A stretch of 52,815 nucleotides of DNA. It comes from a virus (Duplodnaviria > Caudoviricetes). Under the pieces are notes generated by a model. It was not told the DNA's origin. It searched no databases and saw nothing but the letters and a program-made list of their open reading frames with translations. Where the stretch lies: the IMG/VR virus record IMGVR_UViG_3300016667_000948, positions 1 to 52,815 of that record. One strand, 5' to 3'. Below are positions 1 through 52,815 of the stretch, piece by piece; within the stretch, counting starts at the first letter, position 1; each line of letters starts with the position of its first letter. Made by a program: the position numbers and the translations under genes.

Positions 1-34
1 TGAACTATAATAGTTCATAGAGGTAATAGAGAGT

Positions 35-622
35 ATGCAAAAAGGAACTATAGTTCAAATCGTATTGTTTTCGGTATTGTTAGTAGGTGCTGTAATAGGC
101 ATAGTATATGGAGCGACAAATCATACAGAAGCTGGAATGATGAATATATGTTGGAGTAGAGGTGGTATAGCCGACTATGGTTGCACCGAAGGTGGAGAGC
201 CATTACGCTGGAACCATTCTCCTTTGATGGTAGGAGCAGATGGAGAAGAGTCTGCCGTTCGTTCAGCTATAAGTTTGATTAATGGTCAAGTTGGTTGTGA
301 GGTATTGGTATACGCTCGGAGCGGCGGGATTGATATTAATATACGAACCGAAGGAGCTCTTGGTGGTGGTAATGAGCGTGGTGGTTCAACAAGCCATATA
401 AGAAATATTAATGGTAATATGAGAGCCAATGTAGAGTTATATGCTCCTGGTTCATTGTTGAGAAGAGTATTAGTTCACGAGTTAGGTCACGCACTTGGAT
501 TAGCACATGATGATTACAGAAGTTCTATTATGTATCCAACTCAAGAAGGCGTAACAAATATGGATATGATACAATTCAGCGAGCGTGATCGTGCGTTATT
601 GCGTGATAGTTATTGTCGCTGA
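35..622 (+). CDS. Membrane-anchored matrixin-like (M10/metzincin) zinc metalloprotease
   Basis: N-terminal hydrophobic helix IVQIVLFSVLLVGAVIGIVYG; zinc motif HELGHALGLAH followed by the Met-turn SIMYP. Confidence 0.88.
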   Translation: MQKGTIVQIVLFSVLLVGAVIGIVYGATNHTEAGMMNICWSRGGIADYGCTEGGEPLRWNHSPLMVGADGEESAVRSAISLINGQVGCEVLVYARSGGIDINIRTEGALGGGNERGGSTSHIRNINGNMRANVELYAPGSLLRRVLVHELGHALGLAHDDYRSSIMYPTQEGVTNMDMIQFSERDRALLRDSYCR

Positions 623-633
623 TATTTAAGTTC

Positions 634-1305
634 ATGGCATATAATATTAAACAGTTAACTTTAAGCAGCTATCAACAGACATATGCTGAAATGTTTGAAA
701 ATATAGAGCCTTCAGTATATCATTATGCTCCAAACATAACGGATGCATCGTCATACTGGGTTATAAACGTTTATGACATTGCAGATCCGCAAGGATCTCC
801 GGTATTAATATTCGAAAATGTTATTAATGCTGGATATAGCACGATTGTTTACTATGAGGATCTTACTCCAAATACGGAAATATACAAATATCGATTGCGT
901 GTAACAGATGCAAGCAATCAAATAGTATATGATCAGATGATTGATGCAGCGACTTATTCTACAAGTGAGTTAATATTCAAATTTGTTATTTATAGTGTTG
1001 GAAGTCCTCCTGCGGCTCCGAGTGGATTGGGTGCTGTAGCTTTGTCAAATGCTGCGATTAAATTGACTTGGACGGACAATTCAAGCGATGAAACTAATTT
1101 TCATATTGAGTTAAGTCCGGATAATAGCACATGGATTGAAATTGCCACCGTTAGTTCAAACATTGTAACATATACAAATATTGGATTAAGTCCAGCGACT
1201 ACGTATTATTACAGAGTTAGAGCTAAAAATGCCTTTGGGTATTCTTCTTATTCAAATGTTGCGAGTGCGACTACTCCACTTGGTTCTTTTGGATTTGGAG
1301 GATGA
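634..1305 (+). CDS. Fibronectin type III domain protein, probably a virion decoration protein
   Basis: C-terminal FN3 pattern PAAPSGL...IKLTWTDNS...GLSPATTYYYRVRAKN; ATG at 634 preferred over TTG 613 because it follows the ATATTTA motif. Confidence 0.82.
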   Translation: MAYNIKQLTLSSYQQTYAEMFENIEPSVYHYAPNITDASSYWVINVYDIADPQGSPVLIFENVINAGYSTIVYYEDLTPNTEIYKYRLRVTDASNQIVYDQMIDAATYSTSELIFKFVIYSVGSPPAAPSGLGAVALSNAAIKLTWTDNSSDETNFHIELSPDNSTWIEIATVSSNIVTYTNIGLSPATTYYYRVRAKNAFGYSSYSNVASATTPLGSFGFGG

Positions 1306-1367
1306 CATAAGAATACAAATCATGATAAAAAGACTACAATTTACTATTAATAAAGTGAGGATATAGT

Positions 1368-1673
1368 ATGTTGTCTAGCAAAATGGTATCTGGAGTTGAG
1401 AGAGTATTTCGTCCTGTTCGTGTAAACGGATATGTAGGCAATCAACTTTACCAAGAAGTTCATATGCATTACATTCATTTCTTAAATGAAGATGGTACGG
1501 TTCGTAAGAGCAAGCTTGATAGAATGGAAAATGGAAAGCTTTGGATGGAAAGTACGGGACAGAGGTCGTTATATGGGGAATGTGAATATGTGTTTCCTGA
1601 TGGAATAAAAAAGCACCTGATCCTTTTGGGAACAGATGCTCGTGGTAATCCTATGATACCTGGCGTTATGTGA
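1368..1673 (+). CDS. Hypothetical protein
   Basis: 101-aa ORF with GAGG SD; fills the gap and abuts a convergent gene. Confidence 0.6.
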   Translation: MLSSKMVSGVERVFRPVRVNGYVGNQLYQEVHMHYIHFLNEDGTVRKSKLDRMENGKLWMESTGQRSLYGECEYVFPDGIKKHLILLGTDARGNPMIPGVM

Positions 1674-2003
1674 TCAGTCTTTACCTGGTAGTATAAGCGA
1701 AGGAGTATTAGAACGTTCTAGTGTCGGAGATACTGGGACGTTTTTTCTATTTTCTCCAATTGTTTTAACAATAGCACGCATTGTTTTATTGTCTTCAAGT
1801 TCAAGAGACAGTAGATAGATGATATAAAGCATTTGACGTTGAGATATGCCAAATTTCTTTATTTCCATAACGATATCTCTGCAATCTTTACGTTTATTGA
1901 CTGAAAGTTCAAGTTCAATATTTGGTTGGATATATTCTTCGCCTTCTTGAGCTTCTTCTGTAAGGAGGCTATCCCATTCACCTGATTTATTTTCTTCTGT
2001 CAT
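1674..2003 (-). CDS. Hypothetical phage protein
   Basis: 109-aa ORF with 4-bp overlap to the upstream minus-strand gene. Confidence 0.7.
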   Translation of the reverse strand: MTEENKSGEWDSLLTEEAQEGEEYIQPNIELELSVNKRKDCRDIVMEIKKFGISQRQMLYIIYLLSLELEDNKTMRAIVKTIGENRKNVPVSPTLERSNTPSLILPGKD

Positions 2004-2470
2004 ATCATGCCCTCTTCTCTTTCAAATGATTTGATATCATAAATGGTTTCGCCAAGAATGACAATATATTTTCCTATGATAGTTGTACCTTCTCGTTCTT
2101 GAGATAGGGTGAATCCTCTTCCCCATAGACCATTAGTTATAATGAATTGTGCTTCTTGCCAGTAGGGAAGGTCACATTGATTTTGATCTAATATAGCGGC
2201 TAATCTGGGAGGTAAGGAAGACTTTATATCGTCTATAGTAAGGAGAGCATTCATATTCTCTTTGCGGAGCAGGATGCTTTTACTTATTTCATTTACCTTG
2301 TGTATAACGCCGCAGTTATTGCATTGAGCATAAGATGACACTACAGAACCATCTGTTGTATCAATTTCAGAGAATGCAAGAAATTTGTGGAATACAGGTG
2401 GTTCTACGTTCTTATATTGAGGAAGAACGCATTTGCATTCAAGGAGATGTTTTACATAATCTTTGGTCAT
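2000..2470 (-). CDS. Hypothetical Cys-rich, possibly Zn-binding protein
   Basis: HLLECKC and CNNCGVIH motifs; 156 aa in a minus-strand operon. Confidence 0.7.
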   Translation of the reverse strand: MTKDYVKHLLECKCVLPQYKNVEPPVFHKFLAFSEIDTTDGSVVSSYAQCNNCGVIHKVNEISKSILLRKENMNALLTIDDIKSSLPPRLAAILDQNQCDLPYWQEAQFIITNGLWGRGFTLSQEREGTTIIGKYIVILGETIYDIKSFEREEGMI

Positions 2471-2591
2471 AGGAAGAATTGGATTATATAAAAGGCTATG
2501 GAAGAAATGGTAGTAGTAGCGCCAAAATATTTAGCGACACGTTTCCATTTCTCCCGTTTTTGTTTTTGAAGTTGAAATTCCTCGAGTTCGG

Positions 2592-2915
2592 TCAGCTTAC
2601 TGTCCGAGCTCTCTTGGATTTTCCCGGCGTTCTCTCTGCTTTTGTAGAGAGCCCAGCATCCAAAGGGTTTTCTTGGTCAGTCAACTCCGTGAGTTCTTTA
2701 TCAAGCTTTCCCATGTAGCGATCAATAGAAGTCATAAAACCATTTTCAATGGCTGTTCTGACGATATCAAGAACAACGGTAAGCTGCTCTCTATCAATCT
2801 CTGGGTGCTTTTTGCGAATAGTAAGAACTGTAAAATCTACGGTTGATTCTTTAACTTCATTAAGAAGTCCGTGAATATTTCTCTCAATGGCTGTTTCTAA
2901 ACGTTTACGATCCAT
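2592..2915 (-). CDS. Hypothetical protein
   Basis: 107-aa ORF preceded by GAGGAG SD on the minus strand. Confidence 0.7.
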   Translation of the reverse strand: MDRKRLETAIERNIHGLLNEVKESTVDFTVLTIRKKHPEIDREQLTVVLDIVRTAIENGFMTSIDRYMGKLDKELTELTDQENPLDAGLSTKAERTPGKSKRARTVS

Positions 2916-2924
2916 ATTATCTCC

Positions 2925-3491
2925 TCAAATCGTTTCTTTGACCCGAATTTTTCGTTTTGTATGTCTATCTGCGATACAGTTAGCAGCATATGATTCGGGT
3001 TTCAAAACGCAATCATAACCAGAGGATATAACATAACCTTTAAGTTGTTCGGAAAATGAAGAAGTGAATTCTTTTTTAACTGGTAAAGAAGCATCTACAT
3101 GGCAGACGGGCTTTACTCCCGTTTGTTCTGTAATCATGTTAGCAACTTCTAGAGTTCTAGCAACTTCATCAAACATACGCATCTTTTGATTAGAACTTCC
3201 AAAGTGCTGGCGTCTAACGTATTCAGATTTGTAATAGTATGTTCCACCCTTTCCACGTTCCCATAGAGCTACTACGGTAATATAGAAGAGGTATTTACCA
3301 CGATATTGGCTATCAGTTCCTACGGCTATTTCACAATCTTTATTATAGCGTAGCCTCCCAATATGTTCTAAAACCTGTGAAGTTTCAAAGCGATGCTTGG
3401 CACCTGGGCATTTCCAGAGTGAACTGTAGGTATTGTTTATGTCTACCTCTTCTTCGATATCATTGACTGTTTCTAACATTAATGCAGACAT
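2925..3491 (-). CDS. RNase H-like YkuK (DUF458) family protein
   Basis: IAVGTDSQ, GKGG, RMFDEV..TL.VA, HVD and KPESYAA..IAD motifs typical of YkuK. Confidence 0.85.
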   Translation of the reverse strand: MSALMLETVNDIEEEVDINNTYSSLWKCPGAKHRFETSQVLEHIGRLRYNKDCEIAVGTDSQYRGKYLFYITVVALWERGKGGTYYYKSEYVRRQHFGSSNQKMRMFDEVARTLEVANMITEQTGVKPVCHVDASLPVKKEFTSSFSEQLKGYVISSGYDCVLKPESYAANCIADRHTKRKIRVKETI

Positions 3492-3494
3492 AAA

Positions 3495-4208
3495 TCACCT
3501 TTCTTCATCCTCGGGGTCGCCGGGACGTACATCGACTTTTGACCATGTGTTTGGCTTTTCTTTTGATTTCACGAAGAAATTTGATTTGACATAGCCGCAT
3601 AGATAGTTCCTACACATATCTGGTCGTTGCTCATAAATATTGCACATACCGTTCAGGTTATTTAAGAATTTGCAACCAAAATGTGGACCTTCAATTTGCA
3701 TACGCATTATAGGATATGTTTCTTTTTTCTCAAAGATTTCATGTCCTTTAAAAAAGTTTCTTCCGATTAATACACCTTCTTCATAGTCTATGACTATATC
3801 TTGACGTGTAACATTGATTCCACGTTTTTTAAACCATTCAACAATTTTCTTAATCCATTTTTCATCTAATGGACCCAATACGTGTTCAAGTTGATCGGGA
3901 TTTAAGCGACAGCACATGGCTTTAGTGCCTGGAATACCACAACAGTTTCCAAGACAAGTATCCATAGCTTTTTTATCTGTCCAATGAACACGTTCAGAAT
4001 TGGGTTTTGATGGATGCATATCCATATGATTAAGATAAACTACGGGAAGATAGAACCGATTTTCTTTTTTAAGTTCTCGAAGTTCTTCTTTTGATAGATT
4101 ATGTTTTTTATGATCTGTTTCTAAAGCGATATTGGTTCTATCATCAGATTCATATAAATCTTCGATAGATATTGTTCTTAATGTTTTTGGTGCGGTTTTC
4201 TCATCCAT
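3495..4208 (-). CDS. YkgJ-family (CxxCxxCC-type) cysteine-cluster protein
   Basis: CLGNCC...CC near the N-terminal half and CKFL...CNIYEQRPDMCRNY.C at the C-terminus; ATG 4208 chosen over TTG 4220. Confidence 0.78.
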   Translation of the reverse strand: MDEKTAPKTLRTISIEDLYESDDRTNIALETDHKKHNLSKEELRELKKENRFYLPVVYLNHMDMHPSKPNSERVHWTDKKAMDTCLGNCCGIPGTKAMCCRLNPDQLEHVLGPLDEKWIKKIVEWFKKRGINVTRQDIVIDYEEGVLIGRNFFKGHEIFEKKETYPIMRMQIEGPHFGCKFLNNLNGMCNIYEQRPDMCRNYLCGYVKSNFFVKSKEKPNTWSKVDVRPGDPEDEER

Positions 4209-4270
4209 ATGTTTATCCAAACAGAAAACTACTTATTAGGGTAAAATACCTACTTGGAGTTCGCTTGTAT

Positions 4271-6781
4271 ATGTCACAGCTTCGCAAAGAATACAAAGAA
4301 TTTAAACAGTTTCATGAAGATATCTTTAAGGAAGCCGCAGAGGCTTGGACAGAAGAAAATGTCATATTGATTAATGAACGTCTTAATCGTAATGCGATAT
4401 ATCGTCTTAATTCTGCTATAGAACGTTTTGACAATAAATTTGGCAAATACAAGGAACAGCTCCCAGCAATAGCAGATATTCTGAATAAAGCAGAGAATGG
4501 ACTTCATTTAGTTATTAATGGTAAAGTTGGTTCCCGCTCTACTGCATTGATGCTTCAACGTATGAGCATCATATACAACATTTTATCCAGCTTCTTTGGT
4601 GGAGACTTAGGAGCACTTCTAAAGACTCCAGCTTTCCGTATAGCACATGAAAAACCAGATGAAAAGATTGATAAGATTATTGATCATGGTCATGATGTTA
4701 AAGCCATTAGAAGAAACTTGGCCGCAGCATTGAAACCAAGCGAAGAAGAAAGAACAATATTTAGACGTGCTTTTAAAAGCTTTGATATGCCAAATCTAGA
4801 TTGGAATATGGCAGCAAAGCAACTTTGTTGTTTATCTTGTAATGAACTTAAAGACTTGACCGGTGTTGAAAAAATACCAATGGTTGTTGTAGATGTAGAC
4901 GAATCTGAAAAAGAAACCGTAGCTGATGCGGGTGAAGGTGTTGTTGAAGCTGGCGCAGGTGTCGCTCGAGCATATAACAGAGCTTCTGGTACAATTGCAA
5001 GAGGGGCTAATGTTGCTGCTCAATATGGTATACCATTAGCGGGCGCAGCCGTGGGCGCAGGAGTAACGGCTGCTGGCACAGGAATATCTGCTATTATTGA
5101 TCGATTCAAAAGTCGTTCAAAAGAAATGACTGTTGCAATTAATAAGTTAGAAAAATATGTAAGCGGCGTGGAGGGTTTTGAAAATATTGATAAAGCATTA
5201 GGACAGCTAAGAGATAAATCTAAAACAGCAGCAAATGCAAAATTTGATACTGCTGGTGGTGTTCGTGGTTTGTTCAAACACCCTTCTGTAATTGTTATGA
5301 AGCAAGCCATTATGGCTACTGAAGCAATCGAAGCTGTATTAAAAGCTTGGAACGAACATATTAAGGAAACTTATAAAGGCGGAATTAAACAAGAAGACTT
5401 ACCAAAAATCAAAAAAGAACTAGAAAAGCGAGTTAAAGGTGGTGTTTTTAGTAGAATTAAAGGCGCCGTATCTGGAGTAAAGCCTTTTCCTGGATTGTCT
5501 TCTGATGATATAATCAATGCAGTAATGAATGTGGCTGGTATTGGAATAACGGGTGGCGAAGCACAACCTCCAAGTGGCGCTGGTCCAGCACAAGGCGCTG
5601 CGCCGGGGGCAGGAGTAACCGAAACCATCATTCAAGAAGCTCTGCTTAAAAGATTTAACAGCAGAAACTTGCAACTTGAAAACGTCTATAAGTCCATTAA
5701 TGCATTTATGCTTACAGAAGATTATGCTGATTTGCAAAGATTAGTTACGCAAATTGGGACATTCGAAAAGACGGATAGTGGCAAGGTTGAAGATGCTTTA
5801 ACCAAAGATATAGAATCTGTGCAAAAAACTGGTAAAGTTCCTGGAGCTCCAAAAACTTCTCAAACAACTCAACCAAAACAACAAGGTGCAGCAAAAGGTG
5901 AAACAACAAATGTACAACCTCCAACTACGCCACAACAAGCTGTGAAGGCGGCTCAAGAAATTACAAAAGAAGCAGAAGGAACTGCTGAACAGGATCCTGG
6001 ATTTGAATTGCAAGATTTGAATGTTCTTAATACGTCTATTGATGTTTTGAATAAAAGTTTAAGCAATCCCCTTAATGCAGATTTGCTTAAAAGTGTGAAT
6101 GCTCAAATTGCAGCACTGCAAGTTCCTGGCGTTTCTGATTATAACACCGCAAGAGATTTTATAACTCAATATCAGTCAATCATTTCAGAACCAAACTTAC
6201 AAAATACTCAAAAAGCTGTTGCAACAGTTATAGCTACAATTAACAAATATCCAGAATATGAAGTTGATTTAAGTGGTTTACAGGAATCTAAAAACAAAAA
6301 AGCAAACGAAAGAAGACAATTATTGGTTGAGAAAATTAAACAAATTATTCTGGAACAACTTGAAGAAGCTCAAGTCGCTCCGGCGGGGGACGGGCAGCCG
6401 GTGCAGGCTACACCTTCAACAGCATCAGGAACAGCCACAGGTGCGGCAAGCCCAGGTCAAATAATGCCAACTGTAGAAGTTAAACAAGAACAAACTGTAA
6501 TAATAGATGATGATGTTATTAAACAGTACGTAACTGCTGTTAATAAATTAAATTCAATGACAGTTCAACAAAGAACTAGTCTTGAATCAAGCATTTCACA
6601 AGCTATTGCACAGTACCAAATTCCAAATGTCAACAATTTACAAACGTTTACAAATTATATAACAACATATCAAAGTATTATGACAAATGCAAAGAATTTA
6701 AGAAAGATTTTGAGTATAGTTAATAAGACTGCAAACGTTGTAAGTAAAACACCGGTAGTTGCACCAACGCAAAGAGCGTGA
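4271..6781 (+). CDS. Large modular helical protein, probable internal head/ejected protein
   Basis: ATG at 4271 after ATACCTA and GGAG; repeated hydrophobic-x-E clusters, P/Q/A/T linkers, an internal duplication and a Gly/Ala hydrophobic segment; function is inference. Confidence 0.6.
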   Translation: MSQLRKEYKEFKQFHEDIFKEAAEAWTEENVILINERLNRNAIYRLNSAIERFDNKFGKYKEQLPAIADILNKAENGLHLVINGKVGSRSTALMLQRMSIIYNILSSFFGGDLGALLKTPAFRIAHEKPDEKIDKIIDHGHDVKAIRRNLAAALKPSEEERTIFRRAFKSFDMPNLDWNMAAKQLCCLSCNELKDLTGVEKIPMVVVDVDESEKETVADAGEGVVEAGAGVARAYNRASGTIARGANVAAQYGIPLAGAAVGAGVTAAGTGISAIIDRFKSRSKEMTVAINKLEKYVSGVEGFENIDKALGQLRDKSKTAANAKFDTAGGVRGLFKHPSVIVMKQAIMATEAIEAVLKAWNEHIKETYKGGIKQEDLPKIKKELEKRVKGGVFSRIKGAVSGVKPFPGLSSDDIINAVMNVAGIGITGGEAQPPSGAGPAQGAAPGAGVTETIIQEALLKRFNSRNLQLENVYKSINAFMLTEDYADLQRLVTQIGTFEKTDSGKVEDALTKDIESVQKTGKVPGAPKTSQTTQPKQQGAAKGETTNVQPPTTPQQAVKAAQEITKEAEGTAEQDPGFELQDLNVLNTSIDVLNKSLSNPLNADLLKSVNAQIAALQVPGVSDYNTARDFITQYQSIISEPNLQNTQKAVATVIATINKYPEYEVDLSGLQESKNKKANERRQLLVEKIKQIILEQLEEAQVAPAGDGQPVQATPSTASGTATGAASPGQIMPTVEVKQEQTVIIDDDVIKQYVTAVNKLNSMTVQQRTSLESSISQAIAQYQIPNVNNLQTFTNYITTYQSIMTNAKNLRKILSIVNKTANVVSKTPVVAPTQRA

Positions 6782-6785
6782 TGAA

Positions 6786-8180
6786 TCAATTGGCGAAATG
6801 AATCATGCCGTTGCTTGATAACAAAAGCAACATGGTTTTACCAACAATATGAAGGGTTGCCAGCAAGCTTAAAGTTGGCAACTCTTTCTTTTCTTCAGAT
6901 AGTCTCTTAATGCCATCGTAAAGGGCTCTAGAAACGTCTGTAGAGCCTCTATCCATCTGGGACAGTAGAAGGTCTAGGTCTACAACTCCATAGTTTAAAA
7001 CGGTCTTTACAGCTCTCAATCCGTTATCAAGTTTAACTCTAACATCATCCAAGTTATTGGCTGGCATATTAGGAAGATGAACTATAACAGAGTTAGAAAC
7101 AAGACTTCGAAGTCTCTTATCTAATAGATTCACAATATCTTCAACCGGCTCATTCTGTCTCTTCTCTACAAGATATTTTATTTGAGCGGCAATTGCATTT
7201 TGTGCGGCTCTATGCTGTACAACTAATTCTGTTCTATTACAACGAATATTATCTACGATTGGAATATCATCATAGTCCAAGAAACATAGTCTATCGCCTT
7301 TGAGACTTGTAACTGGAGTTGTATTGCAGCATTTAGCTATATCAGATATAACGTTAATACTCTCGAGGTCTGGCATAACACGAATAGCAATGCATTCAAA
7401 GTTTCCTCTTTCTTGATTTGCTTTTAAGGTGGCGACGATCTCTTCAGAGAAGCCTTGAGCCAATATCATTAGAGGTATTTTTGTTTCGCATGATTTGATT
7501 AAGATATGCTCTATCTCTGAAGCATCTTCTATAACGCCGTCTATTAAAATAACCTTGCAATTTTTAGTTTCCCACTTGTTTTCAGATTGAAAAAAGAATT
7601 TATAAGGATTAACTTTAAAATAGTGACCTAACTTTTGTTCTATCACATATGCATCTTGCTTGCCATTTTCAATATATACTTTACCTTCTAGTCCAGCCAG
7701 CGAAATAGATTCCCATACAACATCAGCCAATATATTGTCATATGCAACAGCAGTCAATATTGATTTTTTAATATCTTCTGGATTTGCTGGTTTAGCTATC
7801 TGCCTAACCAGTTTATGTATATTATCTATTTCTAATTGGTAGCCTTCCACAATGGCAGTAGAGTTGCTTTTAATATCTTCTCCTGCCAACAAAGATTTAC
7901 TAAAAGAGTTTGCAAATACAAACGAGTTAGGTCCAGCACCTTGGCTCAATAGTTCCGTCTGATAAGCTATATTGAATATATGGGAACAGTAGGCACGTTC
8001 TAATCTGTCCTTGGGTTGAAGGAGATTGATTACGAAGTGGTATGTATCTTTATTAAGGGAATAGAGTTGTTGAGATAGCGATTTCTCTACTTTTTTGTAG
8101 ATATTTTCAAGATTCTCGGCGGTATCAAGAAAACTTCTATTGATTATGTTTTTATTAGCCCATGTAGTTTTGTGTAGCAT
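6786..8180 (-). CDS. groEL: Divergent GroEL/Cpn60-like chaperonin with degenerate ATPase motifs
   Basis: GroEL intermediate/apical features AGLEGKVYIENG, PLMILAQGFSEEIVATLKANQERG and LDKRLRSL; GDGTTT motif absent. Confidence 0.8.
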   Translation of the reverse strand: MLHKTTWANKNIINRSFLDTAENLENIYKKVEKSLSQQLYSLNKDTYHFVINLLQPKDRLERAYCSHIFNIAYQTELLSQGAGPNSFVFANSFSKSLLAGEDIKSNSTAIVEGYQLEIDNIHKLVRQIAKPANPEDIKKSILTAVAYDNILADVVWESISLAGLEGKVYIENGKQDAYVIEQKLGHYFKVNPYKFFFQSENKWETKNCKVILIDGVIEDASEIEHILIKSCETKIPLMILAQGFSEEIVATLKANQERGNFECIAIRVMPDLESINVISDIAKCCNTTPVTSLKGDRLCFLDYDDIPIVDNIRCNRTELVVQHRAAQNAIAAQIKYLVEKRQNEPVEDIVNLLDKRLRSLVSNSVIVHLPNMPANNLDDVRVKLDNGLRAVKTVLNYGVVDLDLLLSQMDRGSTDVSRALYDGIKRLSEEKKELPTLSLLATLHIVGKTMLLLLSSNGMIHFAN

Positions 8181-8230
8181 ATTTATAGTAGGTGGTTTGT
8201 AAGTTAAAAGCTTAAGGGGAAGGTGTCTTT

Positions 8231-8785
8231 ATGTCTGATAATGATAATATGTCAGTAGAAAGAGTAAAGCTTGAAATGCTTGAAACTCTTCTTAAAGGTA
8301 TTAGCGAAAAACTACACAAGGCAGAAGTCTTGAATGGTGGCTTTGATCGTTTACAAGGCGATATGGCATCTCTTCGTGAACACGTTGGAGAAATCCGCAC
8401 AGAAGTTCTTAAAGTTAACGTAGAGCTTTCCCATGTAAGAGAACAAAGCGGCGAATTCAAAAAAGATTTGGCTCGTATAGATGAAGCTATATACCATCCA
8501 GACAATGGCATTTATAAGAGAATTCATCGTTCAAGTGATATTGAAGACTTGAGAGATAAGAAGATTGATAAGGCACTTGAAAAGATTGATGCCGTCCAAA
8601 AGACAATTGATCCAATTGAGAAGACAGACAAAGATTTGAAAAAAATAGCTGGAGATGATCTCAAGGAATTATCTACAATTGTTAAGACCCGTCAAAATAT
8701 TGACCGCATCTTCTGGATATTAGTAACGGCAGTTCTTGGTGGCGCAGGCAAATTCATTTGGGATGCCATAGTTTCAAACGGTTGA
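8231..8785 (+). CDS. Coiled-coil protein with a C-terminal transmembrane helix
   Basis: Heptad-rich body ending in IFWILVTAVLGGAGKFIWDAIV. Confidence 0.7.
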   Translation: MSDNDNMSVERVKLEMLETLLKGISEKLHKAEVLNGGFDRLQGDMASLREHVGEIRTEVLKVNVELSHVREQSGEFKKDLARIDEAIYHPDNGIYKRIHRSSDIEDLRDKKIDKALEKIDAVQKTIDPIEKTDKDLKKIAGDDLKELSTIVKTRQNIDRIFWILVTAVLGGAGKFIWDAIVSNG

Positions 8786-8861
8786 TTTTTAGACAAACAT
8801 AAATTACGCCAATAAATTACGAAAATAAAACAGCAACATATATATTGTTGAGGAGTAATTT

Positions 8862-9092
8862 ATGAGCGAAACAGTAAAAACCCCAGAAGAAATCCTTGCA
8901 GCTTGGGCAGACCTTCGTGTAGGTCTTGAAGAGTTAGATAAGGATCTAACAAAGAACTTAACCAAAGGTAACGTTGCAGCAGGACGTAGAGCTCGTGCAG
9001 GCTTCCGTGCTCTTAAGAAAGCTGCAACAGAAATTATGAAAGATATGGTTGCACTTGAGAAAGCTGCTGCCGTTTCAGAAGAAAAAGGCTGA
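8862..9092 (+). CDS. Histone H1-like (Hc1 family) small DNA-binding protein
   Basis: KGNVAAGRRARAGFRALKK matches the Hc1 GN.AAG.RAR core; strong GAGGAG SD. Confidence 0.78.
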   Translation: MSETVKTPEEILAAWADLRVGLEELDKDLTKNLTKGNVAAGRRARAGFRALKKAATEIMKDMVALEKAAAVSEEKG

Positions 9093-9097
9093 TAATC

Positions 9098-9463
9098 ATG
9101 GGATTATTTAAAGGTCTTTCTGATAAAATATATACCAAAGCTGATTACTACCGTGAGATGGAAGCTCGCCAGGCAGCAAAAATAGCTGCTAAAGCAGCTC
9201 CTGTTGTTGTAGTTCCAGTTAAAGAGCCAGAATGGTTGGAGCCCGAACCAGTTTCTGTAGAACCTTTGGCGTCTGTCGTTGAAGAAGTTGTTGTTCCTTT
9301 TGTAGAAGAGACAGCCGCTGCTCCAATTGCAGAGCCTGAACCTGTGCCAGAGACGGTATCAGATACAGCGTCTGCCGAACCAAATGATCTTGTTGCAGAG
9401 GTTCCAGAAGCACCAAAAGAAGAAAAGAAAAGCGTTTCAAAGCAAAAAAGAAAGAAGTCTTAA
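9098..9463 (+). CDS. Low-complexity Pro/Glu/Val/Ala-rich protein with basic tail
   Basis: EPEP repeats and C-terminal KQKRKKS; 1-bp overlap with phoH. Confidence 0.6.
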   Translation: MGLFKGLSDKIYTKADYYREMEARQAAKIAAKAAPVVVVPVKEPEWLEPEPVSVEPLASVVEEVVVPFVEETAAAPIAEPEPVPETVSDTASAEPNDLVAEVPEAPKEEKKSVSKQKRKKS

Positions 9464-10848
9464 TGAAAACCCTTATATTGGATACCAACGTTTTATTAAC
9501 CGATCCTGATAGTTTGTATGCTTTTGAAGAAAATGAGATAATCCTTCCATTCACAACAATAGAAGAACTTGATAAAATTAAAAGCCGCACAAACGAAGTT
9601 GGTGCCAATGCCAGAGAGGTAGCAAGACGCCTTTCTGAAATGATTACGGACAACGAACAGGGTGCTCTCAAACGTGGCGTAGCACTACCTTCTGGTGGCA
9701 CCCTTCGTCTTGTAGCCATAAGCGATTTCGTCTTTGATGAAGATGAAAAGTTTGGAAGAGATTGGGATGCTTCCAACAAGGACAATCATATTCTTGATGT
9801 ATGCCGTGGTTTAACCAAGCAGCATCGTGAAGAAGGAAAGCCAGATCCTATCCTTGTAAGTCGTGATATTCTATTGCGTGTTAAGTGTGATTTCCTTGGT
9901 ATTCCATGTGAAGACTACAAGAACGCTCATGTAACTGAAAACGTTAACAGTCTTTATACTGGCTCAACTCTTATTGATGTTAGCGAAGAAGACATTCAAG
10001 AATACTGGGAATGCTCTGAAGATCCAAACAAGGAATATCATCTTGAATTTGATCCAGAGTTGGCTGAAGAGTTGGTTCCTAATCAATTCTTAATTCTGCA
10101 AGACCCAAATAGCGACGATGAACCTTCAGTTCGCTATATTGGCAAAGAAGATCCTCTTAAGATTGTTCATGATGTAAAGGCGCCTGTTTATGGGCTTTTA
10201 CCAAGAAACAAAGAACAGAACTTGGCGATTGATTTGCTAACAGATCCAGATGTCAAGCTAGTAACATTACTTGGATTTGCTGGAACTGGTAAGACCCTAA
10301 TCTCTCTTGCTGCTGGACTTAATCAAGTTATTGAGAAGAAGCGTTATAAGAAGCTATTCATTTGTCGTCCAGTTGTTCCTGTTGGCAATGACATTGGTTT
10401 CCTTCCAGGCACCAAGGAAGAGAAGTTAGAGCCATGGATTGCACCTATCAAGGACAATCTTCGTTATCTATTATTCTCGAGCACAGGTGGAAGAAAGTCA
10501 AAGAATAATGAAATGACCTTCAATCAGTTCTTTGAAGACGGCTTTATTGAAATAGAAGCCATTACATACCTTCGTGGTCGTTCTATTTCAGATGCCTATA
10601 TCATTATTGATGAAGCACAGAACTTAACAGCTCACGAACTTAAGACCATTATTACTCGTGTTGGCGAGAATACAAAGATTGTTCTTACTGGCGATATTGA
10701 TCAGATTGACAATATGTATATTGATGCCAAGAGCAATGGTTTAACTATTGCTATTGAGAAGTTCAAGAAGTATAAGATTGCTGGACACATGAGATTGATG
10801 AAGGGTGAACGTTCTGAATTGGCAACCCTTGCAAGTTCTGTGTTGTGA
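9463..10848 (+). CDS. phoH: PIN-PhoH fusion (PhoH2/YlaK type)
   Basis: PIN motifs ILDTNVL, EELD, DNHIL, SRD; Walker A GFAGTGKT; IGFLPG, LRGRS, IIDEAQN and GDIDQID. Confidence 0.95.
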   Translation: MKTLILDTNVLLTDPDSLYAFEENEIILPFTTIEELDKIKSRTNEVGANAREVARRLSEMITDNEQGALKRGVALPSGGTLRLVAISDFVFDEDEKFGRDWDASNKDNHILDVCRGLTKQHREEGKPDPILVSRDILLRVKCDFLGIPCEDYKNAHVTENVNSLYTGSTLIDVSEEDIQEYWECSEDPNKEYHLEFDPELAEELVPNQFLILQDPNSDDEPSVRYIGKEDPLKIVHDVKAPVYGLLPRNKEQNLAIDLLTDPDVKLVTLLGFAGTGKTLISLAAGLNQVIEKKRYKKLFICRPVVPVGNDIGFLPGTKEEKLEPWIAPIKDNLRYLLFSSTGGRKSKNNEMTFNQFFEDGFIEIEAITYLRGRSISDAYIIIDEAQNLTAHELKTIITRVGENTKIVLTGDIDQIDNMYIDAKSNGLTIAIEKFKKYKIAGHMRLMKGERSELATLASSVL

Positions 10849-10875
10849 TTTAAATTTAGCTGATAATTACAGAAT

Positions 10876-11613
10876 GTGGCAAACAATAAATACATTAAAA
10901 ACAGGAATGAGTGGCGGAAATCCTATCCTATAGGCGTTCCCCGGCGGCCTCCTGTAATTGTCACAGAAACTAAACTCGGTGCAGACGGCAATACATATAC
11001 ATCAACTTTTGATTTAAACCAAGTAATTCGTCACAGAGATGTTTATGAGTTACTTGGTGATACAAACAGTATTACCGGATTACTTGGAGAATATGATGAA
11101 GACTTAATTCATTTTAACAATGAAACTTATAAGTCTTTTTCATTCAATTTTACTTTTTCTAATAATCCTACTGTTGTATTTTCTCAAGGCACCGCAGATG
11201 GGGACCAGCCGAACACTGAAAACGTTAATATATTTGGCATAAGTAGAAACACCTCTGGAGGAGTTGTAGCTTTGTCTGCCCCATATTCTGGGACAATACG
11301 TTATAGGGCTGCATATGCTACTGCATATCCAAGTTATTTTACTGGTTCTATAGCCTCAATAGCGCCTACGGCGGGCGTATTTATTGCTAGCGTAGACAGA
11401 GAAGTGCCGGATAATAACAGCTATGTAACGGCAAGCTGGGCGACATTAGCTTCGGCTGGTCCAGCGATATTCCAATCTCCTTATGATGATAATTCAAACT
11501 TTGATGGCAACGTTGCATTAAGCACGAAATATGCGACATTGAATGGTTCTGGAGAAGTTATTGAAATTTCTGCGCCTATGAGCAGTTCAATTTACATCTT
11601 GGCAGTTCAGTAG
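10876..11613 (+). CDS. Putative virion structural protein
   Basis: Beta-rich S/T/N/G composition; first gene of the fibre cluster; GTG start 6 nt after ATAATTA. Confidence 0.6.
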   Translation: MANNKYIKNRNEWRKSYPIGVPRRPPVIVTETKLGADGNTYTSTFDLNQVIRHRDVYELLGDTNSITGLLGEYDEDLIHFNNETYKSFSFNFTFSNNPTVVFSQGTADGDQPNTENVNIFGISRNTSGGVVALSAPYSGTIRYRAAYATAYPSYFTGSIASIAPTAGVFIASVDREVPDNNSYVTASWATLASAGPAIFQSPYDDNSNFDGNVALSTKYATLNGSGEVIEISAPMSSSIYILAVQ

Positions 11614-11653
11614 TCCAGTAGAGAGATATTTAAACAAGAAATAGAGTTGTAAT

Positions 11654-14050
11654 ATGCCAATAGATTTCAGAGCATCGCAAATACAGACAAATAAAATTAT
11701 AGCCTCGGGCTCTACCGGTACATCAACTGGTGCTCGTCTTCTTGTATATCCTCATGTTGCCGACGATGGAACCTCTCCAAATCAAGGTTTTATAAATCAA
11801 AGCGTATTTAAAACTACTAGTGGTATTGGCACAGATATCTTTTTATTTGTTTCTGGCGGTATTGGTGAACGTAATGTCGGCGGCGCCCAATCGATTACAT
11901 GCTTTGGTGGCGATGTACACATTTCTGGAAATTTAACCGTAAATGGAACCTATCCATCTGGTGGAGGTGGTGGTTCTAATTTCTTCTGGTCCCCATCTAA
12001 TCCGTTTATCGAGGCTTCTGGTTCATTAACAATAACCGGATCCGGTTACTTTAAGGGAGGATTATCAGGTTCTCTCCAACAAGTTGCTCCAGGAGTTCCT
12101 TATCTCTTGGCAGGACCAAATATAACAATAGCTACAAACTCGCTTGGACAAGTTTCTATAACTGGAAGTGCAAGTGGTGGTGGTTCTTCATTCTATCGTC
12201 TTGAAGTTCTTGATTATTATTCTACAAATGCTACAACCGATACTGCTGCTGGACAAGTTATATTCCCAGCTAATCAGTTTACCGGATCTATCGTTCTTTA
12301 TGGTGTTATAGCAAATAGCAGCGCAACTGCAACTGGTAGCGTAAGATTATATAACGTTACAAGTGGCGCATATGTTGATATTGGCGGCGTTGGAAATCAA
12401 TACCTTTCAGTCAGCGGAACAACTCCAACAATTGTAAGTTCTGTTAATCTTATATCTGCAAGTAACTTTAACAGTTCTTCCCAGGCAATATACGAACTTC
12501 AAGTCTCTTCCAGTAATGGCGCTTCTTATGGCTTCTTTGGCGGATTCGAATTAAGACCATCTGGCAGCTTTACCGGTGTAACTTACGTAACGTCTTCTAC
12601 GTATTACACTTATATCTCCGGCACGTGGGAAGACGGTGGCAATAAGTTGGCAACAACATCGTCTGTTGCAATGGCAGGAAACCTTGGAACCGGATACTTT
12701 GCCAACAATGTAGGATCTGACGTATTCTTCTTTGTTTCTGGAAACAATGGCGGTGTTTCTGCTGGAAATGGTGTTGCTGTATTTGGAGGCGACGTTGTAA
12801 TATCTGGTGTTCTATACGGTGGTTCGCCTCTTAAAATCAGCGGCTCAATGCAGCAAGGATATCAAAATTCTGCTACTGGATTATATTCTCATGCTGAAGG
12901 CAGCGGAACACAGGCAACATATACCGGTGCTCACGCTGAAGGTGCTACAACTATAGCAGCAGGAAATTTCAGCCATGCTGAAGGTGATAGCACGGTTACA
13001 CTTGGCATTGCTTCACACGCTGAAGGACAAAATACTAATGCATCCGGGCAATATTCTCATGCTGAAGGAAATGGTTCTCAATCGGCTGGCAGTCATTCTC
13101 ACGCCGAAGGAAGATTGACACAAGCAAATGGACAAGAATCCCATGCCGAAGGAGAAGAAACTGTTGCTGGGGCTCGAGCATCACACGCTGAAGGTTATCA
13201 AACACAGGCAACTGCATTTTACACACATTCCGAAGGAGCTTCTACCGTAGCTTCAGCTACAGGCGCCCATTCCGAAGGACAAAGCACAACTGCCTCTGGA
13301 CAATATTCCCATGCTGAAGGAACTTCCAGCACGGCTTCTGGATATGCATCTCACGCAGAAGGTGGTGGCACGACAGCTCAAGGTGATGGAAGCCATACAG
13401 AGGGACAATATACTTTAGCTCTTGGAATTGGCTCTCATGCCGAAGGATATTATTCAACTGGTTCTGGAAATTATTCTCATGCCGAAGGATTATCAACAGA
13501 GGCAATTGGAACATATTCACATGCCGGGGGCATTTCAACAATAGCATCAGGTTCTGGGCAAACTGTTGTAGGAAAATATAATCAAAGAGATAATAATTTT
13601 TCTTTATTCGTTGTTGGTGATGGCACGGGAACAACAAATTCAAAAAGAGGCGACATTGTTCGTGTAAATCCTGGACCAACAATTGGAACAGGAATCATAG
13701 AAGTCACAGGTTCACTTTCTGTAAGCGGAACACAAAGCACTCTACATCAATATAATGGTCTTCGTTATTATCCAACCATAGTAACATCTCTTCCATATAC
13801 AGCATCTTTTAATGAATATATTATTGCTGTAAGCGCATCTGCTGGACCTGGTGTAGAACTTCCAGCTTCAGAGTTTGGCAGAACATTTATAGTTAAAGAC
13901 GTATCTGGTTCTGCTGCTTCTGATCTCATAATAATAACTGCTGCTGGTGGAGAACTTATTGATGGATCGCCTACTGCAACCATAGGCATTGATAATGGTT
14001 CTTATAAGTTTGTCTACTTTGGCTCTGGAATAGGATGGGGTATAGTCTGA
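11654..14050 (+). CDS. Tail fibre/adhesin with YadA-like head repeats
   Basis: 16 tandem 14-aa (S/A/T)H(A/S/T)EG repeats, a duplicated FVSG...FGGDV.ISG module and C-terminal GRTFIVKD.SG...IDG module. Confidence 0.85.
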   Translation: MPIDFRASQIQTNKIIASGSTGTSTGARLLVYPHVADDGTSPNQGFINQSVFKTTSGIGTDIFLFVSGGIGERNVGGAQSITCFGGDVHISGNLTVNGTYPSGGGGGSNFFWSPSNPFIEASGSLTITGSGYFKGGLSGSLQQVAPGVPYLLAGPNITIATNSLGQVSITGSASGGGSSFYRLEVLDYYSTNATTDTAAGQVIFPANQFTGSIVLYGVIANSSATATGSVRLYNVTSGAYVDIGGVGNQYLSVSGTTPTIVSSVNLISASNFNSSSQAIYELQVSSSNGASYGFFGGFELRPSGSFTGVTYVTSSTYYTYISGTWEDGGNKLATTSSVAMAGNLGTGYFANNVGSDVFFFVSGNNGGVSAGNGVAVFGGDVVISGVLYGGSPLKISGSMQQGYQNSATGLYSHAEGSGTQATYTGAHAEGATTIAAGNFSHAEGDSTVTLGIASHAEGQNTNASGQYSHAEGNGSQSAGSHSHAEGRLTQANGQESHAEGEETVAGARASHAEGYQTQATAFYTHSEGASTVASATGAHSEGQSTTASGQYSHAEGTSSTASGYASHAEGGGTTAQGDGSHTEGQYTLALGIGSHAEGYYSTGSGNYSHAEGLSTEAIGTYSHAGGISTIASGSGQTVVGKYNQRDNNFSLFVVGDGTGTTNSKRGDIVRVNPGPTIGTGIIEVTGSLSVSGTQSTLHQYNGLRYYPTIVTSLPYTASFNEYIIAVSASAGPGVELPASEFGRTFIVKDVSGSAASDLIIITAAGGELIDGSPTATIGIDNGSYKFVYFGSGIGWGIV
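12860..13555 (+). repeat. Coding tandem repeat, 16 x 42 bp (HAEG repeats)
   Basis: First and last His codons at 12890 and 13520 are exactly 15 x 42 bp apart. Confidence 0.9.
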
Positions 14051-15060
14051 TGCAAATATTTTCTTATTTATCCAAGATTGCATCAAGTGGTTCTATCCTT
14101 GCTTGGGATGGAACCAAGATTGCCGCCTCTAAAGGGGTTATACATAATGCCGAGAAAGACGAGACAACCATCGGCGGCTCTTTGTCTGTAGGAAATATTG
14201 TAAAAGCTTCTGGAGGCTTCCAGGGATCGTTAACGACTCTTGCAGACGGCTCTCCTTATCTTACTGCTGGAGACAATATAACAATAGCAACTGGCTCTGC
14301 TGGTAATATAGAAATATCTGCAACTGTTCCACCACAGGAATCACCCGTTATCTGGAAATGGAATGAAAAAGATGCATCTCAATTTAATATAAGCTGCGAT
14401 ACAATAGGAACCGGTTCTATTGGGGTAGTCAATTCTTCATGGGGCAAAATATTAAGAATTGATTTTAAAGAAAAAACAAGCTCGGGCGTTTTTATAATCA
14501 ATATCAACGATATTGGAATTCCATTAGATAATCAAAACAGATTCAGATATTTGTTAAGATTTAGACTTTGCAATTTCTCTGGAATAGCAAGAGAATGGAA
14601 TGGTATTGGCGCTTCTTTCCTTTCTAATGACGAATCCGACGAAGACTATTACGGATTAGGAAACGTTTGTTTCTTCGCAGCTCAAAATGTCAAAGCAATT
14701 AAGGTTGAAGCTGGTCAAGTAAAACTTGGTAATAACAATCCTCCTGGTCCTAAAGTTCCTCTTATTTCTCAATATGGTAGACCTATAACAAATTTTGAAT
14801 TTGAAGTTTGTTCTTTGTTAACCCGTAAATCTATTGGTTTTCAAAACTCTTGGACTGTAAGAAACTCTCTAAATACAAATGCAGGTTCTTCTGGGGTTGA
14901 TGATACGTATTATACTTCAGAATTTGGTCCATTTAGAGGAGAGTGGGCACAACAAGATTTAGGTTCATGTGGCATTGTTATCTTCGCTGGAGAAGGAACA
15001 AGTCAAGCGCATTTTGATATTGACAATATTGAAGTTATTAAGCATCCGATGGATTGGTGA
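14050..15060 (+). CDS. Putative fibre-associated protein with C-terminal beta-sandwich/lectin-like domain
   Basis: TGATG overlap with the upstream fibre; shares GSL...PYL.AG.NITIAT module with it. Confidence 0.65.
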   Translation: MQIFSYLSKIASSGSILAWDGTKIAASKGVIHNAEKDETTIGGSLSVGNIVKASGGFQGSLTTLADGSPYLTAGDNITIATGSAGNIEISATVPPQESPVIWKWNEKDASQFNISCDTIGTGSIGVVNSSWGKILRIDFKEKTSSGVFIININDIGIPLDNQNRFRYLLRFRLCNFSGIAREWNGIGASFLSNDESDEDYYGLGNVCFFAAQNVKAIKVEAGQVKLGNNNPPGPKVPLISQYGRPITNFEFEVCSLLTRKSIGFQNSWTVRNSLNTNAGSSGVDDTYYTSEFGPFRGEWAQQDLGSCGIVIFAGEGTSQAHFDIDNIEVIKHPMDW

Positions 15061-15064
15061 TTAA

Positions 15065-16063
15065 ATGTCTTTCGTTGGTAAACCACATATTAGCGGTGCC
15101 GTCTTTGTTTGGGACGGCGATAAGCTTTTAGCTGATAGAAAGGTTATTAATCTACAAGAAGCATATCAAAACTCACGCATTGTTAGATTGGCTGATGCTG
15201 TTTGTTTTATTGGCGATGAAACAGTTTCAGAACCAAAAATAGAAGTTATACACACGTCCGGATTTGAAGATGATGAAGGCATAAGATTCACAACAGATAT
15301 AAATGCTGGAGCTACTACGTGGCTTCCTTTAGTCGCTTACGACAAAAACGGCAATAAAGTTTTTCAAGTAGAAACTGATACTAACTCTGGAATTGTTGCA
15401 GTTAAATCAACAGATGTTGATGGTTATAGTGGATATCAATTTCTCAATGAAACCGGAACATTTTTAGCATTAGATACAACTTCATCTCCTACCAGCTTAA
15501 GAATACAGAAGGCTGGTGAGGGCTATATAGATTTTGGCGGTAGCGCATATTCATCTCCAATATTAAGAATAGACACAAATAATACAGAGCCATCCGTTAA
15601 TATAGGTAATTCAAATTCCAACAATATGTTAACGGTTAATGGCATTGATATAACGCCATATAGTTCAAAAATCATTGTGCCTATTGCCTCTACTCAAAAT
15701 CATGCTCTTTTTGATATTGCATCATTTCTTGACAATGATCAATATGCGACCGTCAACATTGACGTTCTTGCAAGCACAAATGATTTACAGCAAAACGACA
15801 AAAGAGCATTTAGTGCATGGAAGTTTTTCATATCTCTATTCAAGCAATCTGACACCATAACCGTTGTTAGTATTACAGAATTGGATCAAAAAACGTTTGT
15901 TGGAGAAACTGCTACTGACGATCCTACTTCTTGGGACGTTAATATAACTTCTGATGGTATTTTGTTTGCGTATGGCAATGGTTCACAGCATAAAATTGCG
16001 TTTGCTGCCACAATTATAAAAATTTCTGTCATTGATATTCTTACCGGAAATATTATCAAATAA
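15065..16063 (+). CDS. Putative fibre-associated structural protein
   Basis: Shares SG....WDG.K N-terminal motif with 14050 and a C-terminal domain with 16189. Confidence 0.62.
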   Translation: MSFVGKPHISGAVFVWDGDKLLADRKVINLQEAYQNSRIVRLADAVCFIGDETVSEPKIEVIHTSGFEDDEGIRFTTDINAGATTWLPLVAYDKNGNKVFQVETDTNSGIVAVKSTDVDGYSGYQFLNETGTFLALDTTSSPTSLRIQKAGEGYIDFGGSAYSSPILRIDTNNTEPSVNIGNSNSNNMLTVNGIDITPYSSKIIVPIASTQNHALFDIASFLDNDQYATVNIDVLASTNDLQQNDKRAFSAWKFFISLFKQSDTITVVSITELDQKTFVGETATDDPTSWDVNITSDGILFAYGNGSQHKIAFAATIIKISVIDILTGNIIK

Positions 16064-16082
16064 TATACATAGAATATCTGGA

Positions 16083-16188
16083 TATTCCTGTTTAGGAAAT
16101 ATAATTATAATCGGGGTTCTCCTTACTTGGATTGAGATGGTTTCTTTCCAGTAAGGCACAGAACTATCCAAACAGGAGAATAATATAT
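16083..16188 (+). promoter_or_regulatory. Structured 5' leader with late-promoter motif and anti-SD elements
   Basis: ATAATTA 16101-16107; hairpin arms GTTCT/AGAAC and CCTTAC/GTAAGG; TTCTCCT 16117-16123 is complementary to SD AGGAGAA 16174-16180. Confidence 0.55.
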
Positions 16189-19100
16189 ATGGCATTAACA
16201 GTTAATACAGTTAACTATGACAATACATTTGATACAACAATGGTATTGCTTAACAACCCAGACGGCGCTTCTTTCCCAACTGGACAATATCTTACAGTTA
16301 ATAACGTAAGCTATGAAATTGTAAGCTCTAATGGAAACGTTGTAACAGTTAACGGCAATCTTATCGCATCTCAGGGCGATGTTGTTACAGTTGACGCAGG
16401 CTTCGGCGGTGGCCCAGGCGTTGTAACCAAGAAGTTCGTTCAACAGAACGATGGTCTTCTTGGCGGCAGCTTAACAGACCTCGTTGCAGATTCTATTCTT
16501 GTCAATGCTTCTGGTAGCATTGACATGGGTGGAAATCAAATCCACAACGTTGCAGAAGCTACAGCACCTTCTGACGTAGTAGTTCTTTCTCAATTGGAAG
16601 CTTACGTTGCTGCTGAAATTTCGGCCGCAGACTCCGTAAACGACGCTGAAGTATCTGCTCTCGGAAGCAGAATGACAGTCGCTGAGGCAGAACTTGATGC
16701 AGAAGCATCTATTCGTGCAGCAGCAGATGCATCTTTGACATCTGCACTTTCTTCCGAGACTTCTACACGTCTTTCAGCAACAAACTCTCTTCACAGCAAA
16801 GTTGTTGCCGAAGAAGTTGCTCGCCTAAATGCAGACGTATCTCTTGAATCTGCAATCTCTTCTGAAGCATCAAGAGCACTCGCAGCAGAAGGTTCTCTTT
16901 CAACACGTCTTTCCTCTGAAATGTCTACAGAGGTTTCTGACCGTGTTGCAGGCGATGCATCAGTTCTTGCAGAAGCAGAAGCTTATACCGATCAAAAAAT
17001 TGCTGACCTTGTTGACCAAGCACCAGCAATGCTTGACACCCTCAATGAACTTGCTGCGGCTCTTGGTGACGATCCAAACTTCGCTACAACAGTTCTAAAC
17101 GCAGTTGCTTCTGAAGCCTCTTATCGTGTAGCAGGTGATGATTCTCTTCAAGCAAGATTCTCAACAGCAGACGCATCCCTTGCAACAGCAGTATCCGCTG
17201 AAGCTTCAACAGCACGTTCAGCAGAAGCAGTTCTCACATCTTCTATTTCCTCTGAAGTAGCAGCTCGTGAATCTGCTATTGACAACGAAGCATCAATCCG
17301 TGCAGTCGCCGACGCTTCTATTGTAACTGCAATGGAAGCAGCAGATGCTTCTCTTACAACAAGAGTTTCTGCTGAAGAATCCGCTCGTGCGGCAGCAGTT
17401 TCCAACGAAGCTTCTCTCCGTTCTACTGCTGATCTTTCTCTTGCAACACTTATTGCTGCTGAAATCTCCACAGAGATTTCTAATCGCACAGCAGACGTAG
17501 ACGCAGAGCAATCAAGAGCAGAATCTGCTGAACTTTCCCTTGGAACAGCAGTATCCGCTGAAGTTTCTGCACGTCAATCAGCAGTATCAGCAGAAGCAGC
17601 ACTTCGTTCCGCTGGCGACTCTGCTCTTACAGTAGCTCTTGACAATGAGATGAACGCCCGCATGGCAGAAGATTCAACTCTTCAAGGTCTTATCGAGACA
17701 GAAGCTTCTACTCGTTTGGTAGCTGATGGTTTGATATACGACGAAATTTCAACACAAGTTTCTACACAAAATTCTGCTCGCACTGCCGCAGTCAACTCCC
17801 TTGCTTCTGATCTTTCCTCTGAAACATCTGCACGTGTTGCAGCAGTATCCGCTGAAGAATCAGCTCGCATTGCAGGCGATGCTTCTCTTACAGCAAGAGT
17901 TTCTGCTGAAGAAGTAGCTCGTGGTTCTGCAATCACAGCAGAAGCTTCCTCACGTGTTGCAGGAGACGCTTCCCTCAATACAGCACTCGCTGCTGAAACA
18001 TCAAACCGTCTTGCAGCATTCACCTCAATCGCTGACGTATATGTCAACGTTTCCGGCGACACAATGACCGGACAACTTACCATTGATATCACAGAAGAAA
18101 ATGGAGAAGACTTTGGTAAGACATACATCAACGCAGGCTACATCCGTATTGAAGATCCAAACGGTGACGCAGCAATGCCAACAGCTCTTGCACACGTTGT
18201 TAACAAGGCATATGTTGATCAAGAAGTTGCCGCAGAAGAATCTGCTCGTCTCTCCATAGCAGCAGTATACAGTGCAGCAATGTCTACACAAATGTCTACA
18301 GAAGTAGTCGCACGCATTGCTGGTGATGATTCCGTAGCTGCTCTTGTTTCTGCCGAAGAATCTCGTGCATTGCTTGCTGAAGCTTCTATTGCATCTAATC
18401 TATCAACAGAGATCGTTGATCGTGTAGCAGCAGTTTCTACCGAAGCTTCTCTTCGTGTAGTTGGTGATGCATCTCTTGCTTCTGATCTTGCTGACGAAGA
18501 AACTGCACGCACAAATGCAGATAACTCTCTTGCAGCTAACATTTCTACTGAAAAGGCACGTGTTGACGCAATCCTTCTTGCATCCGATGCAGATAAGGAC
18601 AGCTTCGCAGAAATCGTTTCCTTGATCAATGCAGTTGATACAACAAACGACACAGCATTTGCCAACTACGTCCTTTCAAACAATGCAGCTCTTTCCTCAG
18701 AAGTTTCCAGAGCAGAGTCAGTAGAGGGTTCTCTTAACACAGCTCTTTCTTCCGAAATCTCTCGTGCAACATCTGCTGAAGGATCTCTCAATTCCGCTCT
18801 CTCTGTTGAAGTTTCTAATCGCATTGCCGATGTAGACGCAGAAGAATCCCGTGCTACAGCAGCCGAAGGTTCTCTTCAAACACGTCTTTCCACAGAGGAA
18901 TCTACACGCCTTGCTGGCGATAACGCTCTTTCAACAGAACTTTCTACACAAATGTCTTCCGAGGCATCTTCACGTGTAGCTGGTGATGCATCTCTTGCGA
19001 CAGCAGTATCTGCTGAAGTTTCCAGAGCAGAAGCTGCTGAAGATTATCTTGATGGTCTAATCGCTGCTGAAACACAAAATCGCATTGACGGAGACAACTC

Positions 19101-20238
19101 TCTCGAGACAGCAATCTCTACAGAGCAAAACCGTGCAGAAACAGCAGAAATGTCTCTTGCAACAGCAATCTCCGCAGAAGCATCCGCACGCATTGTTGAT
19201 GTAGACGCAGAAGAATCTCGTGCAATGGCAGCAGAAGCTTCTATCGCAGCAAATCTCTCCACAGAGATTGTTGATCGTGTAGCAGCAGTATCTGGCGAAG
19301 CATCCCTTCGCACAGCCGCTGACGCTTCCCTTGCAGCTCTTATCTCTACCGAAACATCTGCACGCATTGCAGATGTTGACGCAGAAGAATCCAGAGCAAT
19401 GGTTGCAGAGGCTTCCCTTGGAACAGCAATCTCCGCTGAAGCTTCCACACGCCTTGCAGCAGATGATTCTCTTGCAGTTCGTGCAACCGATCTTGAAAAC
19501 AACAAGTATGACAAGACCGGCGGTCTAATCTCCGGAAACGTTTGGGTTTCTAACAACGTAAACGTCTCTGGTTCTATGACTGTTGCTGCTGGATTGGAAT
19601 CACAAGGCTACACAACACTTCCAGGCGCAGTATATGATCCATCAGGTCCAATTGATTTCGTTCCAGCAAATGGCGTCATGAACATTGACGTTTCTAATGG
19701 TGGATTGGTAATCACTGGAACAATCTCCGCAGGAGATGCAACCCTTGGTAACATCACCGGTGGAACACTTACCCTATCAGGACTTGCAGAAATGCAAGCT
19801 GGTATGCAAGTAACCGGATCTGCTGATTTCGGTGGCGATGTTGTAATGGGCGGCGTTAACGTCAAGCCAGTAGTTGAAGTTGTTCAAACATCTGGCGCTG
19901 CCGATGATGTAGACATTTCAACAATGTTCGGTGATCTCGCTGGCTTCACCGGTATGGTCATGGCTAACTTCCAAGTTGTCGCAATGGACAGCCAAGATGT
20001 TGGCATGGGCATGGCTGGTGAATACCGTGTATCAGCATTCTGCAATGGCGGTCTTATGACTGTCCTCTCCGTAGTAGAGCTTGCACAAGACCTACTCGGC
20101 GGCGCAGACCTTGATGTTAACTTCCTTACTGATGGTAAGGTAAGAGTAGCAAATGGTGCAAACGAAGCTGGCACATACAAGTGGCACGTTCAACGTGTCA
20201 AGATGGTCGCTGTCAACGCTGCTGGCGTTGCTAAGTGA
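16189..20238 (+). CDS. Long coiled-coil fibre protein (tail or head fibre)
   Basis: E..R...D.SL repeats of 11/18 aa; fibre motifs APAMLDTLNELAAALGDDPNFATT, YVNVSGDTMTG, KYDKTGG; ATG 16189 after AGGAG. Confidence 0.85.
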   Translation: MALTVNTVNYDNTFDTTMVLLNNPDGASFPTGQYLTVNNVSYEIVSSNGNVVTVNGNLIASQGDVVTVDAGFGGGPGVVTKKFVQQNDGLLGGSLTDLVADSILVNASGSIDMGGNQIHNVAEATAPSDVVVLSQLEAYVAAEISAADSVNDAEVSALGSRMTVAEAELDAEASIRAAADASLTSALSSETSTRLSATNSLHSKVVAEEVARLNADVSLESAISSEASRALAAEGSLSTRLSSEMSTEVSDRVAGDASVLAEAEAYTDQKIADLVDQAPAMLDTLNELAAALGDDPNFATTVLNAVASEASYRVAGDDSLQARFSTADASLATAVSAEASTARSAEAVLTSSISSEVAARESAIDNEASIRAVADASIVTAMEAADASLTTRVSAEESARAAAVSNEASLRSTADLSLATLIAAEISTEISNRTADVDAEQSRAESAELSLGTAVSAEVSARQSAVSAEAALRSAGDSALTVALDNEMNARMAEDSTLQGLIETEASTRLVADGLIYDEISTQVSTQNSARTAAVNSLASDLSSETSARVAAVSAEESARIAGDASLTARVSAEEVARGSAITAEASSRVAGDASLNTALAAETSNRLAAFTSIADVYVNVSGDTMTGQLTIDITEENGEDFGKTYINAGYIRIEDPNGDAAMPTALAHVVNKAYVDQEVAAEESARLSIAAVYSAAMSTQMSTEVVARIAGDDSVAALVSAEESRALLAEASIASNLSTEIVDRVAAVSTEASLRVVGDASLASDLADEETARTNADNSLAANISTEKARVDAILLASDADKDSFAEIVSLINAVDTTNDTAFANYVLSNNAALSSEVSRAESVEGSLNTALSSEISRATSAEGSLNSALSVEVSNRIADVDAEESRATAAEGSLQTRLSTEESTRLAGDNALSTELSTQMSSEASSRVAGDASLATAVSAEVSRAEAAEDYLDGLIAAETQNRIDGDNSLETAISTEQNRAETAEMSLATAISAEASARIVDVDAEESRAMAAEASIAANLSTEIVDRVAAVSGEASLRTAADASLAALISTETSARIADVDAEESRAMVAEASLGTAISAEASTRLAADDSLAVRATDLENNKYDKTGGLISGNVWVSNNVNVSGSMTVAAGLESQGYTTLPGAVYDPSGPIDFVPANGVMNIDVSNGGLVITGTISAGDATLGNITGGTLTLSGLAEMQAGMQVTGSADFGGDVVMGGVNVKPVVEVVQTSGAADDVDISTMFGDLAGFTGMVMANFQVVAMDSQDVGMGMAGEYRVSAFCNGGLMTVLSVVELAQDLLGGADLDVNFLTDGKVRVANGANEAGTYKWHVQRVKMVAVNAAGVAK

Positions 20239-20248
20239 TAATCCCGGC

Positions 20249-20317
20249 TATTAAGGTTAATCCTTAATAACTGAATAATCAGTATCGGGGGGTAGAAATA
20301 CCCCCCGATATTTTTTT
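20249..20317 (+). terminator. Rho-independent terminator preceded by a second hairpin
   Basis: TATCGGGGGGTA-GAAA-TACCCCCCGATA (20283-20310) followed by T7; upstream hairpin TATTAAGG/CCTTAATA (20249-20269). Confidence 0.92.
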
Positions 20318-20430
20318 GCTTACAATATATTGTGTATAATGTTATAAAGTTAATCTATATGTGGTGGTGTGGAACCCTACCAATTAGAAGAGGGTATATA
20401 ACCTAACTCCCATCATCTATACCATACTGT

Positions 20431-21618
20431 ATGGACAAACAGACTATTAAGAACTTTATCCTATCCAATGAACTATATCTCCTACCCCTACAGTCGGTAA
20501 AAGAAGGTAAATGCACGTGCGGTAATATATCCTGTAGCTCCCCAGGCAAACACCCACTATTGAGATATTCATGGAAACACGTAGCCACTAATGATTCTAA
20601 TAAGATTGAAAAGTGGTTAGGAATGGAGAACATCAATTATGGTGTAGCTACTGGAAGAAAGACCAGTAATGGCAACCGACTGTTTGTTATTGATATAGAC
20701 GCAGCCGATCATCCTCTATTGAGTTTAATGCCCCGAGAAACGTTTCATTACAGGACGGGTAGTGGTGGATGGCATTTCTGGTTTCAGACGCCTTATAACG
20801 TCTCTAATAGCGCCAGTAAGATAGCTCCACAGGTAGACGTAAGAGGTTATGGTGGATATGTTGTTATCCCTCCAAGTCGTCATATATCCGGAGGTGTATA
20901 TACTGCTGACTTTGATAATAGCATTCAGATTGCAAGCAAATATATTCTTGACCTGGTATTTTCAAAGGAGAAACGCATCAAGGAAGATAAAAAAATAAGG
21001 GAAGTTCAAAATTTAAATTTGGGCGCCCCAATTTTGATCAATGAAAACAATAATTTACAAGAATGGACCAAAGGATCCATTACTCAAATACGCTCGTGGC
21101 TGCTTGATGGTAAATATATTCCAAATGGAGCTCGTAACATAGTTCTTCACAGATTGTTATCTTCAGATAGAGCCCGAGGATTTAATCTTACAGATTTAAA
21201 GAAATCAGCTTCAATATATCGTTCTCATTGCGTTAATTCGGAGAATATCTCTGATAGAGAACTAAACGTATTAATTGGTCAAGTAATCAAATATCCAACT
21301 TACAACACATCACATGAGAAGGTTAATGAAGCTTTCTTTGATGCAATGAAGAGAGCAAAGAAGCCTGTATCAGAAGACAAACAAGAACTTATAAAAGATT
21401 TAGATAAGAAGTTCTTTGATAGTCTTAAGAGGAGTGATGAAGGAATGCCGCTAACTCTTCTTGTTAATGCCAGAGACAAATTGTTGGCTGATAACTTAGA
21501 TAAGTTTAGTAAGTATCCTCAACATTTATTTGCAGCTAAATTGAAGTCTCTTGGATTTGAAAGATATAGAACAGCAAAGGGAAACTTTTGGAATTGTGGA
21601 ATTACTGAAGGAAAATAA
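20431..21618 (+). CDS. Bifunctional DNA primase/polymerase (Prim-Pol, AEP superfamily) with PriCT-like region
   Basis: CTCG..SCSSPGKHP, VIDID, TGSGGWHFWF, VDVRGYGGYVVIPPS.H and GARN. Confidence 0.9.
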   Translation: MDKQTIKNFILSNELYLLPLQSVKEGKCTCGNISCSSPGKHPLLRYSWKHVATNDSNKIEKWLGMENINYGVATGRKTSNGNRLFVIDIDAADHPLLSLMPRETFHYRTGSGGWHFWFQTPYNVSNSASKIAPQVDVRGYGGYVVIPPSRHISGGVYTADFDNSIQIASKYILDLVFSKEKRIKEDKKIREVQNLNLGAPILINENNNLQEWTKGSITQIRSWLLDGKYIPNGARNIVLHRLLSSDRARGFNLTDLKKSASIYRSHCVNSENISDRELNVLIGQVIKYPTYNTSHEKVNEAFFDAMKRAKKPVSEDKQELIKDLDKKFFDSLKRSDEGMPLTLLVNARDKLLADNLDKFSKYPQHLFAAKLKSLGFERYRTAKGNFWNCGITEGK

Positions 21619-21621
21619 TAG

Positions 21622-21650
21622 TTTAAAATCACTTTATAGTGTGTTATATT
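21622..21650 (+). promoter_or_regulatory. Sigma70-type early promoter
   Basis: TTTAAA-17 nt-TATATT with extended -10 TG at 21642-21643. Confidence 0.6.
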
Positions 21651-21676
21651 AAACCTAAAGGAAAAGGTATCTGTAT

Positions 21677-22294
21677 ATGACGATGAAGATGGACCGTGAG
21701 ATTACTATTAAGCGTAGGAAGCATCCTTCTGCCCCACGTTATCCCGGTCGTGCAAATCAGGAACTTGGTTCGGCTATTACGAAGCTTCTATCCCTTTTGG
21801 ATATGGTAGAGCGAGAGCAGTTTGCAGATCGCACTCTTGTCCTTGACGAAGAGGGCACGGCAGTAGACTTTGATGCTGTTCTATCTGGCGATACTATTGG
21901 TGTTGCTTTGGAGTTTGAGGACGGATATCTTTCAACGCAGCTTAAGGTAGATAAGGTTCTTGATGATGTTATCTACGGTAAGGATATTTTTACCGAGGAT
22001 GATATTGAAGTAAGTTTTGAGGAAGCTTCTGCTGCCCGTGCAATGGGCTATTTTGAGATTCTTTATCGTCCTGATGCTGATGGTAAGGATGAACCTTATG
22101 GAGTCGAAACGGAAATGAAGGTGAAGATTATGGTTGAGGAACAGGATCCTGGCGATGAACACAAGGAGGAGGCGTCTACAACGCCCGAGGGCTTGCCGGA
22201 TAACATTGAGTCGGTCATTGGTGCATCCACAGATCCGGAGGCTCTAAAGGCGCTTCTGGAGGCACAGGAGAACGACAACGATGATGGAGCATAA
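21677..22294 (+). CDS. Acidic hypothetical protein
   Basis: 205-aa ORF with basic N-terminus and D/E-rich body; AAGG SD. Confidence 0.7.
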   Translation: MTMKMDREITIKRRKHPSAPRYPGRANQELGSAITKLLSLLDMVEREQFADRTLVLDEEGTAVDFDAVLSGDTIGVALEFEDGYLSTQLKVDKVLDDVIYGKDIFTEDDIEVSFEEASAARAMGYFEILYRPDADGKDEPYGVETEMKVKIMVEEQDPGDEHKEEASTTPEGLPDNIESVIGASTDPEALKALLEAQENDNDDGA

Positions 22295-22316
22295 TTAATC
22301 TCTTTAAGAGGTTAAT

Positions 22317-22514
22317 ATGTCTACCCCATTAGAGAAATATAGAGAAGCCGCAAGAACATTCATTCGTTCCAATAAAGATAAAGAAGCAATCTATCAATAT
22401 TCGGTTGCTGTATGGACCGCTACCATTCCAGGCAGCGGTCTTTCTTTTATGGACATTTCAAACGTTTTAGAACAAGAATTTAGTGACTACCTTAAAGAAG
22501 GAAACGAACATTGA
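22317..22514 (+). CDS. Small hypothetical protein
   Basis: GAGG SD and upstream ATAATTA; 4-bp overlap with the next gene. Confidence 0.65.
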   Translation: MSTPLEKYREAARTFIRSNKDKEAIYQYSVAVWTATIPGSGLSFMDISNVLEQEFSDYLKEGNEH

Positions 22515-23407
22515 CACTTAACGGTATACCAAAAGAGTTTTTTATTCCACCAGCTACAGAGGTAATCTTTGTGGCTGATTTATTTGCATCTGAATATATT
22601 GGTGGCGCAGAACTTACAACCGAAGCATTAATAAACAAATGCACGAAGCCATTTTTTAAGCTCCATAGCCACAGTCTAACACCAGCAATGGTTTCAAAAA
22701 ATAAAGACAAAACTTGGGTTTTGTTAAACTGGAAAGGAGCAGATATACAAGCGGTATTTGCTTTGTTTCAAAATTCATGTAAAGTATTCTTTGTTGAGTA
22801 TGATTACAAATATTGTCAGTTCCGGTCCAGCCATCTTCATAAGCTACAAACCGGGAAAGACTGTGATTGTCATACAAATCAACATGGCAAATTAATTGCT
22901 ACATTATATCAAGCAGCGCAGCATATATTCTTTATGTCCGAAAAACAAAAAGAACAATACGAACAACTCTTTCCGGAATTTAAGTTCAAAGCTACAGTTC
23001 TTTCCTCTATATGGAATGAGGAGGATATTCATAAGCTGAAAGAAATTAGGGATAAGCGTGTAAGCAATGGCAAGTGGGCAATTCTTAAAGGTGGTTCTTG
23101 GATTAAAAATCAAGCAGCTACAGAAGAATTTGCGAAAGCAAAAGGTGTTGCTTATGATTTAATTGGCGGCTTGCCGTATCAGGAATTCATAAACGAATTA
23201 GGAAAGTATGAAGGTTTAATATTTCATCCAGCAGGATTTGATACTTGCCCTAGATTAGTAATTGAAGCAAAGCTAATGGGTCTTAAACTAGATTTAAATC
23301 ATAACGTTCAACATAAAGATGAAGATTGGTTTAATGGATCAGAGATTGAAGATTATCTTTTAAATAGACCTGCTCATTTTTGGCGTGTTTTACAGGAAAA
23401 TAAATGA
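22511..23407 (+). CDS. GT-B fold glycosyltransferase-like protein
   Basis: GGAE N-terminal motif, IFFMS..QK, and FDTCPRLVIEAKLMG resembling the GT4 E-x7-E region. Confidence 0.72.
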   Translation: MTLNGIPKEFFIPPATEVIFVADLFASEYIGGAELTTEALINKCTKPFFKLHSHSLTPAMVSKNKDKTWVLLNWKGADIQAVFALFQNSCKVFFVEYDYKYCQFRSSHLHKLQTGKDCDCHTNQHGKLIATLYQAAQHIFFMSEKQKEQYEQLFPEFKFKATVLSSIWNEEDIHKLKEIRDKRVSNGKWAILKGGSWIKNQAATEEFAKAKGVAYDLIGGLPYQEFINELGKYEGLIFHPAGFDTCPRLVIEAKLMGLKLDLNHNVQHKDEDWFNGSEIEDYLLNRPAHFWRVLQENK

Positions 23408-23436
23408 TTTAAATCCATTAATAGATATGATATTCT
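23408..23436 (+). promoter_or_regulatory. Sigma70-type early promoter
   Basis: TTTAAA-17 nt-TATTCT with extended -10 TG at 23428-23429; same architecture as 21622. Confidence 0.6.
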
Positions 23437-23455
23437 AATAAATGGAGTTGAAGTA

Positions 23456-23596
23456 ATGACTATTGAACCAAAGCGTAGAACAGAATTTACACCAGAGACA
23501 GATGATGTTTTCTTTATTCCCGAGCGTGAGCCAAATGATCGGGAGCATTATGAACAGGATGCCGAGTGGCCAGACGAGGATGAATACCGTGAGTGA
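23456..23596 (+). CDS. 46-aa acidic peptide not in the ORF track
   Basis: GGAG SD 8 nt upstream; MTIEPKRRTEFTPETDDVFFIPEREPNDREHYEQDAEWPDEDEYRE; stop overlaps the next gene's GTG start region. Confidence 0.7.
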   Translation: MTIEPKRRTEFTPETDDVFFIPEREPNDREHYEQDAEWPDEDEYRE

Positions 23597-24602
23597 TCAT
23601 TTTTATAAGCCCTATGTTGATATCGGTTCCTTGGATTACAAGGACGTTTTTCTTGTTCCTCAATACAGCGAAGTAACCTCACGCTCCCAGGTATCTACTT
23701 CGGTAATAATTGGGGATATGAAGATTGATGTTCCTGTCATTTCTGCGAACATGGACACCGTTACCGCTGGTGAAATGGCTCAAGCTATGTCTGTTGGCGG
23801 TGGTATTGGAGCTATCCATCGTTTCATGGATATTAGCCAGAACGTTCGTGAGTTTGAGATTGCTCATGGTAATTTTCATCCCTGTTTTGTTTCTATCGGC
23901 GTTAACGAAGAGAGTAGGGATCGAGCCGTAGCACTTTATAATGCTGGTGCTCGTAACTTTGTTATTGATATTGCTCACGGTCATTCCCGCATGATGCGAG
24001 ATATGACTACTTGGCTTCGTGGCAAGTATTCAGATGTTTATATTATGGCTGGAAATGTGGCTACCGGTCAGGCTGTCAGGGATCTTGTTTCTTGGGGCGC
24101 TAATGCTGTTAAAGTTGGTATTGGTCCCGGCAACGTTTGCACCACGAAGAATGTTACTGGCGTGACAGTTCCACAGTTTAGTGCTGTTAAGGAATGTGCT
24201 AATGTTGTTCGTGGTATGCATAACAAGCCTCTAATTGTTGCTGATGGTGGTATTACTGAGATTGGTGATATTGCTAAGGCTCTTGGTGCTGGTGCCGATC
24301 TTGTTATGTGTGGCAGATTGTTTGCAAGTTGCCGTGAGGCTCCTGGTGAGCGTGTAGGCGGTAAGAAGGTTTATCGTGGTATGGCAAGCCGTGATGCTAT
24401 GTCAACAATTCGTAATCCCAACTCTCTTCCTACAGCAGAAGGTATTTCAACCCTTATTGATGCAAGTGAGCATAGCGTCATTGATGTAGTTAATCAGATT
24501 AAGGGAGGTCTGCAAAGTTCTTTCTCTTATTCAAATGCTCGTAATCTTGAAGAGTTCCATCTTAATGCTATGTTTGGAATTCGTCATACTCAAATGAAGT
24601 AA
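23589..24602 (+). CDS. guaC: GMP reductase / IMPDH-family enzyme without CBS domains
   Basis: SANMDTV, IDIAHGHS, GNVAT, KVGIGPGNVCTT, ADGGI, YRGMAS, AEG; no RY flap dyad, which favours GMP reductase; GTG 23589 with GAGGA SD. Confidence 0.8.
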   Translation: MSDHFYKPYVDIGSLDYKDVFLVPQYSEVTSRSQVSTSVIIGDMKIDVPVISANMDTVTAGEMAQAMSVGGGIGAIHRFMDISQNVREFEIAHGNFHPCFVSIGVNEESRDRAVALYNAGARNFVIDIAHGHSRMMRDMTTWLRGKYSDVYIMAGNVATGQAVRDLVSWGANAVKVGIGPGNVCTTKNVTGVTVPQFSAVKECANVVRGMHNKPLIVADGGITEIGDIAKALGAGADLVMCGRLFASCREAPGERVGGKKVYRGMASRDAMSTIRNPNSLPTAEGISTLIDASEHSVIDVVNQIKGGLQSSFSYSNARNLEEFHLNAMFGIRHTQMK

Positions 24603-24608
24603 TATATA

Positions 24609-25574
24609 ATGACCAAGTATCAACTACCACTTTTTGAAGATCCTACAACCCTTCCAACCGGAAAGCATCACGTTTCATATTCAGAGATTTCTGATTGGAT
24701 GGATTGTTCTTATCGTCACCGTCTTAAGCACGTTGAAAAGATCGTTCTTGGAAAGCCAAGTATCCATACAGAATATGGTCAGGTAATCCACGACGTTCTT
24801 GAGAACTATATTCTTGGCAAGCACGAGCTTAATGATGAAACGATTGCTGCTGCTACAAAGCAGTTTCGTGAGCATTGCGATAAGTTGAAGGCGGATCATC
24901 AAATTGAGGTTTCTGATAAGGACTTTAATGATTTTGCGGCTTCTATCCCACAGATTGTAAATGCAGTTCCAGCCTTTATGGATGAAACCTTCCCAGGTTG
25001 GACAGGTTTTGCAGCGGAGCACGCTCTATATGAGAGTGTAGCTGGTCAGACGAATAAGTGGTTTAAGGGCTATATTGACACCATCATTCGTATGCCCAAG
25101 AATACCCGTAAGAAGCGTGGTAGTTCGTTGCCAGATCAAGAGACAGAGAAGCCAGTTGTAATGCGCCTATCGGAGCTTGTAGGTCAGGTAGAGGGTGGAG
25201 AGAAACCAGAGTTTGGTGATGGATATGAGTTCTGGATTTTGGATTGGAAGACTACTTCATGGGGCTGGGATGCTATGAAGAAGAGGGATTTCCAGAAGCA
25301 GCTACAGCTTGTATTCTATAAGCATTATTTCTGCCGCCTATTCAATCTACGTCTTGATCAGGTTAAGTGTGGATTTGTCTTGCTTAAGAGAACGCCACGT
25401 AAGAGTGATAATAGCCGTTGCGAACTCGTCCCTGTAAGTGTAGGACCAAAGACCGAGGCAAAGGCTCTTGAGGTTCTAAACAATATGATTAATCAAGTAG
25501 CAAGTGGGCGTGCAATCAAGAACAGGGCTTCATGTAGGTTCTGTGATTATAACGGCACGGAGCATTGCACCTGA
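24609..25574 (+). CDS. PD-(D/E)XK nuclease, Cas4/AddB-like with 4-Cys Fe-S ligands
   Basis: SYSEI....DC, KGYID, ILDWKT, QLQLVFY and CRFCDY.....C. Confidence 0.88.
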   Translation: MTKYQLPLFEDPTTLPTGKHHVSYSEISDWMDCSYRHRLKHVEKIVLGKPSIHTEYGQVIHDVLENYILGKHELNDETIAAATKQFREHCDKLKADHQIEVSDKDFNDFAASIPQIVNAVPAFMDETFPGWTGFAAEHALYESVAGQTNKWFKGYIDTIIRMPKNTRKKRGSSLPDQETEKPVVMRLSELVGQVEGGEKPEFGDGYEFWILDWKTTSWGWDAMKKRDFQKQLQLVFYKHYFCRLFNLRLDQVKCGFVLLKRTPRKSDNSRCELVPVSVGPKTEAKALEVLNNMINQVASGRAIKNRASCRFCDYNGTEHCT

Positions 25575-25603
25575 TAACCAAAAAAACCGGCGTGAGATAA
25601 ACT

Positions 25604-25635
25604 ATCCTGTGAGCTGCAAAGCCACAGGATTTTTT
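25604..25635 (+). terminator. Rho-independent terminator
   Basis: ATCCTGTG(A)GCT-GCAA-AGCCACAGGAT followed by a T-tract. Confidence 0.8.
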
Positions 25636-25721
25636 ATGTTTATGATTTGGATGAATGCTGCTGTATTAGGAATAGCAGTTTTAATTTTTATTGGAACAAT
25701 AAGTTTAGGTAAGGGTAAAAA

Positions 25722-26237
25722 ATGAATATAGCATTTCGTACTTTGTTAAAATCACTTGGTCGTCCTGTTTATGGAATAATTCATGTTGGAACAAATCTTG
25801 GAGAACAAGGCAGAACGTATTCTGACAATGGAGTGAACCACGTGTTATGGTTAGATCGTAATCGCAATAATTTGTATGAACTATACAACAAAACAAAAAT
25901 GTTTCCATTGAAACAGCAATATATAACTGAAGTCTTTTTAGAGCGTGATATACCAAACGTTTCGAAAACGTTCGACACCTTTCAGAAAGAAAATATTGCC
26001 AAGATGCCAATTGAAGTCTATGATACTCTTATTGTTGACGTAGATGATGGAAGTGAATTTAAAGTGCTGCAAGGTTTTGAAAAAAATCTAAGTCGTTCTC
26101 CTGCATTCATTAAAAACGTTCATACAAAAGTAAGAGGGACAGGGGATATGGACAAATATCTTTCCCAGTTTGGTTTTAAGCAGGTTGTAAATAGTCTTAA
26201 CGAGATTGGCTGGGGCGATGCCCTATATTCCAGGTGA
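25722..26237 (+). CDS. Divergent FkbM-family methyltransferase
   Basis: IIHVGTNLGE, EFKVLQGF and WGDALY parallel the motifs of 30273-30911. Confidence 0.72.
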   Translation: MNIAFRTLLKSLGRPVYGIIHVGTNLGEQGRTYSDNGVNHVLWLDRNRNNLYELYNKTKMFPLKQQYITEVFLERDIPNVSKTFDTFQKENIAKMPIEVYDTLIVDVDDGSEFKVLQGFEKNLSRSPAFIKNVHTKVRGTGDMDKYLSQFGFKQVVNSLNEIGWGDALYSR

Positions 26238-26241
26238 TAAT

Positions 26242-27246
26242 ATGAAGATAAGTGCATACTGCACAACTCGTAACGCAGAAGAGATGGAATATCCATATTT
26301 GGAATCCATACGTAGTCATTTGGCTTTTGCTGATGAAGTAGTTGTATTTGACACAAGCGATGGTAAAGACAAAACGTTAGAAACGTTGCAGGAATTGGCA
26401 TCAGTTGAATCAAAGCTAAAGATTGTTCATAGTGATAAGATTGATTGGAATGCCCCTAATCATGGAGTATTCGATGGCTATGTAAAAACTTTATCTAGAA
26501 AGCAATGCACAGGAGATATTCTTTGGCAGTTTGATATCGATGAAGTTGTCCACGAGAAACACGTTACACTTATAAGACCATTAGCTGAAACATTATACAA
26601 ACAAAATGGTTTTGACCTAATGGCGCTTCCTGTTGTTGATTACTGGGGTCGAGAAGGAAAAGCCAGATTAGACGTAACCGTGTGGAAGTGGAGGCTATCA
26701 AAGAATAAGCCAGACATTATTCATGGGATCCCAATTCATTTGCGTAAGCATGAAAATGGATTGTTATATGCAAATCATGGAACAGATGGTTGCGATTATA
26801 TTTCTGCAACAACAGGAAATATTATACCGTGTGCTGGATATCTTCCTCCTGGTTTTGATCAGCTAAAGCACGCCGCCATTCGTGATGAAAAGCTTGTTCC
26901 AAAAGCTGAAAAGTTTTTGAATGAAGTATTGACTCAATTGCCCGGTGTACATCATTATTCTTGGTTTAACATAGAACGTAAGATTAGAAATTTTAGAACA
27001 TTCTGGAATGCATCTTGGAAGAGTCTTTACAACGAGGATAGAGACGAAAAGACAAATCCATTCTTCCCTGGTCTTACCTGGACAGAGATAACAGATGATA
27101 TGATTAAGCAAAAGGCTTTAGAGCTTGAGCAAGGAACTGGTGGACACGTATTCCATCGTCCTTGGGATGGAAGTAAAAATAATTCATATAGAGTTGAAAT
27201 GGGTCATCCGGATATAGTAAAAGATTGGATTGAGACAAACAAATGA
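26242..27246 (+). CDS. GT-A fold (GT2-like) glycosyltransferase
   Basis: MKISAYCTTRN, ADEVVVFD...D.T, CTGDILWQFDIDE (DxD) and HHYSW; ATG 26242 after AGGTG. Confidence 0.85.
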   Translation: MKISAYCTTRNAEEMEYPYLESIRSHLAFADEVVVFDTSDGKDKTLETLQELASVESKLKIVHSDKIDWNAPNHGVFDGYVKTLSRKQCTGDILWQFDIDEVVHEKHVTLIRPLAETLYKQNGFDLMALPVVDYWGREGKARLDVTVWKWRLSKNKPDIIHGIPIHLRKHENGLLYANHGTDGCDYISATTGNIIPCAGYLPPGFDQLKHAAIRDEKLVPKAEKFLNEVLTQLPGVHHYSWFNIERKIRNFRTFWNASWKSLYNEDRDEKTNPFFPGLTWTEITDDMIKQKALELEQGTGGHVFHRPWDGSKNNSYRVEMGHPDIVKDWIETNK

Positions 27247-28097
27247 AAATAGTTACTAATGATTATGGCTGTGGAACTTCAAGCTCGATACTTGACTATA
27301 ATACCGATAACGTAATTGTTGTATCAGAACAAAATCACAAGCATTTATTTGATGTTCGTGGGGAAGATTTGTTGTTTGTTGGTCATGACTTTTTAATGTA
27401 TCTTTGGGATAGTCCAATCTATCGTTCTCATTGGAAAAACTATAAAGGCAAAAAGCACATTTACTGTTTCGAAAAAATTGATTGCATAGTGCCAGAATGG
27501 CAACAGAAAAGTCATTATAGTCTTTCTTTATGTCAACAGTTTACTAATAGCTTTTATGTAAGCGATGAACAAGATTGTCGCAAGTATGGGATTAAATGGC
27601 TACCTCAATGGGCATCTAGAAGATTCTATGATCAGCGTTTACAGGTGCCACAAGAAAATCGTATAACCTTTAGTGGTCAAGCAGGCGTCCTCGGTTATGA
27701 CAAAAGAGATCAGCTCCTAAACCTTATAGCAAATGATCTGGATTTAAAAGACAAATTTTACATAAGCAATAAAGCAAGAACAAAATCTTGGGATGATTAT
27801 ATAACAAATTTTCTTAATCATAAGCTTATACTGGCTCCAATTGGAAACTTTAAAGGATTCAATACGAGAACATATGAGGCGCTAACATCTGGTAGAATAT
27901 TGCTTCAGCAGGTTGATAGTGAATATAAATGGCACATTGATTCCATATCAAAGTTTAAGAATGTAAAATTTTTCGAATCATTCGCAGAATTAAAAAAGAT
28001 TCTAATGTCTATAGAATCAGAACAATTAATTGTAATTGAGTCTGATGCTCAATTCAAAGAAAATAATTTCTTTCAAAGAATAGAGCTAGTAAAATGA
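27243..28097 (+). CDS. Glycosyltransferase-like protein (GT-B, CgeB-like C-terminus)
   Basis: ITFSGQ, R..LL and NTRTYEALTSGRILL. Confidence 0.7.
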   Translation: MKIVTNDYGCGTSSSILDYNTDNVIVVSEQNHKHLFDVRGEDLLFVGHDFLMYLWDSPIYRSHWKNYKGKKHIYCFEKIDCIVPEWQQKSHYSLSLCQQFTNSFYVSDEQDCRKYGIKWLPQWASRRFYDQRLQVPQENRITFSGQAGVLGYDKRDQLLNLIANDLDLKDKFYISNKARTKSWDDYITNFLNHKLILAPIGNFKGFNTRTYEALTSGRILLQQVDSEYKWHIDSISKFKNVKFFESFAELKKILMSIESEQLIVIESDAQFKENNFFQRIELVK

Positions 28098-28738
28098 AAA
28101 AAATAATTGCGTTTTCTTTATGGGGAAACAATCCAAAATATACTATAGGCGCATTATATAATGCAGAACTAACAACAGAAATATATCCTGGTTGGGTCGC
28201 CCGATTTTATATTGGACAAAGCACTTCGGCTAACGTTTCTCGCAAACTAGAAAAGCTCGGTTCAGAGATTGTATTAATGAATGAACCTGGAGATTGGAAA
28301 GGAATGTTTTGGAGATTCTATCCGGCTGGAGAGGAAGGCGTAGAAGTAATGCTTTCACGTGATGCTGATAGTCGTCTAAACTTAAGAGAAAAAGCAGCAG
28401 TTGATGAATGGCTGGCGTCAGATAAAGACTTTCACATAATGAGAGATCATCCTGCACATGATGCTCCTATAATGGGCGGTATGTGGGGAGCTCGAGGAAC
28501 CATTCTTAAAGACATTAAGAAGATGATTGACGAATATCAAAAGGGAGATTTTTGGCAAGTTGATCAAAATTTCTTACGTGAGAAAATATATCCTCTAATA
28601 AAAGATAAATCATTTGTTCATGATGAATTCTTTGAAAAGAAACCATTTCCAACCGAGAGACAAAACAAAGAATTTGTTGGAGACGTGTTTGATGAAAACA
28701 ACATCAGACATTCAGAATATTGGAAAGCGATAAAATAA
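28094..28738 (+). CDS. Putative GT-A fold glycosyltransferase
   Basis: IAFSLWG..PKY, MFWRF, SRDADSR (DxD), FHIMRDH, MGGMWG and DQNFL; located in the glycan locus. Confidence 0.62.
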   Translation: MKKIIAFSLWGNNPKYTIGALYNAELTTEIYPGWVARFYIGQSTSANVSRKLEKLGSEIVLMNEPGDWKGMFWRFYPAGEEGVEVMLSRDADSRLNLREKAAVDEWLASDKDFHIMRDHPAHDAPIMGGMWGARGTILKDIKKMIDEYQKGDFWQVDQNFLREKIYPLIKDKSFVHDEFFEKKPFPTERQNKEFVGDVFDENNIRHSEYWKAIK

Positions 28739-28739
28739 T

Positions 28740-29459
28740 ATGTCGAACCCCGTAATATCAGTAATAATTCCTACGTATAATCGCTTCGAATATTTGATTC
28801 AAGCAATAAAAAGTGTCAAACAACAAAAATATGAAAATATAGAAATTATTGTTGTCAATGATCACAGTACTGATGAAAAATACTATGAATACAACTGGAA
28901 AAATGAAAATATAATCTTCAAAACAACAAAGTATCGAAGTAAAGAAATATATGGGTTTCCATGTGCCGCATATGTTCGTAATGAAGGTGTTGAAATTTCA
29001 AACGGCTCATTTATTGCTTTTCTTGATGATGACGACTTATGGCTGGAAAACAAAACAGATGATCATATAATTCCTTTCATAGAAGAAAGCAAATGTAGCA
29101 AAAACTCATTATCATCTTCAGATGGATATTGGGGGAATAAACCAAATCGATATCTGCCAACTGAAAAATATGTTAGATATAACGAAGAAAAATATAGTCA
29201 CTATATCTTAAGTAAATATAAGATGGAATCTTGGCCTAATATATTGACGAAAAATGAAATAGCCATACATAACTCTATAGTTACATCGTCTGTTATAGTT
29301 CATTCAAAGTTGTTCAAAAAAATTGGTTTTCCAATTTTGCCAAATGGTCAAGAAGATTATCAATGTTGGCTTAATTGCCTACAACATACTAATTTGAGGT
29401 ATTATAATATGCCCACTTTTTATTATGATGATGCACATGGATATGGAAGAAATTATTAA
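28740..29459 (+). CDS. GT2 glycosyltransferase
   Basis: ISVIIPTYNR, EIIVVNDHSTD, RNEG, IAFLDDDD and EDY. Confidence 0.93.
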   Translation: MSNPVISVIIPTYNRFEYLIQAIKSVKQQKYENIEIIVVNDHSTDEKYYEYNWKNENIIFKTTKYRSKEIYGFPCAAYVRNEGVEISNGSFIAFLDDDDLWLENKTDDHIIPFIEESKCSKNSLSSSDGYWGNKPNRYLPTEKYVRYNEEKYSHYILSKYKMESWPNILTKNEIAIHNSIVTSSVIVHSKLFKKIGFPILPNGQEDYQCWLNCLQHTNLRYYNMPTFYYDDAHGYGRNY

Positions 29460-30289
29460 TGAGTAACAATATCAATATTATAGTATATTCTTGTAACCGA
29501 GCTGCACAGCTTGATTTATTGCTCCGAAGTTTAAAACACTATTTTAAAGAATATTCGGAAGCAAATATATCTGTTGTATATGCATATACTAATGATGACT
29601 ATGAAACAGCATATAATATTGTTCGAGATGAAAATTTAGACGTAAATTTCCTTACGGATGCAAAAATTGGTTCTCTAAAAGAGACAACAATGCATGTTTT
29701 GAGAAAAGAAAACAATTTAACAATGTTTTTAGTTGATGATATTGTGTTCAAAGATTATTTTTCACTATCCGATCAAGAAATTAATTTAGTTGCATCTAAC
29801 GAAGAATTAATAGCCACGTCTTTGCGATTATGGAAAGGAATCGATCATTGCTATGCTACCAATAGCAGCTCTCCGGTACCAAATTTTGTTAAAGGAAACG
29901 TTTGGAATTGGACATTTGCTTCTGGAGATTGGGGCTATCCAATGTCAATAGATGGAAACATATATCGCACGTCTTTCATATATGAACAAATAATGAATGT
30001 TGATTTTTCGAATCCAAACAAATTAGAAGAACAATTAGCTGCCAAACCAGACCGAAAAAAAACATATATGTCATGTTACGTTAATTCAAGTAAACTTTTG
30101 AATATTCCAGCAAATATTGTACAAAAAGCTTTTCCAAACCGTCATGGCAATATCGTATCTGTTGAGGAACTTAACAGCAAATATTTAAATGGATATCGTA
30201 TACAATATAATGATTGGTTAAGTTATAGAAATAATACTGTACACGTTGAGTTAGAATATAAATGGAGTAAAAATGTTAATACCATATAA
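29459..30289 (+). CDS. GT-A fold glycosyltransferase-like protein
   Basis: IIVYSCNRAAQLDLLLRS, MFLVDD, YPMSIDG and NPNKLE; located in the glycan locus. Confidence 0.68.
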   Translation: MSNNINIIVYSCNRAAQLDLLLRSLKHYFKEYSEANISVVYAYTNDDYETAYNIVRDENLDVNFLTDAKIGSLKETTMHVLRKENNLTMFLVDDIVFKDYFSLSDQEINLVASNEELIATSLRLWKGIDHCYATNSSSPVPNFVKGNVWNWTFASGDWGYPMSIDGNIYRTSFIYEQIMNVDFSNPNKLEEQLAAKPDRKKTYMSCYVNSSKLLNIPANIVQKAFPNRHGNIVSVEELNSKYLNGYRIQYNDWLSYRNNTVHVELEYKWSKNVNTI

Positions 30290-30911
30290 AACATGTGTTG
30301 AGCTTTATGGAAAAAATTTTTCTGGTGTTGTTCATATTGGGGCTCATCATGGTGAAGAAGTAAATGCATATCAAAAGCATGGAGTTGAACACGTATACTG
30401 GATTGAAGCAAATAGAGATTTGATGAAATATTTGTTCGATGCAACTAGTCGTTTTTCAATGAAACAAGAATATATATGCGAAGTTTTATCAGATGTTGAT
30501 AATGAAGAAGTTGAGTTTAAAATAACAAACAATGGACAGTCTAGTTCAATACTCGATCTCGGAACACATCAAAATCATTATCCTCATATTAAAGTTATTG
30601 CAACAAAAAAACTTGTGACAAAAAGATTCGATACGGTTGCAAAAGAAAAGCAAATCGATTTAAAAAATGTTGATTTTATTAATCTAGATGTTCAAGGTGC
30701 TGAACTTAAAGTATTAAAGGGCTTTGGCAACATTTTTGAGACTTACCAGAATATAAAAGCAATATATTCTGAAGTTAATTTTGAAGAAGTATACGTTGGT
30801 GCCCCACACGTTAATCTTATCGATGAATATCTTAAACCATATGGTTTCATTCGTGTTAATACCCATGTAACAGATTACAAGTGGGGCGATGCTCTTTTTT
30901 TAAGAAAGTGA
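30273..30911 (+). CDS. FkbM-family SAM methyltransferase
   Basis: HIGAHHGEE, IEAN, SSSIL, NLDVQGAELKVLKG and WGDALF. Confidence 0.92.
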   Translation: MLIPYKTCVELYGKNFSGVVHIGAHHGEEVNAYQKHGVEHVYWIEANRDLMKYLFDATSRFSMKQEYICEVLSDVDNEEVEFKITNNGQSSSILDLGTHQNHYPHIKVIATKKLVTKRFDTVAKEKQIDLKNVDFINLDVQGAELKVLKGFGNIFETYQNIKAIYSEVNFEEVYVGAPHVNLIDEYLKPYGFIRVNTHVTDYKWGDALFLRK

Positions 30912-30921
30912 CGAGGCACAT

Positions 30922-31545
30922 ATGTTGATATATGATATTGGTGCAAACATTGGAAAATTTACTGAAGCTTGTTTACTTAAGCATCCAACAGCTCACATTA
31001 TATTGGTTGAAGCAAACCCACAGTTAATTGATGGATTAACAAAACGTTTCATGGGGAAATCGGTTACAATCCTTAATATATTACTTTCAAGCGAAGCAGA
31101 TATCGAACTTCCATTTTATATATCGGAAAATGAAAATACTATTTCTACAGCGTCGAAAGATTGGGTTCAAAAATCTAGATTTTCAAACAAATCAATCTGG
31201 TCAAAAAAAATACTACAAAAAACAATAACGTTGGACAAATTGCTTGAAGAATATAAAGAGCCAGATATTGTAAAAATTGATGTTGAAGGATATGAATTAG
31301 AAGTATTGAAAGGCTTAACAAAGAAACAGAAAAAAATATGTTTTGAATGGGCTGAAGAACAGCGTGACCAAATACTTCAAACTATTGATCATTTGGAAAG
31401 CATAGGGTATTCAGATTTTGGCTTTATTGAAGGTGATGAATATTTGAAAGAGCCATCTAGATGGTTGATTAAAAATGAATGTATAGCTAAAATGGAAATG
31501 ATACCAGAAAGAAAACAAAAATGGGGAATGGTTTGGGTTAAGTAA
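30922..31545 (+). CDS. FkbM-family SAM methyltransferase
   Basis: DIGANIG, VEANP, TLD and KIDVEGYELEVLKG. Confidence 0.92.
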   Translation: MLIYDIGANIGKFTEACLLKHPTAHIILVEANPQLIDGLTKRFMGKSVTILNILLSSEADIELPFYISENENTISTASKDWVQKSRFSNKSIWSKKILQKTITLDKLLEEYKEPDIVKIDVEGYELEVLKGLTKKQKKICFEWAEEQRDQILQTIDHLESIGYSDFGFIEGDEYLKEPSRWLIKNECIAKMEMIPERKQKWGMVWVK

Positions 31546-31547
31546 AC

Positions 31548-32492
31548 ATGTTACTAATTACCGGTGGAAATGGCATGTTAGGAAATGCATTGAAGATTAG
31601 CCTGTCTTTAAAAGGTATTTCATATATTGCTCCAAACTCAAAAGAGCTTAATCTCTTAAGCAAAGAAAATATTGACCAATATTTGATTTCATATGGAAAT
31701 ATATCTTGCGTATTTCATTTGGCAGCTCGTGTGGGTGGCGTAAAAGCAAATAGTGATGCTCTTGGTACTTTTTATCATGACAATGTTATGATGAATACAC
31801 ATGTAATTGAAGCTTGTGTTCGATTTAAAGTACCAAAAGTAATCTCAATGTTATCTACATGTGTTTACCCGGATGCTCCATACGTTCGTTATCCACTCAC
31901 AGAAGAACAGTTGCATATGGGACCACCACATGATAGCAACTTTGGTTATGCTTATGCTAAAAGGATGCTAGACGTACAGACAAGAGCATATCGTAAGCAA
32001 TACGGTGTCAATTACGTAACAGTAATCCCTAACAATCTATTCGGAGAACATGATAACTTTCACTTGGAAGATGGGCATGTTATTCCAGCTCTTATGAGAA
32101 AGATATGGGAAGCTAAACTTAACAACAATCCTACCGTTGAGATATGGGGAGATGGTAGTCCATTGAGAGAGTTTACTTATTCTGGAGACGTTGCTCGTAT
32201 ATTATTAAAAGTAGCAGAAGAATACGATGAAGAGATGCCGCTCAATATTGGTAATACAGAAGAACATTCTATAGCCTCTGTTGCAAAAAAACTTGTTGAA
32301 TATCTTGAATATGATGGCAAGTTAGCATTCAATGTTAACAAACCAGCGGGCCAATTTAGAAAGCCATCTTCAAACAAGAGATTATTAGAAAAAACAAGTT
32401 GGAAGGCAGAAGACTATACTCCATTTGATATTGCTTTAAAGCAAACCTGTGAATGGTTTAAAATAGCATATCCAAATGTAAGAGGAATATAA
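31548..32492 (+). CDS. fcl: GDP-L-fucose synthase
   Basis: TGGNGMLG, LAARVGG, STCVYP, YAYAK, HVIPAL and WGDGSPLREF. Confidence 0.93.
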   Translation: MLLITGGNGMLGNALKISLSLKGISYIAPNSKELNLLSKENIDQYLISYGNISCVFHLAARVGGVKANSDALGTFYHDNVMMNTHVIEACVRFKVPKVISMLSTCVYPDAPYVRYPLTEEQLHMGPPHDSNFGYAYAKRMLDVQTRAYRKQYGVNYVTVIPNNLFGEHDNFHLEDGHVIPALMRKIWEAKLNNNPTVEIWGDGSPLREFTYSGDVARILLKVAEEYDEEMPLNIGNTEEHSIASVAKKLVEYLEYDGKLAFNVNKPAGQFRKPSSNKRLLEKTSWKAEDYTPFDIALKQTCEWFKIAYPNVRGI

Positions 32493-33475
32493 TGTCAATA
32501 CAAAAGACTGCGTTTATTACTGGCGTCACCGGTCAGGATGGTTCTTATTTAGCTAAACTACTTCTAGATAAAGGTTATCGTGTTATAGGAATGAAGCGTA
32601 GAACTTCACTTATAACAACAGACCGGTTAGATGATATTGAAATCTTCAATCATCCAAACTTTAAACTTGAATATGGAAATATGACCGATTCAAGTTCTAT
32701 GTATTCCCTCCTTACAAAGTACAAGCCTGACGAGATTTATAACCTAGCTGCACAGAGCCATGTTCGGGTTTCCTTTGAGGTTCCGGAAGAAACCCTAGAC
32801 GCAGTAGGCGGCGGCACTTTAAAGCTTCTCGAGGCTTATAGGCTAATCTGTCCGCAAGCTCGTTTCTATCAAGCATCATCGTCAGAAATGTATGGAGATA
32901 ATGTAAATGTTCCTCAAAATGAGGAGACACGTATGACGCCAGCTTCTCCTTATGCTGCTGCTAAACTATATGCTCACAATCTTTGCCGTAACTATCGTGA
33001 AGGTTATGGGTTGCATATTTCTTCTGGGATTCTTTTTAATCATGAAAGTCCAGTAAGAGGTGAAACGTTCGTTACTCGCAAGATTACTATGGCTGCTGCC
33101 AATATAAAAATAGGAAAACAAGAGACGTTATATCTTGGAAATCTTGAAGCCAAAAGGGATTGGGGATATGCTGGAGATTATGTTGAAGGAATGTGGTTGA
33201 TGCTTCAACAGCCTAAAGGGGATGATTACGTAATTGCTACTGGTGAGACTCATACAGTAGAAGAATTTTTACACGTGGTCTTTGAACACGCCGGATTAGA
33301 TGTTAATAAACATTTGAAAATTGATCCAAGATTATTTAGACCTCATGAGGTTCCAATATTACTTGGAGATAGTACTAAAGCTCAAAGAATATTAGGTTGG
33401 AAACCAAAGACAACATTCCGTAGATTAGCCCAGATGATGTATGAGGCAGACTATCATAGAGCTCTTAATCTTTGA
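32492..33475 (+). CDS. gmd: GDP-mannose 4,6-dehydratase
   Basis: ITGVTGQDGSYLA, LAAQSHV, QASSSEMYG, SPYAAAK, LFNHES, GETFVTRKIT and RDWG. Confidence 0.96.
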   Translation: MSIQKTAFITGVTGQDGSYLAKLLLDKGYRVIGMKRRTSLITTDRLDDIEIFNHPNFKLEYGNMTDSSSMYSLLTKYKPDEIYNLAAQSHVRVSFEVPEETLDAVGGGTLKLLEAYRLICPQARFYQASSSEMYGDNVNVPQNEETRMTPASPYAAAKLYAHNLCRNYREGYGLHISSGILFNHESPVRGETFVTRKITMAAANIKIGKQETLYLGNLEAKRDWGYAGDYVEGMWLMLQQPKGDDYVIATGETHTVEEFLHVVFEHAGLDVNKHLKIDPRLFRPHEVPILLGDSTKAQRILGWKPKTTFRRLAQMMYEADYHRALNL

Positions 33476-33538
33476 TATTCTTGTTCTAAACATATCCTCG
33501 CAAATTAGCGAAAATATCAACATCACTAGGAGATAGTA

Positions 33539-34870
33539 ATGTCAGAAGAGAACACATTTCTCACGTCCTTTAATTTCAAGAAGAAGTATAAAGTAATCAC
33601 ACTTTCAGATCATCCACTTGCACCATCAGGTGTTGGTGTTCAAGCACGGTTCTTGATTGATGGTCTTATCAAGACAGGTCAATGGTCATTCCGCTGCTTA
33701 GGCGGCGCAATGAAGCACGCAAAGTATGATACGATAGCGGTTAACCCTGACTTCATTGTAAAGCCTGTAGACGGCTTTGGAAGCAAGGAACTTATACGCC
33801 AACTTCTTATCACAGAACAACCTGATGCTATTTTCCTATTCACAGATCCACGTCAGTTTACATGGCTTTGGGAAATGGAAGACGAAATCCATCAAGTATG
33901 TCCAATCGTCTATTGGCACGTTTGGGATAATGATCCATACCCAGCATTTAACTTCCCATGGTATGAGAGCACTGATCTAATCAACTGTCTTTCCTATAAG
34001 ACCTTTGAATTAGTTAAGCCTCATTTCCCAGAGAAGACAAACTACATTCCTCATACCTTTCCAAAAGAAGTATACAACCCTCTTCCAGAAGAACAAATAA
34101 AGCAACTTAAACAACAGAACTTTGGTCCAAAGGCTGATTGGTTTAAGGCTCTATGGGTTAATCGTAATGCTACACGTAAGATGCCAAACGATGTTTTATT
34201 TGCTTGGAAGACATTCCTTGATGATCTTGAGAAGAAAGAGGGACACCGTAATGGAGTTTTAATCATGCATACAGATCCAAATGATATGGAAGGTCCAAAT
34301 CTTCTTGCTGTATCTGATATGCTTGGATTAAACGACAACGTTTGGTTCTCAAATGATCGTCTACAATTTGAACAAATGAACGTTATGCATAATCTTTCAG
34401 ATGTAACTGTTAACGTTTCAAAGAATGAAGGATTTGGTCTTTCAACTCTAATCTCTCTTCAAGTTGGCAAGCCAATCATTGCTCTTAAGACCGGCGGTGA
34501 AACCCGTCAGGTAGAAGATTATCGTAACGGTTATCAATATGGTGTTGCTATTGAGCCAGCCAAGCGTTCTCTTGTTGGTTCACAGATGGTACCATATATC
34601 TTTGAAGACTATTGCACAGAGCGCCAACTTGCAGATGCTTTTATGGAGATTTATAGTTGGAGCCCAGAGAAGAAAGCAGAGTTCCGTGAGAAGGCTGCTG
34701 AATATCTTGAGCACGAGTTCAAGTATGAAAATATGGTTCAACAATGGCATGAAACTATGTTAAAATGTGTAGAAGACTTCAAGGCAAGAAAAGAAGCTGG
34801 ACAGAATAAGCGTTGGAAGCTTCAAGGCATTAATCCAGCTCCTGCTAACAAGTTGATCAATATTAAGTGA
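33539..34870 (+). CDS. GT4-family glycosyltransferase
   Basis: SDHP..PSGVG, TDPR, NRNATRK and NEGFGLS. Confidence 0.88.
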   Translation: MSEENTFLTSFNFKKKYKVITLSDHPLAPSGVGVQARFLIDGLIKTGQWSFRCLGGAMKHAKYDTIAVNPDFIVKPVDGFGSKELIRQLLITEQPDAIFLFTDPRQFTWLWEMEDEIHQVCPIVYWHVWDNDPYPAFNFPWYESTDLINCLSYKTFELVKPHFPEKTNYIPHTFPKEVYNPLPEEQIKQLKQQNFGPKADWFKALWVNRNATRKMPNDVLFAWKTFLDDLEKKEGHRNGVLIMHTDPNDMEGPNLLAVSDMLGLNDNVWFSNDRLQFEQMNVMHNLSDVTVNVSKNEGFGLSTLISLQVGKPIIALKTGGETRQVEDYRNGYQYGVAIEPAKRSLVGSQMVPYIFEDYCTERQLADAFMEIYSWSPEKKAEFREKAAEYLEHEFKYENMVQQWHETMLKCVEDFKARKEAGQNKRWKLQGINPAPANKLINIK

Positions 34871-34884
34871 TAAGGGATATAGTA

Positions 34885-36066
34885 ATGACAAAGAAAACAG
34901 TTATTCTTCGTGGTCCAGTATTAACCGAAAGTGGTTATGGTGTTCATGCTCGACAGGTAGCTCGTTGGCTATTTGATTTGGCAGATAAGACTGGAAATAT
35001 TGATGTTGTTACAGAGCCTCTTCCTTGGGGTGCTACACCTTGGCTTGTTGATGTATATGCGCATGATGGTCTTGTAGGTCGTCTTATTCAAGCCGCTGGC
35101 AAGAGAGATAAGTATGATGTATCTCTTCAGCTTCAGTTGCCAAATGAATGGAATCCTTTCCTTGCTGATTTTAACGTTGGTTTAACTGCGGGCGTTGAAA
35201 GCGACGTATGTAATCCTGCGTGGATTTCAGCTATCAATCGTATGGATCTTGTTATAGTTCCATCAGAGTTTGTTAAGAGTGTATTTACAAATACTGGCGA
35301 AGTAAAGACGAAGGTTGTAGTTGTTCCGGAAGCATTTATTGACTCTGTAGCAAAGCCAGAACTTCCACAGCTTGATTTAGAAGATGTTAAGACAGATACT
35401 AATTTCTTGGTGTTCGGTCAGATTACTGGTAACAATCCGGAGAATGATCGTAAGAACATGTTTTATACGGTTAAGTGGTTATGTGAGCAATTCAAAGACA
35501 ATCCAGACGTTGGTGTCATAGTAAAGACAAATACTGGCAGGCAAACTGTTGTTGATCGTATGCGAACAACAAATTTATTGGCACAACTTACGTTAGAAGT
35601 TAAGAAGGGCGCAGAGTTTCCAAAGATTTATCTTCTTCACGGGGATATGTCAGACGATGAAGTAGCTGCCCTATATCGTCATCCAAAGATTAAAGCTCTT
35701 GTGTCTCCTACTCGTGGAGAAGGATTTGGTCTTCCAATTCTTGAAGCAGCAGCATCTGGACTTCCGGTTATTGCTACTGGGTGGAGCGCACATACAGAGT
35801 TCCTTGGCAAAGGAAAGTATGTTAAGCTTGATTATCGTCTTGAACAGATTCATCCAAGCCGTGTAGATAATCAGATTTGGATGCCAAATGCCAAGTGGGC
35901 AAACGTCAAGGAAGACGATTTCAAGCATCGTGTAAAGAAGTTTGTAGAAAGCCCACAGATGCCACAGCAATGGGCTAAAGAACTTGCAGATACTCTTAAG
36001 AAGGAATATTCTTTTGAATCAGTAGCAGCTCAATATGCAGAAGTTCTCAAGGACGTATTAGAATGA
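34885..36066 (+). CDS. GT4-family glycosyltransferase
   Basis: SGYGVHAR, VIVPS, DRKN and RGEGFGLPILEAAASGLPVIAT; ATG 34885. Confidence 0.9.
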   Translation: MTKKTVILRGPVLTESGYGVHARQVARWLFDLADKTGNIDVVTEPLPWGATPWLVDVYAHDGLVGRLIQAAGKRDKYDVSLQLQLPNEWNPFLADFNVGLTAGVESDVCNPAWISAINRMDLVIVPSEFVKSVFTNTGEVKTKVVVVPEAFIDSVAKPELPQLDLEDVKTDTNFLVFGQITGNNPENDRKNMFYTVKWLCEQFKDNPDVGVIVKTNTGRQTVVDRMRTTNLLAQLTLEVKKGAEFPKIYLLHGDMSDDEVAALYRHPKIKALVSPTRGEGFGLPILEAAASGLPVIATGWSAHTEFLGKGKYVKLDYRLEQIHPSRVDNQIWMPNAKWANVKEDDFKHRVKKFVESPQMPQQWAKELADTLKKEYSFESVAAQYAEVLKDVLE

Positions 36067-36473
36067 CAATATTTTTTGGAATTTTGAGTTTGATGCTTCT
36101 AATTCTATTAGGAGCATCAATATTTTATCTAATTCGATTTGCTCGGATTATTATGATCATTGAAGATGATTTTTCTGATGCCGTTGAAGCTTTAGATGAC
36201 ACAGAGAAAACATTAGAAAAAATACTTGGCATGAGATTGTTCTTTGATAGCAAAGAAGTTCAATTGGTCGTGCAAGAGGCAATGTCAGAAGTTAAGAAGA
36301 GTAAAATGTCTGTAAATCGTGTTGCTCTTAAGTTTGTTGAACGTAGTAAACAAAAATATACAGTAGTGGTCGAAGAAGAACCAGATATACGTGAACTTCA
36401 AGAGAGAATCATGAGAGAGCGTCTACTCCGAGGAGATATGGTAGATGAAAATACGCAAGAAAACTTCCGTTGA
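36063..36473 (+). CDS. Protein with N-terminal membrane anchor
   Basis: IFFGILSLMLLILLGASIFYLI followed by helical region; ATGA overlap. Confidence 0.7.
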   Translation: MTIFFGILSLMLLILLGASIFYLIRFARIIMIIEDDFSDAVEALDDTEKTLEKILGMRLFFDSKEVQLVVQEAMSEVKKSKMSVNRVALKFVERSKQKYTVVVEEEPDIRELQERIMRERLLRGDMVDENTQENFR

Positions 36474-37287
36474 TATTTCAGCAGATATACAAGAGATTGG
36501 CGAATTATTAACGGTAGAAGTCCGTACTGATTCCATTCCTCCTATCATTTATCCTGATAAGAAAAAAGGTAGAAGAAAGATTAAGCGTAAAGGAGATCAG
36601 CCAACGCTTATCAACTACTTTACTGACAAAACTCAAGAGCAGATTATCGTATATCAGCAAGAAGCCGATACGGAAAAAAAGAAAAAGATTTATGTGAAGG
36701 AGATACTTCCTGCCTTTGATAGTCTTGTAGAAAATCTCATAAACGTTTACGGGTTTTCAGTAATGTATGAGAGTAAGCAAGACCTCAAGCATGAGTGCCT
36801 TCAGTTCTTATATACGGCTGTTGATAAGTTTAATGCCGAAAAGGGAAGCAAGGCTTTCTCTTATTTTAACGTTGTAGCAAAGAACTGGCTTACTATTAAG
36901 AGTAAGCAAAACATGAAGCGAGCACAAAGTTATATCTCTATAGACGATAGAGACAATCTATCAAAAGAAGATCTTGAGCAGATTGAGACACATCAGTTTC
37001 ATCCTGGATTTGAAGAAGTATATACCATGGTCAATACCCATGAATATTTGACAAAGCTCGTTGGAGCAATAGAAGATAAGACAAAGACCGATAACGAAAA
37101 AATGGTTGTTAATGCTATTAAAGTTTTGATTAATAACCTTGAAGACGTTGATCTTTTAAGTAAGCGGGCGATATTACTCTATGTAAGGGAACTCACAACT
37201 TTAAGTTCAAAACAGTTGTCAATTGTATTGAGTTCTCTTAAGAGACATTATCGTGATGTAAAGAACGGCGACGAGTTTAGTATTTGA
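36445..37287 (+). CDS. Phage RNA polymerase sigma-like factor (gp55-like late sigma)
   Basis: Region-2-like DLKHECLQFL..AVDKFNAEKGSKAFSYFNVVAKNWL resembles sigma/gp55 F.P.K...F.YF; lies just before the structural module. Confidence 0.7.
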   Translation: MKIRKKTSVDISADIQEIGELLTVEVRTDSIPPIIYPDKKKGRRKIKRKGDQPTLINYFTDKTQEQIIVYQQEADTEKKKKIYVKEILPAFDSLVENLINVYGFSVMYESKQDLKHECLQFLYTAVDKFNAEKGSKAFSYFNVVAKNWLTIKSKQNMKRAQSYISIDDRDNLSKEDLEQIETHQFHPGFEEVYTMVNTHEYLTKLVGAIEDKTKTDNEKMVVNAIKVLINNLEDVDLLSKRAILLYVRELTTLSSKQLSIVLSSLKRHYRDVKNGDEFSI

Positions 37288-37344
37288 TTATGAATATATT
37301 TGGTTATACAAATAAGTAAGAAACATTGATATATTTAGGGTTAT

Positions 37345-37827
37345 ATGGCAAAGAAAAAGACCCCAGTATATCAACCCGCCGCTCCTACGTTCGTAGCACA
37401 AACTCCACCAGATGAACCAGATATAACTGGAATGGAAGTTGGTTTTCGCCGTCCAAATATAGATGATTTGGATGAAAAGATTAACAAGCAACTTCATGAC
37501 TTCTCCTCTCTTCTTAATCAGATATCATCTGTAGAAGACAAGCAGAAGGCGCTCTGGAAGCAGATATATGAGAATGCGGTTCAAGACCGTAAGAATGCTT
37601 ATATCATGTGGATAGACCTTTATGGTTATGTCCATGCGAATCCTAATGAGCACGCCATACATGGTCAGAACTTGTCTCGCTACATGGAGCGTATGAGCAA
37701 GGCAAATGATCAAATCCTCAAGCTTACAGAACTAGTTTCGAAAGCTAGCGAAGAGGATTTGGACGAAATGATGAGTGAAGAAGATATTTATGATAAAATC
37801 CAACAAACAACCGGTTTAAAACAATGA
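37345..37827 (+). CDS. Helical hypothetical phage protein
   Basis: 160-aa ORF 7 nt after ATATTTA; function not recognisable. Confidence 0.7.
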   Translation: MAKKKTPVYQPAAPTFVAQTPPDEPDITGMEVGFRRPNIDDLDEKINKQLHDFSSLLNQISSVEDKQKALWKQIYENAVQDRKNAYIMWIDLYGYVHANPNEHAIHGQNLSRYMERMSKANDQILKLTELVSKASEEDLDEMMSEEDIYDKIQQTTGLKQ

Positions 37828-39116
37828 TTTTATCGAAACGTCAACAACTAATAGAAAAAATAAAGAATAAAATTCGCCCCCTTGTCCTCGAACAGATGGA
37901 TGAAGGTGGTCTTGGTGGTCATATGTCTCATTTATATGAAGACCAAGATATGACTTTTGGCGAACTTAAAGCCATTTTTCATCAAGCTAGCAAAGGCAAA
38001 TTAGAAAGTGCTTCAGAAAAGCTTGACGGTCAAAATACTTTCTTTACCTTTGAACCGACACAAGGTTTGAGATTTGCTCGTAACGTTGCTCATATTAAAA
38101 CTGGTGGCATGGGAGCAGACGATATTCAAACAAAATGGGCAGATAAGCCAACGGTAGCTACTGCTTTTGGAAAAGCTTATAAAGTATTGTCGGCGGCAAT
38201 TGCAGCATTATCTACAGCAGATAGACAAGCAATATTTAACAACGGTAACATCTGGTATTCAGCAGAGATTATTGGAACATTAAATCCAAATGTAATCAAC
38301 TATGACCAAGATGCTGTTGTATTTCATGAGAGCGGTAACGTATACGATGAAAATGGTGAACCATTAAACATCGATACTAGTGCAAACTTTGCAAAGCTTG
38401 TAGCTTCTGTTAATCGTATGCAAGCTGCGATAAAAGATAGTGGTTGGAAAGTATTGGGACCGGTTATGGTTCCACTACAAAAGCTTTCTAATAATGAACC
38501 ATTAGAGGTTGCTGTTGCATCCCTTGATCAAATAATGAATCAATATGGAATGTCAAATGACAATACTCTTGGCGAAATGTTTGAGGAATACGTTGTTGCA
38601 GATAAATTGAAAGACATTGTAGCAGATGACGATACAAAGCAATACATAGCAGAACTTGTATCTGATTTTGACAACAACATCACAAGTAAGAAACCAATAT
38701 TGACAGATTTAGTTGATCAAGGATTGGTGCAAAAAGAAGATTTAAAAACTATCATTAACCTTATTAAAGATGGTCCAAAGCTTTATACTGATTTTGTAGA
38801 TCCTGTAAGAGCAATAGTGACACAGTTTGCTATTCAAGTTTTAAGAGCAGTTCAAAGTTATCTTGTCATAAACCCAAACAAAGAAATACAGCGTCTACGT
38901 GACGAAGTTGAAAAAGCTATAGCTAACATTAAGCAAACTGGGACCGAACATTCTAATCAGGTGTTAGAAAGAGAATTGGGTCGTTTGCGTAACCTAGATA
39001 ACGTTACTAGTTCTATGGAAGGCATAGCTTTTAAGTACAATGGGAAGTTATATAAATTAACTGGTGCATTTGCTCCAGTAAATCAAATACTTGGAATTAG
39101 CAAGTACGGACGATAA
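37824..39116 (+). CDS. Ligase/nucleotidyltransferase-fold protein (RNA ligase-like) with N-terminal leader
   Basis: Motif I EKLDGQN, FARN, motif III AEII, IIIa VVFH, IV EGIAF and V YKL. Confidence 0.65.
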   Translation: MILSKRQQLIEKIKNKIRPLVLEQMDEGGLGGHMSHLYEDQDMTFGELKAIFHQASKGKLESASEKLDGQNTFFTFEPTQGLRFARNVAHIKTGGMGADDIQTKWADKPTVATAFGKAYKVLSAAIAALSTADRQAIFNNGNIWYSAEIIGTLNPNVINYDQDAVVFHESGNVYDENGEPLNIDTSANFAKLVASVNRMQAAIKDSGWKVLGPVMVPLQKLSNNEPLEVAVASLDQIMNQYGMSNDNTLGEMFEEYVVADKLKDIVADDDTKQYIAELVSDFDNNITSKKPILTDLVDQGLVQKEDLKTIINLIKDGPKLYTDFVDPVRAIVTQFAIQVLRAVQSYLVINPNKEIQRLRDEVEKAIANIKQTGTEHSNQVLERELGRLRNLDNVTSSMEGIAFKYNGKLYKLTGAFAPVNQILGISKYGR

Positions 39117-39121
39117 ATTAA

Positions 39122-40840
39122 ATGGCATTAAGAACCGGTTTACTCAGAGGTTTCTCTGGAATTGGTGCGGCGGGGTCGGCACTTGGCAGTACTGTCGGCG
39201 CTGCCCAAACTCCAATATTGCAAAGAGCAGTTGTGGTTGATGTTGTCGTTGATCCCTCTGTAATAAGCGACGAATATAAACAGTCAATAATGAATACGGT
39301 CAACAATCCAGACTTGGTTCATTTAATGTCTGTTAATACGATTATTGCTAAAATTGTATCTAATAATGAGGGAAATGGAGTTGGTTCGAACACCATATTG
39401 TTTCCATTCTATTCCTCCAACTTCATGCTTCCTATTGCACCGGGAGAAATGGTGTATGTTATATATGAAGATCCGGTTGGAAATGGTTCTGGAGTTGGTT
39501 ATTGGTTAAGTCGTGTTCCTGGTTATGGAACCATTGAAGATCCAAACTATACTCATAACGATAGAAGATTTGATCCTGTAAACAATATAGGGAACTATAC
39601 CACAAGAGAAGAACTTGAACGTTCTACTTCAACAGGTCCAGAAGACTTTCCAAACGGAGGAAACGTTGTTGATTCTTTGACCTTGCCACCATCTGAACAA
39701 AATCCAACAGAAAGTCCTTATACTTTAATATTCAATCAGGCACCATCTTCAGTATATTTTACTCCGGAGCCGGTACCAAGATGGAAAAAGCGTCCACAAG
39801 AGTTGGTTATACAAGGAAAAAACAATGCCTTGATAATGCTTGGAGAAGACCGAAATGGTGGTCTTGATGGAGCGATTCAAGATAATCCAATTGATATAAC
39901 TAAAACCGGTGGAACTCCAAGACAGGCTGGAGCTATTGATATCGTTGCTGGACGTGGTAGATATGTTATGCCTCCTGGTAGAAATCCAAAGGGAGGCAGC
40001 ATAGAAGAAAATCCGGCAGGAAGTGCTTCTACTGCTCCATTGGTTATAGAAAATACAAGAGGGTTTTTAGAAACCGATAAGAACCCTTTCCGCAATAGAA
40101 AAGAAGATATAGCAAATCCTGACGAGGGCAATCCTAGCCCTATGTATGATGCAGCTCGTGTATATGTGGTACAGCAAAGTAAAGTTGATGAAAACTATCG
40201 TTTAATTCCTGGCACACAAGGTGACGGATTAATATATCCTCCAGAATGTATTGCCAACGAACAACCACCAGCAGTTAATAATACACAAGGTAGAAGCTAT
40301 GTGGTTAATAAGGCAGATCACGTTAGAATAATTGCCAGAAAAGAACTTTTAAGTTCAGATCAACCTAACATTGCTGGTACCGTATTGATAGTACGTGAAG
40401 GAAAACAGAATACAAATGCAATATCTCCAGATCCAAATGCATTACCGACAGCACCAGATGGTGACTTGGCATATGTTCTTTTAAACAAAGAAGGAAAGAT
40501 TCAAGTCGAAGCAAATGAAATATATTTGGGTCGAGCTCTTACATTAGATCAACCTTATATCAGATATACAGTTTATAAGGCAACCATTGAAGAACTTCAA
40601 AACCAAATTAATGCCTTGAGAGATCATATTGGCACATTAGAAGAGACATTAGAAACGGCATTTAAAACCGCAGTTGCAGTACCTTATTCAAACATTCCAT
40701 CACTATTTGCGTTAGGGGATAATGTTCTTAGAACACAAGTTCAATTCCAACAACTTGATCAATCGATAACAACTTCTGATGATGTTATCAAAAATATTTA
40801 TAATTTCAACGCAAAATCAACAAAAATATTTGGAGAATGA
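39122..40840 (+). CDS. Baseplate central spike/hub (gp5-like)
   Basis: OB-fold-like P..GEMVYV....YW, then IQG.NN..I.LG beta region; directly upstream of gp25/gp6-like genes. Confidence 0.6.
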   Translation: MALRTGLLRGFSGIGAAGSALGSTVGAAQTPILQRAVVVDVVVDPSVISDEYKQSIMNTVNNPDLVHLMSVNTIIAKIVSNNEGNGVGSNTILFPFYSSNFMLPIAPGEMVYVIYEDPVGNGSGVGYWLSRVPGYGTIEDPNYTHNDRRFDPVNNIGNYTTREELERSTSTGPEDFPNGGNVVDSLTLPPSEQNPTESPYTLIFNQAPSSVYFTPEPVPRWKKRPQELVIQGKNNALIMLGEDRNGGLDGAIQDNPIDITKTGGTPRQAGAIDIVAGRGRYVMPPGRNPKGGSIEENPAGSASTAPLVIENTRGFLETDKNPFRNRKEDIANPDEGNPSPMYDAARVYVVQQSKVDENYRLIPGTQGDGLIYPPECIANEQPPAVNNTQGRSYVVNKADHVRIIARKELLSSDQPNIAGTVLIVREGKQNTNAISPDPNALPTAPDGDLAYVLLNKEGKIQVEANEIYLGRALTLDQPYIRYTVYKATIEELQNQINALRDHIGTLEETLETAFKTAVAVPYSNIPSLFALGDNVLRTQVQFQQLDQSITTSDDVIKNIYNFNAKSTKIFGE

Positions 40841-40850
40841 GGAGAATACT

Positions 40851-41108
40851 ATGTCAAAATCTGCAATGAAGGGTGCTATAGAAGCAGCATTAAGATCAGA
40901 ATTAGGATCTGGAGATTTAGGTGATGCAAATGGGCAAATATCTAGATTAGCAGATGCAATATCAAATGCTGTATATTCGCACATAACAGAAGAACTTAAT
41001 ACTTTAAGAGTTGTATTATCTACTCCAGGCACATTCGTAGGAGCCGGAACAGGAGTTGTAACAGTTACTGCTCCAGGTATGGCAGCATGGAATCCTGGGA
41101 TTCCGTGA
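40851..41108 (+). CDS. Small baseplate-associated protein
   Basis: GAGGAG SD before ATG 40851; between spike and gp25-like genes. Confidence 0.6.
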   Translation: MSKSAMKGAIEAALRSELGSGDLGDANGQISRLADAISNAVYSHITEELNTLRVVLSTPGTFVGAGTGVVTVTAPGMAAWNPGIP

Positions 41109-41126
41109 TATCATATATTTACTACT

Positions 41127-41597
41127 ATGGCACGCCTATCATTTAAAGATGTTGGTACACAGGGGTTTGGAAATAACAACAATATCCAAACTACCGTTGC
41201 ACCTAAACCAATTGGCATCAAAACTCCAATTGAGTTAGATAAAACGCAATCTATCAACATATTCAAGATGCACTATAACACACTTGATCAGATAAACGAT
41301 AATCTTCGTAATTTAATATTGACAAATCACGGAGAGCGACTGGGCATGTATGATTTGGGCGGAAATCTTCGTCCATTGTTAACAGACTACAGTAACAAAG
41401 ATAATTTCGACAAAGAAGCCATGAAAAGAATAAAGGCAACTGTGGCGAAATATATGCCTTTTGTTAATTTGCTGGGGTATGAATCCAGAGTTGATCGACA
41501 AGATAATACGTATACCGGTGTTATCATAATGTTGATTGCTTATCAAATAGCAAATTATCCAGAACAATTAATTGAAGTTACATTATTTATAACGTGA
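41127..41597 (+). CDS. Baseplate wedge gp25-like protein
   Basis: QINDNLRNLILTNHGERL...LGGNL...KYMPFV. Confidence 0.88.
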   Translation: MARLSFKDVGTQGFGNNNNIQTTVAPKPIGIKTPIELDKTQSINIFKMHYNTLDQINDNLRNLILTNHGERLGMYDLGGNLRPLLTDYSNKDNFDKEAMKRIKATVAKYMPFVNLLGYESRVDRQDNTYTGVIIMLIAYQIANYPEQLIEVTLFIT

Positions 41598-41601
41598 TAA
41601 A

Positions 41602-43443
41602 ATGTCAAACGATTCAAAAAAACAACTCCTTAAACAAGTAAGACAACGCAGATATCTTAACAAAGATTTTGATGCTCTTCGAAATGATTTGCTAGATTAT
41701 GCTCGTTCTTACTTTCCAGATAACATCAGAGACTTCTCCGAAGCTTCTCTTGGTGGTTTGCTCCTAGATATGGCGGCATACGTAGGAGATGTGCAAAGTT
41801 ACTACCTAGACCATCAGTTTCATGAATCGTTTCCAGAAACTTCAGTTGAACCAAACAACATCGAACGCCACTTACGCCGAGCGGGAGTGCCTATAGTTGG
41901 AGCATCGCCAGCAGTTGTTTCTGTTACATTCTACATTAAAGCACCAACAGACGGAACAAATACAGGAAATCCTGATCTCACTTCTTTACCAATCATTAAA
42001 GAAGGAACAATCGTTAAAGCTACAAATGGCGTAGAATACGAATTAACAGAGAATCTAGACTTTGCAGAGACAAAGGTTGATGGCACCTTGAAAGCATCAA
42101 TTATTGTAGGAAACACTAATGCCAACAATATTCCACAAAATTATATCTTAAGCAGAGATGGAATATGCATATCTGGAAAAAGAATCACAGAAACGTTTCC
42201 TATCAGCACATTCATACCTTTTAGATCGATTGTACTTTCAAACCCAAACGTTTCCGAAATAATCAAAGTAGCTGACTCATCTGGGAATGAATATTACGAA
42301 GTTGAGTCTTTGACACAAGATACCGTATATAAGCGTGTTACTAACATAAAATATGATCAGAAGTTGGTACCAGAAAATATCGTACCAGTTCCAGCACCAT
42401 ATAGATTTACTAAAAATACATCATTACAAACCAGAATAACCAGTTTGGTTTTTGGAGGCGGCAGAGCTTCTACAATTAATGATGACATTATTCCAGATCC
42501 TAGCGAGTTCTCTTTGCCTCTATATGGCAAGAAAACATTTTCTAGATTCACTATCAATCCGGGTAACTTACTTCAAACAACTACATTTGGAGTGATAACA
42601 GAAAATACAACATTAAGCATACAATATCGATATGGTGGCGGCTTAAAACACAATGTCGAGGCTGAAACAATTAATAACGTTTCGTCATTGAATATATTCT
42701 TTCCACGTAATCCATTGCCAAGTGTAGCTGCTTTCGTTCGTAACTCTGTGGACGTTATTAATCTTGAAGCTGCTTCTGGTGGAGAAGATCCTCCAACGGT
42801 TGCTGAACTTAAGGCAAAGATACCAGCATTCTTGGGAATGCAAAACCGTATCGTGTCTAAAGAAGATTTGTTGGCTCGGGTATATACACTTCCTTCAAAC
42901 TTTGGACGTGTATTCAGAGCTGCAATAGAACCAAATCCAAATAATCCTTTGGCTTCTCAATTGTTTGTTATTTGTAGAAATGAAAGCAATGAACTAATAA
43001 TTGCCCCAGACACCCTTAAGAAAAATCTATCTAGTTACCTAAACCAATATCGACTTATCTCTGATGCTATCGATATATTGGATGCTCGTGTTATTAATAT
43101 AACGCTTAAGTTTACCGTGGTTATTGACCCAACTCAAAATAAAGAATTAATCTTAAGAAACGTTCTATCAAAAATCAAAGATTATATGAACATTAGAAAT
43201 TTTGAGATTAATCAACCGATAATGTTAAGTGACATACAAAATATCATTTTCAACGTTGAAGGTGTTGCTTCTATTGTTAGTCTAACCATTGGCAACATAT
43301 ATAACATTGTTGAAGATAGAGTATATTCCGAAGAACAATTTAACGTTAACGCAAACACGAACAATAATATTATATTTGGTCCACCTGGATCCATATTTGA
43401 ACTCAAATATCCTGACTACGATATCATCGGAACTGCTGTATAA
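41602..43443 (+). CDS. Baseplate wedge gp6/J-like protein
   Basis: YLNKDF, DFSEASLG.LLLDMAAYVGD..SYYLD.Q, YRYGGG..HNV, ASGGED and QNRIVSKED. Confidence 0.88.
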   Translation: MSNDSKKQLLKQVRQRRYLNKDFDALRNDLLDYARSYFPDNIRDFSEASLGGLLLDMAAYVGDVQSYYLDHQFHESFPETSVEPNNIERHLRRAGVPIVGASPAVVSVTFYIKAPTDGTNTGNPDLTSLPIIKEGTIVKATNGVEYELTENLDFAETKVDGTLKASIIVGNTNANNIPQNYILSRDGICISGKRITETFPISTFIPFRSIVLSNPNVSEIIKVADSSGNEYYEVESLTQDTVYKRVTNIKYDQKLVPENIVPVPAPYRFTKNTSLQTRITSLVFGGGRASTINDDIIPDPSEFSLPLYGKKTFSRFTINPGNLLQTTTFGVITENTTLSIQYRYGGGLKHNVEAETINNVSSLNIFFPRNPLPSVAAFVRNSVDVINLEAASGGEDPPTVAELKAKIPAFLGMQNRIVSKEDLLARVYTLPSNFGRVFRAAIEPNPNNPLASQLFVICRNESNELIIAPDTLKKNLSSYLNQYRLISDAIDILDARVINITLKFTVVIDPTQNKELILRNVLSKIKDYMNIRNFEINQPIMLSDIQNIIFNVEGVASIVSLTIGNIYNIVEDRVYSEEQFNVNANTNNNIIFGPPGSIFELKYPDYDIIGTAV

Positions 43444-43451
43444 GGTGAAAT

Positions 43452-45041
43452 ATGTATAGATTATTATCAGCAAGCAAAGACACCTATATAACCAACAAAT
43501 ATATCGCTGGTCAACGTTGCACTACATCTAATGTAGGACAAGCTGCCACCCTCGACCTATTTAAACTTTATAACGAAACTACCGTATTAAGTGGTACAAC
43601 TCCTATATCTGGCGTACTAGAATTAACAAGACTATTGCTTCAGTTTGATTACGAGCCATTACAACAAATTACAGCTTCATTTCTTAATATTGCCGACCCA
43701 AGTTTTAAAGCATACCTCTCCCTCAAAGACGTATATGGCGGTCAAACTACCCCCTCAAACTTTTCTATAAGGCTTATACCGCTTGCACAAGCTTGGGATG
43801 AAGGCAGGGGTCAGGACGTTGTTGCATTCCGTGATTTAGATACAGCAAATTTCCTTACTGCATCTGTTGTAACAGGCACTCCAAATGTTTGGTATTTGTC
43901 TGGAGCAGCAGAGAGCGGTTCTCTTGGGGATCCAAATATAGACATTATAGTTTCCGGTAATCTTGGTGCTGGATTACAAGATTTAACTGTTGCTCAACAG
44001 TTCGCTCGGGGTGACGAAAACCTTATAATGGACGTTACTACTCTTGTTAGTGCGGCTATAGCTGGGGACATAGCAAACTACGGTTGGAGACTTTCCTTCA
44101 TAGACGAACAAGAACAAGATAGCATAACTCGTTTCGTTAAGAGATTTGGTTCACGTCAAGCTAATAATCCGGATTTACGTCCACAGCTTATAATCAAATA
44201 TAATGATCAATTAACAGATGATATGGGAAATACTTTATTTAACGTATCCCAAAGTTTGTTTACCTTTAATCGTGTTAATGGCGGATATCAAAACTACTTC
44301 TCTGGAAGCACAGAGATTACTGGAGCAGATAGTTTGCTATTAAACCTATATGGAGCCAAGTATTTAACTTATTATACTTCCAGCTTCTCTCTATCTCATA
44401 GCGCCAGCATTAATCATTTAACACGCAGCCTTTATTCTATAACGCAGAGTTTCAATGGTAGTCAGTATCTAATTGGTAGCGTTCCACAAACCGGTATTTA
44501 CTATGCTGATGTTAACTTCAATACGGTCGAGAATACAGCCCTAAAAGACTTCCTTACCGGCTCTACAACACAAGAGTTCACATACGCATGGACCAGTTTG
44601 GACGGCACACTTACTTATGCCTCTGGCAAGACCCTCTACAAGCTCCCACAAGGCTCTATAAGCAACGTTGAGGAGAAGAACTGGGTAGTCAACATCACCA
44701 ACCTCAAACAAGAGTATAAAGCCTCTGAACAGGCAAGATTGCGTATCTTTGCATTGGACTACAATACAGAGCAGAGCGCCAGCAGATTACCTCTACAGCC
44801 AAAGAGCGTTATATTAGAGAATCTTAAGTGGAGATTGATTAACGCTTATTCTCGTAAGGTAGTTGTACCATTTGATGACGTAGCTACGGTTTGTTCATAT
44901 GATGCAGAAGGCATGTATTTTGACATATGGATGGAAGATTTTGCCCAGGGCGAAGTTTATGAAATCGAACTAATGATTACTTATGGTGGCAAGGATTACT
45001 TGATTAGTAATGCCGGTTTCCGATTTAAGGTGATGCCATAA
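43452..45041 (+). CDS. Baseplate-associated structural protein
   Basis: ASKDTYI, TRLLLQFD, WDEG.G, MDVT and RPQLIIKY; in the baseplate operon. Confidence 0.65.
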   Translation: MYRLLSASKDTYITNKYIAGQRCTTSNVGQAATLDLFKLYNETTVLSGTTPISGVLELTRLLLQFDYEPLQQITASFLNIADPSFKAYLSLKDVYGGQTTPSNFSIRLIPLAQAWDEGRGQDVVAFRDLDTANFLTASVVTGTPNVWYLSGAAESGSLGDPNIDIIVSGNLGAGLQDLTVAQQFARGDENLIMDVTTLVSAAIAGDIANYGWRLSFIDEQEQDSITRFVKRFGSRQANNPDLRPQLIIKYNDQLTDDMGNTLFNVSQSLFTFNRVNGGYQNYFSGSTEITGADSLLLNLYGAKYLTYYTSSFSLSHSASINHLTRSLYSITQSFNGSQYLIGSVPQTGIYYADVNFNTVENTALKDFLTGSTTQEFTYAWTSLDGTLTYASGKTLYKLPQGSISNVEEKNWVVNITNLKQEYKASEQARLRIFALDYNTEQSASRLPLQPKSVILENLKWRLINAYSRKVVVPFDDVATVCSYDAEGMYFDIWMEDFAQGEVYEIELMITYGGKDYLISNAGFRFKVMP

Positions 45042-48000
45042 TGCCTATCAATAATACAAGAAACCTACAAAGGAATGCCCCAGCATTATTTAGACCGATT
45101 GTAGTTCGTTCGATGGAGGATGCCAGCGACGAATCCGTTTCTTTTAATTTATATCAAGCAGAAGTAATCCAAGATACCAGCATAGAAAACACTTCTTCAT
45201 TTAAATATAACCCTCCAGGTACTGGATTACGTTCAACACAACAGCTATTAGTTGATTGGTCCGATTTTGCAAATCACACATTTTTCAATTCTGCTCAAGT
45301 AAAAGTAAATGTAGCGTTTGATAAAATTCAAAATCAATTTCCATTTGATGGGGAACAAAAAAACGCAGAGCTTTTCTTGGATCAGTTAACTGGATTTGAA
45401 AAATACGTATACGACAATTATCCAAAATATGCTGGTTATTTATATTTTTCTGGTACTGTAGCTCCATCTGCGCCATCTTATGGAACATATGTAACTGTAA
45501 TAGATCAAGCAGGTGCTGCATATACAGATATGTCTAGAAAAATTGATGGTAAAAATATCATCAATCCAATGCTTAATCCAATGACTATTGAGTATTGGCT
45601 ATATGTCCCAACTATAGCAAACAGTGATCAAGTTATTATTGATAAGCATAGTGGAAGCTTTGGGTTTCTATCTGCATTAAATGCAGATGTTTCGACCTCT
45701 ACTGCTAACAATACTTTTTATATTGCTTCTGGTTCTGCATATGAACAGTTGACAATTCCTGTAACAAAAGGACAATGGACCCATATAGCATGGGTTTGGA
45801 ACAGAACTCCTGGATACTATGGCATCAGTTCTTATATCAATGGCGAATACTATAGTACAACCAGCGGTTCAGTAGAATTTGATACGTTAAACATTACAAA
45901 CAATCTCTATATTGGTTCTGGCAGCGCATTTCCGATTGTTTCATTTACTCCAACAAATACCTTATCTGGCGCATTAGACGAATTAAGAATATGGCACACG
46001 ATTCGTTCGCAGGAAGAAATATATAACAACTATCAAAAGTCAATATTTGCAAATCCATATTTGAAGCTTTACTACAAGTTTAACGAGGCATCAGGTAGCA
46101 ACTCTCCTGTAGTAATCGATGCATCTTCAAATGGATTACATGGAAACTTAAGTGCCCAAGGTCAAATATTTCAAGTTAGAAATGTTGCAACTTCTTCTAT
46201 TGCAGGACCATCTCCTGTTACATACGAAAGAATCGATTTAAGTCCAATACTATTCGGCAATCAAATCGACGTATACAACTACAGAACAAATTTTTATGCA
46301 TCTGCCAGTATATATGACAACGTTAATCCGAACATTATAACCAAACTGGTGCCAAGACATTATTTCCTCGAGGGACAAACAGAGGATGCATTAGAGACAG
46401 AAGAAGGTCAGATAATTGACAACTTGATCTCCGGGGATGATCCACGTTCAACTAAACTCGGTGACACGCAAGTATTGCTACTGTTCCTATATACTTGGGC
46501 TAAATTTTTTGACGAAATTAAACTTTATACCCAGCAGTTCGTAGATAATCAATTTGTAGATTATAACAATATCGATACAGTACCAGATCAATTCTTGCAA
46601 CAACTTGCAAGAAGTCAAGGTATTGAACTTCCTCCACTTTTTACTGGCGCTAGTGTTGCTCAATTTATAAATGCCAATAACATACAAGATAATCCAAGTG
46701 TTAACGAATTATCTTTGCAACAAATCCAAAATCAAATTTGGAGAAGAATATTGGTTAATTTACGTGAAATCGTTACGTCTAAAGGCACAATACACGGAAT
46801 TAAAACGTTCATAAGAGCGACCGGAATTGATCCGGATAACAACTTCCGCATTAGAGAATACGGCGGACCAACAAAGCTAAATCTAGATTTCGTTAGAGAT
46901 ACCAGAAACGAAATCTCCACAATGTTAAACTTCAATATTGGTGGCGGAGGATATGTGAAAAGTCCATTCCTTTCTGCCAGTAGAATAGAACCTGGATATC
47001 CGATCATGGCTGGAAATGCTAATGATGGACTTTTTACTTCTGGTTCTTGGACATATGAAGGATTGTATAAGTTCCCTATAGACAGAATATATCAGCGAAA
47101 TCAAAGTCTTGTTAGAGTGCTAGGAACAGGAAGTAATTTCTCTGGTGAAGGGGCATTGTTTGCAAATCTTGTTGCATTTAGTGGCAGCAGAACATACAAT
47201 TCTGAAACAACCAGCTCCTTAATGCTCTTTATAAGATCAAACGAAAACATGGCAGCTCCTTATGTTAAGTTAACTCTTTCTGGAGTTAATTTGTTTGATG
47301 GAGATAAATGGTATGTTTCTTTTGGAAAAAGAAGAAATGATGACGGATTAGATTCCGTTGTGTCAAGTTCTTATTTCTTAAGAGCGGCAAAAAATGTTTA
47401 TGGCGATATATTCGATGATTATTCCGTTGAGGAATGGTTCAACGATAACCAAGGTTCTGGTCCAGCAGCAAATAGATGGAATGCATTATCTTCTACTGCG
47501 AATGCTAGTGGTTCGTTCTTTACTATTGGTTCAAGTTCTATCGATACTGCGCCAGATTATTTCTTAAACGATGATAAAACCGTGCCAGATCCTGCTCGAG
47601 AAACATGGTACCAAGGCGACGTAGCACAGATGCGCTTCTGGAACAAATACATCACAACAGAAGAATATCCAGAGCATATTAGAAACTTTAAATCGCTTGG
47701 CGTTCAAGACCCAACTACTCACTTCAATTTCGTTTCTTATAAATCTGGTTCCTGGGAACGTTTACGTATTGATGCAAATACAGATCAGATTGTTACTCAA
47801 TCTAATGGCGCTGGAGAAATAGAAATATTTGATTTCTCACAAAACAACTACCATCTTTCTGGTACTGGCTTTGGACAGAACGTTGAAGTTATAAAACCAG
47901 AGAGATATTACTACAGTTTCATATCTCCAAAGTTTGATGAAGCTAGCACCACAAACAAAGTACGTATACGTTCATTTGAACAATATGAAAATGTTCAAGC

Positions 48001-48487
48001 TACGCCATGGGCACAAGTAGCACCTGTATATGAAATAAAACGTAGTGAAGAACCAACTGATAGTACCAAGTTTAGTATTGATTACAGCGTAGTTGAAGCA
48101 CTAAATCAGGACATAATAAATATTTTTGCCACGTTGGATGATTTGGATAATGCTCTCGGAGCTCCGGAGTTGGTGTTCTCTCCAGATTATCCTGGATTAG
48201 ATGCATTGCGTCAGGTTTATTTCAATCGTTTGACAGATAAAATAAATCTTAAACAGTTTTTTGATTTTTATAAGTGGTTTGATACAAACATTGGGACATT
48301 CGTCTCTCAACTTATACCAAAGAAAACCAAATATTTTGGTGCGAACTTTATTATAGAAAGCCATATGCTTGAACGTCCAAAATTCGAATATCTCTTTAGT
48401 GAAATTTATCTTGGGGATAGCAATAGAACTGGACTCAGAGATCGTATTTTACTACAACTATTGGTTGGTACATTTGCAAGATATTGA
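45041..48487 (+). CDS. Large baseplate wedge protein with LamG/concanavalin A-like domains
   Basis: TIEYW...GQWTHIAWV...SGALDELRIW...LKLYYKFNE; tail protein I-like SKGTIHGIK...IREYGG. Confidence 0.78.
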   Translation: MPINNTRNLQRNAPALFRPIVVRSMEDASDESVSFNLYQAEVIQDTSIENTSSFKYNPPGTGLRSTQQLLVDWSDFANHTFFNSAQVKVNVAFDKIQNQFPFDGEQKNAELFLDQLTGFEKYVYDNYPKYAGYLYFSGTVAPSAPSYGTYVTVIDQAGAAYTDMSRKIDGKNIINPMLNPMTIEYWLYVPTIANSDQVIIDKHSGSFGFLSALNADVSTSTANNTFYIASGSAYEQLTIPVTKGQWTHIAWVWNRTPGYYGISSYINGEYYSTTSGSVEFDTLNITNNLYIGSGSAFPIVSFTPTNTLSGALDELRIWHTIRSQEEIYNNYQKSIFANPYLKLYYKFNEASGSNSPVVIDASSNGLHGNLSAQGQIFQVRNVATSSIAGPSPVTYERIDLSPILFGNQIDVYNYRTNFYASASIYDNVNPNIITKLVPRHYFLEGQTEDALETEEGQIIDNLISGDDPRSTKLGDTQVLLLFLYTWAKFFDEIKLYTQQFVDNQFVDYNNIDTVPDQFLQQLARSQGIELPPLFTGASVAQFINANNIQDNPSVNELSLQQIQNQIWRRILVNLREIVTSKGTIHGIKTFIRATGIDPDNNFRIREYGGPTKLNLDFVRDTRNEISTMLNFNIGGGGYVKSPFLSASRIEPGYPIMAGNANDGLFTSGSWTYEGLYKFPIDRIYQRNQSLVRVLGTGSNFSGEGALFANLVAFSGSRTYNSETTSSLMLFIRSNENMAAPYVKLTLSGVNLFDGDKWYVSFGKRRNDDGLDSVVSSSYFLRAAKNVYGDIFDDYSVEEWFNDNQGSGPAANRWNALSSTANASGSFFTIGSSSIDTAPDYFLNDDKTVPDPARETWYQGDVAQMRFWNKYITTEEYPEHIRNFKSLGVQDPTTHFNFVSYKSGSWERLRIDANTDQIVTQSNGAGEIEIFDFSQNNYHLSGTGFGQNVEVIKPERYYYSFISPKFDEASTTNKVRIRSFEQYENVQATPWAQVAPVYEIKRSEEPTDSTKFSIDYSVVEALNQDIINIFATLDDLDNALGAPELVFSPDYPGLDALRQVYFNRLTDKINLKQFFDFYKWFDTNIGTFVSQLIPKKTKYFGANFIIESHMLERPKFEYLFSEIYLGDSNRTGLRDRILLQLLVGTFARY

Positions 48488-48521
48488 AAATTTGTTTCGA
48501 TATATATCTATACTATAGATT

Positions 48522-49466
48522 ATGACCTCCTATATCGAAACAACTGGCTTGGCTGGTACCACTTTTAGTGCATATAACGATACCGAATCGGGAAATAGCA
48601 TTGAACGTATTGGTTCTCACCCAGAACAAGTAATTGCTATATTTAATCAATCCGGATCCGGAATGGATACAGCAGCCTTTGATAAATTTCGTCAGGGCGT
48701 TGAAATGTCTAGACCAGCCCATGTATACGGTACTACTCAACCAAAGCTTTGGGCTGGCAATCTTCATCATAGACCTTATCAATATAATCCATATGGTCAA
48801 ATGAGAAGTTGGACTGAATTCGAAAATACAACTCAATATTACGATAACACTATTCCTTTTGATCCAATATATTATATTAAGTCTCAAGAAAATGGAAATA
48901 TATCGTATCCGTTTCCAATATATTTTAATAACGGACCACAAGAGGGAGAAGAGGCTTCAATAGAACCTCTCACAATACCATTTAGACTTCAATCAACTGT
49001 AGGCGAAGGTGCATTTCCTATTCATCGTCCTAAAGGTAATCTTGAGGATGGAAACTCAACTCCAGATATTCCACAGTCTAACAATAGAGTCCTACAGTTC
49101 ATTGAATATAATACACCACTAACTTCGGATCCATTCCTTGATGCCGGGCAACAATATATTGGCGATGGACCAATAGAAGATAGCATTATAATTGAGGGCT
49201 ATGTTGATTTTAACTTGAGATTAGGCGACCCTTTTGATGACACAGAAACGTCAGAGTTGGTTGATCAACTTGTAGTTAATACATCATCATTAGATGGACC
49301 GGATTTCATAGAACAACTTAAGCTTCTTCATATCAATTTAGACGATGATATAAGAGAAACTTATACTCAAAAATCAGCAACAGCAGGTTATACTGTATAT
49401 GGTCCAGATCAAGCACGTTATGGAACCGATAGTGTAACATTCTCTGGATGGAGCAGAGGCTCATGA
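48522..49466 (+). CDS. Putative structural protein
   Basis: 314-aa acidic ORF after ATATCTA within the baseplate module. Confidence 0.62.
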   Translation: MTSYIETTGLAGTTFSAYNDTESGNSIERIGSHPEQVIAIFNQSGSGMDTAAFDKFRQGVEMSRPAHVYGTTQPKLWAGNLHHRPYQYNPYGQMRSWTEFENTTQYYDNTIPFDPIYYIKSQENGNISYPFPIYFNNGPQEGEEASIEPLTIPFRLQSTVGEGAFPIHRPKGNLEDGNSTPDIPQSNNRVLQFIEYNTPLTSDPFLDAGQQYIGDGPIEDSIIIEGYVDFNLRLGDPFDDTETSELVDQLVVNTSSLDGPDFIEQLKLLHINLDDDIRETYTQKSATAGYTVYGPDQARYGTDSVTFSGWSRGS

Positions 49467-52276
49467 GCAGACAAGAAAAAAAGACAAGAATAAAAGTAGT
49501 TCCTCCAAAACTACAACTACGTGGACAAGATGCTTTGTCCGGTTCTTATCCTACTAATGTAAGATTTTCATTGGACGGAAGAACTGGAAATTATAAAGTC
49601 AATTATAACGATGTTCAGACTATAGTTTTTGGAACACGTTCAAACGGCACAGCGTGGCAAGATAATCTCGTTGGTTATTGGACCATGCAGAGATTGGGTC
49701 CAACCGGTTCATCAGTTGGAAATGTAACATTCGAATCTGAACTATCAGGATCTATTGGCAATGGAATATTTCCATTTTTAGATTACAATTCAGCTCGACT
49801 TGCAAGTAAATATTTTACTTCAATTGGAGTCAGTCAATCATATGGTCATTATGGCAAAGGATATGATGTTAATCTATATAATGCATCTCCGGTTGCTCCA
49901 ATAAAACCACCAAATACTTTTCCATATTTAGAGCCAAATAAGTCATATGATTTCAATCCATATTTTAGCGCATATGGAATTATGAAAGCAGATCCGGCGC
50001 TGGTAACATCTACGGATTCTCCTTTGCTAATACAAAATCTGGATGCAGATAAAACATTATTTGAGTTTTCTAATTTTACTGGACCATATCCCAAAGGACA
50101 TTTTGATCAATTTACAGTAGCTGGCTGGTTTTATTATAATAGTTCAAACCAAAATGCAGTCAACTCCCATATCCTAGTCGCAGGACCATGTAGAAAAGAT
50201 CCGTGGGGCGTAGAATATGTAGATTACTACGCAGGTGCAATTGAAGACGGAACAGGCGGTTTAAAGTTTCAAGTCTCATTTATAAGTTCAAGCTATTCTG
50301 CCGATTCCATTCAATTGGATACAGATTCAGTTCCAGACTTGGTTGGAAAATGGTATCACTTTGCTTTCACATATAACGGGAGAGGCACATATACAATTCC
50401 TGCGTTTGATATTAACTCTATAAAAGTATATGCAAATGGAAAGTTAGTAAATCCAAACGCAATATCCGCAAACGGCGGCGGATTTAATGGATACAATACA
50501 GATACTGCTGTAGAGTTAGGATTGTCTTCTGGGTATTTGTTTGGTTTAAATGCAAATATAACCGGTTCAATTGGAGAACTTGCAGTATTTGACAGAGTAT
50601 TGACTGCTGATGAAATTGCAGAAATATATTATTCTCAAGTGCCTTTGCATAAGAAGCGCCGAGTAATCGCTGGAACATCTGTAGACCTTGATAATGATCC
50701 ATATCCAGTAGATGCTGGAGAATACATGACCACCTTTAATAGAGATGGCATGTTAGTTACCGGTTCTATTGTTAAAGGCGTTGGGGACAATCCACAATGG
50801 GTTCATTTCTCTCCAGGTCAAGAGATGCAGCCATTTATGGATCAACAACAGTTTGCTGCTGATGCTAAAGGTGCATCTGTTCAAAATTCATTCTTTGCTA
50901 CCGGCAGCGCAGAAACATTAGTTGGAGAAGGTTTCAACTCTCCGCTTTGGAGCAAGAACAAAATTGAAATTCCTATACCTGTTGTAACAGACACAGATCT
51001 ATATGTTGCTACTGGTAAATTAGGTAATAAATTTGAAACATCATATAATTCTCCAATGGCTTATTATAACTTTCAAACAAACACATGGGAACCAATTGGA
51101 GTTGGATTACCATTGAATGTTACCTCAAGTTTGGAAGATTACTACGGGTATTATCCGGTCGGATTTCCAAATTCATTATTACCTCGAGCAACAATAGAAA
51201 GTACTTTGTCAAACATTGGATATGCTGGAAATGGTTTTGGATTTCCGTTTCATCCAAAATTTCATGCAACATCTTCTCAAACATTAGATATATCAAAATA
51301 TATAACTGAACCTTTTGTACTAGAAAAAGCGGTATTAGAAGTTGGAAAAGTTAGCTTTCAAATAGTCAACATCGATTCAACTGTTATTTCTTCAAAAAAC
51401 CCTGTATCTGCTTCATGTGCTACATTTTTCATATTAAATCAGAGAGAAAATCAAAGTTTCAACTATAGTTTCGAATTTAATAATGCCATTGAGAAAACAT
51501 ATGTTAGTGCATCGGTGCCAATAAACTATTCTCTTACAAAGGATGATTTCGATTTAAATCAAACAACACGGGTCGATACAGTAAGAGATATTGTTGGATA
51601 TTCTCAAATATTTTCTGTTGCGAGTCTTACACCACTTAAAGATTTGGGATTTGGAAATTCCAATCTTCAAGAACTCTTGCCAATTACTTCAAACGATATT
51701 GTAGTTAGAAACCAAGTCCCAAATTATTTGGGCGTTCAATACAATAATATCAAACCGGTTTTTTCAATGAGCATGTGTTCTCCAGTATTAGGAACAAATT
51801 TTATTGGTGTGAATATAATAGAATATTACAACGATCTTATTTCAAATAATAAGATTCAAATATTTGGTTATGATGGATATCGAAATGGGCTTTCAATGTT
51901 GCAGCCAACAACACGTGGACTAACAAATGATTTGTTTGCTTCACGCAATTTAGAACCAAACTTAACAGCTACATTAAAGTTATTAGGAATTGATATAACA
52001 TGGCCGGCAGAAAAGTTTAAAGTAAATCCTTATATTCTCAATCCAAAAGACAAATTAGTATTAGGATTCCAAATGCCAATATCACAGTTCCCAGTAGAAT
52101 ATATTAATACTTCAGCGGCAGGTGTTGAAAGCACTTTTACAATACACGAAACCGTGTCACAAAATCTACCAGCAAAATTAGTTCTTTATGGTTCCTATAT
52201 AAGAGGGAACAAAGAATATAACGACGGAACGAATCAACTTCTATCATCAGAAACTATCCACGAGGTCATAGAATAA
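49463..52276 (+). CDS. LamG-domain structural protein
   Basis: NLVGYW, FTVAGWF, KWYHFAFTY, VYANG and GSIGELAVFDRVLTADEI; ATGA overlap at 49463. Confidence 0.8.
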   Translation: MSRQEKKTRIKVVPPKLQLRGQDALSGSYPTNVRFSLDGRTGNYKVNYNDVQTIVFGTRSNGTAWQDNLVGYWTMQRLGPTGSSVGNVTFESELSGSIGNGIFPFLDYNSARLASKYFTSIGVSQSYGHYGKGYDVNLYNASPVAPIKPPNTFPYLEPNKSYDFNPYFSAYGIMKADPALVTSTDSPLLIQNLDADKTLFEFSNFTGPYPKGHFDQFTVAGWFYYNSSNQNAVNSHILVAGPCRKDPWGVEYVDYYAGAIEDGTGGLKFQVSFISSSYSADSIQLDTDSVPDLVGKWYHFAFTYNGRGTYTIPAFDINSIKVYANGKLVNPNAISANGGGFNGYNTDTAVELGLSSGYLFGLNANITGSIGELAVFDRVLTADEIAEIYYSQVPLHKKRRVIAGTSVDLDNDPYPVDAGEYMTTFNRDGMLVTGSIVKGVGDNPQWVHFSPGQEMQPFMDQQQFAADAKGASVQNSFFATGSAETLVGEGFNSPLWSKNKIEIPIPVVTDTDLYVATGKLGNKFETSYNSPMAYYNFQTNTWEPIGVGLPLNVTSSLEDYYGYYPVGFPNSLLPRATIESTLSNIGYAGNGFGFPFHPKFHATSSQTLDISKYITEPFVLEKAVLEVGKVSFQIVNIDSTVISSKNPVSASCATFFILNQRENQSFNYSFEFNNAIEKTYVSASVPINYSLTKDDFDLNQTTRVDTVRDIVGYSQIFSVASLTPLKDLGFGNSNLQELLPITSNDIVVRNQVPNYLGVQYNNIKPVFSMSMCSPVLGTNFIGVNIIEYYNDLISNNKIQIFGYDGYRNGLSMLQPTTRGLTNDLFASRNLEPNLTATLKLLGIDITWPAEKFKVNPYILNPKDKLVLGFQMPISQFPVEYINTSAAGVESTFTIHETVSQNLPAKLVLYGSYIRGNKEYNDGTNQLLSSETIHEVIE

Positions 52277-52277
52277 T

Positions 52278-52815
52278 ATGCCTATCTTTGATCAATTTGA
52301 AACCGAACCTTATGCCACGTATTCTGGGTCTTATACAGATCGGTATTACTATGGCTCTATTTTTAACGACAACTATTCATTAACTCGGAGCACTATAGCT
52401 ATTAAGACAACTGGAGTTATATCATCTTCTTTTTTTAAGAAAGATTTTTCCAGATCAAATCTATTAGGCTTTGTATACGGAGATTATATTGCTTCTAGAA
52501 CACAAAATGGAAATGCAAAAATATTCTCCACTGAATTGATATATGACAGTTTAGTCCCATCTCCTATAGGTTTAATGAAGATAGATAACGCTGCTCCTCC
52601 ATATATGAATACAACTTCAAGCTGGAAACAAGTTTTTTCAGCCGCTTTATCAGGTTCAAATAACTTATTAAGAAATTCTTTAAGTGACAGTTCTGTCCAT
52701 GCAATATTATCTGCGCAAAATAACATTATTCCAACTTCTTCTGGGGATTTTTTATCAGTACCTCCGATAAATTCTTTTGCAAATTCGACTTGGTTAAGTA
52801 ATTTCCCATTTCAAT
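52278..52815 (+). CDS. Partial structural protein running off the window end
   Basis: ATG at 52278 (MPIFDQFETEPYATYSGSYTD...) open to the end of the window; not in the ORF track. Confidence 0.72.
   Translation, partial: MPIFDQFETEPYATYSGSYTDRYYYGSIFNDNYSLTRSTIAIKTTGVISSSFFKKDFSRSNLLGFVYGDYIASRTQNGNAKIFSTELIYDSLVPSPIGLMKIDNAAPPYMNTTSSWKQVFSAALSGSNNLLRNSLSDSSVHAILSAQNNIIPTSSGDFLSVPPINSFANSTWLSNFPFQ

Follow-up and report, generated by a model that had tools for sequence, protein, structure and literature searches.

Ser/Thr-Gly-Ser on the outer tail proteins of a very large uncultured water phage is probably an attachment site for the phage's own sugars

Described glycosylation systems and the phage locus

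Chloroviruses encode Gmd and glycosylate their own capsid protein with their own enzymes, the glycans being N-linked at atypical sites. The GT4 systems GtfA/GtfB and SdgA/SdgB O-glycosylate the serine-rich repeat adhesins of Gram-positive cocci. Mycobacteriophage virions are also said to be O-glycosylated by phage-encoded glycosyltransferases, as reportedly described by Freeman et al. in Cell Host Microbe in 2023. One account places mycobacteriophage virion glycans at the C-terminal ends of the capsid and tail-tube subunits (PMC12619734), and the sugar ("LPS / cell-wall") islands found in large cyanomyoviruses and in jumbo phages are read in another paper as host-surface modification (Iyer et al. 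2021, PMC7824862).

Here, we analyze a 52,815-nt stretch of phage DNA (the window; Table 1) in which Ser/Thr-Gly-Ser ([ST]GS) on outer tail proteins is a candidate sugar-attachment site, because the word is over-abundant and its excess travels with one sugar-transferring enzyme, GT4 no. 2. A literature search found no published description of such a sequon in phages, in line with the sequence-only reading of this DNA, which knew of none either. As in the mycobacteriophages, the glycosyltransferases are phage encoded, and they are proposed to act in the cytoplasm on particle proteins of the same phage. Unlike the C-terminal glycans of that account, the candidate sites here are internal loop tripeptides on peripheral baseplate, fibre, and sheath proteins; they share a defined word, and the major capsid protein of the relative Flavobacterium phage immuto is not enriched (1 [ST]GS versus 0.6 expected). 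By both sequence (E 2e-4) and fold (Foldseek E 7e-18, TM 0.66/0.74), GT4 no. 1 finds its best PDB match in the chlorovirus GT4 enzyme B736L of PBCV NY-2A (3oy2; a putative glycosyltransferase by its PDB title, which names no acceptor), although this match is barely better than those to MshA or BshA and has 16% sequence identity. In contrast to the N-linked chlorovirus glycans, our candidate sites would be of the O type, on Ser/Thr.

The likeness to GtfA/GtfB lies in two adjacent GT4-type genes, a cytoplasmic location (proposed here), and S-x-S-like targets at serines of adhesin-like surface proteins; in addition, an Atlas structural lead ties open reading frame (ORF) 29459 to the GT-D fold of that pathway (TM 0.86). 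The NCBIfam models for GtfA and SdgA score 15.7 and 17.6 bits, well short of cut-off, GtfA is absent among the Foldseek matches listed for GT4 no. 1, and the long SxSx repeats of serine-rich repeat adhesins are replaced here by isolated tripeptides at beta-turns. Like the cyanomyovirus and jumbo-phage islands, the present island combines hypervariable GT-A enzymes, methyltransferases, and NDP-sugar enzymes that are polymorphic between close relatives. Unlike them, it has a conserved core GT4 pair at its edge, and hydropathy analysis of its ORFs predicted no membrane helices and revealed neither a flippase nor a polymerase nor any further membrane protein.

Table 1. Features of the window, with [ST]GS counts given as observed versus expected
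Feature	Coordinates	Strand	Evidence
Fibre with YadA-head/Hep_Hag-like SHAEG repeats, 798 aa	11654..14050	+	13 [ST]GS vs 4.4
Fibre-region protein, 341 aa	14035..15060	+	3 [ST]GS vs 0.6
Long tail fibre, 1368 aa	16132..20238	+	PHROG tail fibre (phrog_454, E 4e-13); 3 [ST]GS vs 2.1
PD-(D/E)XK nuclease, conserved left flank of island	24609..25574	+	Pfam
Variable part of glycan island	25722..31545	+	Pfam, NCBIfam, Atlas leads
Methyltransferase-like protein, weak fragment match	25722	+	FkbM, E 0.047
GT2-like protein, weak	26206	+	Below Pfam cut-off
Unknown proteins	27243 and 28094	+	27243: Atlas GT-like lead only
GT2, firm	28740	+	Pfam
GT-A/GT-D-like lead	29459	+	Atlas structural lead only (GT-D, TM 0.86); no match to GT-D in Pfam search
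FkbM methyltransferases, two, firm	30273 and 30922	+	Pfam
Fcl-like GDP-6-deoxyhexose synthase	31548-32492	+	NCBIfam Fcl, 226 bits (equivalog cut-off 500)
GDP-mannose 4,6-dehydratase Gmd	32492-33475	+	NCBIfam gmd, 448 bits (cut-off 415)
GT4 no. 1, retaining GT-B glycosyltransferase	33539..34870	+	Pfam GT4
GT4 no. 2, candidate motif-reading enzyme	34867..36066	+	Pfam Glycos_transf_1; GT4-conflict, 33.1 bits (cut-off 26)
Small protein, 136 aa, strongly hydrophobic N-terminus	36063..36473	+	Hydropathy 2.66 at residue 3
Inner baseplate: gp25-like (41127-41597) and gp6-like (41602-43443)	41127..43443	+	PHROG, Pfam Baseplate_J; 0 motifs
Peripheral baseplate protein, 529 aa	43452..45041	+	3 [ST]GS vs 0.6
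LamG-domain baseplate wedge, 1148 aa	45041..48487	+	10 [ST]GS vs 1.0
Second LamG-domain protein, 942 aa	49448..52276	+	6 [ST]GS vs 1.1
Partial structural protein, 179 aa, running past window end	52278..52814	+	2 [ST]GS vs 0.4

An ordered tripeptide on outward-facing tail proteins

The 15 structural proteins of the window (8076 aa) contain 42 [ST]GS, compared with a shuffle mean of 12.3 (SD 3.5, z 8.6) and matched by 0 of 2000 shuffles, whereas the 33 remaining proteins contain 2 versus 3.7 expected. The contrast proposed by the sequence-only reading is borne out, and its counts for individual proteins were exact, including the zeros in core proteins (39122-40840 and the gp25- and gp6-like proteins) and the single occurrences in the enzymes PhoH and Prim-Pol. 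It also listed 3 motifs in the long tail fibre, where 2.1 are expected and we see no enrichment; the SAS/SSS/TAS variants it noted as numerous are weak in the window ([ST]AS, 18 versus 13.9 expected; [ST]SS, 23 versus 15.0). The enrichment depends on residue order, with four reordered words close to the 12.3 expected for each (GS[ST] 8, [ST]SG 13, S[ST]G 10, and G[ST]S 9). SGS is the fourth-ranked tripeptide of the structural set after the repeat words HAE, SHA, and EAS, and since the 42 motifs are encoded in 33 different ways at the codon level, the signal is at the level of protein and not DNA.

When four genomes are pooled, X-G-S is in excess only for X=S (187 versus 66) and X=T (135 versus 54), S-G-X only for X=S, and S-X-S only for X=G. 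Residues next to the motif are hydrophobic in 61% of cases at -1 and 56% at +1 (background, 41%), a bias not found at these positions in control genomes. What is enriched is [ST]-G-S between hydrophobic residues; of the [ST]-[GAS]-S sequon suggested earlier, the form with a middle glycine stands, and those with alanine or serine are weak. It would be very surprising if this were a biologically meaningless artefact of composition or annotation (Ser/Gly/Thr-rich loops, low complexity, or wrong ORFs). Local clumping exists, with reordered words at 1.0 to 2.0 times expectation in the LamG family, and Gly-rich ORFs inflate the genome-wide reordered words of Microcystis phage Mel-JY01. However, these LamG proteins have [ST]GS at 6.5 times expectation, shuffling never attains the window count, codon spellings are diverse, and SGS and TGS are the top two of all tripeptides in the baseplate region of Mel-JY01 and rank second and fourth in that of immuto.

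The tag is carried by peripheral baseplate and fibre proteins of this lineage, and in immuto also by the sheath (7 [ST]GS versus 1.3; portal, terminase, and tape measure, 0). The families of 43452 (mean 4.57 versus 0.82 expected, n=68), 45041, 49448 (8.36 versus 1.60, n=11), and 52278 (4.82 versus 1.12, n=17) are enriched 4.3- to 6.1-fold lineage-wide, in contrast to the gp25-like (0.03 versus 0.07, n=61) and gp6-like (0.19 versus 0.45, n=67) families, so that the split between outer and inner proteins holds across the whole lineage. Among PDB sequences, the fibre 11654 matches a Hep_Hag protein as well as the BpaC head (7o23, E 1e-6), and it is 50% identical across 184 aa to an immuto tail spike; Pfam and PHROG searches matched the fibre-region protein 14035 to no family. 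Non-virion proteins show no avoidance of the motif, with 15 versus 9.6, 40 versus 32.4, and 32 versus 16.8 in three such sets.

Conservation is higher for serines within the motif (0.76) than for those elsewhere (0.58). The 120 homologues of the LamG wedge 45041 carry a mean of 10.4 motifs versus 1.6 expected; among them, SGS is kept at site 293 in 118, at site 667 in 115, and at site 902 in 109, and seven motif positions are fixed in the family. Outside these seven columns, each homologue still carries 4.78 motifs versus 1.33 expected, spread so that the family has 85 motif columns in all. Conservation and turnover together look like ongoing selection on the motif.

A serious rival, which we think unlikely but well worth weighing, is a lineage-specific structural turn used in folding or trimer packing, a hairpin or loop solution inherited and repeatedly re-invented by beta-rich outer tail domains, with the GT island aimed elsewhere, at host envelope polysaccharide, blocking other phages, or at phage DNA. 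The AlphaFold model of 45041 places all 10 motifs next to strands, in loops or hairpin turns, the flanks are hydrophobic, the seven fixed positions would suit a structural role, and immuto fibres contain stretches, for example SGSF-SGSF and then GDGSGLTG, resembling structural repeats. Against this, the generic turn words DGS (ratio 1.6 versus 1.5 in controls, four genomes pooled), NGS, SGN, and SGT exceed expectation no more than they do in controls; the [ST]GS excess is also seen at columns that are not conserved and spans the unrelated folds LamG, Hep_Hag, and sheath. The same folds also occur elsewhere without the motif: where SGS aligns, the LamG relatives in the PDB (4dqa, PTX3) carry different residues.

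A conserved GT4 pair beside a hypervariable island

The start of GT4 no. 2 overlaps the end of GT4 no. 1. The AlphaFold model of GT4 no. 1 (pLDDT 88.6) has an ordinary GT-B fold without an obvious peptide-binding insertion, and the gene is found in 20 of 22 long relatives' records, with 4767 homologues at E <= 1e-10. GT4 no. 2 is found in 21 of 23 such records and has homologues in immuto, Mel-JY01, and Rhodothermus phage RM378; its E-x7-E pair (E285, E293) is invariant in an 8-sequence alignment, and its Pfam "GT4-conflict" match does not point to protein targets. The two misses are contigs cut upstream. Both genes are core genes of the lineage rather than sporadic ones, which speaks against a purely structural turn, and the small protein 36063-36473 is conserved directly 3' of the pair.

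In immuto, Mel-JY01, RM378, and the 484-kb phage LR756508, the GT4 genes adjoin nuclease, polymerase-like, GuaB-like, or reductase genes and not the baseplate, so their adjacency to baseplate genes in the window is a module junction. As gene order in L020, immuto, Mel-JY01, and LR756508 shows, the PD-(D/E)XK nuclease on the left flank of the window's island is conserved and adjoins GT4 no. 1 in distant relatives. This replication and nucleotide context would also fit DNA glycosylation and lends the structural-turn explanation some weight, as does the interpretation of jumbo-phage GT clusters as makers of an outer polysaccharide that pre-empts other phages (Iyer et al. 2021, PMC7824862).

The island itself is low in G+C (0.32 at 28-32 kb), and its content differs between close relatives, one of which has a largely different island even with a GT4 no. 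1 that is 96% identical. The Gmd/Fcl-like pair is 77 to 94% identical in close relatives, and Gmd is absent from Mel-JY01 and RM378. Because the Gmd/Fcl/FkbM island is hypervariable, a "methyl-fucose" glycan would be restricted to the window's sub-lineage; the methylated fucose glycan put forward earlier is possible there and does not extend to the lineage. That proposal had counted about 8 GT-like proteins, of which 3 are firm by Pfam (28740, 33539, and 34867), and three FkbM methyltransferases, of which two are firm. Its Gmd is confirmed, and its Fcl falls below the equivalog cut-off.

Distribution of the excess and a possible reading of the tag

The genome-wide observed/expected ratio is 2.50 to 2.74 in the window and the cultured relatives immuto, Mel-JY01, and RM378 (2.68), and 0.73 to 1.52 in 11 other phage genomes, which have no GT4 no. 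2 orthologue. A partial T4 set has a ratio of 0.65, with 7 versus 8.5 in the peripheral baseplate and fibre proteins, and P8625 has 6 [ST]GS versus 8.2 despite a 60%-identical Hep_Hag fibre segment and a ConA-like protein. P-SSM2, where GT4 no. 2 was sought and not found, has a sugar island of the cyanomyovirus kind and shows no excess (1.24). In Streptomyces phage Samisti12, a gene remotely similar to GT4 no. 2 (E 1e-10) is present, yet the ratio is 1.13. Judged from these genomes, the excess is no general property of fibres or folds.

LR756508 is sister to immuto and Mel-JY01 in the gp6 tree (support 95/98) and therefore nested inside the clade. It has retained both GT4 no. 1 and a large island of glycan genes, and a profile search did not find GT4 no. 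2. At 1.39, its ratio does not exceed that of the reordered words, and the proteins orthologous to 43452 and 45041 contain 0 and 2 motifs; that a related baseplate lacks the excess is a further point against the structural turn. At the far end, RM378 has a gp6 more remote than that of T4-like phages, on a long branch, and has both GT4 homologues, that of GT4 no. 2 being weak (hhalign 94%, E 1e-7) with a His aligned to the second Glu of E-x7-E. The deep branching order of the GT4 no. 1 tree is not settled. Across this sampling the motif excess follows GT4 no. 2, a link based on a single loss (LR756508) and a single distant positive (RM378). Among the glycosyltransferases for which co-occurrence had been suggested, 34867 tracks the excess; 33539 is kept by LR756508 without it, and 26242 belongs to the hypervariable island. 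The sequon idea survives in its order-specific enrichment and its co-occurrence with GT4 no. 2, and not in its A/S variants or its whole GT set.

The tag might instead be read by something other than a glycosyltransferase (such as a lineage-specific kinase, an acyl- or ADP-ribosyl-transferase, a chaperone of assembly, or a protease), the co-loss in LR756508 being coincidental. By themselves, the genome comparisons establish no more than a lineage-specific factor or pressure of some kind, and the candidate search covered the window, roughly 15% of a ~350-kb genome (estimated from relatives G020, 322.5 kb and 93% complete, and G009, 320.5 kb and 81% complete). We nevertheless hold this to be improbable: Pfam, PHROG, and NCBIfam revealed no such enzyme within the window, GT4 no. 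2 is the one tested candidate that matches the distribution, and a large soluble sugar-building island adjoins it in every relative examined.

Hydrophobic-[Ser/Thr]-Gly-Ser-hydrophobic is a short, selected tag on the outward-facing tail proteins of a huge-phage lineage, and probably an attachment site for the phage's own sugars. We put at about even the chances that GT4 no. 2 reads it as the first sugar transferase, with the glycan island elaborating the product; the reader, a sugar as the modification, the acceptor residue, and any role of the glycan are what we infer. In the infected cell's cytoplasm, this retaining GT-B enzyme would place a first sugar on a serine or threonine of the tag during tail-protein production, and the soluble enzymes of the hypervariable island would then extend and decorate it. 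The window's island, with its GT2-type transferases, two FkbM methyltransferases, Gmd, and Fcl-like enzyme, would yield a methylated glycan derived from a GDP-6-deoxyhexose, and the islands of its relatives would yield quite different glycans.

The phage fragment and its Ser/Thr-Gly-Ser excess

The 52.8-kb window is the entire record of this genome and a piece of a large myovirus-type phage, carrying a replication block (Prim-Pol, a GuaB-like protein and a PD-(D/E)XK nuclease), a sugar-enzyme island, and a baseplate/fibre module with gp25-like, gp6-like and two LamG proteins. IMG/VR relatives reach 320-322 kb at an estimated completeness of 81-93%, so the window represents roughly 15% of a ~350-kb genome. 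The nearest named phages are remote (gp6-like identity, 31-32%): Flavobacterium phage immuto, Microcystis phage Mel-JY01 and the uncultured 484-kb LR756508.

Features of the window and of related phages, with their coordinates
Genome	Position	Feature	Observation
Window	35-1305, 6786-8180	Matrixin-type zinc peptidase, then fibronectin-III protein; GroEL-like chaperonin gene (minus strand)	Peptidase with hydrophobic N-terminus
Window	9463-10848	PhoH-like ATPase	Fused N-terminal PIN nuclease domain
Window	16132-20238	Tail fibre, 1368 aa	G+C 0.45-0.47 vs ~0.37 across the remaining window; rich in EAS-type repeat words; [ST]GS not enriched, unlike neighbours; may be a fibre module exchanged recently
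Window	26206 (start)	Island gene	Under Pfam cut-off
Window	27243, 29459 (starts)	Island genes	Atlas leads
Window	28740 (start)	GT2	Passes Pfam cut-off; TAGT (DNA glycosyltransferase family) 23.9 bits, under cut-off 27.5
Window	33539-34870	GT4 no. 1	Passes Pfam cut-off
Window	34867-36066	GT4 no. 2	Passes Pfam cut-off; GT4-conflict 33.1 bits vs cut-off 26, C-terminal part only
Window	36063-36473	136-aa protein directly after the GT4 pair, overlapping its stop codon	Very hydrophobic N-terminus; conserved among relatives; matches no known family
Window	36445 (start)	Part of baseplate module
immuto	36 kb	QueF-like 7-cyano-7-deazaguanine reductase	Adjoins DNA polymerase; hints at deazaguanine DNA modification in immuto
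immuto	95-101 kb	Fibres	Block [ST]GS-F/I ... G-D-G-S-x-L-T-G-I, several times per protein, near N-termini; suggests a conserved unit of the fibre shaft or for fibre attachment
Mel-JY01	83.4-84.9 kb	GT4 no. 1 annotated as two ORFs (190 + 302 aa)	Gene genuinely split or record frameshifted; motif excess present all the same
LR756508	305-324 kb	Sugar island	Two GT29 sialyltransferase-like proteins, NeuB, cytidylyltransferase, GT10 fucosyltransferase, two GT25, two sulfotransferases, Gmd and Fcl; the toolkit for a sialylated, fucosylated, sulfated glycan, unusual in phage

The [ST]GS counts made by eye in the sequence-only reading were each exact on recount, and the enrichment that it proposed is borne out by shuffling. 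The 15 structural proteins of the window contain 42 motifs against 12.3 ± 3.5 expected, a number reached by 0 of 2000 composition-preserving shuffles, and the 33 other proteins contain 2 against 3.7. The signal depends on residue order, with the reordered words GS[ST] (8), [ST]SG (13), S[ST]G (10) and G[ST]S (9) each to be set against the same 12.3. Among all tripeptides enriched in the structural set SGS ranks fourth, behind words belonging to SHAEG and EAS repeats. Since 33 different codon strings spell the 42 motifs, the signal lies at the protein level, which rules out a DNA-level motif.

The broader sequon originally suggested, [ST]-[GAS]-S, holds for glycine in the middle position, with alanine and serine only weakly raised in the window (18 versus 13.9 and 23 versus 15.0). 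Pooling the four enriched genomes after removal of ORFs with more than 20% Gly, we observe that X-G-S is enriched for X = S (187 versus 66) and X = T (135 versus 54) only, S-G-X for S only, and S-X-S for G only. DGS has a ratio of 1.6, close to that of controls (1.5), and the variants SAS, TAS and TVS have ratios of 1.4, 1.8 and 1.8, respectively. In the window proteins the flanking residues on both sides are hydrophobic or small, and in the pooled genomes the hydrophobic share is 61% at position -1 and 56% at +1, versus 41% in the background; the motifs of control phages display no such bias.

Genome-wide, the excess is found in the window, immuto, Rhodothermus phage RM378 and Mel-JY01. In Mel-JY01 the reordered words are also inflated genome-wide, owing to Gly-rich ORFs; in its baseplate region the top two tripeptides of all are SGS (29 versus 4.3) and TGS (20 versus 2.8). 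In immuto SGS and TGS rank second and fourth among tripeptides. A partial set of 27 T4 proteins gives 8 motifs against 12.4 expected, and its peripheral baseplate and fibre subset 7 against 8.5. A ranking of tripeptides in LR756508 gave no outstanding word that might serve as an alternative sequon.

Genome-wide [ST]GS content relative to per-protein composition, for ORFs of at least 100 aa
Genome	Observed/expected	Remark
This window	2.74
immuto	2.50
RM378	2.68
Mel-JY01	2.55
S-PM2	1.52
Syn9	1.16
Ma-LMM01	0.90
SPO1	0.85
KVP40	1.25
P8625	0.73	With homologous Hep_Hag fibre and ConA-like protein
P-SSM2	1.24	Sugar-gene-rich
S-CBS4	1.27
TJE1	1.16
Samisti12	1.13
LR756508	1.39

Conservation and setting of the motif in tail proteins

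Across IMG/VR relatives the motif pattern splits outer from inner proteins. A comparable division appears in immuto, where enrichment is seen in the sheath (7 [ST]GS, 1.3 expected) and in several proteins of the fibre or neck region; no motif occurs in the portal, terminase, tape measure, hub or head-completion proteins, and the major capsid protein contains a single one for 0.6 expected.

Mean [ST]GS per protein in families of IMG/VR relatives
Family	Mean observed	Expected	n
43452, peripheral baseplate	4.57	0.82	68
45041, LamG baseplate wedge	9.81	1.62	64
49448, second LamG protein	8.36	1.60	11
52278, partial structural protein	4.82	1.12	17
gp6-like	0.19	0.45	67
gp25-like	0.03	0.07	61

Of more than a thousand relatives of the LamG wedge protein 45041, the best 120 average 10.4 motifs against 1.6 expected. 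Both serines of SGS are kept at position 293 in 118/120 sequences, at 667 in 115/120, at 902 in 109/120 and at 351 in 100/120, and conservation in this family is 0.76 for motif serines versus 0.58 for other serines (Mann-Whitney p 0.02). Beyond seven conserved columns, each homologue still carries 4.78 motifs against 1.33 expected, with 85 alignment columns occupied in all, and no reordered word exceeds twice its expected number. For the LamG orthologues of immuto, Mel-JY01 and LR756508, alignments at 23-25% identity proved too poor for a column-wise comparison of SGS.

In an AlphaFold model of 45041 (71 sequences; mean pLDDT, 73, and ~90 in the LamG domain), all ten motifs lie in loops or two-residue hairpin turns beside strands; five of them fall within residues ~170-370. 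This loop or turn position is exactly where a tight turn would be placed, and it favors the main rival explanation, namely, that the motif is a structural turn peculiar to the lineage and that the sugar genes serve the host envelope or DNA. The same folds elsewhere do without the motif, however, and on balance we regard this explanation as unlikely. In solved LamG relatives, unrelated residues occupy the positions aligned to SGS; hence, the LamG fold as such does not include the word. Together with the T4 set and the control phages lacking the excess, these structures rule out a generic property of fibres or LamG proteins.

The sugar island and the GT4 pair

Besides the glycosyltransferases that pass Pfam cut-offs, the firm parts of the island are two FkbM methyltransferases and Gmd (448 bits versus a cut-off of 415), and an Fcl-like enzyme scores 226 bits, under the equivalog cut-off. 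A GT-D fold for 29459 was considered and not retained, the structural likeness extending to both GT-A and GT-D models as an Atlas lead with no Pfam match. The stretch from nuclease to Gmd is hypervariable between relatives: one with a 96%-identical GT4 no. 1 has ~13 unrelated ORFs in this interval, encoding a dehydrogenase, aminotransferases, acetyltransferases, WbqC and methyltransferases. Given this variability, and the absence of Gmd from Mel-JY01 and RM378, the methylated fucose-containing glycan proposed at first is limited to this sub-lineage, where it is possible, and does not extend elsewhere.

Jumbo-phage glycosyltransferase clusters are interpreted as host-surface modification by Iyer et al. 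(2021). Such islands (LPS/O-antigen) are expected to include membrane or priming parts, whereas the window island has none: in its ORFs from 25722 to 36066 no 19-residue stretch reaches 1.6 (Kyte-Doolittle) and no membrane helix is predicted, and flippase, polymerase, GtrA/GtrC-type and lipid-carrier priming transferase families are absent from the window by Pfam. Its soluble transferases may nevertheless act on host lipid-linked intermediates. Host-surface islands are also sporadic and polymorphic, which is true of the interior of this island but not of the GT4 pair, as GT4 no. 1 is present in 20/22 and GT4 no. 2 in 21/23 long records of relatives. Both genes are missing from the same two contigs, each of which is cut ~7 kb upstream of the LamG gene. 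All informative records carry both genes, and no LamG-family relative without them was found. The GT4 genes of relatives are 52-96% identical to the window copies, a conservation exceeding that of the LamG protein.

GT4 no. 1 has 4767 homologues at E <= 1e-10. Its predicted model is an ordinary GT-B fold (pLDDT, 88.6); in both sequence and fold chlorovirus B736L is its top PDB match, barely ahead of MshA and BshA. GT4 no. 2 has a Glu-x7-Glu pair that is invariant in an 8-sequence alignment. Of the named phages, immuto and Mel-JY01 carry orthologues of both genes, and orthologues are also present in RM378 and LR756508. In RM378 the neighbor gene p014 encodes a divergent GT4 no. 2, matched by hhalign (94% probability; E 1e-7) and by a profile (E 1.6e-9). 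In LR756508 the nuclease and GT4 no. 1 are again paired, and the island behind them is a different and very rich one; despite this island the phage lacks the excess, with 0 motifs in its orthologue of 43452 and 2 in that of 45041. A profile search for GT4 no. 2 in LR756508 gave no candidate at all. Co-occurrence of the motif with the transferases therefore splits, as GT4 no. 2 tracks the excess and GT4 no. 1 is kept by the excess-free LR756508.

As the GT4 no. 1 tree is a polytomy at depth, a gp6-like tree was used in its place to position LR756508, with one relative (L014) scored as positive although its contig lacks the GT region. LR756508 is sister to immuto and Mel-JY01 (support, 95/98), and this trio groups with the window's clade, apart from T4-like phages; an association of GT4 no. 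2 and motif thus requires a loss in LR756508. RM378 joins the window's side on a long branch, and its gp6 scores below T4-like gp6 against the family profile, but it still has both GT4 homologues and the excess. The pairing of the excess with GT4 no. 2 is thus seen in one co-loss (LR756508) and one distant positive (RM378). Samisti12 has a remote GT4 no. 2-like gene, yet no excess.

In immuto, Mel-JY01, RM378 and LR756508 the GT4 neighbors are nuclease, polymerase-like, GuaB-like or reductase genes, with the baseplate far off. The baseplate adjacency in the window is consequently a module junction, and synteny was dropped as an argument. That the GT4 genes accompany replication genes is a further point for a structural turn with sugar genes of other purpose. 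DNA base glycosylation of the T4 alpha/beta-GT or TAGT type would be expected among replication or nucleotide genes and with a base hydroxymethylase, and it is the former setting that these four phages show. The T4-type late promoter TATAAATA, sought as a sign of joint expression of the GT genes with late genes, has no copy on the coding strand.

A proposed glycan tag on the tail surface

Mycobacteriophage virion O-glycosylation shares phage-encoded glycosyltransferases with the window (Pfam), but its sites, according to PMC12619734, are at the C termini of capsid and tail-tube proteins, whereas the window motifs are internal, on baseplate-periphery and fibre proteins. An analogy with the GtfA/GtfB system is unsupported, with an NCBIfam score for GtfA of 15.7 bits versus a cut-off of 574.6 and SdgA also far under its cut-off, and with best fold matches lying elsewhere. 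GtfA-type GT4 enzymes have a characteristic extra domain, in contrast to the plain model of GT4 no. 1, and the GtfA/GtfB substrate is a long Ser-rich dipeptide repeat, in contrast to single tripeptides between hydrophobic residues. Full-text searches brought up no account of a phage sequon of this kind, nor staining or mass spectrometry data on glycans of these phages' virion proteins, and no useful papers on Mel-JY01 or on the virion proteins of RM378.

Taken together, the sharpness of the word, its absence from the same folds elsewhere, its turnover at non-conserved positions, its restriction to the outer tail and the co-loss of a glycosyltransferase are better accounted for by a tag that a lineage-specific factor reads than by a preference for turns. 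GT4 no. 2 would be the best candidate reader of this tag, and the variable island enzymes would build the remainder of the glycan, a scheme that, judged from sequence, we consider about evenly poised between right and wrong. The fuller picture is put forward more tentatively, a little short of an even chance: an abundant lineage of huge aquatic phages may have its own cytoplasmic protein O-glycosylation, with a hydrophobic-[S/T]-G-S-hydrophobic sequon, a dedicated GT4 reader, and glycans from a hypervariable island on sheath, baseplate periphery and fibres. This is directly testable, since immuto (host Flavobacterium sp. LMO8), Mel-JY01 (Microcystis elabens) and RM378 (Rhodothermus marinus) are cultured and have both the excess and the GT4 pair. 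Even if the sequon reading is false, the ordered excess needs explaining, because the same folds in other phages lack it.

Should the idea hold, no glycosylation sequon would have been defined in a bacteriophage before, and glycosylation sites would become predictable from sequence. Virion glycosylation would extend beyond actinobacteriophages and be a core trait of an environmental lineage that is very common, and a purpose would be found for the sugar-gene islands that make big aquatic phages so puzzling by their size. Glycan diversity would then be fought out on the surface of the tail and not on that of the host.
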